Program-made: the position numbers and the translations under genes
The notes under the pieces: generated by a model
What the model was told of the DNA's origin: nothing
The model's database searches: none
Seen by the model: only the letters and a program-made list of their open reading frames with translations
Shown here: positions 1 through 64,000 of the stretch, piece after piece
Layout of the letters: each line of letters begins with the position of its first letter
How positions within the stretch are numbered: position 1 is the stretch's first letter
Source: Tubulanus polymorphus
Lineage: Eukaryota > Animalia > Nemertea
Length of the DNA stretch: 64,000 bases
Assembly: GCF_964204645.1 (NCBI RefSeq)
Contig: NC_134032.1
Coordinates: 14,620,275-14,684,274, forward strand
Reading direction: 5' to 3'

Positions 1-387
1 CTAAGACTGGTCTTAGGAAAGTTGTTAGATTGGCTATAAGAACTGAAATGAGCTGAGACTGGTCTTAAGTCATTAGATTGGCTATAGAACTTATACGGTC
101 TAAGACTGGTCTTAGGAAAGTTGTTAGATTGGCTATAAGAACTGAAATGAGCTTAGACTGGTCTTAAGTTGTTAGATTGGCTATAACACTACGTTAGTTG
201 GTCTTAGGCTGAGCTTAAGTCTAAGCCATGACTATGCAACTGGCACCAGGGGCCGGTTGCATAGTCATGGCTTAGACTTAAGACCCGTCTAAGACCAACT
301 TAGTTCTATAGCCAATCTAACAACTTAAGACCAGTCTTAAGTTTCAAGAACACTTTTGGACTTAAGTCACGACTGTGCAACTGGCAC
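1..387. mobile_element. Two adjacent Harbinger-like MITEs (second = 250-387)
   Basis: TIRs gggccggttgcatagtcatgg / gactgtgcaactggcac; CAG/CTG flanks; internal cttaagaccagtc repeats. Confidence 0.7.
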
Positions 388-1279
388 CTGGTTTTAACTA
401 TCTCTGTCCTGATGAAACGGGTAACCTCGATAGGAATCCGAACCTCCTAAATCTGTCCCTCTGTACTTCATGAAAGATACTTTAATATGTAATTCAATGT
501 ATTCTGCATCTATGCAGTGTTTTCAATAAGAGCCAGGTCCCAAGTCCTGACCCGCCTGTTTTTTCAAACCAGCCTTCGTTTCAGGGACTGTGACGTATTA
601 TGGGACCCTACCGTTTTCCAAAGGGACCCGGCTTGTTTATTTCTTATTACTTCTTTGATACAGAGATCTGGACCCCCAGACCACACCCTTCTGCCGCTCC
701 ATATTTCACGAGAGATACATCAATTATGTATCTAATATATTCAGTATCTCCGCAGCCCCTGTAAGTCAACATGTCAAGTGAACACAGCTTGTATCGCTAA
801 CAATAACGAATCTTGTCTTTCTAGGTATTTGTGATCACAATGTTGAATCTGTCTTTCTACATATTTGTTTTAGCGCACAACGACATAATGACAAAAAGGC
901 AGCTGCGAACCATACAGCTAGACATGGGTTGGGAACAGCGTATCAAATAATAGTTAATTACACATAGCATAATACCCCTGGTATATATATATACAGTAGG
1001 ATCATTTTGTCTTCAATAACCCGATATATTTACCACTATAATTTAACACTAGGTCAAGTGAAGCTGAACAGAGTGTAGGCAGAGGGGGGTCTGAACAGGA
1101 TAACTCCATTAACTGAAGAATTAACAATCATAACAGGTCCCTAGATGTTCATTTTTTTACTGAAAATTTGCAGTCATTTGAGTGTTCATTGACTGCTAGT
1201 TGATAATGGGAAACCCGGGTGAGGGATCTCTCCAACACCTCTTACAGTTCGGAGAATCTGAAATTCTCTAATTAGATTC

Positions 1280-1560
1280 AAAGATATCCTCAGTGAAGGC
1301 TGTTTCTTATCAAGAGGTTCATTGTGTCACTCATCACCAGCAAGAACAACAAGACACCAAAAATTCAAATTCCCTGATTAAATTATAAGATATCCTCAGT
1401 GAGGGCTGTTTCTTATCAATAGGTTCCTTGTGTCATCTCATCACCAGCAAGAACAACACGACACCAAAAATTCAGATTCCCTGATTGAATTATGAAATAT
1501 CCTCAGTGGAGGCTGTTTCTTATCAAAAGGTCCCATATGCCACCAACCAGTCAGAACAAC
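1280..1560. repeat. About 107-bp direct repeat x3
   Basis: gatatcctcagtg..gctgtttcttatcaa repeated; dispersed copy at 34861. Confidence 0.8.
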
Positions 1561-1646
1561 AAGCAGGACTGCCAACCACCGAAAAGTGCTATCAGGAACA
1601 AATTGATTTTTTTTCAGTAACATTTCATTGAAATATGGAAGAAAAT

Positions 1647-2208
1647 GTTCAAATTAATCAGTAATCAACAGTAAGACCCTCAGTAACATCTTTCATATTT
1701 CTGTTCAAATTAATCAGTAATCAACAGTAAGACCCTCAGTAACATCTTTCATATTTCTGTTCAAATTAATCAGTAATCAACAGTAAGACCCTCAGTAACA
1801 TCTTTCATATTTCTGTTTAAATTAATCAGTAATCAACAGTAAGACCCTCAGTTACATCTTTCATATTTCTGTTCAAATTAATCAGTAATCAACAGTAAGA
1901 CCCTCAGTAACATCTTTCATATTTCTGTTCAAATTAATCAGTAATCAACAGTAAGACCCTCAGTAACATCTTTCATATTTCTGTTTAAATTAATCAGTAA
2001 TCAACAGTAAGACCCTCAGTAACATCTTTCATATTTCAGTTCAAATTAAACAGTTATCAACGGTAAGACCCTCAGTAACATCTTTCATATTTCTGTTCAA
2101 ATTAATCAGTAATCGACGGTAAGACCCTCAGTAACATCTTTCATATTTCTGTTCAAATTAATCAGTAATCGACAGTAAGACCCTCAGTAACATCTTTCAT
2201 ATTTCTGT
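1647..2208. repeat. 56-bp minisatellite x10
   Basis: gttcaaattaatcagtaatcaacagtaagaccctcagtaacatctttcatatttct. Confidence 0.95.
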
Positions 2209-3372
2209 ACGCATCAAACAAATAAAATCAGTATTTCTTTTCATAAATAGTAACAAATACTGAAAATCAGAAACAGTTGGCAGCTCTGAACAAAAATACT
2301 GAAAATCAGTGACAGTTGGTAGCTCTGAACAAGACTCCTTAACTTTTCCCTGATTTTCAAAAAGAGTTGCCTGATCTGTAAGAACCCCATTTAACTACAG
2401 GGGCAGATATCTACGCCGCTATTTGGAAATTAGATATCAGTTTTATCTGACACTATCAATCATATTTTCAATTTTGGGGTCAGCGATCATGAAGGCAATG
2501 ACCTTGTACATTAGCAGTTTCACAACAAACAGTAACTAATATTCCTTCATAACAATTCTGATGTCTACTGTGTTTATGTAACTGTGAAGGCTGATGCACT
2601 TTTCAGAACCCGTTGCCAAAGTATAAATGACATAAACTTCATTAACTTCATGACTACTAATCATAACTTGTCAATCATAAATCTATTCTCAGCACTAGGC
2701 CCCTCCCTCACGAGCACTAAGCTCAGTACAACAAAAAGAATTGTGAATGTAAAATTATTAAGTGCGTTGTGATTTTTTCACGTGGTTTTTCCCCCTCCAT
2801 AACCACCCCCCTCGCCCCCCTCCCCCGAAACCTGCGGCTGTTTGTTCTAAAGTCAGTTCAACTTTTACCCCATCCCCCCTTGCTGGAGCTGAGGCCAGTT
2901 ACATTTAACTTTGACCTCTCAGTCTTAGTTGTTGAACCCCCCCCCCACTTTAACTCAGACATTGAGATATTATCAAATAAGAACCCACTGTACACAGAAC
3001 ACATACACATATTTAAGGCATTAAAGACAGTTAATAGCACCAAAAAGAAGGCCACATAGCATAAGAAAATGCTGGCTAGATGTTGATGTGCAAATAGACG
3101 AGCTTCTGCCTGGCTGAGATGCGTGTTTATGTAAAAAGACATCTCAAAACCACCTTGTTCCGTGACTATTACGATAAGATTTTCCCACAGGGGGCGCATT
3201 TGAACTGTAAATAATAGGATCATAGCATCATAAAGGAACAATTTATCATTATTATCATCATTGTGTAAGATGTTTTTATGTCACCAGATAAAATAACTGA
3301 ACTGAAAAAGACACAAGGTGTTCGACATTTTGGGCTCAGAAGATTTTAATTTTCTACCTTTCATTACTCATT

Positions 3373-3720
3373 GGTAGGAGCGAGGTGGCCGAGTGGTTAG
3401 AGCGTTCGGTCTGGGACGCCAGGTCGTGGGTTCGAACCCCGTACATTGCCGTAATGTCCTCGGGCAAGACACTTGATCCTCATTGTCTCTCTCCACCCGG
3501 GAGTAAATGGGTACCTGTGACTCCTGAGCGCTTGTTAGCAGCTCGGTGTTACTTTTCCCCAGGGAGAGATGACTGATACATGTTAGAGTATAAAATTGGC
3601 CGGGGTAATAATACTGAAAATGTAAAGCGCTCTGAGCTGCCTGGCTGGATTTAGCGCTATATAAGACACATATTATTATTATCATTATTATATCATTATT
3701 ATTATTATTATTATTATTAT
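3373..3720 (+). mobile_element. tRNA-derived SINE with CORE-like centre and L2-like tail
   Basis: A box TGGCCGAGTGG and B box GGTTCGAACCC. Central 'gtcctcgggcaagacactt...gtaaatgggtacc'. 3' 'tgtaaagcgc...gcgctatataag' followed by an (ATT)n tail. Confidence 0.85.
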
Positions 3721-3766
3721 TGAATTATATATTCAAAGGTCATTTTACTGGAACTACTGTACTTAC

Positions 3767-4228
3767 CTCACTACGCATGGTAGATGTGTATTGCGACTGG
3801 TCAAAAGTCCATTTCGAACATTTTCTCACGATCGTTCGCTCGGTTTCGAGAATTTCGGACAGCGCCTGAAATCGGTCGCTAGCGTTTGTAACGTCGTAAC
3901 CGCCGGCGACGGTATCGTTCAACAATGCCGCGACTATCGCGCTGTAGTTACGCTCGTACACGTGACACGAATCGTACTGTACAGCTTTGTCACCGGTGCC
4001 GCCATCTTTTAACGGAATGGCGAGACGTTTTTGGTCGGCGGCCGATAAGTTCTGTATTTCTGGCACGTAACACCAGTGATCCTGAGCGCCACCTATGAAC
4101 ACGTGCGCTAGATTCTGCAATCCGGTCTGAATTCCGACGAGACCGAACAGAAGATATAACAGTATCTGGTATCGTCCACAGTCGCCGATTCTTATCAACA
4201 CGTCGTCAAAATTCATTTTCGACGTCAT
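3767..4228 (-). CDS. SLC22-family organic cation/carnitine transporter, first coding exon (gene continues beyond left edge)
   Basis: MNFDDVLIRIGDCGRYQ N-terminus, TM1, 'DHWC' and the Cys-containing extracellular loop ending C-x-x-W-x-F-D-x-S-x-Y-x-S-T-x-x-S-E. Phase-0 donor GAG|gtaagt at 3766. Candidate 5'UTR acceptor tttttcag at 4275. Confidence 0.9.
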
Positions 4229-5089
4229 GGCGATGAGCGAGCGCGCGGGTCGCGATAAGGTTCGAAACCAAAATCTGAAAAATCATCAAAACCAAAACTT
4301 GATTATATGAAACAGTGAAAGTATTTGATTGAGTAAATTCCCCAGGGGGCGCTGCATTTGCTCAAAAGATGGTTACAGTGAACCAGTAGATAGTTGACAT
4401 AGTGATAATTAAAAGTTCATTGTTACTATGGTATTTATCCGCTGGTTATATTTGAGCAACTTTTGAACAACTGCAGCTCCAGGGTCTAACCAAATATTTG
4501 TAATATAAATTATTGAGATAAGGGCCACATTCAGCAGCCTTCATTCACTTTTGACGGAATTCCCAGAATTTCAAACTAAATTGTTCCATTCAAATTGCCC
4601 CCTTTTGAGGTTTCTTTCTTCCAACAAAATGTACCTTAAATAAATGTAGCAGTTAAATATTGTGGGACTAATATAAGTACCGTATGAATGGTCCAACTTG
4701 ACCGCACTTTCGCTCAACGAACAGAGTGGTCCGGTAACCCAAAACTCAACAGACACCAGCTAACAGATTGGAAATCTTTACTACAAGCAACTAATTTCAA
4801 ATAAAAGTCAATAACAAAGTCCATTTTCCATGGATAGAATTTAGTTTACTTTGGATGCGGGCCAAACAGTTTTACATGGAATATTGATAAAAGGTGAGGT
4901 GTTTTTTCTATATAAAACATGTGACAGGTGGAAGGGCAGCTCCGATAGGAAACTCTTATATCACATAGGTTTAAAGGTAAAGGTAAATGACTTCTTTTGG
5001 TTCCGTAGATTATGTAAGAATTATACAGACTTTGTACATCCTTAAACATTGGGATCCAGTCCAACATAAGTCAGTTTGAACTAAATTCC

Positions 5090-5923
5090 ACCGTTCCACT
5101 ATTCCAGACCCAGTTCCACAGTTAAGAACCCAGTTCCACAGTTCTGGACCAAGTTCCACAGTTCTGGACCCAGTTCCACAGTTCTGGACCCAGTTCCACA
5201 GTTCTGGACCCAGTTCCACAGTTCTGGACCGAGTTCCACAGTTCTGGACCCAGTTCCACAGTTCTGGACTCAGTTCCACAGTTCTGGACCCAGTTCCACA
5301 GTTCTGGACCCAGTTCCACAGTTCTGGACCCAGTTCCACAGTTCTGGACTCAGTTCCACAGTTCTGGACCCAGTCCCACAGTTCTGGACTCAGTTCCACA
5401 GTTCAGAACCCAGTTCCACAGTTCTGGACTCAGTTCCACAGTTCTGGACCCAGTTCCACAGTTCTGGACCCAGTTCCACAGTTCTGGACCCAGTTCCACA
5501 GTTCTGGACCCAGTTCCACAGTTCTGGACCCAGTTCCACAGTTCTGGACTCAGTTCCACAGTTCTGGACCCAGTTCCACAGTTCTGGACCCAGTTCCACA
5601 GTTCTGGACCCAGTTCCACAGTTCTGGACCCAGTTCCACAGTTCTGGACTCAGTTCCACAGTTCTGGACCCAGTCCCACAGTTCTGGACTCAGTTCCACA
5701 GTTCAGAACCCAGTTCCACAGTTCTGGACTCAGTTCCACAGTTCTGGACCCAGTTCCACAGTTCTGGACCCAGTTCCACAGTTCTGGACCCAGTTCCACA
5801 GTTCTGGACCCAGTTCCACAGTTCTGGACCCAGTTCCACAGTTCTGGACCCAGTTCCACAGTTCTGGACCCAGTTCCACAGTTCTGGACCCAGTTCCACA
5901 GTTCTGGACTCAGTTCCACAGTT
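5090..5923. repeat. 20-bp minisatellite x about 41
   Basis: gacccagttccacagttctg. Confidence 0.97.
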
Positions 5924-6183
5924 ATGCATATCCCCTATGGTGAACTCAACTGACGGAACAACGGACAGCGAGTCAAAAGTCAAAGAGTGCACATTATCAT
6001 TATATTTCTCCATTCATAAGCTATCATAACTATATCAATATTTTTAGATATATATCTCATGATAGTAAACATTAATAGATATCGTCTACATATATATATC
6101 TCAAAACTCATCCTTATCACTACTTTCACCTCAGAAATAATGTGTAACGTTATGCTGAATTATTCAAACATTCTCTAGCCTAG

Positions 6184-6274
6184 GGCCCGGTTCCACAGTT
6201 GTGAGTTAAAATCAGTTCATTTTTAATGTTATAACTCGAGGGTCAAATTTAAGTCAGAACTGTGGAACTGGGCC
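6184..6274. mobile_element. Short Harbinger-like MITE
   Basis: ggcccggttccacagtt ... aactgtggaactgggcc TIRs. Confidence 0.75.
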
Positions 6275-8006
6275 CTGGATTTTAAAGGCAAAACCCTGAA
6301 ACTGTATAGCAACTTGTTGTTTTGTTTAGAAATGTATTTGTTAGTCGTGTTTGTAAAGTAATTAGTCATATGTTCTTTCTGTCTTTGTTTATGGCATGTT
6401 GTTGCTCAAATTGTCTACTCACTGTCTGTCACCTTTGTTTTTCATACCTAAGTTTTTGTTACTATGCAGGAATATATATATAGGTGTAACAAGAGTCAGT
6501 TGAAACAGAATGAGGGACACAACGCACACTTTTATTTGGCAGTTTGTACTGAGCAGTTGTTGCGGTCGGTCGGAAGCCGACCAAGCATTTGAATAAAAGA
6601 TATTTTATCAAGATGGAATTGATGACTTTGGATTTATTTTGACGAGCTAGTTCCCGCGTGCACTGAAAATCCTAGTTGTTACAACTGTTTCAAAATAAAC
6701 ACAAGATATCTTATTTATTGTGCCTGGATTTTCCGAGGGTGAGATCAATCTACACCGACACTTTCTAGCCACTGTTGAAGAATTCTAAAATCATCGCACT
6801 GCTGAGGCTGACACAGAAGTTGTCATTAAAAAATACCAGTCCAAGCCTTGATTAACTCTGATAATTAACATGATCAGACATTCACTCGGACTAATAGTTG
6901 TGTTAAACTGTAGACAGCCATCAGCTCAACTTGGATATAAAATTGTTTTACCCAAATCTGCACTGAACAATTCAGAATGAATATACCAACAATGACCTTT
7001 ATATCTTGATTTCCAAAAATCTAAGCAACCTTGGGCCGTTTCCTTAGTCAAGACTTAAGACTAAAAGATCTTAAAGACTAAAATGTCTTAAGCTGTTAGA
7101 TTGGAACTAACTTGGTCTAAGAACTAAGTTCATAAGTCTAAGCCCTAACTATGGAACTGGTCCCTGGGCTACGAGCGAGTCTCATAGCTGTAGATGCAAA
7201 ATGATGTTTTGAAATTTGTCAGTTATAACCATGGTTTCTCATTTTTACTATGGTGGTTGTTACCCTGATTGAGGGTTACCTGTTGGGGTAACTTTGTAAA
7301 CAGGGAGCGTACTTGAAATATCGAAAATATTTGGATTTTAACTCGATTAAGTGAGAACTGAGCTACTGGATCCTGGTTTTTTGTCTTTGTCGGATGTGTT
7401 GCATAAAAATTCTGAAAATTCAGGGCAATCCCCTGTCTCGTTCCCAATCAGGGAGGACTCGTTAGGGACTAGCCGAATATGTAAGATATATATTGATACC
7501 TATTGAAAAAAGGAAAAAAGCTATACTAATAGACATTCTCTCTTCAGTAGAGGCTGCTGATGCAACGTATGCTCGTAGACAGTTTCTGTGTGCTAGTAAA
7601 AGAGGTTCTAACCTTCAAAAATATTTACCAGGAAAAATGACTGATACATACCCGGTACGCAATTCAACGTTCGACATATTTTCATCGGAACTGCGAATAT
7701 TACGAGGGAGTTTCACCTCGTCGGGGAATGAAACGGCGTAAAGTTAGAATCAGCGGCTCGAACTCAGACACCTCAACCGTGTTTTGTTATTTATGGAAAG
7801 TATTGCTTTTCTTCTCTTGAAAAACCACCACATTAAACAAAGCTTCAACGGAGAGTTTTATGTCGAGTAGTTTCGATGCCAAGATATTTCTTCGCACAAG
7901 GTCGAAACTGAATCGCGCAGAGAATGATGTGGAAAAAATAACCTTTCTTAAAGCCGACAATATCAAGGGTGGAATTAGAGGAAAGTGCATCCTCGAATAT
8001 GGATTC

Positions 8007-8290
8007 AGAACTGTGGAACTGGATCCTGAACTGTGGAACTGAATCCAGAACTTTCGAACTAGATCCAGAACTGTAAAACTGGGTTCAGATTTGTTGAACT
8101 GGGTTCAGAAATGTGGAACTGGCCCCAGATATTTGGAACTGGGTTCAGATTTGTTGGACTGGTTTCAAAACAATGGAACTGGCCCCAGATATTTGGAACT
8201 GAATCCAGAATTGTGGAACTGGATCCTGAACTGTGGAACTGAGTCCAGGACTGTGGAACTGTGGAAACGGATCCTGAACTGTGGAACTAA
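8007..8290. repeat. Degenerate 20-bp minisatellite (reverse of 5090 family)
   Basis: cagaactgtggaactggatc units. Confidence 0.9.
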
Positions 8291-9955
8291 GTCCGATAGA
8301 TATCAGCAGCCATTCATTTACACCGTATAAAATAACAGAGTAATTACATTTATTCGGAACAAATGTATTCAATAATAGTGTAATCAGCATCGACAACTAT
8401 GACCGGGCGTCAATAATTGCTTCCAAAATACTCAGCTTAATCTGAGGTCAATTCAATTCCTGTTCCTACCATTAACATCAGGATGTGAACTGGTCAAATC
8501 TAGTTACAAGAGTCTCTTATCAAACCTCACACCTTGCTATTATCAAAAATAGGATTGAGAGTTTAGATTATCTGAACAACTATATGAACTTTGGACTATG
8601 GTTTCAAATATATATATGGATTATTAAATATTGCAGCGATTAATAAATAAACTGGCTGGACAAAACAATCACAGAAAAGACTCATTAGAGACTCATCAAA
8701 AGAGTCATTAGATTATATTGTAATATCTTAGATAAAATGCTCAATTTGATTATATTCAATACGTAATTATCACTCTGATCAACCATTTTTATTTTCCTTT
8801 GTAAAATCGCTCACTGTCATTCATTCAACTTATATTCACTACAATACAATATCATTAAAAGGTTTTTTTAATGTCACACCTTCAGGGACAGATCCAGGGC
8901 CCTATCTCGAGGGGGTTCTGAATTTTATAAGGGCGCTCACTAGGGCCCGCTCACTATTATGGGGGAGGGCCCTTTCTATGTCAAATCACGGCAAAAAAGA
9001 CCACTTAACATCAAACTTTACACTTTCAGGGGCACTCATCATGCAAAACGAGGACACATTCAAGTCAAATCCATGGATTTAGGGGCATCTCCAAGGGACA
9101 CAGACAAAGCTCGGCGGTATTCCAGAACCCTCGGAGCCCCCTGGATCCGCCTCTGACCTTATTACTTAGTCGGTCTCATTTTTCCGCAATGTCAGGGTTC
9201 TGTGTATGCTGGTATTTTAAAGGGGCTGCATTCATGGTTTTAAAACTTTGTGTATGACATCCTCGCTGCTGAAGTAACTAAATTAGGCATTCGATCCCCC
9301 CCAAAAATATTGAATATTTGAGCTTAACTATATGGTTTACCATGGTTAAATCCTCCATTTTTCACATTAGCTCAATATATTTCAAATCAGCATTGATGAT
9401 AGAATATTGACATGTCAGGTGGGGGCAGCAGTTGACTGTTTCTCAGAGGGATGGATGAATGAAAGTGATGAAGAACTACTAATATGCACCGGCGATGACG
9501 GTCCATGTGACCCGACCCGACATCTCTGTACTATAGGCTAAGCATACACTATCGAATCTATCATTTTGTCTACTAAGTGTAGTAGTAAATCCAGACTCGC
9601 CGTATCTCTCTCCTCCTACCAACTCAACTGACTGATAGTGATGATAATAATAATTTCTAAACGACTCAACTTACTGTATCTATATATGTTTCAAATTTCT
9701 TCAGGTTTTCAAATTCTCACTCGCACTTTATCTCTCCCTATTCTGAAGACGTCCCATATTCCTTTCATGTTTGTGCGTTGAACTAAAAGTACACTGATAT
9801 GATGCGGTTATACACTACGCTATACTCGCTCGCCCCGCTACGCGTACAAACCCACGTGGTTTTGTTTACAATTCCATTCGCAACACGAGATGTAGATGGC
9901 GGCCTCATATGCGACTAGTGCGTCCTCTGGTTGCAGGTGCAGGCACAAATTTTTT

Positions 9956-10220
9956 GTCAGCGTCAGTAATCACTAGGTCCGAAACCCTGTACATCCTCTA
10001 TTCAGCATCATGACCACTCTGAATCAGTGTCAGTAATTACTGGGTTCGAACCCGGGACACCCTATACATCCTCTATTCAGCATCATGACCACTCTGAATC
10101 AGTGTCAGTAATTACTGGGTTCGAACCCGGGACACCCTGTACATCCTCTATTCAGCATCAGGACCACTCTGAATCAGTGTCAGTAATTAATGGGTTCGAA
10201 CCCGGGACACCCTGTACATT
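9956..10220. repeat. 78-bp tandem repeat x about 3.5 with B-box-like core
   Basis: gtcagtaattactgggttcgaacccgggacaccctgtacatcc... Confidence 0.85.
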
Positions 10221-12893
10221 CTCGAGGAATCTATTTGTGCAAATACAGATTTGTTTTATCTACCTTCGATGGGAAGTAAATCTGCGTGAAATGATTTTGG
10301 CAATATGTATCAAAACTAATACAGCTGTATGAAGACACAATAGGTTCACTTAGATACAGATAAATAATTAATGTGCTTAGATACACATGTATCAACTACA
10401 TTTTAAATGTCAATGGACTTGAATAAAAAATTTAATCCATTATTGTAGATGTTGGTGTTATTGTTTTGATTCGTTTTGTTTTGTTTACATCCGGGCTACT
10501 GTCATTCAAGCTGGGACCAAAAATCGCAACCTCGTTGAGCTATCCAACCAATCTCATGACAGATTTCAAAATTAATCATATTTATTTTCATACAACAATT
10601 ATACAAAATGCCAGAAGTGCTCGAGGAATTCCCTCAAACACGTGAACTCACTAGAAACTACAATGGACGTTAAACTGTGAACTTAAGTTTTAACGCTTAC
10701 TGTCCAACCATAGACTCTAAAACGAAATAAGTCTATGGCCCAACCATGGACTCTTAAATGGCCCCCGCACTAAAACCAGAGATAAACCTGGCCAAAACTC
10801 TGGAAAGCGTAATTGGGTTGGATTTACATTATTTAAGCTAGAACGTAAATTTCACAAACTTTGTTCCGTCTTTACAGAGATATTTTCACACTAGCTTATT
10901 TTCTCAAATGTAACTTATTTTATACAAAGTATATTTTCGTTTGACAACATCTCATATATACATAGAATTATATACATATAGGTGATTATCTTATTAGTTG
11001 ATTGGTTAATGAGTTCGATCCTAGTTGGCTGTGCGCCGTTCAAGATGGTCGATTTTTGACGAGTAGTTGTTCTCAAACTGGGTTTTTTCGCATAGTTGAA
11101 ATCTAGCTGCAATGATTAAAAGAAGATATCCTTTAATGACCAAATATTTCAATAAGAATTAATCGTAATAATTTCATGTATATCAAGTTACCTTTTATGA
11201 TTGCTGGGTTCGTTATCGGTGTGGATCATCTAAAGTTTGTGCGTTAATGAGTTCGATTCTGTTGGCCTCATCTGTGCGCTGTTCAAGTTCGACGATTTTG
11301 GGCGAGTAGCTGTTCTCAAGCTGGGTTTTTTCTCATAGTTGAAATTTAGCTGCAATGATCAAAAATAGATATCCTGTAATGACAAAATATTTCATTCAGA
11401 ATTTATTGCAATAATTCCAAATATATTAAGGTTACCTTTTGTGATTGCCGGGTTCATTATCGGTGAGGTCTCCTAAGTTGGTTGTCTAATTTTACATTTC
11501 TTTGCTCTTTTTTCATGTAAATAGTCCGAAAGTTTACAAGGTCGTAATTTTGTCTAATTTTAAATTTTTTTTGTAGTTTTAAGTTTTTTCAAAATCGGAA
11601 ATCGAAGTACAGATATAGTTGTGTGATCGGCGGTCGATTTTACATAAATTTCTTTTTCTTTAAATCCGAGCGCATAATTGGGAAATTTGGTTCCGTTTCA
11701 TTAATCTTCCAACCAGTCTGAAACCTGACTGATTGGGGTCAATCAAGATGACCACTTATTTTAATACATCGAGATTTGGAATATTCATATTACAAGGTTA
11801 AAGATCATTTTGTACATTTTATGTTTAGTTGATTAGTAGTATTGCTGAAAAAAGAGCAGAATCTTGTGAGCAGAAAATCCTTTCGAATATCACTGATCAT
11901 AATTAACCTAATTAGCCTAATGCAATGGGTAAAGCAGCACATAATACACGCTGTAAAGTCCCTGAATGTTTATAAATGCATCAATATAATATTTGTAAAA
12001 AAAACCTATCAACCGACGATAAAGTTTAATTGATATACATCTTTACAATTAAAGGCAGCCTAAATGTATATGGGGCCCTAAAATATCTACACCAGAAGAG
12101 TTTCTCATCAAACATTATAAGATATTGAATGATTGCTAATATCTAAGCGATTGGTTAATTAGTAAATTGTCCTATCTATATCTTGATTGTCACTTAAACA
12201 AGTCATATGAGGCCTGAAATATCTACAGTATACATTTGAAAAATGTCACACAAGATATTGAAATTACCTTAATTGTACACTTACAATATACTTTAATTAA
12301 TAACTGACCAATCTACATTTTAATTATCAGACCAAAGAATATTTAAGGGACCTCACTCAATCATTTCGTCTAATATTTTAAATATTCAAGCAATCATTGC
12401 CTTGCTTCATTTCAATTTACTACCGGCCACAGAGCTTCAATAAAGTAGTGCGGAGATGGTGAGCTAGACCAGTGTCTCTATCCTCTCCAGTGCCTATGCA
12501 TTCTACCCCAGATATGAAGAATCAACTTAGCTTTATGTATGTATGCATTCCTGTTGCCATGCAGGATGAGGTCAAGACTGCCAGGTTCGGTTGCGGCAGG
12601 TCTTTGGTGGTCCTTCAAGGTGGAGTCTTTTGTGGGCACTTCTGGTGGGCAGATTTTAGATGGGCCTTTCTGGATTAACCTGAAATGAGTAAAAGAACCA
12701 TATTCTGTAGTTACACAATCCTTTTCGTATCACTCATCGTAATTTACATGTGTATCAACTTAACTTTCAATATTGCTGAATTCAGTGTTCTTTTTTTAGG
12801 CATCCTCTTCGTTGTAGTCACCTTCAGCATCTTCTTCTTCATCTTGGGAGTCCTGAAATTAAAAAAAAGAGAAGAGCGATGAAAACCTGGTAC

Positions 12894-13669
12894 GGAACAA
12901 AACTAATGTTCGAAAGCTTTACAGCTCTCCGTCGCCGGTCACATGCCCAGAACACCAGACAAAGAGCCAGCCAGGAATATACTGCCCTCTACACGCCCTC
13001 ACACAGAACGCGAAAACCAGGATGACGACGCCTCACATTCCCCATCTAACTGCAGGATGTACTGGGCGACGTCAGTAACTGACACACCTGTAAAATTGCA
13101 CGAAACACAAATAGTGCAGTACAACCAGCTTGACCGGGTTGAGATTCAGGATCTCAACTAGCACCCAAAAGCGTGACAAGAGACTTCATCCACTGACCGA
13201 GGTTATCACAAGGACACAATGAAACTAGCACTCACAAGCCGACGAGAGACTTCATCCACTGACCGAGGTTATCACAAGGACACAATGAAAACTAGCACTC
13301 AAACTAGAAATCAAAGAGCGTGACAGTAGAATCATCCCTCAGCCAACTCAGAATACCAGAAACAAAGAGCGTGACAGTAGAATCATCCCTCATCCGGGCG
13401 GTCACAAGGACACAATGAATGCTAGTAGCGTGACAATCCAGTATAACCGCTCCATTTGTATCCCGCGCAATCCCACAGATATGCCCGTCATTGACATCAC
13501 TCAGCACACTTTGTAGATAGGTGGGGGCAGTGAGGCCTCGTCATCCTAGTTTTCGTGTTCCGTATGAGGGCGTGTAGAGGGCAGAATTTCCTGACCGACT
13601 CTTTGTCTGACATCCTCGACACATGACCGGCGAAGGAGAGCTGACGCTTTCGGACATTAGTTTTGTTCC
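12894..13669. mobile_element. Two inverted relics of a LINE (RTE-like) ORF2 3' end (12894-13038 +, 13530-13669 -)
   Basis: RKRQLSFAGHVSRM...ALYTPSYGTRKLG resembles the LINE C-terminal R-x-L-x-(W/F)-x-GHV-x-RM...G-x-R-x-x-G motif; frameshifted. Confidence 0.65.
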
Positions 13670-14105
13670 AGCAAACGATGAAATTCGACAGAGAAATCGG
13701 CCCTGAAAAAGAAAACGGGTTAGACGCTGCAAAAAAGAACGGATTAATAAACACGGAACAGTACAGGACAGCACAGAGACGAACAGTAACACATAAAACA
13801 TAAAGACACGTCGTTCCTCAGGAAGCAGGAACAGGAGCAGGAGCGGGAGCGCAGCGAAGATCGCCAGGAGAATCCACGGTAGCATGTTCACAGTGTGAGT
13901 AAGCTGAGGTGAATGGCCTATGCCTGTGTGTACACCGTGGTCAGCCGGTGACATATTCAATAGCGCGTATAAATGATATCAACAACTCAGTGAAAAACCG
14001 CTATTGTGTCTCCTTATTGTTGAATGGATTTATGGAAATATCTCGGAACATTTGAATTGTCGAAGTTACCGCACGATAAAACACTGACGCGACGCCACCT
14101 ATAGA

Positions 14106-14893
14106 CACAGGGGTTTGGCGATGGGCTTGGATTTTATTTCTGGGTTGTTGATAATCTCGCGAGAATGGCGCTAAATATGAACTGCGAATAAATTCAAAAT
14201 ATCACGGAAATACCTTGTGTTTATATTGTTTATTTATCCGCTATAAAGTTCTGATAAACAATTGGTCGTTAAGAATCATTATCAGACGGTCGTCACGCTT
14301 TACTATATAAAATCACAAGGGATGAAACGCCAGGCCTCCGCTGTACTTAAATTTTCAGCCAGAAAGTTGGGACAGTCACGTGACATTCTGATGACGTCAT
14401 CGCATTTAAAACTTCAACACGAAAAGTTAACATATTTACAGACCGATATCAATTGTCAGATTATGATTCATATGAAATAAATAACTTATAAGTAATAAAT
14501 TATGACGAAATATATAATTCATAGTAAAAAAATGCATTTGAATGTAAGTTATTCTCAAATATTTTTCGTATCATAGTTTCCATCTTATATGCTTCAGGTT
14601 CGCGTTCAGTCAAATAAGAAGCGTTAAGTCACGTGACTGTCCCAACTTTCTGGCTGGCACAACTCTGAAGGCGTTTCATCCCTTGTTCTTTTATATAGTA
14701 GCGTGACGACCGTCTGATAATGATTCTTAACGACCAATTGTTTATCGAAACTTTATAGCGGATAAATAAACAATATAAACACAAGGTATTTCCGTGATAT
14801 TTTGAATTTATTCGCAGTTCATATTTAGCGCCATTCTCGCGAGATTATCAACAACCCGGAAATAAAATCCAAGCCCATCGCCAAACCCCTGTG
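14106..14893. mobile_element. 788-bp fold-back MITE (P/hAT-like), copy 1
   Basis: Termini CACAGGGGTTTGGCG...CGCCAAACCCCTGTG, inverted repeats over 200 bp, perfect 8-bp TSD CCTATAGA. Confidence 0.93.
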
Positions 14894-16158
14894 CCTATAG
14901 ACGGCATATAGAATACTTTAGGCCACGCAAAGAAATATTGTTTCTCATCAGCCCTTTTTCGGAAAAGTGACGAGGGTGGAAGGTTTTCATTTTTACCTCT
15001 CTTAAAAGAAAAAGATATATATAAATAAAAATCCTCATTCAAAATTTTTCATTATTTTTATGAATAGGGAAATCCGGAAATTTAGGGGATCTTTAATCAG
15101 GATGGAAAGAACTTCGTTCCTTTGAACTTGAACTTATTGCACCGTATATAAAATTTATAGCCTACACAGGTTTAAGACATGAAATAATAAATTGACAGAG
15201 AACAAAACAAACCGAAAGTTACAAAGTCACCGAAATACTCACCTGCCACAGATCAATTGGGTCATGACCGTGAAGAAAAACATTTTTAAAAAGTGTGATA
15301 AGGTTGTTTATCAGGATGCGTGTGGGAGTGTTTTACTAAAACAGGATCCAATCCCACAGTTGCGAGTTAGTTAATTCTGAGTTAAAGTTACCGTAGTTCA
15401 TTTTCGATGAGTTAAATCAAAGAGTTAAATCTTAACTCGGAACTGTGGAACTGGACCCAGGTGTCTACATGCGGGATGCCCATTTTTATCTTTAATTCTA
15501 ACTGACGAACTGTTTTTTGACGCGCGCGGAAAATGAAACCGATGAGAAACAAGCAATTTTTTGCGTGGCCTTATGGAAAACTATTAGGATTATAGGGCAA
15601 AAAATTGAAAACCCTCTACACTGCTCCAATGCTGCGATCATGCCCATGAAAATAAACTGATGGTTTTCTGACCCACTTGGCTTGGCAGCGTATGTACAAC
15701 ATGAGTCAGTAACCTGACTGTGGTTTAGTTTCACGATCGCATATTTTCACAAACCACATATATATGTTGGTTTAAGCCCATCCGATTATAAAATGCTTAC
15801 CACTAATGATTAGGTAACTAACTAGTCTCATCGGGTCGGAATCGCCAATATCGGATGGCTCGAGATCACAATTCCATGAACGATACGAAATTATTTCTTA
15901 TCCGATCCTTAACTCAGGTGAATTTGCCAGTCCCAGTTTATACTAGGCATCGAACTATGGGAAATTGTCGGCAGCAGTCTGTTCGTTCCGAAAATCCTAC
16001 AATACTCATTACAAAAATAACAAACAGGTGAAATTAATAATATCTATATTTCAATATTAATAATACATGTTTATCTACATTATGATAATCATTAATTACA
16101 TGTGTTATTTACAACCTTTGCAAAGTTTTTTTTTCCATCTGTTTTAATAAAACTACTG

Positions 16159-16376
16159 GGCTCAGTTTCACAGAAAGGTTTAGCTCTTAAATCGATTTAA
16201 TTTCTTCAATAATTCAGTTTATCTTAAATCGCTTTAGGTCTTAATCCTTTTTGCGAAACTGGGACATGGGCCGGTTTTATAGATTGGTATCACCTTTAAC
16301 CCAGGGGCTAACTCAATTCATTATCAATTAAGTTAGCCCCCGGGTTAAAGGTAATACCAGTCTATAAAACTGGGCC
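16159..16376. mobile_element. Two abutting Harbinger-like MITEs (16159-16265, 16269-16376)
   Basis: Each is internally palindromic with GG(C/T)C-type ends; CTG/ATG/CTG junctions. Confidence 0.7.
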
Positions 16377-18473
16377 CTGAGTATCGATTCATCAATTCAT
16401 TTTACATTCGTATCATCAAAACAACAATCATTCAAATTTTCATTCACATTAAAATAAAAAGAATGAAAAAATTTCAAAATAAATTCGTCGATTGTAATAA
16501 AATGCGGTCAACCCTCGGTTTTCGGCACAAATTTAGATTCCCTGATTACAAAAATAATTCATTTCATTGTCTCAATAATGATCTTCAAAACCCAGTTCAG
16601 CACAGGCCAGGGGCTGCAGTTGCTCGAAATTTGGTTAGAATTACCAGCGGATAGTTGACATAGTGACAATGGAAAACCGGCATACCAGCTATCCCGTTAG
16701 ATGGCGCCACTGAGATATCAGGCGTACTCGATCAAAATTAGTTCATTTTCAAGTAACTTAGATCTCACCAATTTTTGGTCTTCCAATCCAAAAATTGGGC
16801 AAATCACGCATCGAAATAAACTTTGATAAGTGATGATTTTCATATATCATGCATAGAATTTGAGAAATTATTGTTAGATTTTAATTATTGAGTTTGAGAA
16901 GAAATCCAGCGTCAACGTCGTATTGTACACTAGCAACACCTGGTGGATTATGGTGGAATTCCGCTTGCCACAGTAATGTTGCCGGTACCCCATTAAAACG
17001 AACAGACTTAACGTTATGTAATAAAAACCTACGATATTGAAGATCGGTAACTAAAAATGAATTGAACTGACGCTTCTTCAGAGATTCATTCGAAATGTCT
17101 GATGATGGGTAGAAGTATTCTTCTAGATCCAAAAAGTCAACGTAACTCATTCGTTAGTTGTTACATCTTCAATAATCTGCGTGTATCTTTACATTACATC
17201 AGACTGCGACCTGTCTAAAATTATTATGACTATATCTTTGTATATATCCTACTACTCTGAAATACCACTAATCTCATGTATAAAACTTGCGTGCGTAACA
17301 AACATTTCCAGTAAATATTCCGTAAGATTTTCATATTTGACCTACATACCGTCATAGAAGACTGACCTACTGACCTACTTATTCCAGAAACTGATTAATT
17401 TTGCATTAGATGCCATAATTTACGATCTACCATATAAATGCATGAGTTTATACATAATCATTGAACAGTTAAAAACCTCATTATAAAACAATCACTGCTA
17501 TAAACTGATTCGTCCAGTTCAGACACGGGGGGGGGGGGGCTATCCTCACACGCCAGGGCTTGGTTTTCTTACCCGCTGAAGGCAAGAGGCAAACAAGCCC
17601 TGGCAAGTGAGGATGCTGCAACAGGAGTGAATGAAATCTGGATTACTTAAGCTTTATAAGCTGCTTACCTAATAACCTTAGTCTGAAAAAAGGGCTCATG
17701 GAGCATGAAATACTACAGTGTCTGATCTTCCACTTGCCCATGGGGCAAGCATATCTGAAATTTCACTAGCCCCCTCCAAAAGCTACTTGCCCTACACTGG
17801 CAGTCGGATTGGTGGCACTATCATCTGTTGTATCGTGTGGGAAAAAACTTTGTGACATAAAATTGCACTAGCTCGGCGGACAAGTGATAAATGATAACCT
17901 ACTTGCCTGATGAGAATATACTTGTCCCGGGCAATCGGACAAGTGCTTAGATCGGACCCTGTACTAGATGATCTTAGGGTGACCCCTAGAATGACATCAA
18001 TCATTTATACATATTTCAACCGCACAAAATTGACAATAAAATACAAAATAGAAAATCGGTGGTGGTGGACATACGGCGCGCGGACGCAGAAAAAATACAA
18101 AATAAAATCATTATGAGATTCATAACTCCTCGTGAACGAAAAATAACGATGAACAATATCAACAAACAGGGTCGAGTTCCACAGGAGTACAACAGCAGAC
18201 GACCGGGATTCACCTTCTGAATCTAAAATATCTAACATTGGTTTGTGTGAATTCATTCCCGCGAACGTTAAACAATTTCCCTCACAATTCAATACACTGA
18301 GATTGTCTACTAATTAACTAATTACAAAACCTCGTCAGCAAAATTAATCAGTAATCAAAATCTAAAACATTATTCATTTATTATTCATGAAAGTTTCTAA
18401 CCTTCATGCCGTATTTTTCTTAAGTCGCCCGATAAAACCGGGCTCTGTTGCAGCTCCTCAAGTTAAACATCTG

Positions 18474-18722
18474 GGGCCAGTAACACAGTCGTGACTAAAG
18501 TCCAAAAGTGGTCTTACATCTTAAAACTGGTCTTAAATTGTTAGATTGGCTATAGAACAAAGTTGGTCTTAGACTGGTCTTAAGTTTAAGCCATGACTAT
18601 GCAACCGGCCCCTGGGTCCGGTTCCACAGTTCTGAGTTAAGATCTGACTCTGGGTAAACTCATTGAAAATGAACTAACTTTAACTCAGAGTTAACTCTTA
18701 CTCACGACTGTGGAGCTGGGTC
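18474..18722. mobile_element. Two abutting Harbinger-like MITEs (18474-18611, 18615-18722)
   Basis: CTG|gggcc...ggccc|CTG|ggtccggttccacag...ctgtggagctgggtc|CTG. Confidence 0.8.
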
Positions 18723-19244
18723 CTGATGATAGATTTTTAACTCAAAAAAGGCGATCTTTATTCACTAGATTGGTTCTAGAATCGTAAGTGGTTCTAGAAT
18801 CGTAAGTTAAGTCCGTTTAACCAAAGTCGAGACCGTGGTCCCGATTTGAACAATTGCGAATGAAACAAAAAACGGCGTCTTTGATCTTTAAGACTTGACG
18901 TAAGTAGCACAACGATTGTCAATAGAATCAAAACGAGCTCGGTTTTAGACCGGAGTATCTTACATCGCGCTATCAAAATCCTAAGTACACGAAAACTGAG
19001 GGCAACAAAAATCAGGTTTTCCGGTAAAAACATTAAAAAACAAAGCGCAAATTATCATAAAGTAGATATTGATGCATACGTTATCCTGAGTGTAAAACTA
19101 TTCGAACAGATACTGAATTAACATATCACTATTAATACACGATGATTGTTAAACAAACTGTCTATTTATTCATCTATTGTTATCTATTCGATGTTGAATT
19201 AAGCACCATTTGTTGTTCAGTAAGTCACAGACGCCCTAGAAACA

Positions 19245-19540
19245 AACTGACCGATGACCAGTCATTAAGAAAAGTGACCAGTCAGCTGTTGCTAAGCAAA
19301 CTGACCAGTTTGCTATTGCTAAGTGAACTGACCAGTTTGCTATTGCTAAGTGGACTAACCAATCAGCTGTAACTAAGCGAGCTGACCAGTAAGCTAACCA
19401 CTGACTGACCGCAGATAAGTAAACCGACCACTGACCAGTAAGCTGACCAGTGACTGACCGCAGATAAGTTAACTGACCACTGACCAGCAAGCTGACCAGT
19501 GACTGACCGCAGATAAGTAAACTGACCACTGACCACTGCT
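19245..19540. repeat. Short tandem repeats at start of EXT1 3'UTR
   Basis: ctgaccagt / gactgaccgcagataagtaa units starting just past the stop codon. Confidence 0.85.
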
Positions 19541-19545
19541 AGTTA

Positions 19546-19909
19546 TCACGTCACTGTTTCGATTTGTCGATATTTTTTCCGCACGACCGAGACGGGATCT
19601 TTAAACAGAATCGGATCGAGTCTCATCGACGAGCGTATTAACGGCATGTAACCGAACGTACTCGCGAATATATTAATACAGTGTTGCCGCGTTGCGAAAT
19701 GTTCAGCGCTGAGCCACGTCGAGTGACCCGACGACGACGACGACGACATCGACTCTTTATACTGCTTGCGTTGAGTTACTTTAATCGGTGGAAGTTTCGT
19801 AACGTGACTCACGAGGAAGTTCATTAAAATGTCTTCACAGTTTCGCCATTGGTCGATCATTCGCAGCAGAGACGTAGCGAGGTAATTAGTGAACAAGTAA
19901 TTATAATAC
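19546..19909 (-). CDS. EXT1: EXT1 exon 8 (last coding exon)
   Basis: YYNYLFT...[30 protein letters not shown]...[25 protein letters not shown]. The exons sum to 2310 nt (769 aa). Confidence 0.96.
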
Positions 19910-19967
19910 CTGAAATTATATAACAATGGACTGAAATTACTAGTTGATTAAACCGATCGGGGATTAC

Positions 19968-20420
19968 TGTGGCAAGTGAGGAATCACCAGGTGTCACTGC
20001 TGTGCAGTAGGACATCAATTACTATGGCAATAGAGCATTCGACTTGGGGCAGATTCGTCAAGTGTGCAGTAGGACTTGTGGCAAGTGAGGATCCACCAGG
20101 TGGCGCTAAGGTTCGATAGGACATCAATTTATGCGGCAATTGATAATTTCAATTGTGGCAAGTGAGGTTCCACCAGGTGGTACTAGGGTTCAATAGGACA
20201 TCAACTAATGCGGCAATAGACGATTTCAATTGTGGCAAGAGAGGATCCACCAGGTGGCGCTAAGGTTCGATAGGACATCAATTAATGCGGCAATTGATAA
20301 TTTCAATTGTGGCAAGTGAGGTTCCACCAGGTGGTACTAGGGTTCAATAGGACATCAACTAATGCGGCAATAGACGATTTCAATTGTGGCATGTGAGGAT
20401 CCACCAGGTGGCGAAAGTGT
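19968..20420. repeat. 77-bp tandem repeat in EXT1 intron 7 (same family 21270-21540 in intron 5)
   Basis: tgtggcaagtgaggatccaccaggtggcgcta...taggacatcaa. Confidence 0.9.
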
Positions 20421-20488
20421 GCTGTCCTACTGCCATCTAGTGATGTGGGATATAGGTGTATTAAGCCCTGTATAGAATAACAACGTAC

Positions 20489-20649
20489 CCATGATAAAAA
20501 GCAGCACCAGTTAAAACCATTGAATAATCATTGGTCCATTTAGAAGAGTAACCCCAACGAGATCGTTCGTCGTCCCAGAAATGATTACGAGCCGGATATC
20601 CGACGATACGATCGGGGAATTGACGCCAGATTGAAAACGCAAAATCAAT
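20489..20649 (-). CDS. EXT1: EXT1 exon 7
   Basis: [26 protein letters not shown]...[20 protein letters not shown]|gtacgt; 161 nt. Confidence 0.95.
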
Positions 20650-21037
20650 CTGAAAAATACACATAAAACATTAAAGCTTTTTCAATTGATCGAAAGAAGG
20701 AAAATATCATTTCGAGAACATTTTCTGATTTTTCCATATTTTTTTAAATAGCCATAGAAAAAAAGCTCTTGAAGGGGAGATCCGCGCGACATCCGACATT
20801 TTAAGGGTATTTTTCCGATGTATCTTTCTACTTTCCGGAAATGTCCGGAAAAGCAATTGATCAAAGTCAAGACGGTGGGGGAGGGGGTGGGTTATAGCGG
20901 AATTCCGGAAATATCAGAAATGTCGGATGTCGCACCTAAATGTTCAAGGGCCAACAAAATAAGATTTTTCCAAAACTATCAAAGACCTTCCAAACCCGTA
21001 AGAACCCTCTTGACAATTGGGCGTCTTATGACTGTAC

Positions 21038-21226
21038 CTCATCAGTGGTAAGCATTGCGTCATCGTCTAAACTCAATACGGCGTTCGTTTTAATCGAACT
21101 GTATGGAAAAAACCGACTACTGATCGTTTTCTCTGCGTTGTTAATGACGACGATTGTTACGTTACGAGGTACCGGCCAGCGGATACGAGACGGCAGCGTC
21201 GTCGAACTCTGCCAGATTATTAAAAG
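21038..21226 (-). CDS. EXT1: EXT1 exon 6 (GT64 domain, DxD motif)
   Basis: LLIIW...ISSRFFPYSSIKTNAVLSLDDDAMLTTDE|gtacag; 189 nt. Confidence 0.95.
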
Positions 21227-21584
21227 CTGAAAAGATATACGAAGATTAGATATGCGAGTTAGCAATCAACTGTGGCATGTGAGGTTTTACTAGGTGTCGC
21301 TAGTGTGCAGTAGGACATCAACTACTGCGGCAATAGAGGATTACACTTATGGCAAGTGAAGATCCAACAGGTGTCGCTAGTGTGCAGTAGGACATCAACT
21401 TCTGCGGCAATAGAGAATTACACTTATGGCAAGTGAAGATCCAACAGGTGTCGCTAGTGTGCAGTAGGACATCAACTTCTGCGGCAATAGAGAATTACAC
21501 TTATGGCAAGTGAAGATCCAACAGGTGTCGCTAGTGCGCAGTAGGTTTAGGGTTGTATAAAAGCCAGCGCCACCTATAACGTAC

Positions 21585-21839
21585 CTTTTCTAAAAATGCC
21601 GATCGACCGAGTTGTTTAACAAGTTTATACAACGACGATTGCGGATGATAGGAGGAGCCACCGGTCGAATAGATAACAGCTGTAAACGTCCCCACGGGGG
21701 AAAACCCGAGATTTCCGTAGTAAAACGGAAACATTGATAAACTAGACGAGAATTCATTCATGTATAACAAGGCGCCGGGAATTGTATTCCAGACCAGTGA
21801 AGATTTATGCAGAGCATCTTCTACGCGATTACGTAATAT
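21585..21839 (-). CDS. EXT1: EXT1 exon 5
   Basis: ttttcag|ILRNRV...WNTIPGAL...FPFYY...FTAVIY...FLEK|gtacgt; 255 nt. Confidence 0.93.
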
Positions 21840-22478
21840 CTGAAAAATGTATGAGTGAGAAATGTTAATAGAATATACATGTTAATATATAAACCATGTT
21901 AACATATAAACCATCTAAAATATTCGGATTCGAATTTGTATAGGAGGCCGTTCTATAGTTGTGAGTTCAAGACCTACTCAACTGGCATCAAGGCCCAGAT
22001 CATAAGAAGTCTGATAGTAAGAAGTCTAAGCTACAGAACTAAGATGGTCTTTAAGTAACAATTGTGTAGATTTTTATTTGGTAATATTTCATATATTTGT
22101 CTACTGAAATTTATGTTCACTATGCAATCATCTTATTTTCTTGCCCAATATTTTACACGTGTATCTGTCGTAAAGTCTGTCGAGATATTTTATGTCAGGG
22201 TTCACAGGTTCATGGCGAACCAAAATTGAAGGCCATTCAAGAATTTGCTTTCGACAATTCAAGGATATTCATTGATTTCAACAACTTAGAGCCGGCCTAA
22301 GCTCATCTTAGTACTTTAGGAAATCTAACAAATGAAGACCAGACTTTTCATTTAAGACCGCTTTTGGAGTTAAGTCACGATTGTCAAGCATGTGTATCCT
22401 GAATTTCAATTTCGATTTCATCTGAATTAATTACTAGAGTCGAAAAAACATTTTGGGAAACAATTTTTAAGAATTTAA

Positions 22479-22751
22479 CCATTTCAGTGCGTCTACACCG
22501 CAGTGCGGTGTATAAATCAGTGATAGATTTTGCTAGTACATCGCACTGCGGTGTATTGATTTAATTAGTAATTATCTCTCTTGAAAAATGGCAGCACCTG
22601 TCAAAAATAGTGAAATACTAGTAACTAACGATACACCGCGCCGCGGAGTAGAAGCACTACAGTCTCCCGTTAACACATTAGGGTGGAATTTTTCAGAATT
22701 TTCAAATTATCTCCAGCACTATAGGGTATTAATTAGTCAGCACTGAAAGGG
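22479..22751. mobile_element. piggyBac-like MITE
   Basis: TTAA|CCATTTCAGTGC...GCACTGAAAGGG|TTAA. Confidence 0.88.
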
Positions 22752-22777
22752 TTAAGGATCGAAATACAAATAGTTAC

Positions 22778-22897
22778 CTCAAGCGTGGACGCGACGATCT
22801 TATCAACAGACGAAAAATACGCGTCCCACAGAACTTGAGTTTGTTGACGCAAAGCGAGCACATCTTGGTGGCTGATACTGCGCACTATGGAAGGAAC
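22778..22897 (-). CDS. EXT1: EXT1 exon 4
   Basis: cag|[40 protein letters not shown]|gtaact; 120 nt. Confidence 0.95.
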
Positions 22898-22980
22898 CTG
22901 TGGCGAGTAAGGATAGATCAGTGTCGAATATCAAAACGATCAGAAACGCAGAAAAATCAACTAGGACTTTTTTTCCTTAC

Positions 22981-23107
22981 CTGCAACAATAAGCGTTCGT
23001 CGCCCCAGACGACGACTTTATTCCAGTCGATCACTTCGCTGAACGGTAATTCCCAGTCGTTGCTGAGTATTACGGGAATACATCCGGCTTGTAATACCTC
23101 TAAAAAC
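22981..23107 (-). CDS. EXT1: EXT1 exon 3
   Basis: [28 protein letters not shown]...DERLLLQ|gtaagg; 127 nt; not in ORF track. Confidence 0.95.
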
Positions 23108-23324
23108 CTGTAATATATCGATACAAAACAAACCACATCAGATCTCGGCTAGTTTGTGTCAATATGTTATTCTACGACTCACGAGCGACAATTTTCATGT
23201 TTTTCGTTTTTTTAAATCGATTTGAAATGTCGATAAATGGTTTTTTCAAATCGTCACCGCGTTGTTGATGATGACAGAACCAATTTGAAAAATAACAAGA
23301 AAATGATTTTATATTCCATGAGGA

Positions 23325-23875
23325 TGATGTATGGGCTGTATGGTGGTGTATAGGGCAGTATGATGGTGTATGGGTCTGTATGATGGCGTATAGGGATGTG
23401 TGATGGCGTATGGGGCTGTATGAATTGGTGTATGGGGCTGTATGATGGTGTATGGGGCTGTATGGAGGTGTATAGAGCAGTATGATGGTGAATGGGGCTG
23501 TATGGTGGTGTATAGGGATGTATGATGGTGTATGGGGCTGTATGGTGGTGTATAGGGATGTATGATGGTGTATGGGGCTGTATGAGTTGGTGTATGGGGC
23601 AGTATTATGGTGTATGGATCTGTAGGATGGTGTATAGGGATGTATGATGGTGTATGGGGCTGTATGATGGTGTATGGGAATGTATGATGGTGTATGGGGA
23701 TGTATGATGGTGTATAGGGATGTATGATGGTGTATGGGGGCTGTAAGATGGTGTAATGGGTCTGTATGATGGTGTATGGGGCTGTATGATGGTGTATGGG
23801 GCTGTATGATGGTGTATGGGGCTGTATGATGGTGTATGAGTTGGTGTATGGGGCTGTATGATGGTGTCTGTATGA
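23325..23875. repeat. 20-bp minisatellite
   Basis: tgtatgatggtgtatggggc. Confidence 0.95.
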
Positions 23876-24999
23876 TTTAGGTGTTTTTTCCGTGAATAGA
23901 TTTTCTTCATTTTCAGTAATGATTTTATGATTGTCCGTTGAGTGCGATGTGTTTTAACGTAATTATACTGGAAGTGCGTCGGTGAATTCTAACCAATCAC
24001 AACGCTTCAATCTATTGATTAATCATCGACGAATTCAGTTTAAACGCATTAGCAAAAACTGCAACTCGAAAAACATATTGAAAAATCGAAATGACGGATC
24101 AGATTGCACAGTTGTCGGTTGATATGAATTACCTGCAGGGTTAAACAATTTAGTTAGATATAACTATATCATTGAACTGGGTCTACTGAATACATTTTCA
24201 AAATTCGGGTTTACCAGAATTAGATGGTGATAACTATAAATGCTCAAAGCCTAAATAAGAAAGTCATCGTTTTAGCAGTGATATTCTAGTTAAGAGGAGC
24301 CAGGGCCAGGGGGGGGATAGGTAACCAGCAGCATGATCCAGTACCACAGTTCTGAGTTTTAAGATTTAACTGTCATTGGAAATGAACTAATTTCAACTCT
24401 AACTATCACATCTAAGGAACTAGGAGGAGGGACTAGTGACAATTATCACGAGGTTATCATCTAGGAAGGAGAGATGAAGGGGGAGGGGGAAAAGGCCATT
24501 GATACGGCAATTTGAAAAAGGCAGTGGGATGTAGGGCATGGGCAGCATGACCCAGTGCCACAGTTCAGAGTTTAATCACATCTAAGGAACCTGGGGAGAG
24601 GAGGCTACTGACACTTATCATAGGGTTATGATAGGGTTAGGGGGTGATAATATAGGAGAGATGGGGGTAGAGGCTATTTGAAAAAAAGCAATCCGTATGA
24701 TATAAATAAAGTGATTTGTATTTTTCATCATCAATCAGTTTATACTCTCAGTGTAAGAGTAGGCGAACAGCGTTACACCTGTTAACATATCATTGTCATT
24801 ATTAGTTTTTCTTTTTTTTTGAATAAACAGCGTGTTATCCTAGTTATCTTTTTTTTTGAATAAACAGCGTGTTATCCTAATTATCACCCACTCGTCGCCC
24901 CATTCACATACACCCACTCACCCACTCTCGCTCTGAACTTATTAACAGACAGCGTGTGTAATCATGTTTTTTTGATATCAGAACAGAATTAGTTCCCAC

Positions 25000-26057
25000 G
25001 TTGTTGCTGCTGCTGTTGTTTTTTGCTGCCGCTGTTGCTGCTGCTGCGGTGTGGGGGTGGTTGGTTAGCTGCCGCTGCTGCGGTGTGGGGGTGGTTGGTT
25101 AGCTGCTGCTGTTGCTGCTGCTGTTGTTTTTTGCTGCCGCTGTTGCTGCTGCTGCGGTGTGGGGGTGGTTGGTTAGCTGCTGCTGCTGCGGTGTGGGGGT
25201 GGTTGGTTAGCTGCTGCTGTTGCTGCTGCTGTTGTTTTTTGCTGCCGCTGTTGCTGCTGCTGCGGGGTGGGGGTGGTTGGTTAGCTGCTGCTGCTGCGGT
25301 GTGGGGGTGGTTGGTTAGCTGCTGCTGTTGCTGCTGCTGTTGTTTTTTGCTGCTGCTGCGGGGTGGGGGTGGTTGGTTAGCTGCTGCTGTTGCTGCTGCT
25401 GTTGTTTTTTGCTGCCGCTGTTGCTGCTGCTGCGGTGTGGGGGTGGTTGGTTAGCTGCTGCTGCTGCGGTGTGGGGGTGGTTGGTTAGCTGCTGCTGTTG
25501 CTGCTGCTGTTGTTTTTTGCTGCCGCTGTTGCTGCTGCTGCGGGGTGGTTGGTTAGCTGCTGCTGCTGCGGTGTGGGGGTGGTTGGTTAGCTGCTGCTGT
25601 TGCTGCTGCTTTTGTTTTTTGCTGTTTTTGCTGTTGCTGCTGCTGCGGGGTGGGGGTGGTTGGTTAGCTGCTGCTGCTGATGCGGTGTGGGGGTGGTTGG
25701 TTAGCTGCTGCTGCTGCTGCTGATGCGGTTGGTTAGCTGCTGCTGCTGCTGCTGATGCGGTGTGGGGGTGGTTGGTTAGCTGCTGCTGCTGATGCGGTGT
25801 GGGGGTGGTTGGTTAGCTGCTGCTGCTGCTGCTGATGCGGTTGGTTAGCTGCTGCTGCTGCTGCTGATGCGGTGTGGGGGTGGTTGGTTAGCTGCTGCTG
25901 CTGATGCGGTTGGTTAGCTGCTGCTGCTGCTGCTGCTGATGCGGTTGGTTAGCTGCTGCTGCTGCTGATGCGGTTGGTTAGCTGCTGCTGCTGCTGCTGC
26001 TGCTGATGCGGTGTGGGGGTGGTTGGTTAGCTGCTGCGGGGTGGGGGTGGTTGGCTA
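25000..26057. repeat. Compound (GCT)n / ggtgtgggggtggttggtta repeat
   Basis: Direct inspection; the ORFs here are repeat artefacts. Confidence 0.95.
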
Positions 26058-27695
26058 GTTTAAGTTCAATTTGTGTAGGAATTATAATTAATATTGAATA
26101 AGAGAGAGTTGTTTGTATCGTTTTGGTTACAGACGTTACAGTAGCAGCTCGTCGGGTAATTTATTATATATACATCGGAGATAGATAGATTGTATACAAA
26201 TTAATCCGATGATGATAAGACGTTGTCGTCATCGCCGTAGTAACGAGAGAAGAGCGAGATGAAAGATGCGGGTTAACAATGGTTTCAGATGTTTATCGTC
26301 GCTTCACTAATTATAAATGAACCTTCAAGATGTTTATAGATTCTGTGGTTGAGGGTAACACGTTGATTCCTTAGAGAATGCAGCACCGTGCTGTGCGTGG
26401 TTATCTTAATTTCCTCTTTTTGATTATGGATTCATTCATTTTCAGCTATTTCGATTCAGTAGAGAATCAGAGAAGAATCATAGGAATCAAAGAATACTAT
26501 TGGAGGGCAGAATCTAAGGAATCTAAAGGGGAATCAGAGTAAAACATGGAGGAATCTAAGAATCAAATGATTCTGAAGATTAATCCGAGTAAAACATGGA
26601 GAAATCTAAGAATCAGAGTAAACATGGAGGAATCTAAGAATCAGAGAGAATCAAATGAATCTGAAGAAGAATCAGAGTAAAACATGGAGAAATCTAAGAA
26701 TCAGAGGAGAGAATCAAATAATACTATTGGAGGGCAGAATGTAAGGAATCAGAGGGCGAATCAGTGGAAAATATAGGGGGAATCAGAGAATCAGATTTGA
26801 AAGGAATCTGAAGAATCTGGAGGAAAGAATCGGAGCAGCGTCATTACTGTTCGGCTGACAGTCGAGATCATTAAAGGGTCACATTGTTCAGTCCTTCGTG
26901 TTATGAATGATAGATTCAGTGCAGAGTGCGGCTGCGGCGAGCGGGGAAAGGCGAGACTATCGTTTAGGGAAATAATACTTCGATATTTTGTTATTTATAT
27001 CATGAGATTAGGAATTCATATCTGGCGATATCATTTTGCTGATTGAACCGCGTCGAGATGCATTATTCATAAACAACTCACGAAGAATAATCTCGAGCGT
27101 GGTCCTACATTTTTGGTCGCGGGCCAAATTTTGCCCCGTGTACATTTCGACACACGCGTGACGTAACAACCGTTAACTTTGAGTTAAAGTTAAGTCTAAG
27201 CAGAAGAAAATTTTCAGTAAAAGTATCCCGCCCTTTACTTTGGAATAACATCAGTGAAAATCTAAAAAACATGGAAAATTCTAAACTGTTCCTAAGAAAT
27301 TATAGAAAGCAACTTTGTGCTTGATTTTATCATACAGTTATTCGAACTAAAATTATTGTTTTTGGAATATTTCAGAAAATAACTGGCTTATTAAATGATT
27401 ATATCTTAATCAAGCTGTTATCATAGTTTACTTTGATTGCATTTTGTGTGTTAAGGGTTGACTGTGAGCATATTATTTTCTTTAATGCATTTCTCTTTTT
27501 TTCTTTTCTCTTTTCAGGGACCTGTTTTATACAAACTATTCCTTAGTTTCTACAGACCCCCCCTCCAGGTCTAATTTACTGTATTTTGTATTATGCTTTG
27601 TACACTATGCTGTAAATTATATTTGAAAAATAAAGTGTTCAAATCAAATCGAATCAAAGTTAAAGATATTGAGAAAACATTTATTCGAGCGGTAC

Positions 27696-27770
27696 CTGAA
27701 CGAGCCGAGTCGACGTCCTCGCGGTACTAGACAAAACGTAGAATCAAACAACAAATCTTTATAATCATAC
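27696..27770 (-). CDS. EXT1: EXT1 exon 2
   Basis: tttttcag|[27 protein letters not shown]|gtacc; 75 nt, phases compatible with flanking exons. Confidence 0.95.
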
Positions 27771-27999
27771 CTGAAAAATAGAAATAAAAACAACTGTAGA
27801 ATATTAAACATGAATGCGCTTAAACATTTCTTCGTCACTGAGAACTAAAATTGTAATGTATTAAAAAAGAATCACGATTTTTAAGTTTGTATTTCGCGTG
27901 TGGTGTTTATCACTGGGAACACAGTGTAGAATCAGTCAATAGACTTAAGGCTTTACAGCAGGCTTAATATTAACCATTAACCTCATTCACAGGTAGCCA

Positions 28000-28323
28000 T
28001 TGAGAGAGGGAAAGGGAGAGAGGGAAGAGGGAGAGAGGGAGGAGGGAGAGAGGGGAGAGAGGGAAGAGGGAGAGAGGGGAGGGAGAGGGAGGGAGAAGGG
28101 AGAGAGGGGAGGGAGAGGGAGGGAGGGAGAAGGGAGAGAGGGGAGGGAGAGGGAGGGAGAGATAAGGGAGAGAGGGGGAGGGAGAGGGAGGGAGAGATAA
28201 GGGGGAGGGAGAGAAGGGAGAGAGGGGAGGGAAGAGGGAGAGAGGGAGGGGGAGAGAGGGAGGGAGAGATAAGGGAGAGGGGGAGGGAGAGAGGGAGAGA
28301 GAAGGGAGAGAGGGGAGGGAGGG
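28000..28323. repeat. Polypurine GA-rich tract (others at 30475-30955, 33420-33878, 56670-57000)
   Basis: Almost exclusively G/A on the + strand. Confidence 0.95.
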
Positions 28324-28720
28324 ATAATATAACTGATCAACTGTAATAGAGTGTGATGTAAAATATAAGAGCTTTATTTGTCGATGCTAATATATAATAT
28401 TTCCAGCCCAAATACTGAGTAAGAGTTTCAGAATAGCTATCACAGATCTTAATGCGTAAATGTAAGTCTGAATTCTATTGTATTTCAGTTATTTTACTGA
28501 TAAAAACTGACAATTACTGAATTGAGAATTAACACATTTCAAATACTAAATACCATACATTAGTGAGATGAGGTCAGATGTTTAGATGACATATGCATAA
28601 ACACAAAGTACGACTGACCGGTCACTACTGTGTTTAAGCCCTATTCATGACCACAGATCACATGTCACATGAGCCTGTCACATGTAAACTCTAGATCTCA
28701 TAACTATCAGTGACATCATT

Positions 28721-29250
28721 TCAGCCAATCAAACCCTAACCCTAGGTCAGCTGACCACCTGTGACATGATACTCCTAGTCAGCCAATCAAACCCTAACCC
28801 TAGGTCAGGTGACCACCTGTGACATGATACTCCTAGTCAGCCAATCAAACCCTAACCCTAGGTCAGGTGACCACCTGTGACATGATACTCCTAGTCAGCC
28901 AATCAAACCCTAACCCTAGGTCAGGTGACCACCTGTGACATGATACTCCTAGTCAGCCAATCAAACCCTAACCCTAGGTCAGGTGACCACCTGTGACATG
29001 ATACTCCTAGTCAGCCAATCAAACCCTAACCCTAGGTCAGGTGACCACCTGTGACATGATACTCCTAGCCAGCCAATCAAACTATAACCCTAGGTCAGGT
29101 GACCACCTGTGACATGATACTCCTAGCCAGCCAATCAAACCCTAACCCTAGGTCAGGTGACCACCTGTGATATGACATTCTTAGCTAGCCAATCAAACTC
29201 CTTGTCAGCCAATCAAACTATAACTGTAGGTCAGGTGACCACCTGTGAAA
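28721..29250. repeat. 58-bp minisatellite x about 9 (related arrays 37300-37460, 42295-42630)
   Basis: agccaatcaaaccctaaccctaggtcaggtgaccacctgtgacatgatactcctagtc. Confidence 0.95.
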
Positions 29251-29634
29251 TGCTATCAGAAATTGAAAGCTGTTTTCTGTTGTTATGAGTTTAAGGGAAA
29301 AATAATAGACTTTCTGTGCTTGAAATAATGTTGTTTTACTGCCAATAAAAACAAACACAGAAGCCATAGAAGAATAAACACAGAAGCCATCAAGAGATCT
29401 GTATGTTCAGGAATCTTTATCCTTTCCTCAGTACACACTCGTACCAGTAGATCGAGAATCTCCTCTCTCCATCTCCTCTCCTCTCTCCCCCTCTCTACGA
29501 GCAATAAAATGTTCAAAAGTGTTTTAAAGCATTGATAAGTTATTAGCCATCTGTTTGTTTTCTGTGTTGATAACTGATAACATTCTATTAGTACCTCTAC
29601 ACATCACCTACAACCCCTGAATTACACATCACCT

Positions 29635-30273
29635 ACAAGCATCGATATCTCACATCACAAGCATCGATATCTCACATCACAAGCCTCGATATCTCACATC
29701 ACAAGCCTCGATATCTCGAGTCACAAGCCTCGATATCTCGCGTCACAAGCCTCGATATCTCACGTCGCAACCCTCGATATCTCGCGTCACAGGCCTCGAT
29801 ATCTCGCATCACAAGCCTCGATATCTCTCGTCACAAGCCTCGATATCTCACGTCACAAGCCTCGATATCTCACGTCACAAGCCTCTATATCTCACGTCAC
29901 AAGCCTCGATATCTCACATCACAAGCCTCGATATCTCGAGTCACAAGCCTCGATATCTGACGTCGCAAGCCTCGATATCTCACGTCACAAGCCTCGATAT
30001 CTCGCGTCACAAGCCTCGCCATCTCACGTCACAAGCCTCGTTATCTCACGTCACAAGCCTCGATATCTTGAGTCACAAGCCTCGATATATCGCGTCACAA
30101 GCCTCGATATCTCACGTCGCAACCCTCGATATCTCGCGTCACAGGCCTCGATATCTCGCGTCACAAGCCTCGATATCTCACGTCACAAGCCTCGATATCT
30201 CGCGTCACAAGCCTCGATATCTCGCGTCACAAGCCTCGACATCTCACGTCACAAGCCTCTATATCTCGCGTCA
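29635..30273. repeat. 22-bp CpG-rich minisatellite x about 29
   Basis: tcacaagcctcgatatctcacg. Confidence 0.95.
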
Positions 30274-32731
30274 CCCTTGTTGCAGAATTCTGTTAATCAC
30301 ATTAAAATTCCGAATAGATTCCGATGAAAGCGTCTAGTACTAAATGTGTATAGAAAGCTTTCTCCATACATCGATACAGCACCATTCGCAGTTGCTTCAG
30401 GCATAGAATGCAAAATATAAAACCAAGATGAGCGCATGGGCCAAAAATCTTAATCTATTGTTACTCAAATATTGAGAAAGAGGAGAGAAAAGAGAGAAGA
30501 GAGGAAAGAAAATAGAGGGGAGAGAAAAGAGAGAAAGAGAGAGGGGAGAGATTGCTGGAGACTATACCGCTTGTGAGAGCTGATGGGAAAACACTTAGAA
30601 ATTCATTAATCTTGATTAAGATCTGAGAGAACTCAAGTTCATCACGAAAAACACTGTTCAGAGAGAGGAGAGAGAGGGGCAAGAGGAGAGAGGGGTGAGA
30701 GGAGAGAGGGGTGGGAGGAGAGAGGTGAGAGAGGGGCAAGAGGAGAGAGGGGGATGAGAGGGGTGTGAGAAGAAAGGGGTGAAAGGAGAGAGAAGTGAGA
30801 GGAAAGAGGGGAGAGAGGGGTGAGAGGAAAGAGGGGAGAGGGGTGAGAGGAAATAGGGGAGACAGGGGTGAGAGGAAAGAGGGGAGAGAGGGGTGAGAGG
30901 AGAGAGAGGGGAGAGAGGAAAGAGGAGTGAGAGGAGAGCGGGGTGAGAGAGAGTTAACACATTCATAGCACGGACTACAGATTGTTGAGAGAGCGAGAGA
31001 GAGCGATGATGTTACAGATGTTGCTGAATGATGCTGTGTGCTGTCTGTAGAGAGCTACAGATCTTTGATTTCTCACTCACTCAAGTGAAGTTGAATTGAT
31101 GCATTTAATGCAAATCAATGATTTAACATTAGATCAATATGTTGGTAATGTATCACAATCACGGCTCAAATAGCAACTAGGTGACCGTTTATCCATCCTG
31201 TTAGATTCAACGGGGTAGCACCACTCTTATTTCACTTTTCTTCCCGACTATTTCTGTTGTTTTCCCTGGCTTGATCCGATAAGAATTCAATCCGTTAACA
31301 TAGGCGTCCCCAAGGGGTGCGCGGGGTTAGCGGACGCACCCCCTTTTCTAATAGCTAACTTCTCAAGTTACTACGTAATGTTCAAGATTTTTCTTACCAA
31401 TTTGACTAAAGTCTTTTACCTCTAAATGATTCAGAGCCTGGAAAACGTCTCTAAAGCCTCCAATTTTTAAAAAGTTTTTTGGGGGTCGGCCCACCAAACA
31501 CCAGACATTGTGCTTGGATGCTGGATTGATGCTAATTCAAACCCCCTATGAAAATTCCTATGGTTAACACAGTCAAACACATACAACATAGACGTAAACT
31601 GTTTGATTATACGCATGATCAAACCTCCACATATTTCACTGACTTTTCCCGGATTTTTTTGTGTTTTCCTGAATTTTTTTTCAAGTAAAAAAATTCCCCG
31701 AATTTTCCCCGATTTCCGTGATTTTCAGGTTAGCGGCGTCGACCTGTTCGATTCGTTCAGCACGCAGTAAATAACAATAGATGTCTTTTAAGCTCCTTTA
31801 AGAAATTGGAAATGATCATTCTTCACTCTATAGCCGCGATCTGATGGCGCGGACCCGAGTCAAATTTGTCCCGTGCCTAATTAGAGATCGCGTTCACACG
31901 TAAACCACTAACTCAATACTAAACAATGCTTAAACAAAGCGATTTGAGTCATTTCCAAAACCAGTAGTAATTCAGACGCAATCATTTGTCCAGTGTGAAA
32001 ATTTAGCTCGGGCCTGGTCCGACGTATTTGGTCGGGGCCGCCAGGCAGGGCCTATTTGGCACCCGTGTGAACAATTGTTGGGGGCAAAATGGTGAAATGC
32101 TGAACAATATTCAACACCCCTCAGGAAATACATACCCCCCCCGGTAATCAATGAGTTAGAATCATAGAACGTGTCCTCTGCTAACACTTTGCAATTGATC
32201 ATAGTTTAAAAAATATGCCTAAGTTGATAATCATAATAAAAATAATAATAAAAATAATAATAATAATGATAATAATAATAATAATAATTGACATTTATAA
32301 AGCGCAGGTATCCAAACTAGAGTCCTATTCAAATGCGCTCCGAATTTGGTATTACCGAGTTTGAGAGCATCCTTTCAATTGTGTATTTCGCAATCCAAAC
32401 ATATTCATTTTCTTTAGGCGACCATTAATACAGACATAGATAAAAATTCATCATCTATCTTAGTGTTGTCGCAAGGGAACGTGATTCTGTATGCCAGACG
32501 AGAGAATCGCGCCACTGATTGCCGTATATATGATCACAACCAACATCGGTTTATATCTGATTTATAAATCTCAGATCTGTCATCTTGAAGCTATAACAAT
32601 ATTCATATCATATTCTCGGTCTATTTCTGGATATACGCAGTGAGACCCGATATATACAGATACATATCTCTCTTATCTTTATACAATAGACGGTCAACTC
32701 AGATATTTTCAAACAAGATCAAATTATTCCA

Positions 32732-33345
32732 ACTTGAGAGTGATATCTCATTGGGACGATACAGACTCCTCTCAAGTCGGATCTTTTGACTTGAGAGTGA
32801 TATCTGAGTTGGATGGCACAGTAGACTCCGCTCAAGTCGGATCTTTTGACTTGAGAGTTATATCTGAGTTGGATGATACAGTAGACTCCGCTCAAGTCGG
32901 ATCTTTTGACTTGAGAGTGATATCTGAGTTGGATGGTACAGTAGACTCCGCTCAAGTCGGATCTTTTGACTTGAGAGTGATATCTGAGTTGGATGGCACA
33001 GTAGACTCCGCTCAAGTCGGATCTTTTGACTTGAGAGTTATATCTGAGTTGGATGGTACAGTAGACTCCGCTCAAGTCGGATCTTTTGACTTGAGAGTGA
33101 TATCTGAGTTGGATGGTACAGTAGACTCCGCTCAAGTCAGATCTTTTGACTTGAGAGTGATATCTGAGTTGGATGGTACAGTAGACTCCGCTCAAGTCGG
33201 ATCTTTTGACTTGAGAGTGATATCTGAGTTGGATGGTACAGTAGACCCTGCTCAAGTCGGATCTTTTGACTTGAGAGTGATATCTGAGTTGGATGGTACA
33301 GTAGACTCAGCTCAAGTCGGATCTTTTGACTAGAGAGTGATACTT
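32732..33345. repeat. 60-bp minisatellite x10 with internal hairpin
   Basis: Unit contains ctcaagtc-ggatctttt-gacttgag. Confidence 0.95.
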
Positions 33346-33720
33346 GAGCAAAATTGAAATGAAATCATGGCAGGTTTGGGTATAAGACTAAATTCTAAAT
33401 TTAACATGCGGGCGGGAGGAAGAGAGAGCAGAGAGCGAGAGAGCGAGAGAGAGCGAGAGAGAGGAGAGAGAGAGCGAGAGAGAGCGAGAGAGAGCGGAGG
33501 GAGAGGGAGAGGAGAGAGGGAGGAGAGGGAGAGGGAGGGAGCAAGAGAGAGAGAGGGAGAGAGGGGAGAGGAGAGCGAGAGAGAGAGCGAAGAGAGCGAG
33601 AGAGAGCGAGAGAGCGAGAGAGAGCGAGAGAGAGCGAGAGAGAGCGAGAGAGAGCGAGAGAGCGAGAGAGAGCGAGAGAGCGAGAGAGCGAGAGCGAGAG
33701 AGAGCGAGAGAGAGCGAGAG

Positions 33721-33756
<36 letters not shown>

Positions 33757-35291
33757 CGGGGAGAGGAGAGGGAGGGGAGGGGAGGGGGAAGGGAGGGAGA
33801 GAGGGGAGGGAAAGAGGAAGAGAGGGAAGGGGGAGGGAAGGGAAGGGAGAGGGAGAGGGAGAGAGAGAGGGAGAGAGACTAATAAGTGAAATAAGAAATC
33901 CCAGGATCACAGACTGCAACAGACGAAAATCAAATGTAAAGAAAAATGTAGTCCAATTTCAAGACAAATTATAGGAGTGAATTAAACCACAACCAAGAAA
34001 TAAAACAGTGAAATATAAAGTTCAACATTGAAATTTATCAACACAAGATGATTTTAATCTCTTCAGAGATGAAACCAGCTTATAACTGATGTTTAAAATT
34101 AAATCTCAAGTTGAATTGAACAAGCCAAGGTACAGATAGTTCGGCCAATTATTAGTTGAAATACGATTTGACTAGCAAAAAAGTCAGTAGTAAATTGGTA
34201 CGTTCAATTTTATAACGCAGCAATTAAGACTAAAGACCAATAAAACTGATCCAGGTTCATTGTAAATTTCATAACGGATGATCTCTATGCGTGTGAGTAG
34301 AGGTCAATCGCTGGTCCTGTCCGGTCCGGTGATAACCGATGTGCGCGCGTGAATGCATAGATCTGGCTAGGTCCATTCAAAATAAGTCAGTTCCTAGTCC
34401 GGACCAAATAAGAACTGACTAACCAGCGCGAACTCACGTTCAAAACATGCAAATATTTACAGTCAGTCTATCCACAGAAAAAATTAAAATATTTTCCAAG
34501 TTTTACCGACTGACAAAAAACAGTTTCAACAACGCAATGAATAATTAAAGGGCCCTCATAACAATTTAGACGAGTGCCTTCCGAGGGTTTTCTGTTTACA
34601 AACGCTTTTCCCGGAAATACTTCACACAAATCCGATAGTCATATAGTGTAGTGTATGATATGTTTTTCGTTATATCATTCGGAGTTTGATGGGAAATAAT
34701 TATTGGTTCAATAAGGTCAACGAAATGATAGTTAATGATATAGTCGGTGAATGATTAGGTGATGGCAACCAGACACTACTGGGTTCTTACAGATCGACAA
34801 ATCCATAATTCCCTGATATTTCCCTGACCCTTGACCGAAAATTCCCCGATTTAATCATAAGATATCCTCAGTGGCAGCTGTTTCTTATCAAGAGGTTCCC
34901 TGTGCTACTCGACACAGCAAGACCAGCAAGGGCCCAAAATTTTAAAGTCTCTGATTTCGTAGAAATGAGTCAGAATTCCCTGATTTCTGTGCAGGCAAAA
35001 ATAATCCAGAATTCCTTGATTTTCACTAATTTCCCCGAACCTAAGAACCGTGATATACAGTGGCCAATTACTGATGAGCCGTGAATGCAATGAGTGCCGA
35101 TAAAACCTGTAAATATTGATCAATGATAGCTGGAAATAATTACTGTGTTGATCGGCTGCCGCTGGTGATGTTTGTCGATTACTACTGATGAAATGTTTTG
35201 ATTGGTTCTGTCTAAACACTGCGACACTGTTAGTCAAACAAGGGACATCTAGTTAAACATCATTCCTGTATCGAACTACATAGAAAAACTG

Positions 35292-35750
35292 GGGACATCC
35301 AGCAACATCTCTTATCAGATGAAGGGACATCCAGCAACATCTCCGATCAGATGAAGGGACATCCAGCAACATCTCCGATCACATGAAGGGACATCCAGCA
35401 ACATCTCCGATCAGATGAAGGGACATCCAGCAACATCTCCGATCACATGAAGGGACATCCAGCAACATCTCCGATCACATGAAGGGACATCCAGCAACAT
35501 CTCCGATCACATGAAGGGACATCCAGCAACATCTCCGATCACATGAAGGGACATCCAGCAACATCTCCGATCACATGAAGGGACATCCAGCAACATCTCC
35601 GATCACATGAAGGGACATCCAGCAACATCTCCGATCACATGAAGGGACATCCAGCAACATCTCCGATCACGTGAAGGGACATCCAGCAACATCTCCGATC
35701 ACATGAAGGGACATCCAGCAACATCTCCGATCACATGAAGAGACATCCAG
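35292..35750. repeat. 32-bp minisatellite x about 14
   Basis: gaagggacatccagcaacatctccgatcacat; remnants at 36415-36500. Confidence 0.95.
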
Positions 35751-37803
35751 GAAGAAAGACACTCTAAATATTTGGATGGATATATGAAAGCTGTGGGTAC
35801 TGGAGTGTGTAATGGGTAGTGTAGTGTGATCTGTGTGCATTTGTGGCCAGCACACAGATCACATTGTTCAATGGGGTTTGGTCCAAGACTCGCGAGATTT
35901 TCAACAACACGGAAGTAACGTGTAATAAATGGTGACTTGAATTGCATGACTACCTACCACCCCTCATTATTGTTGGAAAACTAAACGTTCGGCACTGACT
36001 AAAAATTAGTAATAACATTTTAGAAATGGCCAGAATTTTAACTTAGGTTCTATCTTATTTTTATTTTACGATTGTGTTTGGTATAATTTTTTTTTAAACG
36101 GCCGTTAAGGCTTCATGTTTCGGTCTGCAATTCACTGCAAATAGTTACGCAACTACGCACATTTCAGTGTTTTATGGCAGCTGTACACTCAATCGGCGCC
36201 GTTCGTGACTAGCTTCACTGCGGAATTATCATTAATTAACATCGCCATATCACATCATCAACTTATATTGTGTCTTAAAACCCTAACAGCCGAAATAATT
36301 GAAATGCACACATGATTTCTATCATTGAAAATTGAGAGAGTGGCCATGTTTGTGTTCTGCTGCTTCGCGTAAATCCCGCGCCGTGGCGCAACCGCGCAGA
36401 GTGGGGCCGATACGTCTAGCAACATCTCTGATCAGATAAAGGGATATCCAGCAAAATCTCCAATCACATTAAGGGACATCCAGCAACATCTCTGATCATA
36501 TCACCTAAATTATGGGTTTAATCTAGTAATGCTAAGCGAGATAAATGACTAATATATTCTCTGCAACAGCCGTTTATACATGATAATAATGGAAATCCGA
36601 GTAGTTATAAAACTTTTTAAAACCGAAATTCAACCATATGTGACATAAGTATACATACCACATCACATGCCCTACATTTCCCCACCCAGCATTCAGAAAA
36701 CAGAAACGGTGCAATGATTGAGTCGTTGATACTAATGAGAGTAAAGTGAGTATGACACATCTAATGAACAGGCAGCAGGCGAAAGTGTCGGCAAGTGTCT
36801 CATCGAGATTCATGGCAAGCTGTTAATATACAAGTCACAGGGTAAAAAACCGTGGTTACAGGGAGGGAGGCAGGCAGGGAGGGAGACAGGCAAGGAGGGA
36901 GGCAGGCAGGGAATGAGGCAGGCAGGGAGGCATGGAGGGAGGCAGGCAGGCAGGCAGGGAGGCAGGCAGGAAGGGAGGCAGGCAGGGAGAATATATATAT
37001 GTACATGTACATCTCAGTGTTTTGGAATTGTTTATGGTATTTCAGGATATTTCAGACACGCGCTATAGGCTATAAACACACTACCAGACACAGTAAAATA
37101 CACCGCATTATTTACTGCATCGTTTGTTTCAATAGATTTTTATTCACTGATGAAAAATATCTCGCTGTCTGTGTTTGTATCTGCTCGCTCTCTGCAGGTC
37201 ATTTTTAGGTTGACGTTTATAAGAATTGAAGTTAAGAACAATGAATAATCACATGTGATATGAGCATGTTACATGTAAACTCTAGATCACATGACTACTT
37301 GTGACATCATACTCCTAGCCAACCAATCAAACCCCAACCTTAGGTCACATGACCACCAGTGACATCTATATCCTAGCCAGCCAATCAAACCCTAACCTTA
37401 GGTCACATGACTATCTGTAACATGGAATCCTAGCCAGCCAATCATAGCTTAACCCTAGTTTGGCTGACGAACTGTGACATGTAATCAGAAGCCAAGTCAG
37501 TCCTCACTGAAATCCATTCACAATGTTCTCATGACTTTTAACCATTTTTAACCACATTATAATTCAGAGAAACAAAACAAGCAAATAAAATTCATTATCA
37601 TAATTGTTGATAACTTTATTTTTGTGAATACATCACAACCTCTGAAGATGTCAAATTGTGTAATTATGATATTTCATGAAATTAATAAAAGGAAAATTAC
37701 TTACAAATATCGATATTTTAGTAACATCGAGAATAAACTGAAAACCGAGACACAAAATTTATAATAAGCGAGATCTGGTGATTTCGATATTATCTGACAA
37801 AAG

Positions 37804-38550
37804 TTACTTATCACTGATAGGTAAAACTTCCCATAATTCCAAGTCCACAACATATTCTCCAATTTTTCCCATTTCGTGCCATATTTTCTTCAGTTTCAAG
37901 TTTGCTTTTTTCGCTTTATCATCGAGAACTTTAAGAATGCCGTACGCGGCGGAGAAAGCCATAATAACCCTGCCGCCCGGACGTAGGTGTCCGTGGGCTC
38001 CGGTTATAAAACGCCCGATAGCCTCGTAGCCGGGGTCAGCCATAGATCTGTCCAGCATCGTTAAATCATCAGCCATTTCGATTGGCATGAAATTATACGG
38101 AACGTGCCAGAAAATCAAATCAAACTTTTCATCTTCGCGAATATTTTCGTAAACGTCGGAATATCGCACGTCTCCCGGGACGGCGTAACGCTCAAAATTC
38201 ACTTTAGTATTCTCTAAAGCTTGTTGGTTGATGTCGGTTGCCAACATGTAACTGAGCTTCGATTTATTACGTAAATAATGTACGACGCTCATGCAACCAG
38301 TACCGCATCCGATTTCTAACATTCTAGCGCCCTCTACTGTCTGTTCCGGTAAATTCAACGCCTGCTGTTCATGACCGTTCAGGAAAAAAACGTCGAGAAA
38401 ATTAACGAATTTCTGACCGCAAAATTCAAACTCGCGTCGACCTCCGTTTTCCGTCATAAATTTCTGATTATTTTCGATCAGTTCTTGACTTTCTTCAAAC
38501 ATGGCTGTCCGTTTAGCGAGTTCTTCTTGATCGAGAAAAGCATCCACCAT
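37804..38550 (-). CDS. Intronless class I SAM-dependent methyltransferase (HemK/MTase-small-like), copy A, nested in EXT1 intron 1
   Basis: 248-aa ORF; motif I MLEIGCGTG, post-I ATDIN, SDVY, motif IV variant FDLIFWHVPY, HLRPGG. AAAATGG start context; AATAAA at 37615-37620. Confidence 0.9.
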   Translation of the reverse strand: MVDAFLDQEELAKRTAMFEESQELIENNQKFMTENGGRREFEFCGQKFVNFLDVFFLNGHEQQALNLPEQTVEGARMLEIGCGTGCMSVVHYLRNKSKLSYMLATDINQQALENTKVNFERYAVPGDVRYSDVYENIREDEKFDLIFWHVPYNFMPIEMADDLTMLDRSMADPGYEAIGRFITGAHGHLRPGGRVIMAFSAAYGILKVLDDKAKKANLKLKKIWHEMGKIGEYVVDLELWEVLPISDK

Positions 38551-39908
38551 TTTGCCGAGGAATATTACTAAAGATGAGTTGAATTTAAGACACTGACGAC
38601 AGCAGATAGACAGACGTTTAAACAGCAGTTAAGACCAGACGTTTAGACAGTGGTAGCGGGTAATAATGCAACGTTTCTGGTAGTGTGATAATCCTTAGAA
38701 CAAAATTCATCCTCATGAATTTATTTTTGCTAGTAATCAGTACTGCACAGGTTGCGTGTGAGATTTGACAATATGAAGGCAATCCGATATATTCTGAACA
38801 TTTACTCATAATCAATCATGAATATATTAGAAATGTGTTAACAGGCCGAAGTGCTGATTTTGGCGAACAACAATGGCTGCCGTTCAGCCATCTTGATTCT
38901 GACGGGGCCAGTTTTTGGGCTGAAGATGTGTCTAGGGTAGATACATGTGTAACCCAAATATCAAGACATTACATTGAAGCGTCTTCAAAACTTCCTAAAA
39001 TAACTGGATTCCGTCTATGGACGGACGAACTGACGGACGGACGAAAAGTGAACAGTTATCCGAATAGTTATAAAACTTTTTAAAACCGAAATTCAACCAT
39101 ATGTGACATAAGTATACATACCACATCACATGCCCTATATTTCCCCACCCAGCATTTAGCAAAACAGAAACGGTGCAATGATTGAGTCGTTGATACTAAT
39201 GATAGTAAAGTGAGTATGACACATCTAATGAACAGGCAGCAGGCAGAAGTGTCGGCAAGTGTCTCATCGAGATTCATGGCAAGCTGTTAATATGCAAGTC
39301 ACAGGGTAAAAAACCGTGGTTACAGGGAGGGAGGGAGGGAGGGAGGCAGGGAGGCAGGCAGGGAGGGAGGGAGGGAGGCAGGCAGGCAAAGGAGACAGGC
39401 AGGGAGACAGGCAGGCAGGGAGGGAGACAGGCAAGGAGGGAGGCAGGCAGGGAATGAGGCAGGCAGGGAGGCATGGAGGGAGGGAGGCAGGCAGGCTGGG
39501 AGACAGGCAGGCAGGGAGGGAGACAGGCAAGGAGGGAGGCAGGCAGGGAATGAGGCAGGCAGGGAGGCATGGAGGGAGGGAGGCAGGCAGGGAGGCAGGC
39601 AGGAAGGGAGGCAGGCAGGGAGAGTATATATATGTACATCTCAGTGTTTTGGAATTATTTATGGTATTTCAGGATATTTCAGACAGCTATAGGCTATAAA
39701 CACACTACCAGACACAGTAAAATACACTGCATCATTCACGGCATCGTTTGTTTCAATAGATTTTTATTCACTGATGAAAAATATCTCGCTGTCTGTGTTG
39801 GTATCTGCTCGCTCTCTGCAGGTCATTTTTAGGTTGACGTTTATAAGAATTGAAGTTAAGAACAATGAATAATCATAGGTCAAGGTCGTTGATCTCAACA
39901 GTCACGAT

Positions 39909-40696
39909 CACAGGGGTTTGGCGATGGGCTTGGATTTTATTTCCGGGTTGTTGATAATCTCGCGAGAATGGCGCTAAATATGAACTGCGAATAAATTCAA
40001 AATATCACGGAAATACCTTGTGTTTATATTGTTTATTTATCCGCTATAAAGTTCTGATAAACAATTGGTCGTTAAGAATCATTATCAGACGGTCGTCACG
40101 CTTTACTATATAAAATCACAAGGGATGAAACGCCAGGCCTCCGCTGTACTTAAATTTTCAGCCAGAAAGTTGGGACAGTCACGTGACATTCTGATGACGT
40201 CATCGCATTTAAAACTTCAACACGAAAAGTTAACATATTCACAGACCGATATCAATTGTCAGATTAGGATTCATATGAAATTAATAACTAATAAAGAATA
40301 AATTATGATCAAATATATAATTCATAGAAAAAAATTGCATTTGAATGTAAGTTATTCTCAAATATTTTTCGTATCATAGTTTCCATCTTATATGCTTCAG
40401 GTTCGCGTTCAGTCAAATAAGAAGCGTTAAGTCACGTGACTGTCCCAACTTTCTGGCTGGCACAACTCTGAAGGCGTTTCATCCCTTGTTATTTTATATA
40501 GTAGCGTGACGACCGTCTGATAATGATTCTTAACGACCAATTGTATATCGAAACTTTATAGCGGATAAATAAACAATATAAACACAAGGTATTTCCGTGA
40601 TATTTTGAATTTATTCGCAGTTCATATTTAGCGCCATTCTCGCGAGATTATCAACAACTCGGAAATAAAATCCAAGCCCATCGCCAAACCCCTGTG
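39909..40696. mobile_element. 788-bp fold-back MITE, copy 2
   Basis: Near-identical to copy 1, with a different perfect 8-bp TSD GTCACGAT. Confidence 0.93.
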
Positions 40697-42976
40697 GTCA
40701 CGATGGCAGACGATTAGGTGTATGACCTTGATAAATGCTTTCAGAACCAGTAACACCCCCACTAACCACACATTCAGGGGCATATCCAGAGACCAATTTT
40801 GATGGACTTGTCAAAAGGGCACTTTGACGTCCAATAAGGCGTAGTCCTGCACTGAAATGGGGAAAAGGGCAATTTTAAAGATTTATGTCTATAATTCCCG
40901 ATGATGTATGTATCTCATGAAGTCTTCCTCCTCTCCCTCGATCAACAGTTGTAGGTTTCTGTGTACAAACATTGACTGAAGGTTCAGTACACTACGGGCA
41001 TATAGTACCGGCAGAGCACTCAGAAACTCAGACACTGGATGTACGAGCTATGGTTCACAGAAAGGAATTCACTGATTCAGTGAAAATGTTTACGAATAGT
41101 TCGCTAACTTAATTTGTATAAAGTTGCACAGTTGAAAGTTTACGTGAACTGGGCCAACGGTCTGACCTGTGAATCAATAGGAAGCAGTTCTCATCAGCGC
41201 CATGACATTTTTTTTCGAGAAAAATTACCGGATATGACCGACTGTGAGCCATCTTGAATTTCTTTACTGATTTGCGATAAAAACTTAACAAAACATTCTT
41301 TAAATAATCAGTTTGCTCGAATAGCACTTCACACCGATGAGGCTAGAACTTGTGATAACTAAAAAGGCTGTCTGACATCGCCGTATTGAGGTTTTTTTAA
41401 TGTATGCATGTCTTTCTCTCTCCCTTGTTGAATCAAAAATTAGCAACAACAACAGCAGCTTCCGTCGGTAAAAAGCCTAAGAGGAAATGAACACCACAAA
41501 TCAACTGGAAAAATGTTCAGACAATGGCCTAAATACAATATACTAGTTACGAATAAACGGCTGGGAAAATGGCAGCAGCTCGCTGGTCCCAACTCACTTA
41601 TTGTTATAATTATTATATATGTATCATAATTCCCTAATTCTAATAATAATGATAATAATAATAATTATTCATAATTATCTTAATGCCGAGGGCAGTAATC
41701 ATGAATTATGTCGCGTTATTCCAGCGCTTTCAGGCATAATCTATACACATTTTGGACGTTTAAAGAAATACACGACAAAAATTGAATTTATAGAAAATGA
41801 AGTTTCAAAACGAATTTTACGGGATGAAAGAGTTTGCGGGAGATGATACGACAAAATACCGGTATTAGGGTTCGGGGCAGCGGAGGATGGTTCGTATATA
41901 ACTAGTAAAAATGTTATTTGAGGTCTGTTTTTTTTCCCTTTTAACTTTTTTACCTCGTGAATCCAATTCAGATATCAATCTGTTATCTAAAAAAAAAAAC
42001 CAAATATTGACGGAGAAAATCGATGGAACATCTGAGAGTGTGGAGACATTTGAAACTATAAAAATCCCATGAAATATCATAGGATTCAAAGCAAGTTTTA
42101 GGTTGATTCTGGTGTATTTAACTTAACAGTTTAAAACAGAAAATGAATAAACTGTGATACTAAAACACCAGTCAAATGAGATCAGCTTTTACACTGTATA
42201 TGCCTACATATGACTGGTCAATTGTGTGCACGTACTAGTAACATAGCTCACATGTGACATGAGCATGTTACATGTAAACTCTAGATCACATGACTACTTG
42301 TGACATCATACTCCTAGCCAGCCAATCAAACCCTAACCCTAGGTCACATGACCACCAGTGACATCTATATCCTAGCCAGCCAATCAAACCCTAAACTTAG
42401 GTCACATGACCACCAGTGACATCATTATCCTAGCCAGCCAATCAAACCCTAACCCTAGGTCACATGACCACCAGTGACATCATGACTATAGCCAGCCAAT
42501 CAAACCCTAACCCTAGGTCACATGACCACCAGTGACATCATGACTATAGCCGGCCAATCAAACCCTAACCTTAGGTCACATGACTATCTGTAACATGGAA
42601 TCCTAGCCAGCCAATCATAGCTTAACCCTAGTTTGGCTGACGAACTGTGACATGTAATCAGAAGCCAAGTCAGTCCTCACTGAAATCCATTCACAATGTT
42701 CTCATGACTTTTACCATTTTTAACCACATTATAATTCAGAGAAACTAAAACAAACAAATAAAATTCATTATCATAATTGTTGATAACTTTATTTTCGTGA
42801 ATACATCACAACCTCTGAAGATGTCAAATTGTGTAATTATGATATTTAAAGAAATTAATAAAAGGAAAATTACTTACAAATATTGATATTTTAGTAACAT
42901 CGAGAATAAACCGAAAACCGAGACACAAAATTTATAATAAGCGAGATCTGGTGATTTCGATATTATCTGACAAAAG

Positions 42977-43723
42977 TTACTTTTCACTGATAGGTAAAAC
43001 TTCCCATAATTCCAAGTCCTCAACATATTCTCCAATTTTTCCCACTTCGTGCCATATTTTCTTCAGTTTCAAGTTTGCTTTTTTTGCTTTATCATCGAGA
43101 ACTTTAAGAATGCCGTACGCGGCGGAGAAAGCCATAATAACCCTGCCGCCCGGACGTAGGTGTCCGTGGGCTCCGGTTATAAAACGCCCGATCGCCTCGT
43201 AGCCGGGGTCAGCCATAGATCTGTCCAACATCGTTAAATCATCAGCCATTTCGATTGGCATGAAATTATACGGAACGTGCCAGAAAATCAAATCAAACTT
43301 TTCATCTTCGCGAATATTTTCGTAAACGTCGGAATATCGCACGTCTCCCGGGACGGCGTAACGCTCAAAATTCACTTTAGTATTCTCTAAAGCTTGTTGG
43401 TTGATGTCGGTCGCCAACACGTAACTAAGCTTCGATTTATTGCGTAAATAATGTACAACGCTCATGCAACCAGTTCCGCATCCGATTTCTAACATTCTAG
43501 CGCCCTCTACTGTCTGTTCCGGTAAATTCAACGCCTGCGGTTCATGACCGTCCAGGAAGAAAACATCGAGAAAATTAACGAATTTCTGACCGCAAAATTC
43601 AAACTCGCGTCGACCTCCGTTTTCCGTCATCGATTTCTGATTATTTTCGATCAGTTCTTGACCTTCTTCGAACATGGCTGTCCGTTTAGCGAGTTCTTCT
43701 TGATCGAGAAAAGTATCTGCCAT
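42977..43723 (-). CDS. Intronless class I SAM-dependent methyltransferase, copy B, nested in EXT1 intron 1
   Basis: 248-aa ORF with 10 aa differences from copy A and the same motifs; AATAAA at 42788-42793. Confidence 0.9.
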   Translation of the reverse strand: MADTFLDQEELAKRTAMFEEGQELIENNQKSMTENGGRREFEFCGQKFVNFLDVFFLDGHEPQALNLPEQTVEGARMLEIGCGTGCMSVVHYLRNKSKLSYVLATDINQQALENTKVNFERYAVPGDVRYSDVYENIREDEKFDLIFWHVPYNFMPIEMADDLTMLDRSMADPGYEAIGRFITGAHGHLRPGGRVIMAFSAAYGILKVLDDKAKKANLKLKKIWHEVGKIGEYVEDLELWEVLPISEK

Positions 43724-44010
43724 TTTGCCGAGGAATATTACTAAAGATGAGTTGAATTTGAGACACCGACGACAGCAGATAGACAGACGTTTAAACAGCA
43801 GTTAAGAGCAGACGTTTAGACAGTGGTAGCGGGTAATAATGCAACGTTTCTGGTAGTGTGATAATCCCTAGAACAAAATTCATCCTCATGAATTTATTTT
43901 TGCTAGTAATCAGTACTGCACAGGTTGCGTGTGAGATTTGACAATATGAAGGCAATCCGATATATTCTGAACATTGACTCATAATCAATCATGAATATAT
44001 TAGAAATGTG

Positions 44011-44262
44011 TTAACAGGCCTAAGTGCTGATTTTGGTGAACAACAATGGCTGCCAGTCGGCCATCTTGATTCTGACGGGGCCAGTTTTTGGGCTGAAGAT
44101 GTGTCTAGGGTAGATACACGTGTAACCCAAATATCAAGACATTACCTTGAAGCATCTTCAAAACTTCCCAAAATAACTGGATTCCGTCTACGGACAGACG
44201 GACGGACGGACGAAAAGTGAACGCAATAGCCCGCTGGGATTTAAGTCCCAAGTGGGCTAAAA
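44011..44262 (+). mobile_element. Helentron/HINE-like non-autonomous element (3'-truncated copy at 38838-39053)
   Basis: (GGAC)n microsatellite, 3' hairpin agcccgctggga-tttaag-tcccaagtgggct, then aaaaa. Confidence 0.55.
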
Positions 44263-45845
44263 ATTAGTACAGGTCGACATAAATTAGCGTTTATAGAACG
44301 TTTGACAAGAACGAAGTATCTTGTTTTAGTTAATTCTCTTGGACCGGAGGGAATCGTTGGAGTCATCGATAAGGACAGTCTGACTGCGGCGTTGGAAGTA
44401 CAGGGAGCTGTAGCAATAAATTACTGAATAGCCGCGGCAAAACATACTAGGACCTTTTGGCAAAAATCGGCAACTGGCCGCGGCAATCAAAACATAGCTT
44501 CCAACGCGCCTGGCGCTATTTCAAATGAGTTGACAACACAATTTTGGAAGCGTTGAAAACTGCCATAACTGACAATCTATATATCAAATATTAAACCGAG
44601 TACCAGTCATCGTGGATTATTAATCTAGTGCAGGAGTGTCAATTATTGAATAAACTAATGCAACTTGGCTATGAACAGGTGCGGGGGGGGGGGGGGCCAA
44701 ACAGAGGCGAATTAGAAAATAATTTAAATTGATTTCAACCTACATGATTTGGAGAACCCTAACTGTGTGTCTCCGATTAATTACGATATTATGTTAATTT
44801 TGTCATAAACGTTGTAATACTTTGACAATAAAGTTTATAAATACATTAAAATTTCAGCCAGTCGGCGAGCAGGAATTTCAATATGCGCTATCATTGCAAC
44901 AAAATAATTTTACATTCACATTAGCCGCATTAACACTAGATTCAGCGCTTATGAAGTACCGTACTTCACTGGTGCCGAATTCACCAAAATACGGCGCTTA
45001 CAACAGCCAGTTACGTTTACACAACGAGTCGACGATTCGGCACTTAGTAAGCCCAGTATAGTAGTCACCCGGTGTGCCGTTAGAGGGCAGTGTAACTAGT
45101 GTATTGTACTATGAGGATGTGAAAATACACGGCTAGCTAAGCGCCGAATCTGCGTTCACACTACGGAAAATACGCGTCCAGCTCAGCGCCGTACTGAGAT
45201 CGGGTTTTCTGCGCGGAATCGCATTCCGCGCTTAATAAGCCGCGTATTTCAGTACGGAACTGAATAAGCCGCAAATAGGCCTCGAATAATTTTCTATTGT
45301 GGACGCTTAGTACCATACTGAAATCCTAGTGTGGACGCAGCTTATGGCCCAGCTCAGAGATTATCAATCAACGCTCCTGAGATATCACATGGTCTCCACG
45401 GGCGCGGGCATATACCACATAATTTTTAAGCTGTCCGACAAAATTCCATACCCAATAAATCGTAAAGTTCCGGGCTAAAAAACGCGCGTAGTTTCCACGG
45501 GTTTTACTCTAGTTTATATAATTACTATCTATGTATCATAATTCCCTAATTCTAACGATAAATAATATCAATTATTCGTAATCATCCTTACGCACAGGGT
45601 AAATTGATTGACTTGTGATAATTAAAAAGGCTGCCTGACGGCTATATTGAAATGTGTTTTCACGTGTCTTTATCCTCTAAAGAAAATACTAGCATTTAGA
45701 AAATACTAGCATTTGGGTTTTGGAGAGACAGAGATGGGCCAAAGAAAATACTAGCATTTTGGAGAGAGATGGGCACCATGTAATAGTAAAATAACCACAC
45801 TCAAATGTGGTGAATGGATAATCAGATAAAAACCCATTCGTTTTA

Positions 45846-46036
45846 TAAAAATCCACCATGTACAAATTGAAAGAATTTTAAAATCGAGAATTTATCTATT
45901 CAGAAAATCTAAAATATACAATGTTGATCTCTTAGGTGAGATCGAAACGTTGTGCATTTTTTTAAATCGTATATTTTTGGATAAATAAAAAATTCTCGAT
46001 TTTAAAATCATCTTAATTTGTACGTAGTGGGTTTTT
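45846..46036. repeat. Degenerate AT-rich fold-back palindrome
   Basis: aaaaatccaccatgtacaaatt...ttttaaaatcgagaattt is mirrored by aaattctcgattttaaaa...aatttgtacgtagtgggttttt. Confidence 0.65.
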
Positions 46037-47037
46037 ATCCTACTACGGGCCATCTCTTACGATCTCTTTTAGTTTTCGTTTTTATGAATCGCTGAAAAAC
46101 AGGGAAATCCTGGCAAAGCGCAGCCTGAAAAATAGGCCTGGCAGGCAAAGAGTTAAGGTATTTGGAGAGAAAGGGGAAAGGGGGTAAAAAACTGTTTATT
46201 AAGAGAATGTCTCTCCTCCTAGGCGTGAGCAGTGTATACCTGTGCATGTATGAATGTACATTTACGTACATTAATACAATTGTACGCACCTATATATGTA
46301 CATACATGTGTACGTTTCTTGTATGTATCGATGTATGTTTGTTTGCATTTGTGTACGAGACGTGGGTTCGGGTAAAAAAACGCCACAAACAATTGAAATT
46401 TATAAATATCCATAAACTATTTATGTCACAAACAACAGAAAGAAGGAGAGAGATTGATTGATTGAAATAGTATGTTTTATAGGTATGACGAATCGCTCAC
46501 TCATATCATCACAGAGTAAATAGGGACTATTTTTTATTTTACTTTATGCAGGTGTGTACACTTGGCAGAAATACAAGTGTACTTTCTCCCATGAGGGCTG
46601 ATGTGTACTGTGGCTATACCGATAGCCTATTGATCATCGGGGTTTGATTTCAGGACCTTGAATCGCTGTTTTCTAAGCCGGTTAAAAATTAGCTATAAAT
46701 TCCCAACGTTTTTAAGTCTTATTTTGACAGTTCCCAGAACTGTGAGCAACTCAATCTGAATTTCGATAGAAGAAATGCTTAAGGAATTATTTTTTGATTC
46801 AGGTTTCGATCGATTCCAGAAATCTCATCTGGTCGTGGTTTTAACCAAAATAGAGACCTATTCTCTAGACCTATTCCTGAATTGCATAATCTGTTCACCC
46901 GATAGAAGCGACCGGTAGAGATTTCTGTAGGTTTTAATTTTGGTCACCACTGATTCCGGAACTTTCATCTGATGCGGATTATTCTCCACCTATTAGGGAA
47001 TACCAGCATGCCGTATTCCAGAATTACAAATTCTTAA

Positions 47038-47320
47038 CCCTTTCCGTGGTGATACCCTATAGTGCTGAAGATAATTTGAAAATTCTGAAAAATTCCACCC
47101 TAGTGAGTTGAATAACGGGAATACCACTATAGTGCGTCTACACCGCGGCGCGGTGTATCGTTAGTTACTAATATTTCACTATGTTTGACAGGTGCTGCCA
47201 ACTTCAATTGAGATAATTAGTAATTACTAATAACATCAGTCAATACACTGCAGTGCGGTGTACTAGCAAAACCCATCACTGATTCGTACACCGCACTGCA
47301 GCGTAGACGCACTGAAAGGG
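47038..47320. mobile_element. piggyBac-like MITE (same family, opposite orientation)
   Basis: TTAA|CCCTTTCCGTG...GCACTGAAAGGG|TTAA. Confidence 0.88.
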
Positions 47321-47466
47321 TTAAACCCGTGTACCTTCACTAAATTTCAGTTCCTAGTTCTCAGATTGATCTGAGTCATGAACTGGCAAAAAACTGGGTT
47401 CTAAAATGATGCATGATTCTTATTATTGTTATTCAAGTGGTTCATTTCAGTTCTTTCAGTTCAGAT

Positions 47467-47660
47467 GGATAGGCGCGGTGGGTTTAAAAGCCGCCGGTCA
47501 TCGGTCTCGTCAATCCAGGGTTTCGGAGTTCAAACCCCGGTGGCGACAGTTTCTTGGTTGAAGGTTCTTCTCTGGTCTCTCCCCCATTGGAAAAAAGAAA
47601 CAAAGAACCCACTAATAATGCCCTGTGCGGCGCTCAGTGGGTTGAGGGTATTAAAAAAAA
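47467..47660 (+). mobile_element. Possible second SINE family
   Basis: B-box-like GAGTTCAAACCCC about 65 bp from the start, GC-richer body, ends in an A tract; A box weak. Confidence 0.4.
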
Positions 47661-48252
47661 TTTCAATTCCTAGTTATACAATTTAAGTTCCGATTGAGTC
47701 ATGAACTGGCAAAAAAAAAACTGGCTCTAAAACGATACATTTAATCCTAAACTTATTCATGACTGAACCGAACACACTAAAAAATATATAAGAACAATAA
47801 AAGTTTTCATGAGGCTTTCAATATTTTTTTTCTCAAACTGCGTCATTGGTTATATCCATATAGTAATTGTACTAAGTACTTCAGTATGAACCGGAACTAA
47901 TAATACATGTACAAAGTTTACGACAATCAAATCATGATCGCAATAAACAATATCGACGAATAATGAATCGGATATTTCTTGTGTAAGTTCAAGTCAATGT
48001 GTCATAGCGTAGATGATTTATATAGAGATATGCTTAAAAAAACGTAGATAAAGTCTTTTGATTTCGGCAAAAACAATCGCGTAAAATCTACTTCAAAAGT
48101 TGCACAAAGTTCAATGGAAAAGTAAAGTTGAAAATGATTTCAAGTGAAAAATGGTTGGATTTAGCCATTTTTAAAATGGTTAAAAAAACAAAACCCTTGT
48201 AGGAACCGATCGGGGAACCCTGTTTTAACAACCTAAAATCACTATGAAAAAG

Positions 48253-48782
48253 CAATCTAACAACTTAAAAGACCAGTCTCAGCTCATTTTAGTACTAAAG
48301 CAAATCTAACAACTTAAGATCAGTCTCAGCTCATTTTAGTTCTATAGCAAATCTAACAACTTAAGACCAGTCTAAGCTAATTTTGGTTCTATAACCAATC
48401 TAACAACTTAAGATCAGTCTCAGCTCATTTTAGTTCTATAGCAAATCTAACAACTTAAGACCAGTCTAAGCTCATTTTGGTTCTATAACCAATCTAACAA
48501 CTTAAGACCAGTCTGAACTCATTTTAGTTCTATAACCAATCTAACAACTTAAGATCAGTCTAAACTCATTTTAGTTCTATAACCAATCTAACAACTTAAG
48601 ATCAGTCTAAACTCATTCTGGTTCTATAGCCAATCTAACAACTTAAGACCAGTCTAAACTCATTTTAGTTCTATAACCAATCTAACAACTTAAGACCAGT
48701 CTAAACTCATTTTGGTTCTATAACCAATCAAACAACTTCAGACTAGTCAAAGCTCATTTTGGTTCTATAACCAATCTAACAA
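48253..48782. repeat. 47-bp minisatellite x about 11
   Basis: caatctaacaacttaagaccagtctaaactcattttagttctataac; same sequence as the interior of the MITEs at 1-387. Confidence 0.93.
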
Positions 48783-48988
48783 AATTAAACCCCTAAATAA
48801 ATATCTGCTGCCCGACTTGATGTCAATATTAGTAATAGTAATTGAACTCTATAAAACGCCAAGCCCCAGCCTAATAGAGTTAATGTGAAAAAAAGAAGAT
48901 TACGCCGAAATCAAGATGTATTTTTCGGGGATCGAAAGCCTTGTTACTTCAACAGTCATACACTTAACATTGAATGCAACCCCTTTAA

Positions 48989-49421
48989 CCCTTTCAGTGC
49001 TGACTAATTAATACCCTCCGGTGCTGAAGATAATTTGAAAATTCTGAAAAATTCCACCCTAGTGTGTTGAATAACGGGAATACTACTATAGTGCGTCTAC
49101 ACCGCGACGCGGTGTATCGTTAGTTACTAATATTTCACTATGTTTGACAAGTGCTGCCATTTTTCAAGAGAGATAATAAGTAATTACTGATTAAATCAAT
49201 ACACCGCACTGCGGTGTACTAGCAAAATCCATCACTGATTTATACACCGCACTGCGGTGTATCGTTAGTTACTAATATTTCACTATGTTTGACAGGTGCT
49301 GCCATTTTTCAAGAGAGATAATAAGTAATTACTAATTAAATCAATACACCGCAGTGCGGTGTACTAGCAATATCCATCACTGATTCGTACACCGCACTAC
49401 GGTGTAGACGCACTGAAAGGG
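48989..49421. mobile_element. piggyBac-like MITE with internal duplication
   Basis: TTAA|CCCTTTCAGTGC...GCACTGAAAGGG|TTAA; about 140-bp internal segment duplicated. Confidence 0.9.
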
Positions 49422-49502
49422 TTAAAATATTCCGGCAGCAAATTGAGAAAACTGAGATAATAAATATGTTTTTACAGAAGAGAGAGATAATGTAGTACAT
49501 AC

Positions 49503-50521
49503 TTGTCGTATAAAGCGTTATCGTGAGGACATCTTTCATCCATCAATGTTTTCCAGCCTTTCCCGTGTTTACAAGTCGTCAACAATACGATATCCTTCCC
49601 GTTGTGAATATGATATAGCGCGTTACGAGTTTCCGAACCGATTCCCGACAAATACCGTTTACCCTTAAACGCCAAAAGGTATTTACGCGTTGACGGTATA
49701 TTGTTGGCGCGTAGGGCGCCACGTTCGCCGCCTTTCTGCGCGTGTTCCTTCGAGAAAAGCGGCGCGGCGATATCAAAACCGGCGCGGAATTTCTGCATCG
49801 ATACGGACGCCTGCGCCAAGATGGCGGCGCGCGGGTTTATACCGAGGTCGTCGTCGCGGTAATCGGGCCACGTTCCCGAGAACATGTTAAACAGAACGTG
49901 ATTTCGTCCGTCGTTCCAGAATTCGAGATTCTGTAACTTGGCGTCGAGGTGTTTGACGAAATCGTCGCTAAGGACATCGCGATCGATGGTATCTAACGAC
50001 GGCACAAAGACGCACGCGTCGGTCGGATCGCTCGTGTAATAACGCGACTCGCGTAGAGCGTTTAAAACTTTCATATACGAATCGGAAATCGGTTGACGTA
50101 TCGGATAAACGTAGACTTTAAACCCGCGCGAACATTTCGTCAAGTCGAAACACGTTTCCATGCGACAGTTTTTATAGCCGTCCGTCGACGTCGTCGTCTG
50201 TCCAGACGACGACGGACGATGAACTCGTCGTGTTCGTTTCGCCGACGCGTCCAAATTAATATCCGACGCGATGTCGTCGGCGTCGAGGTAACTCCGCGTC
50301 GCCGCGGGTAGAGATCGTTTAACAACCCGGAGGTGCGCGTCGTGAAGAGCGGTATTAACCCCGGCCGGACCGCTCTTCCAGAACGACGACGGGTCATGAG
50401 GAGATGTCTGGTGAGACGATGATGCGGATGATGATGCTGGATAAATTCCGAGAAGATAAACTAGAAGAACTACTATTAAACCTCCTGTGCACAGCAGTAT
50501 ATATCGTTTTTTGGCCTGCAT
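49503..50521 (-). CDS. EXT1: Exostosin-1 exon 1 (TM anchor, stem, GT47 domain)
   Basis: Starts MQAKKRY as vertebrate EXT1 does; CRMETCFD, FKGKRYLSGIGSETRN, TTCKHGK motifs. Phase-2 donor AA|gtatgt at 49502. Confidence 0.97.
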
Positions 50522-50639
50522 TTATGCGCGTTGATTTCATAGAGAATTCAAACTCACTTTTCCACTGTTTGAGGTACATTTAGAGGCCGATTCATCGTTT
50601 TATTCGGCGCGCTCAACTCCTCTGTACAAACTCTCTCGC

Positions 50640-50662
50640 GATACTGACGGCGCCATGTTTTA
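50640..50662 (-). promoter_or_regulatory. Candidate EXT1 core promoter (YY1-like AACATGGCG next to Inr-like TCAGT)
   Basis: Minus strand aaacatggcgccgtcagtat, about 125 bp upstream of the EXT1 ATG in a CpG-rich patch; motif match only. Confidence 0.35.
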
Positions 50663-52197
50663 ATCTGGTTTTCAGGGTGTCGATTTAAACATAGCCAAGC
50701 GCAATACTCGCTTGCCACAGTAGGTTAAACGAGTTGCATTAGATCTGTACTATCAGGTGCTGCCCCTAAAAACAACGATAGCGGCTAATATTGGAATTAA
50801 TCCTTCACTTAATCGTACCGAAATCAAAACGAATACGAATATCTATTACACTCCAACCATTTCCATGGCCCTGGAGGAAAATCAGTATTTACAATTAACT
50901 ACATTTAGTAATAAAAGGTTTTAAAAACGCAATAAGCTGGACTCAAACATTTCTACACACACGGCTGAATCAGTGACGGGCCGGCAGGGGAATTATCAAC
51001 ATCTTGACCCCCATTTTGAATAGATCTGTTCGATATGTACTGCTCCTAAATACAACGGTAGTGGTGAAGATCAGAACTAATCAAGTTACCAAAACTCGTA
51101 GTGCAGATAAACATTTTGATATGCAATCCTGGGGCGTTGCCGTGCTGGGCCAGGTTGGGCCAGGCGTTGCCGTGCTGGGCCACATTATAAAACGTTACCG
51201 TTCCGTGGTCATATAGATTATTGCCGTATAAGTCGGTCGTTTCATTGTTTTAGGCATTAACAATTTTCATGAATTTTTTAATGCATGGTGACTTCGAGTT
51301 CTAAAGGAGGAAACCCCTGTACCGAATCAGCAACGGGTCAGATCAATTTTTTGCATCAGATTTTTACGCCCTCTCGTGGAATTTCTGCAAAAATTCCGGT
51401 CGTTTCTAAATAATAACATCAACAATACAACGTTAGGCTAATAATAACGTTGCCTAATTGACCAAACGTAATTTCAAAATTTCGGGAGGATTTTGTAGTT
51501 TTCTCTGCTGCCTAAATGGATATTTCGAAGTTCTTAGAACGTTGGTTCCTCCGCTATAGTTGTTGAAAAAAAGTGGATAAGAAATAATAATTTTCAACAG
51601 GAGAATCTAACAATAAACCAAAAACGACAAAATCTTCATAAAACTTTCGTAAAAATTAATGTTTTTATTTCATCAGATTTTTGACAAAATTACAGATAAT
51701 CGCGAGAATAAAATCATGAACACTGTTATCATGTTGCACGTAGCACTTTTTCCAATAATATAACGATATTATATATTTACAGGATTTCAATGAAATAAAC
51801 AGCTTATATAGTAGTAGTATAATTAAAAACAACAAGCTTCACAGAAAATCTCCTCAATAGAGGGCAGCAACACGAATGAAAGGTTCTAATGTCAGGTGTT
51901 TGTACAGTTGACTCCGTTCGAGTAGGATCTGTTGAACTCGAATGTTTTTTACACTATTTATGAAATACAATATTTATGAAATACAATGACATCCACCTCT
52001 CAGACAAGTCGGACACATTTTTACGAACCCAAAAGATCCGACTTGAGCAGAGTCGACTGCAATCCGTTTTCAATTAAAAAATATGATGTCCTGAACACAT
52101 GTGAAGTGCGGATGGACTATCAGTTTTTAACTAATGTCTTATGGAGTCATTCACTTATTAGGCATCAGGGCAGGGTCAGTGCAATTGCCTAATATAA

Positions 52198-52500
52198 AGC
52201 CGGGCGTAGGTCGGTCTTGCGACGCAACGCGATCGTCGCATTGCATCACAAGTGGCAGCGCAAGTCGGTTGCGATGCAGTTGTCAGCGACTGTGTGCGAC
52301 TAGTTGCTGCCAGTCGCAACAGCACGTAGGTCGGTTGCGACGGTCGCGTCGCGTCGCAGAAAGTAGAACATGTGCGACTCATTGTGACTGGCGTCGCTAG
52401 CAGTCGCAAGGTAGCGTAGGTCGGTGAGTCGTTGCGACGCGATCGTCGCTGGCGGTCGCAGTGAGTCACAAGCCGTCGCAAGGCCGACCTAAGCCCGGCT
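52198..52500. mobile_element. CpG-rich fold-back MITE
   Basis: 27-bp TIR agccgggcgtaggtcggtcttgcgacg / cgtcgcaaggccgacctaagcccggct. Confidence 0.8.
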
Positions 52501-53239
52501 AAACTCACAACTGCGGAACTGGTCTTTTTGAGCAAAGCAGCATGAATACAAATGGAGACCTACCTACGCCCGCCTGAATGCATATTGTATATGATAAATG
52601 GCCGATTTCGCATACTGAGGGAAGGAGGGAGGAGTTTAATGCAAAAGTAATAAATCTGTACTATAGATTCAGTTGACCGATTTTGTCTCCTGAAGATTTG
52701 GATATTGATTCATTGATTATTGATACAGTTTTATCACATGCACTATTGTTCGTAAGTTTCTATTGCGAAAGTAAATGTAGGCAAGACATTATCATGCAAG
52801 AATCAAATGATAGCTGGCCTAAAAATTAATCGAGTTGAAAGCTCGTAGCTATGGGTCCAGTTCCATGAAAAAGTTAAAGTTTAAAATGGTTCAGTTTGTA
52901 TTATTGTACACATTGTAAACATTAAGTTGCCAATAGCAATTTACCTTTGTGGGACTGATTAATTTCCTAAGGTGCACAAATTCAAGGGCAGTGAGGTATA
53001 GAGCATGTATAGGTTGTTATAACCCGTGGGTTAAAGATGATACCAGTCTATAAAACCGAGCCCAGGGCAAACAGAAAGACTGAAGCACATAATAATCAGA
53101 GACAATTAGCTCCTGGGCAAACAGAGACTGAGGCATGTGATAATCAGAGACAATCAGCTCCTGGCAAAATAGAGACTGGGCCATGTGAAAATCAGAGGCA
53201 ATCCATCAGAGGCAATCGATATTGCGGTAAACCGATGAA

Positions 53240-53442
53240 TTAATTGTTAATACCGACGAGACCTTCATTGAGTAAAACTTCATCAATGCAGATATCGTCA
53301 TCAGAACTCGTATCGACGAGACTGATCAATATTTTATCATCGAGTCTCTGTCGCACGAGAGCGAGTAGGTCTTTATCTAGAGTCAACTCGGAGAATCTTC
53401 GTTCAGCCTCAGGCGACCACTTGTCGCCTAACGGTGTCACAC
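53240..53442 (-). CDS. TDRD7: TDRD7-like last coding exon
   Basis: atttcag|GVTPLGDKWSPEAERRFSELTLDKDLLALV...SLVDTSSDDDICIDEVLLNEGLVGINN*. Visible CDS totals 568 aa. Confidence 0.88.
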
Positions 53443-53502
53443 CTGAAATACACAACACAGTTTTAATCATTCTGAAATATGATTCATATCAAGTGGAAGG
53501 AC

Positions 53503-54197
53503 TGAGGAGAGTGAGGGTAGAGTGAGTATGAACTGATGAGACCAGCTCTGATGAGGGGGGTGAGGGTAGAGTGAGTATGAACTGATGAGACCAGCTCTGA
53601 TGAGGGGAGTGAGGGTAGAGTGAGTACTTAAGAGACCAGCTCTGATGAGGGGGGTGAGGGTAGAGGGAGTACGTACCGAAGAGACCAGCGAGGGGAGTGA
53701 GGGTAGAGTGAGTACTTACTGAAGAGACCAGCTCTGATGAGGGGAGTGAGGGTAGAGTGAGTACGTACCGAAGAGACCAGCGAGGGGAGTGAGGGTAGAG
53801 GGGGTACTTACCGAAGAGACCAGCTCTGATGAGGGGGGTGATGGTAGAGGGAGTACTTACCGAAGAGACCAGCTCTGATGAGGGGAGTGTGGGTAGAGGG
53901 GGTACTTACCGAAGAGACCAGCTCTGATGAGGGGAGTGAGGGTAGAGTGAGTACTTACTGAAGAGACCAGCTCTGATGAGGGTAGAGGGAGTACGTACCG
54001 AAGAGACCAGCGAAGGGAGTGAGGGTAGAGGGGGTACTTACCCAAGAGACCAGCTCTGATGAGGGGAGTGAGGGTAGAGTGAATACTTACAGAAGAGACC
54101 AGCGAGGGGAGTGAGGGTAGAGGGATTAGAACTGAAGAGATCAGCTCTGATGAGGGGAGTGAGGGTAGAGGGAGTACTTACCGAAGAGACCAGCTCT
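53503..54197. repeat. About 47-52-bp tandem repeat spanning a TDRD7 exon/intron junction
   Basis: gagggtagagggagtacttaccgaagagaccagctctgatgagggga units. Confidence 0.93.
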
Positions 54198-54299
54198 AAA
54201 TGCTTGTCGCGGAAGAAGTCGGAATGAGGGATACAATGGACGGATATCTTCAAGATTCACCAAGTTGTAATCCCCAAAATCAACGAACAAAGCTGAGGC
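54182..54299 (-). CDS. TDRD7: TDRD7-like exon (Tudor, FVDFGD)
   Basis: cacag|ASALFVDFGDYNLVNLEDIRPLYPSFRLLPRQAFRAGLF G|gtaagt; 118 nt. Confidence 0.88.
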
Positions 54300-54344
54300 C
54301 TGTGAAAAAAACAAACATCAATTCATTTATAGGCAATAAGCTAA

Positions 54345-54735
54345 CCCAGTTCACAGTTGTGTGGGTTTAATTTGACTCAGGATCCAATTCCACAGATCTG
54401 TGGTTTTAATTTGATTCAAGATCCAGTTCCACAGTTGTGTGGGTTTAATTTGACTCAGGATCCAGTTCCACAGTTGTGTGGTTTTAATTTGACTCAGGAT
54501 CCAGTTCCACAGTTGTGTGGGTTTAATTTGACTCTGAACCCAGTTCACAGTTGTGTGGGTTTAATTTGACTCAGGACCCAGTTCACAGTTGTGTGGGTTT
54601 AATTTGATTCAGGATCCAGTTCCACAGTTGTGTAGGTTTAATTTGACTCTGAATCCAGTTCCACAGTTGTGTGGGTTTAATTTGACTCTGAATCCAGTTC
54701 CACAGTAGCGTTTAATTTGACACTGAATTCCACAT
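54345..54735. repeat. About 39-bp minisatellite
   Basis: gatccagttccacagttgtgtgggtttaatttgactcag. Confidence 0.93.
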
Positions 54736-54757
54736 GTGGATCAGATATCTCACCCAC

Positions 54758-54874
54758 CTTGCTACTGGCGATTAAGACACTTTTAATCATGACTCGATAC
54801 CAGATTCCTTCAAATTGTGCTGCATATAACTGGCTCCTTGGCTCGAGTTCATGAGGCATATCGGTGTATATACA
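54758..54874 (-). CDS. TDRD7: TDRD7-like exon (Tudor, WYRV)
   Basis: tttctag|CIYTDMPHELEPRSQLYAAQFEGIWYRVMIKSVLIASSK|gtgggt; 117 nt. Confidence 0.85.
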
Positions 54875-55216
54875 CTAGAAAACAAACACAAAGATAACAA
54901 TTATAAATTCACACCAAACCATTCACTTAAATAAACAGTTGAAAGCAGTTCTTCACATGTTTTTCAAATGCGATTCATGACAACAAACTATCAACGATAA
55001 AGATGATTTTCAAGAAAATTTCCTAGGCCAAGCTGCACTACGGCAAGCAACTTACTTTTAAAACGAATTTACCAAAAATTTCCAAGATTAGGGGAAATTT
55101 TTTGGTAAAAAATACCCAAATGTTTCCTTTGATATTGATATTTGATATTTCCTTTGATATTCTCAGATTTTTCGCGATATCTCGAAACTAAGGGAACCAA
55201 CGTTATGATATCTCAC

Positions 55217-55291
55217 CTGTGGAGAAGTGTAGAAATCTTTAATTTCTTGCATCAATAAAATCAGTGCATTGAGGTTCTCGAACAATACGCA
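55217..55291 (-). CDS. TDRD7: TDRD7-like exon
   Basis: tttttag|CVLFENLNALILLMQEIKDFYTSPQ|gtgaga; 75 nt. Confidence 0.85.
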
Positions 55292-55494
55292 CTAAAAAGA
55301 AAAAGGAAAAAAAAAAGAATTTTAATTCTTCGATATAACTTGAATAGAATCTGAAGTAGTAGTTGAACTAATTCATTATTCAGGATTCTAGTTCCTGGGT
55401 TCTTGGGTCCAATTTTACTGTGGGGTTAAAACGTTTCAAATTTACTAATTCTAAGTTTACTAAGGTCAAATTTAACTCGAGAACAATGAAATGG

Positions 55495-56097
55495 GATCCA
55501 GAACTGTGGAACTGAATTCTGAGCTGTCAAACCGGAACTGTGGAACTGGACCCAGAACTGCGGAACTGGACCCAGAACTGTGGAACTGGACCCAGAACTG
55601 TGGAACTGGACCCAGAACTGCGGAACTGGATCCAGAACTGTGGTACTGGACCCAGAACTGTGGAACTGGACCCAGAACTGCGGAACTAGACCCAGAACTG
55701 TGGAACTGGACCCAGAACTGCGGAACTGGACCCAGAACTGCGGAACTAGACCCAGAACTGCGGAACTAGACCCAGAACTGTGGAACTGGACCCAAAACTG
55801 TGGAACTGGACCCAGAACTGTGGAACTGGACCCAGAACTGCGGAACTGGACCCAGAACTGCGGAACTAGACCCAGAACTGCGGAACTAGACCCAGAACTG
55901 TGGAACTGGACCCAAAACTGTGGAACTGGACCCAGAACTGTGGTACTGGACCCAGAACTGTAGTACTGGACCCAGAACTGTGGAACTGGACCCAGAACTG
56001 TGGTACTAGATCCAGAACAGTGGAACTGGACCCAGAACTGTGGAACTGGACCCAAAACTGTGGAACTGGACCCAGAACTGCGGAAATGGACCCTGAA
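55495..56097. repeat. 20-bp minisatellite (reverse of 5090 family)
   Basis: cccagaactgtggaactgga. Confidence 0.96.
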
Positions 56098-56129
56098 CCA
56101 AATTCTGATAAAACACGATTTGAACTTAC

Positions 56130-56398
56130 GGTAAAGTTTCCCGGGTCACATGACCACATCACATGAACCTCCACAAACTCATCCTCGGGTAAATCGATAG
56201 AGTCAGGTAGAGACATTTCACCGGAGCAGATCCGTTCTCTGGAGCGAGAGGCAGCCGGAGTGGAGCATACGCTGCTTGTCGGTGTCCGTTCTCTGGAGTG
56301 AGAGGCAGCCGGAGTTGAACCTAAACTGCTAGTCGGTGTCCTTCGTTCAAAAACCTGACGAGCAGGCGTAGTTTCAGCTGAACTAATAGGTGGCGACA
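56130..56398 (-). CDS. TDRD7: TDRD7-like exon (S/T-rich linker and start of last extended Tudor)
   Basis: ttttcag|..SPPISSAETT...LPEDEFVEVHVMWSCDPGNFT|gtaagt; 269 nt. Confidence 0.85.
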
Positions 56399-56482
56399 CT
56401 GAAAATTTAAACGATGATATTACACGTTAGGTTGAGGTTTTTTCAAACGATGTTTATCAACGGGGTTCAGACTTCTGCCTAC

Positions 56483-56592
56483 CAACGGTTGCTAAACGAT
56501 TATCATTATCGTCCAGTTCCACTTTACTCAAAGCTTCAGCGACTAGTTCAGCATCAACACCAGCAGCGACCTCTTCATCAGACACATCATCA
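56483..56592 (-). CDS. TDRD7: TDRD7-like exon (acidic linker)
   Basis: ttgtag|T DDVSDEEVAAGVDAELVAEALSKVELDDNDNRLATV G|gtaggc. Needed to reconcile the phase-2 and phase-1 neighbours. Confidence 0.72.
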
Positions 56593-56974
56593 CTACAATA
56601 TCAGAATAGTGTCGATATATCTATCTGTCTCTTGAGGGAGCGACTCAGTAAGAGAAATTAGATAGAAAGTCAGAGTGAGGGGAGGGAGTGAAGGGAGGGA
56701 GTGAGGGAAGGGAGTGAGGGGAGGGAGGGAGATGAGGGGTAGGGAGGGATAGGAAAGAAGAGAGGAGAGAAGAGAGGATGGAGAGATAGGGAAAGGAGAG
56801 AAGAGGGTGGGAGAGGAGGGAGGGAGAGATAGGGTGAGGAGAGAGAGGGAGAGATAGGTAAAGGAAAGAAGAGAGGAGATGGGATGGAGATATAGGGAAA
56901 AGAAAGAGATTAGAGGGAGGGAGAGATAGGGAAAGGAGAGGAGAGAGGAGAGAAGAGAGGGATCAAGAAAGGAG

Positions 56975-58016
56975 GAGTAAAGGAAAGAAGAGAGGAGATT
57001 GATTTTAGAAGGGGATCAGTGTGCCGCGAGAGAGGAAAGGGAGAGATCGGTAAAGGAAAGAAGAGAGGAGATCGATTTTAGAAGGGGATCAGTGTACCGC
57101 GAGAGAGGAGAGGGAGAGATAGGTAAAGGAAAGAAGAGAGGAGATTGATTTTAGAAGGGGATCAGTGTGCCGCGAGAGAGGAGAGGGAGAGATAGGTAAA
57201 GGAAAGAAGAGAGGAGATTGATTTTAGAAGGGGATCAGTGTGCCGCGAGAGAGGAGAGGGAGAGATAGGTAAAGGGAAGAAGAGAGATCGGTTTTAGAAG
57301 GGGATCGGTGTGCCGCGAGAGAGGAGAGATAGGTAAAGGAAAGAAGAGAGGAGATCGGTTTTAGAATGGGATCAGTGTGCCGCGAGAGAGGAGAGATAGG
57401 TAAAGGGAAGAAGAGAGGAGATCGGTTTTAGAAGGGGATCAGTGTGCAGCGAGAGAGGAGAGGGAGAGATAGGTAAAGGGAAGAAGAGAGGAGATCGGTT
57501 TTAGAAGGGGATCAGTGTGCAGCGAGAGAGGAGAGGGAGAGATAGGTAAAGGGAAGAAGAGAGGAGATTGATTTTAGAAGGGGATCAGTGTGCAGCGAGA
57601 GAGGAGAGATAGGTAAAGGAAAGAAGAGAGGAGATTGATTTTAGAAGGGGATCAGTGTGCCGCGAGAGAGGAGAGGGAGAGATAGGTAAAGGGAAGAAGA
57701 GAGGAGATTGATTTTAGAAGGGGATCAGTGTGCAGCGAGAGAGGAGAGATAGGTAAAGGAAAGAAGAGAGGAGATTGATTTTAGAAGGGGATCAGTGTGC
57801 CGCGAGAGAGGAGAGGGAGAGATAGGTAAAGGAAAGAAGAGAGGAGATCGGTTTTAGAAGGGGATCAGTGTGCAGCGAGAGAGGAGAGGGAGAGATAGGT
57901 AAAGGAAAGAAGAGAGGAGATCGGTTTTAGAAGGGGATCAGTGTGCAGCGAGAGAGGAGAGGGAGAGATAGGTAAAGGGAAGAAGAGAGGAGATTGATTT
58001 TAGAAGGGGATCAGTA
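56975..58016. repeat. About 65-72-bp purine-rich minisatellite
   Basis: gattttagaaggggatcagtgtgccgcgagagaggagagggagagataggtaaaggaaagaagagaggag. Confidence 0.93.
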
Positions 58017-58021
58017 CTTAC

Positions 58022-58143
58022 TACACGAATAGATCGTTATCGTCGAGTAACGTCTGCCCGACGGATATATAATCATTATCTGCTTCATTCAGAATGAAGA
58101 ATGAGACTTCGGTCGGACTGGTGTCAGTTGCTTTGCTGGCTAC
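58022..58143 (-). CDS. TDRD7: TDRD7-like exon
   Basis: (ta)n tag|VASKATDTSPTEVSFFILNEADNDYISVGQTLLDDNDLFV TA|gtaagt; phase 2. Confidence 0.8.
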
Positions 58144-58404
58144 CTATATATATATATATATATATATAAACACAAATCAGAAATCAGACAAGCAATGAAT
58201 TTGACATAGTACTAAAAAACTAAAAATTGTAAAAATTGAAAGTTGAACGCTTTACTGGCTACCTATATAAACACAAATCAGAAATCAGACAAGCAATGAA
58301 TTTGACATTCTACTACAAACTAAAAAATCAAGTTGAACCGGATCAGGAGTGGCTACAGCAGCCCACCGTTTGAGTATCAACACACAGTGATTGAATGATT
58401 TTAC

Positions 58405-58515
58405 CTTGATCGGAATTTCTTCGTCTGTTTGTATGAGTTCTTTCAGTCGCGTTACGGCTTTCGACGTCCACACTCCGTCTGCCGGTGGAACGCCGTACAT
58501 TACACACTCTAGAGC
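58405..58515 (-). CDS. TDRD7: TDRD7-like exon
   Basis: ttacag|ALECVMYGVPPADGVWTSKAVTRLKELIQTDEEIPIK|gtaaaa; 111 nt. Confidence 0.88.
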
Positions 58516-58550
58516 CTGTAACAAACGCAGCAGACGAACATTTACAGTAA

Positions 58551-58718
58551 GGGGTCATTCATTTATTACGTACGCATTAGGAGAAGGGGGTAGGGGTCAG
58601 TGCAATTGCGTACTGTAATGATTAATGTATATGAAAAAATGGCCGATTTTGCTTACAGGGGGGGGAGGGGGGGTTGAAAAATTCAAATTTTATGCGTACG
58701 TAATAAATGAATGATCCC
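58551..58718. mobile_element. PIF/Harbinger-like MITE
   Basis: TAA|ggggtcattcatttattacgtacgcat...atgcgtacgtaataaatgaatgatccc|TAA. Confidence 0.85.
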
Positions 58719-58827
58719 TAATTGAGCGAACGACTAAGTTATAGGACATAGCGTCCTCTAAAACCCGAGTTGATTCGTGACCTGATTCCATACAGCCGGT
58801 AAATACAATGCAAGATTTAAATCAATA

Positions 58828-59338
58828 CAGGGTTCCTACAGATCAGTCATTCCAGAATTCAAGGACTTTTCAAAGAGTTTTCAAGGAGAATATTTCAAAG
58901 TTCGAGGAGTGTATGTATCAGTTTCATATCCCAATCAAAGTAAACTCCTCCTAAATCGGTACGATTTAATTCGGTAGATCACGATTGATAGAACACTATA
59001 TCCGTGTTGACGCGATGTAGAGAGAATCCCACAATTATAATAAAAAATTAGGAAGATAATTCTTATTCCTGAAGATGACTATTAGGATATAGTCGAAACG
59101 TTGAAATAAACTACTATCTCGAAGTTTCATTTTCGGACTTTTTATTATCATTGTGGGATACTCTCTACAATTCGGTGGAATCTTGTGAATATATAAGCTA
59201 GCTCTAGAGCCAAAAAATTCCAAATTTCTCAAAATTCAAAAGGAGTTTTCAAGGACTTTTGGGTATTTTGCTCAAATTCAAGGATATTCATGGACCTTGA
59301 AAAATACTTTTGGTTTTGAAGGAGTCGTAGGGACCCTG
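58828..59338. mobile_element. TA-flanked MITE (Tc1/mariner-like ends)
   Basis: TA|cagggttcctac...gtagggaccctg|TA. Related degenerate pieces near 2340-2390, 34780 and 61420-61840. Confidence 0.65.
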
Positions 59339-59457
59339 TAATAAATGACCGTGTTATAATTTTGTTCCGACTGGCAGACGTGACATCACGAGCAAGGTGT
59401 TTATAGGCAGACGTTAGTCAAGAGGAATCTAAATCGAGTAATTTTAAGATACAGTAC

Positions 59458-59559
59458 CTGGTAGGGTAACGTCATGTGGGAGCCGCAGTTATCGGCAACA
59501 CGTAGCTCGGTGAAATCGACCACTTCAGAATTACCGTAATCAACAAAATACACTTCGGC
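59458..59559 (-). CDS. TDRD7: TDRD7-like exon (Tudor core, FVDYGN)
   Basis: tttcag|AEVYFVDYGNSEVVDFTELRVADNCGSHMTLPYQ|gtactg; 102 nt. Confidence 0.9.
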
Positions 59560-59624
59560 CTGAAACATAATAAACATTCCAGTTATATAAAATTCAAATT
59601 TCAGATGATTTAAAACCAAGCATA

Positions 59625-61086
59625 GGGTTGACTTGTAACAGGCTCCAGAGGTGGGGAGGGGGTGGGGCAGTGTAGGTTGACATGTATAGATCAGTTCTAA
59701 CAGGTTCGAGATGGGGGGAGGGGGTGGGGCAGTGTAGGTTGACATGTATAGATCAGTTCTAACAGGTTCCAGGCGGGGGAGGGGGTGGGGCAGTGTAGGT
59801 TGACATGTATAGATCAGTTGTAACAGGCTCCAGAGGTGGGGAGGGGTGGGGCAGTGTAGGTTGACATGTATAGATCAGTTGTAACAGGCTCCAGAGGTGG
59901 GGAGGGGTGGGGCAGTGTAGGTTGACATGTATAGATCAGTTCTAACAGGCTCCAGAGGTGGGGAGGGGGTGGGGCAGTGTAGGTTGACATGTATAGATCA
60001 GTTCTAACAGGTTCCAGGCGGGGGAGGGGGTGGGGCAATGTAGGTTGACATGTATAGATCAGTTGTAACAGGCTCCAGAGGTGGGGAGGGGGTGGGGCAG
60101 TGTAGGTTGACATGTATAGATCAGTTGTAACAGGCTCCAGAGGTGGGGAGGGGGTGGGGCAGTGTAGGTTGACATGTATAGATCAGTTGTAACAGGCTCC
60201 AGAGGTGGGGAGGGGGTGGGGCAGTGTAGGTTGACATGTATAGATCAGTTGTAACAGGCTCCAGAGGTGGGGAGGGGGTGGGGCAGTGTAGGTTGACATG
60301 TATAGATCAGTTGTAACAGGCTCCAGATGGGGGGAGGGGGTGGGGCAGTGTAGGTTGACATGTATAGATCAGTTCTAACAGGTTCGAGATGGGGGGAGGG
60401 GGTGGGGCAGTGTAGGTTGACATGTATAGATCAGTTGTAACAGGTTCCAGGCGGGGGAGGGGGTGGGGCAGTGTAGGTTGACATGTATAGATCAGTTGTA
60501 ACAGGCTCCAGAGGTGGGGAGGGGTGGGGCAGTGTAGGTTGACATGTATAGATCAGTTGTAACAGGCTCCAGAGGTGGGGAGGGGTGGGGCAGTGTAGGT
60601 TGACATGTATAGATCAGTTCTAACAGGCTCCAGAGGTGGGGAGGGGGTGGGGCAGTGTAGGTTGACATGTATAGATCAGTTGTAACAGGTTCCAGAGGTG
60701 GGGAGGGGATGGGGCAGTGTAGGTTGACATGTATAGATCAGTTCTAACAGGTTCCAGATGGGGGGAGGGGTGGGGCAGTGTAGGTTGACATGTATAGATC
60801 AGTTCTAACAGGTTCCAGATGGGGGGAGGGGGTGGGGCAGTGTAGGTTGACATGTATTGATCAGTTGTAACAGGTTCCAGGTGGGGGGAGGGGGTGGGGC
60901 AGTGTAGGTTGACATGTATAGATCAGTTCTAACAGGTTCCAGATGGGGGGAGGGGGTGGGGCAGTGTAGGTTGACATGTAAAGATCAGTTCTAACAGGTT
61001 CCAGATGGAGGGAGGGGTGGGGCAGTGTAGGTTGACATGTAAAGATCAGTTCTAACAGGTTCCAGATGGGGGGAGGGGGTGGGGCA
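59625..61086. repeat. About 62-bp G-run minisatellite x about 23
   Basis: caggctccagaggtggggagggggtggggcagtgtaggttgacatgtatagatcagttgtaa. Confidence 0.96.
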
Positions 61087-61164
61087 CTAGGCGATCCTAG
61101 CATATTGATTTTATGGAATTCAGGCTTAACAAATTAAAATTATTAATTATCATTATTCACGAAC

Positions 61165-61284
61165 CGTTCGATCGGTGAAGATCTGTTTGATTTCAGCTCG
61201 GTACCACGAGTTATCAACGGAATAACGAGCCACGACGACGAGACCGGGTCGCGGAGATTTAACGTACTCATCAGCGCGAGATGG
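61165..61284 (-). CDS. TDRD7: TDRD7-like exon (Tudor core, WYRA)
   Basis: PSRADEYVKSPRPGLVVVARYSVDNSWYRAEIKQIFTDRT|gttcgt; 120 nt. Confidence 0.88.
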
Positions 61285-62026
61285 CTACAATAACAGAACA
61301 AAAACACAAATTCAATTTAGTCATAGTCTCTGAGGTCTGTATAATAGAATACTTGTTTTATTGATTCATTTTCATAATCTATCGAAAAGCTCTTTCGTAC
61401 ATCTTTTAACTCAAGCAAGGTGCCTACGGATCGGTCATTCTTGGATATAAGGAGTTTACAAGCAGGGCCCCTACAGATCGGTCATTCCTGGATATAAGGA
61501 GTCCCTATAGATCGGTCATTCCTGGATATAAGGAGTCCCTACGGATCGGTCATTCCTGGATATAAGCTGCCAATCTATATTCTTTCAACAACTAAACTCA
61601 GTTTCTAATTCGTTTAACCACCTAATCGGTTAAAAAAAATCCTAATCCCAACCGTAGCGATTCAGGCAATTTAGGCATTATCTACCGAACAACTAAAAAC
61701 ATTTCTAATTGCTTATTTCTCAAAATTGAATTGAGTTTTAAAGGAATTTTGGGAATTTTGCTCTAATTAAAGGAGTTTCAAGCACCTTTTTAAAGGTTTT
61801 TCGAGTTTTTTAAGGAATCAAGGAATCATAGGGACCCAGTCAAGTAATCTTTCCGAATAACATATTAAAATCGATAATCCTAGGCAATCGATTCCCAAGG
61901 CAGACGCAAACAGCTTATATACTGCTCAAACTTCAATTTATCTGTGGCAGCCATCTTCAGAAAATTAAAAGAAAACAGACAGTATTAAAAAATTCTGCGA
62001 AGATCACGGTTAGCTTCAATACGCAC

Positions 62027-62158
62027 CTTCGAGAAATGTTTTTCGATATCCTGCATCAACAGATCGAGTCGTTTGATACCCGGGTGATTGGCTATTTGAA
62101 CATGAATTAAACCGTTATCAGCGACGTGTGTGACGACAACCTCTAGAATGCCACCCTC
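62027..62158 (-). CDS. TDRD7: TDRD7-like exon
   Basis: tttctag|EGGILEVVVTHVADNGLIHVQIANHPGIKRLDLLMQDIEKHFSK|gtgcgt; 132 nt. Confidence 0.85.
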
Positions 62159-62705
62159 CTAGAAATACACAAAATATTAACAATTTATCCTAGAAATACA
62201 TGGAATATGAATACTTAAACCTGGAAATTTTTGACTAATCACTTCGCTTTCAATATCATAAACTCGAATAGCAATGTTTTAAAGTTTCGCAAATATTTTT
62301 CTAGATTTTTCTAATTGCGTGAGTTTTCGAGGAAAGGATGAACCCCGATACAAATTGACCATCCTCCCTCGGCAGGGATTAGAACCAGATAGAATCGTTA
62401 GAGTTAGCAATGGCATGACCCCCTGCCAGAGTAGACCCGGTGCGCAGGGACATGCGCAGCTTTGCTGCACGAAAACTTGCTGCACCAATCAGATCGCTCG
62501 TTGTATAATCGCTTAGGTAAATTTCACGGTGGAACTATAAGTGGGAAAACCCAGGCTAAAATAAAACAGGATTTCTGATTGGTTAATAATGACATCATCT
62601 AAGCTGCGCATGTGGTCTAGTGTGGCAGGGTTTCGTACCGCGGCAATCTCAATGTCATCAGGTTCGAATCCCAGCCGGGGGAGGTAAGAAATTGACGGGA
62701 AATAC

Positions 62706-62933
62706 CTCCGGTAAAACTGGACTAAACTCTTCGTCGTTGACCGTGTTAGTGATTAGATCGTTGACATTGACGTCTGCTGCAGTAGACGTATCGTACAGTA
62801 ACACCGACAGACGATCCGACCGATCTAAAACCTCAGCTATGAATGTTTTATTCAGCAGTATCTGAATAAGGGTCTCGATGACGCTGTCTTTCTCGTTGAA
62901 ATCCTCGAGTCCGGCCAGCGAGCACGTCACCGC
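62706..62933 (-). CDS. TDRD7: TDRD7/Tapas-like Tudor protein, first visible exon (gene begins beyond right edge)
   Basis: ttccag|AVTCSLAGLEDF...KTFIAEVLDRSDRLSVLLYDTSTAADVNVN...PE|gtattt. Resembles my recollection of vertebrate TDRD7 'CKLAGLE...VLYDTSGEDDININ'. Confidence 0.8.
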
Positions 62934-63589
62934 CTGGAATAATAAACGAAAAACATTTTAATCAACTCAGTTTAAAACAGTAACTGATTAAACATAACCA
63001 ACTTAACTCTGTTTTGAGGGTAACTGTTCTCCAGAGATATCATTCTGTTTTGAGGATTACACGTTCACTACCACCCTGATAATACAGTGCTGCCCCCTAG
63101 AGTTCTACTTCGAATTTACTCCTATGTTGCCAATACAGCTATATCGTAGTGCACTATCGTTCAAATATTGACCAATCAGCACCGATTGAATTTTTTCTGT
63201 AGCAGCTAATTTTGGTTGAATAAACTAATTTCAAACGTGAGTATAAAAATTTGTTTGATTACTACATATTATATGAAGATTAACATATTTGAGGAGGACA
63301 CCCTCGGGCCCTAAGAGCTGTATCTGAAGGGGGATGCCCTCGGTTGCAACTGGAAGAACAATTGTGTCCGCTGAAACATGAATGCGCTAGGGAATAGACA
63401 GGTTTCTGCTACCGCGTCGCAACAAGTTGCTTGAGGTTGTAAGGCAGACCAACGCTAAATTCCAACAAACAAACAAACAAACAATACAAAATTGAAATCA
63501 ATGAGAGCAAACTCAAATTTATTACCATATACTACAATATATGAGCGAATGATGAAGGAAATCAGAAAGAGAAAGAAAATCCTGGGTCG

Positions 63590-63786
63590 TTGCGCGTATT
63601 GTTAGTTACCAGTATTTCATTATGATTGACAAGTGCTGCCATTTTTCAAGAGGATAATTACTAATTGCATCAATACACCGCAGTGCGATGTTTTTCAAGA
63701 GGATAATTACTAATTACATCAATACACCGCAGTGCGATGTACTAGCAAAATCCATCACTGATTTATACACCGCACTGAAAGGTTTA
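63590..63786. mobile_element. Partial piggyBac-like MITE
   Basis: Same internal sequence (gtgctgccatttttcaag, caatacaccgcagtgcg) and gcactgaaagg terminus. Confidence 0.7.
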
Positions 63787-63839
63787 AGTAAAGTTATTCA
63801 GCACTGATTTATACACCGCGCTGAAAGGTTCAAGTAAAG

Positions 63840-64000
63840 TTATTCAGCACTGATTTGTACGACTTGCCACAATTCAATATCTTCCTCTAAACTGCCTCCG
63901 TAGGCGACCGTTTCATGCCAAATTTTCTCCAATTTCAAATTCGCTTTTTTCGCTATTTCGGCGAGAATTTCCATGAATCCTAAACCGCTACCGAAACAGA
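63840..64000 (-). CDS. 3' end of a third, divergent paralog of the same methyltransferase family (truncated by window edge)
   Basis: Manual translation from 63998: CFGSGLGFMEILAEIAKKANLKLEKIWHETVAYGGSLEEDIELWQVVQISAE*. Aligns to the copy A C-terminus AFSAAYGILKVLDDKAKKANLKLKKIWHE...DLELWEVLPISDK* (about 24/52 identical). Confidence 0.85.
   Translation of the reverse strand, partial: CFGSGLGFMEILAEIAKKANLKLEKIWHETVAYGGSLEEDIELWQVVQISAE

Follow-up and report, generated by a model that had tools for sequence, protein, structure and literature searches.

Features of the locus

The window, by which we mean the whole 64,000-nt stretch of Tubulanus polymorphus DNA that was analysed, contains exons of two neighbouring genes, each of which carries intact open reading frames (ORFs) for a small methyltransferase in one of its introns (Table 1). 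Judging from the order of its domains and from its nearest named homologues, the first host is EXT1; its GT47 and GT64 exons follow one another as is usual for EXT1/Tout-velu genes. The sea-star EXT1 protein maps in order to exons 1, 2 and 3, tblastn with the EXT1 protein P0214 is collinear over exons 1 to 5, and the homologues of exon 1 carry the names EXT1, exostosin-1 or Tout-velu. As originally predicted, two 248-aa ORFs, copies A and B, lie within intron 1, between exons 1 and 2 and on the host strand, with the EXT1 exons collinear around them. The two copies are 96% identical (dN/dS 0.20, dS about 0.09), and each sits in a longer duplicated unit. Unit A is flanked by (CAGG)n satellite blocks and adjoins a very high-copy repeat.

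The second host has the predicted domain architecture of a TDRD7/Tapas-type gene; we call it TDRD7-like on the likeness of its architecture and take it to be similar to human TDRD7. At least four extended Tudor domains are encoded on one strand, and the nearest Atlas clusters to the exon that carries the C-terminal half of the second of them are Tudor-domain proteins. Upstream lies a LOTUS (OST-HTH) exon (E=1.2e-4; 22.3 bits, just below the Pfam cut-off of 23.8), the only LOTUS exon that scored. LOTUS together with multiple extended Tudor domains is the architecture given for TDRD7 (PMC12147562). The genome has several multi-Tudor genes; further LOTUS-Tudor loci lie on contig C7, and C4 has a LOTUS locus.

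A third methyltransferase copy, which enters the window only with its C-terminus, had been placed in an intron of this gene, and extending the sequence to the right, as had been proposed as a check, upheld that placement: the third ORF is not disrupted but runs on to an intact 248 aa, and Tudor and LOTUS exons follow beyond it. It opens a tandem row of six intact copies that, together with one N-terminal fragment, occupy a 13.7-kb intron with a period of about 2 kb. Tudor exons flank this array on both sides and on the same strand, and by their splice sites and domain content the array lies, as far as can be judged from sequence, inside one host intron, between the halves of one Tudor domain. 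All eight full-length copies on this contig (C8) are free of stop codons, and the minus-strand placement claimed for the first three extends to all eight and to both hosts. None of the A, B and array ORFs occurs in exact form among the annotated proteins of the collection, which do include family members from other sites of the same assembly. The locus is well-documented structural annotation that is apparently missing from the public gene set; it is not a new principle.

Table 1. Coordinates of features in and next to the window. Exon boundaries of the TDRD7-like gene are approximate, having been drawn from domain matches, open frames and splice-site scores; extended coordinates continue the window numbering to the right.
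Feature	Position	Strand	Basis or remark
EXT1 exon 1 (coding part, from ATG)	49503..50521	-	Pfam Exostosin_GT47, E=2e-30
EXT1 intron 1 (21.7 kb)	27771..49502	-	donor AA|gtatgt at 49503/49502; acceptor cag|G at 27771/27770
EXT1 exon 2 (75 nt)	27696..27770	-	collinear tblastn of EXT1 protein
EXT1 exon 3	22975..23107	-	EXT1 protein match
Further EXT1 exons, near	22739-22900, 21582-21845, 21032-21271, 20464-20652, 19603-19911	-	
Methyltransferase copy A	37804..38550	-	intact single-exon 248-aa ORF; Pfam MTS PF05175, E=6e-12
Methyltransferase copy B	42977..43723	-	intact single-exon 248-aa ORF; Pfam MTS PF05175
Duplicated unit of copy A (ORF and ~0.5 kb each side)	37278..39053	-	blastn of the region against itself
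Partner unit of copy B	42451-44222		96.1% identical to A unit over 1.78 kb; blastn self-comparison
AATAAA after copy A	37615..37620	-	184 nt past stop
AATAAA after copy B	42788-42793	-	184 nt past stop
Third copy, C-terminal 53 codons and stop	63840..64000	-	intact 248-aa ORF, to extended coordinate 64586
Upstream partner exon of 62706..62933	end at extended coordinate 76655, outside window	-	
Array-bearing phase-0 intron (13,721 bp)	62934 to extended coordinate 76654; 3' end in window 62934..64000	-	
TDRD7-like exon, C-terminal half of extended Tudor domain 2	62706..62933	-	acceptor ttccag|GCG, donor GAG|gtattt
Remaining 3' exons of TDRD7-like gene (Tudor domains 3 and 4)	53243..62158	-	Tudor matches, open frames, splice-site scoring
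Approximate 3' exons (1)	62027-62158, about 61196-61268, 59458 to about 59560, 58405-58515	-	
Approximate 3' exons (2)	56130 to about 56354, 54758-54874, 54182-54299, 53243-53442 (stop)	-	

The encoded protein and its family

Copies A and B match the Pfam MTS family at 45.9 and 46.7 bits (cut-off 23), and the SAM-binding GxGxG motif, EIGCG(T/N)GC, varies little or not at all among 21 copies. The AlphaFold model has a Rossmann-type methyltransferase fold (pLDDT 69.6, pTM 0.72); in Foldseek it matches methyltransferases best (probability 1.0, E values as low as 4e-12), and the best PDB matches by profile and predicted fold are the N-methyltransferases Asc-Orf2 (9l4q) and RsmC (2pjd). The protein is modelled as an MTS-type enzyme with an N-methyltransferase-like fold. 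It shares the MTS domain, the GxGxG motif and the predicted fold with RsmC, Asc-Orf2 and PrmC/HemK but differs from them in motif IV, where the C8 copies have His or Cys in place of the Asn. Specifically, A and B read FWHVPY, in which the catalytic Asn/Asp of (N/D)-P-P-(Y/F/W) is not present, and in the array copies the sequence is FWH, FCH or FWC and then (T/V)-P-(Y/C). Replacement of the motif IV Asn (FWN.PF) by His or Cys is found in the clade of C8, C3, C5 and C11 copies; the copies on C2, C4, C6, C7 and C10 and the outgroups retain N-x-P-F/Y, and distant paralogues and outgroups keep N-x-P-F/W. Chemistry or substrate has probably changed in the C8/C3/C5/C11 clade; the loss of the Asn could also be a loss of catalysis.

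We rejected an identity as a PrmC/HemK release-factor glutamine methyltransferase. The PrmC N-terminal domain (PrmC_N, PF17827) has no match in A or B, there is no NPPY motif, and relatives closer than PrmC form a separate family, whose proteins are ~230 aa long and carry FWN.PF as their motif. The RefSeq name "release factor glutamine methyltransferase-like" looks like a default label because that N-terminal domain is missing and PrmC matches span only about 30-37% of the query.

The search of the whole assembly that had been suggested returned 25 diverged, full-length, stop-free matches on nine contigs, of which 23 were taken as intact ORFs for the tree. These 23 form one clade (SH-aLRT 98), which puts the family at no fewer than 23 intact single-ORF members, spread over about 13 sites. 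Family-wide dN/dS is about 0.2-0.4 (median 0.24), a codon signature indicating that the family is maintained by purifying selection. By these comparisons the small class-I SAM-dependent methyltransferases of this family have expanded within the lineage, and their deeper relatives are prokaryotic: named relatives are bacterial and archaeal (29-41% identity), and no named homologue was found in animals outside Tubulanus. Sister to the Tubulanus clade are seven proteins on eukaryote-like contigs; the three that were looked up all lie on gene-poor contigs, one with a copia-type reverse transcriptase and one with a P-element-like transposase. Since the nearest relatives are on eukaryote-like contigs, a recent transfer from a bacterium to Tubulanus is not established, and a transfer, if any, may be older or may have been routed via other eukaryotes.

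Origin, orientation and gene conversion

Copies A and B form a clade with array copy 5 (SH-aLRT 99). This agrees with the original prediction of a local expansion by short-range duplication, although the expansion was not purely local, as the family occupies about ten other sites. The prediction had further regarded same-strand nesting as unusual. Of human nested genes, however, about 37% lie in sense orientation and about 41% are single-exon (PMC3192792). Moreover, because A and B descend from one array member, one or two duplications, and not a bias, explain the common strand, and direct duplication between two hosts on the same strand yields sense-nested copies. On this phylogenetic reasoning orientation is inherited and not selected, and the same-strand layout is no statistical oddity.

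Divergence along the gene is uneven. A 219-nt core that contains the SAM-binding site is 94-98% identical among the C8 copies, compared with 62-69% for the remainder. Between A and the array copies the core has 94-96% nucleotide identity, and synonymous difference is 0.09-0.13 within it and 0.5-0.7 outside. The pattern points to homogenisation of the core by gene conversion, with the C8 copies still exchanging sequence.

A likely scenario explaining these data is that the copies are real, selectively maintained single-exon genes that reside as an array in the TDRD7-type intron and were copied directly into EXT1 intron 1. An old six-gene tandem array would have settled in one ordinary phase-0 intron of a LOTUS and multi-Tudor gene; one member would later have given rise, without inversion, to a copy in EXT1 intron 1, about 29 kb downstream, which duplicated again there to give A and B. 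Each copy would be transcribed separately, as a short unit with a promoter and 3' end to itself, the host pre-mRNAs would read through the copies as they would through many other intronic AATAAA hexamers, and the encoded proteins would bind SAM.

Relation to known systems

Nested intronic genes of animals, such as those of humans and Drosophila, are likewise whole genes within a host intron, many of them single-exon, with a sizeable sense minority. The present case differs in having a six-gene array, with a two-gene offshoot in the neighbour's intron, and in that the paralogues are under apparent gene conversion. If the copies are transcribed, this would be a natural case of a spliced host tolerating a row of sense, polyadenylated guests in one intron, and the host of the array would be a germline gene whose Tudor domain that very intron splits. 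Bdelloid rotifers reportedly carry a bacterial-type DNA methyltransferase, an example of the prokaryote-derived gene families that have expanded in invertebrates. With families of that type the Tubulanus family shares intronless ORFs, mainly prokaryotic relatives, residence on animal chromosomes and purifying selection; it is set apart by nearest relatives on eukaryote-like contigs. The family is also a clear example of the expansion of a prokaryote-type enzyme in an animal, with partial gene conversion confined to the cofactor-binding core and an altered catalytic motif.

Alternative explanations

We regard it as rather improbable that the ORFs lack promoters of their own and are expressed from host pre-mRNA, as alternative terminal exons or through intronic polyadenylation, in competition with EXT1 or TDRD7. 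Consistent with this idea, every copy is on the host strand, no upstream promoter motif is conserved across the copies, the NCBI annotation has no separate genes for the C8 copies, and A, B, array copy 5 and the C10 copy have, 23 nt ahead of the ATG, a pyrimidine-rich stretch that ends in TAG and could serve as a splice acceptor. However, (i) this candidate acceptor is not conserved in the remaining array copies; (ii) six consecutive genes cannot all be terminal exons of one host; (iii) members elsewhere are annotated as stand-alone genes, the RefSeq models of three of them being exactly the uninterrupted ORF; and (iv) most copies retain an A-rich context ahead of the ATG, which is what independent initiation would predict. 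The AATAAA that had been reported about 185 nt downstream of A and B is present but carries no weight as poly(A) evidence because the two hexamers are a single duplicated site, one of 15 on the sense strand of EXT1 intron 1 (no more than chance), and no downstream poly(A) signal is conserved across the family members compared. This last result tells against our scenario, as do the lack of a conserved promoter motif and the missing annotation of the C8 ORFs.

We give about the same low credence to a broader reading, in which a prokaryote-derived N-methyltransferase array resident in the TDRD7 intron, with its EXT1 offshoot, combines host-coupled expression, new chemistry through the change of Asn to His/Cys and a uniform SAM-binding core. 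Examples of such coupling would be germline expression carried along by transcription of the host, or internal polyadenylation at the expense of full-length TDRD7/EXT1.

A shade less probable is that the copies are silent passengers, either unexpressed or cargo of a mobile element, whose intactness stems from recent duplication and gene conversion and not from function. The apparently active conversion of the core would fit, as would the loss of the motif IV Asn at a position that varies (H, C) in the clade, the N-terminal fragment in the array and the satellite and repeat surroundings of unit A. Against this, dN/dS is 0.2-0.5 in the non-converted N- and C-terminal parts too (synonymous sites there being near saturation), which, with eight of eight C8 copies free of stop codons, is unexpected for old pseudogenes, and the unit ends of the A/B duplication showed neither terminal inverted repeats nor target duplications nor a transposase.

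It is very unlikely that the array is intergenic, between two separate Tudor genes, so that only the EXT1 pair is truly nested, even though a genome with several multi-Tudor genes could offer such an arrangement. The exon ending at 76655 breaks off within a Tudor domain, at position 114 of the 121 in the profile, and the exon from 62933 provides the missing Tudor end and an SN-like tail. Pairing 76655 with 62933 gives the top splice score, in phase 0 and with near-consensus sites, and the junction restores a single Tudor domain, including the Tudor end motif, across the array; no other candidate exon was found between them among ORFs and open frames.

Finally, bacterial contamination or misassembly is scarcely credible, despite the bacterial and archaeal affinities of the deeper relatives, given that host exons flank the ORFs on a contig of 16.7 Mb, that their GC content (43-44%) matches the host (41% for the whole window), that the diverged family matches are spread over nine contigs, and that contigs of a sequencing run cross the ORF-flank boundaries at an even, DNA-like, single-copy depth of about 26x.

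Methyltransferase ORFs nested in two neighbouring host genes

The original prediction placed two intact 248-aa methyltransferase ORFs (copies A and B) in intron 1 of EXT1, on the host strand, and our mapping of EXT1 bears this out. Homologues of exon 1 carry the names EXT1, exostosin-1 or Tout-velu, and the exon ends at 49503, where AA is followed by the donor gtatgt. Residues 80-306, 305-331 and 329-382 of the sea-star EXT1 protein P0214 map collinearly to 50176-49499, 27772-27692 and 23112-22939; order is kept for residues 372-424 and 411-495 (22900-22739 and 21845-21582), and the GT64 exons come after these. The borders of exons 1 and 2, together with this collinear mapping, define an intron 1 of 21.7 kb (27771-49502), and both A and B lie within it on the EXT1 strand. 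Each ORF scores well above the cut-off for Pfam MTS (PF05175), and several generic methyltransferase models match too.

It had also been claimed that a third paralog, crossing the end of the window, sits on the host strand inside an intron of a neighbouring TDRD7 gene. We extended the window by the next 50 kb (L013-L017); position x in these extended coordinates is position 14,620,274 + x of contig NC_134032.1 (C8 of the Tubulanus polymorphus assembly, G000), on which the window itself spans 14,620,275-14,684,274. The third ORF, whose final 53 codons and stop codon occupy window 63840-63998, is intact at 248 aa past the window end, and upstream host exons were found beyond it, so that Tudor exons lie on both sides. 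An open frame at extended 76589-76930 corresponds to Tudor profile positions 30-114 of 121 and ends in LSYQ followed by gtaaat, and a frame at 62661-62957 begins AVTCSLAGL directly after ttattccag. Since a further Tudor exon in this gene, uninterrupted at the corresponding position, reads FPVQAIKCSL at profile positions 114-121, the two exons are halves of one Tudor domain. The top-ranked junction under simple splice-site scoring joins 76655 to 62933 in phase 0, giving an intron of 13,721 bp (62934-76654).

With regard to the identity of this second host, domain starts and ends counted in open frames indicate at least four Tudor domains, and small upstream exons on the same strand include a start Met at extended about 92160. 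One of these exons (extended 91385-91507) matches the OST-HTH/LOTUS profile with E=1.2e-4, just under the cut-off, as only part of the domain is present. A whole-genome Pfam scan found no LOTUS domain on C8, the match emerging only from scans of the small upstream exons one at a time. The exon sequences presumably resemble human TDRD7. All searches for this gene were run exon by exon, with single exons as queries: PDB searches gave generic Tudor matches only, the Atlas search returned 'Tudor domain-containing protein' only, and a homologue search with one exon gave no candidate. Compared on exons taken singly, the architecture is like that of TDRD7/Tapas, which combines LOTUS with multiple extended Tudor domains (table of PMC12147562).

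Other LOTUS loci lie at C4:9,717,240-9,721,425, C7:7,891,269-7,900,753 and C7:15,439,878-15,444,413 of the same assembly, and in two of the three cases Tudor matches are close by. TDRD5, MARF1 and a second TDRD7-like gene are the candidate identities, which bears on the name given to the second host. In the TDRD7-like gene, several introns are filled by tandem repeats (window 55426-56145 and 59800-61100; extended 75654-76544 and 80262-82149); these read as long open frames but are not exons.

Coordinates of host exons and methyltransferase ORFs (window coordinates unless marked)
Feature	Position	Strand	Basis or description
EXT1 exon 1	49472-50521	-	349-aa ORF at this position, exon itself ending at 49503; Pfam GT47
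EXT1 exon 2	27696-27770	-	75 nt, with a 13-residue motif; pyrimidine-rich cag acceptor before the exon
EXT1 exon 3	starts 23107	-	
Copy A	37804-38550	-	248-aa ORF (ORF list)
Copy B	42977-43723	-	248-aa ORF (ORF list)
Tudor exons 3' of third copy	54183-54296, 59404-59745, 61180-61263	-	Tudor matches
Tudor exons 5' of third copy	C8:14,696,926-14,697,183, 14,702,540-14,702,901	-	Tudor matches
Array copies 1-3	extended 63840-64586, 66028-66762, 67929-68699	-	
Array copies 4-6	extended 70107-70841, 71979-72728, 74012-74755	-	
Decayed array member	extended 65758-65994 (L013:1758-1994)		N-terminal fragment, 78 codons
Decayed member on C7	L023:5258-6181		frame runs into (TA)n tract, without start codon, C-terminus diverged

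A tandem array within a genome-wide family

The structural picture is richer than first reported, comprising an array as well as a genome-wide family. The TDRD7-like intron contains a tandem row of six intact copies, repeating about every 2 kb, of which the third copy is the 3'-most member, and the array occupies about 11 of the 13.7 kb. A and B, for their part, are two copies of a single 1.78-kb unit (37278-39053 and 42451-44222) that are 96.1% identical. A six-frame search of the whole assembly returned 34 matches, 25 of them full-length without stops and distributed over contigs C2, C3, C4, C5, C6, C7, C8, C10 and C11; C6 carries a four-copy cluster, and C3 and C7 have a pair each. All family CDSs are uninterrupted, and three T. 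polymorphus RefSeq proteins (P0001, P0033 and P0183, on C10 and C6) coincide exactly with the single ORF of the member in question. The median of the pairwise dN/dS values is 0.24 (range 0.08-0.72); for A versus B, dN is 0.018 and dS 0.088, a ratio of 0.20.

We built a tree from 23 Tubulanus ORFs, the best matches of a profile search covering 1.84 billion representatives, and the best matches from 185,579 prokaryotic genomes. All 23 Tubulanus ORFs fall into a single clade (SH-aLRT 98), in which A and B group with array copy 5 and a C10 copy (SH-aLRT 99), and the remaining array copies are intermixed with C3, C5, C11 and distant C8 copies. The grouping with array copy 5 argues that A and B were copied from the array neighbourhood. 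The proposal of a local expansion by short-range duplication into introns thus holds; the family, present on nine contigs, has also spread to other chromosomes.

The conserved SAM-binding core

Over codons 75-147, copy A and the array copies share 94-96% of their nucleotides, versus 62-69% elsewhere. Across all C8 copies this SAM-binding core of 219 nt (window 38110-38328 in copy A) retains 94-98% identity, and a distant C8 copy about 285 kb off shows 97.7% core identity; the C10 copy reaches only 85% in the core, though it is close to A over the rest of the ORF. Synonymous differences within the C8 cluster amount to 0.09-0.13 in the core versus 0.37-0.74 outside it. These patterns of sequence identity are consistent with gene conversion among the C8 copies that is restricted to the SAM-binding core. 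If this is the case, the copies in the EXT1 and TDRD7-like introns would still interact, and ages calculated from whole-gene dS would be mixtures.

Orientation and 3' signals

The same-strand orientation of the copies and their hosts had been presented as an oddity, a view we do not share. The six array genes owe their common orientation to tandem descent and A and B owe theirs to one duplication, the ancestor of A and B having been a non-inverted copy of an array member placed into the neighbouring same-strand gene. Given common descent, the eight same-strand cases reduce to one or two independent events, too few to count statistically. Moreover, the human split among nested genes is about 63% antisense to about 37% sense (PMC3192792), which makes sense nesting a minority state and not an anomaly.

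An AATAAA about 185 nt downstream of A and B was also part of the original prediction, and the hexamer is indeed present 184 nt 3' of the stop in both, but the argument for a poly(A) site fails. Because A and B are duplicates of one unit, this is a single site seen twice. The sense strand of EXT1 intron 1 contains 15 AATAAA and 7 ATTAAA hexamers, and in other family members poly(A) hexamers lie at unrelated distances or are absent within 600 nt, with no position common across the family. With 15 such hexamers in the intron and no shared position in the family, the AATAAA after A and B is not evidence of a poly(A) site. When 250 nt of upstream sequence was aligned across copies, no common block was seen beyond one of about 35-55 nt within the subclade formed by A/B, copy 5 and the C10 copy.

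Origin and identity of the family

Named relatives of the family are bacterial and archaeal, with 29-41% identity, and come from candidate-phyla-radiation bacteria, Bdellovibrionota, Streptomyces and other actinomycetes, Xenorhabdus/Photorhabdus and DPANN archaea. The immediate sister group consists of seven proteins at about 32-48% identity (support 98). Three of the sister contigs were inspected and are gene-poor and low-GC, one with a copia-type reverse transcriptase fragment and another with a P-element-like transposase; these contigs look eukaryotic. Since the closest relatives outside Tubulanus are found on gene-poor contigs of eukaryotic appearance, the family may exist in other eukaryotes. 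The family is of prokaryotic type, and direct recent transfer into Tubulanus is a possible rather than an established origin. The closest non-Tubulanus relatives (L027, L028, L029 and L110, from SRR29645014, SRR5025426, ERZ25069859 and ERZ26858995) are single uninterrupted ORFs. Contamination was excluded on the grounds that (i) the ORFs lie between host exons and have host-like GC and (ii) contigs from a sequencing run of even, DNA-like depth cross the borders between ORFs and flanks at single-copy depth.

The best PDB matches by profile are RsmC (2pjd), a release-factor methyltransferase, apramycin N-methyltransferase and Asc-Orf2 (9l4q), and the structures closest to an AlphaFold model (pLDDT 69.6) are those of Asc-Orf2, RsmC and other Rossmann-fold methyltransferases. 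'Release factor glutamine methyltransferase-like' was rejected as a default name, since similarity to PrmC is only partial and a Pfam search of A and B found no PrmC N-terminal domain. Outgroups and divergent Tubulanus copies carry the motif D-x-I-F-W-N-x-P-F/W. Motif IV (window 38095-38112 in copy A) is FWN.PF/Y in C2, C4, C6, C7 and C10 copies and in all outgroups; it is FWH..Y/C/N, FCH..Y or FWC..C in the C8, C3, C5 and C11 clade, with His or Cys in place of the catalytic Asn. As the C10 copy closest to A keeps Asn, the change was repeated or reverted. We infer that the protein is a SAM-binding enzyme that descends from N-methyltransferases and whose catalytic residue has changed in the copies studied here.

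Expression and annotation

Reads from three runs of one study (X1-X3), none on record as RNA, were examined as Logan contigs over 37500-43499 (6,000 bases). Depth in X1 is even at about 26x and DNA-like; depth in X2 and X3 is patchy and uneven, so that either RNA or low-coverage DNA is possible. No joints occur inside the methyltransferase units over this interval in the three runs. Exact matches to A, B and the array ORFs are missing from the protein collection and, because other members from the same assembly are present, the NCBI pipeline seems not to have called them. Similarly, no Tubulanus EXT1 fragment is found among the best 120 homologue matches of exon 1. We give these absences low weight, and the non-calling may be due to nesting on the sense strand as much as to missing RNA support. 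The sole indication, an indirect one, that A, B and the array copies may be expressed is purifying selection, and regulatory coupling of the copies with their host genes is hypothetical.

Repeats around copies A and B

We rejected a mobile-element origin of the A and B units: terminal repeats and target duplications were sought at the unit ends, and a tRNA-like element was also sought, and none was found. No Rfam families are present in the window. A 58-bp tandem repeat with a palindromic TCACATGA-like core and a CCAAT box occurs just 3' of A and B (window 37283-37486 and 42277-42631), elsewhere in EXT1 intron 1 (28657-29195) and between array members (extended 65054-65339, L013:1054-1339). 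Within the duplicated unit, 300-500 nt 5' of the ATG in both A and B, lies a very high-copy dispersed repeat (window 38850-39050 and 44020-44222), for which contig depth is 10^4-10^5 as compared with about 26 for unique DNA. A (CAGG)n-type satellite flanks unit A on both sides (36859-36989 and 39323-39619) and gives rise to long spurious ORFs on both strands (36852-37208 and 39274-39699); unit A appears to have inserted into this satellite. Finally, a 788-bp element with internal inverted repeats of about 280 bp, present at 39906-40699 and 14106-14893 and 98% identical between the two sites, is probably a foldback or MITE-like transposon.
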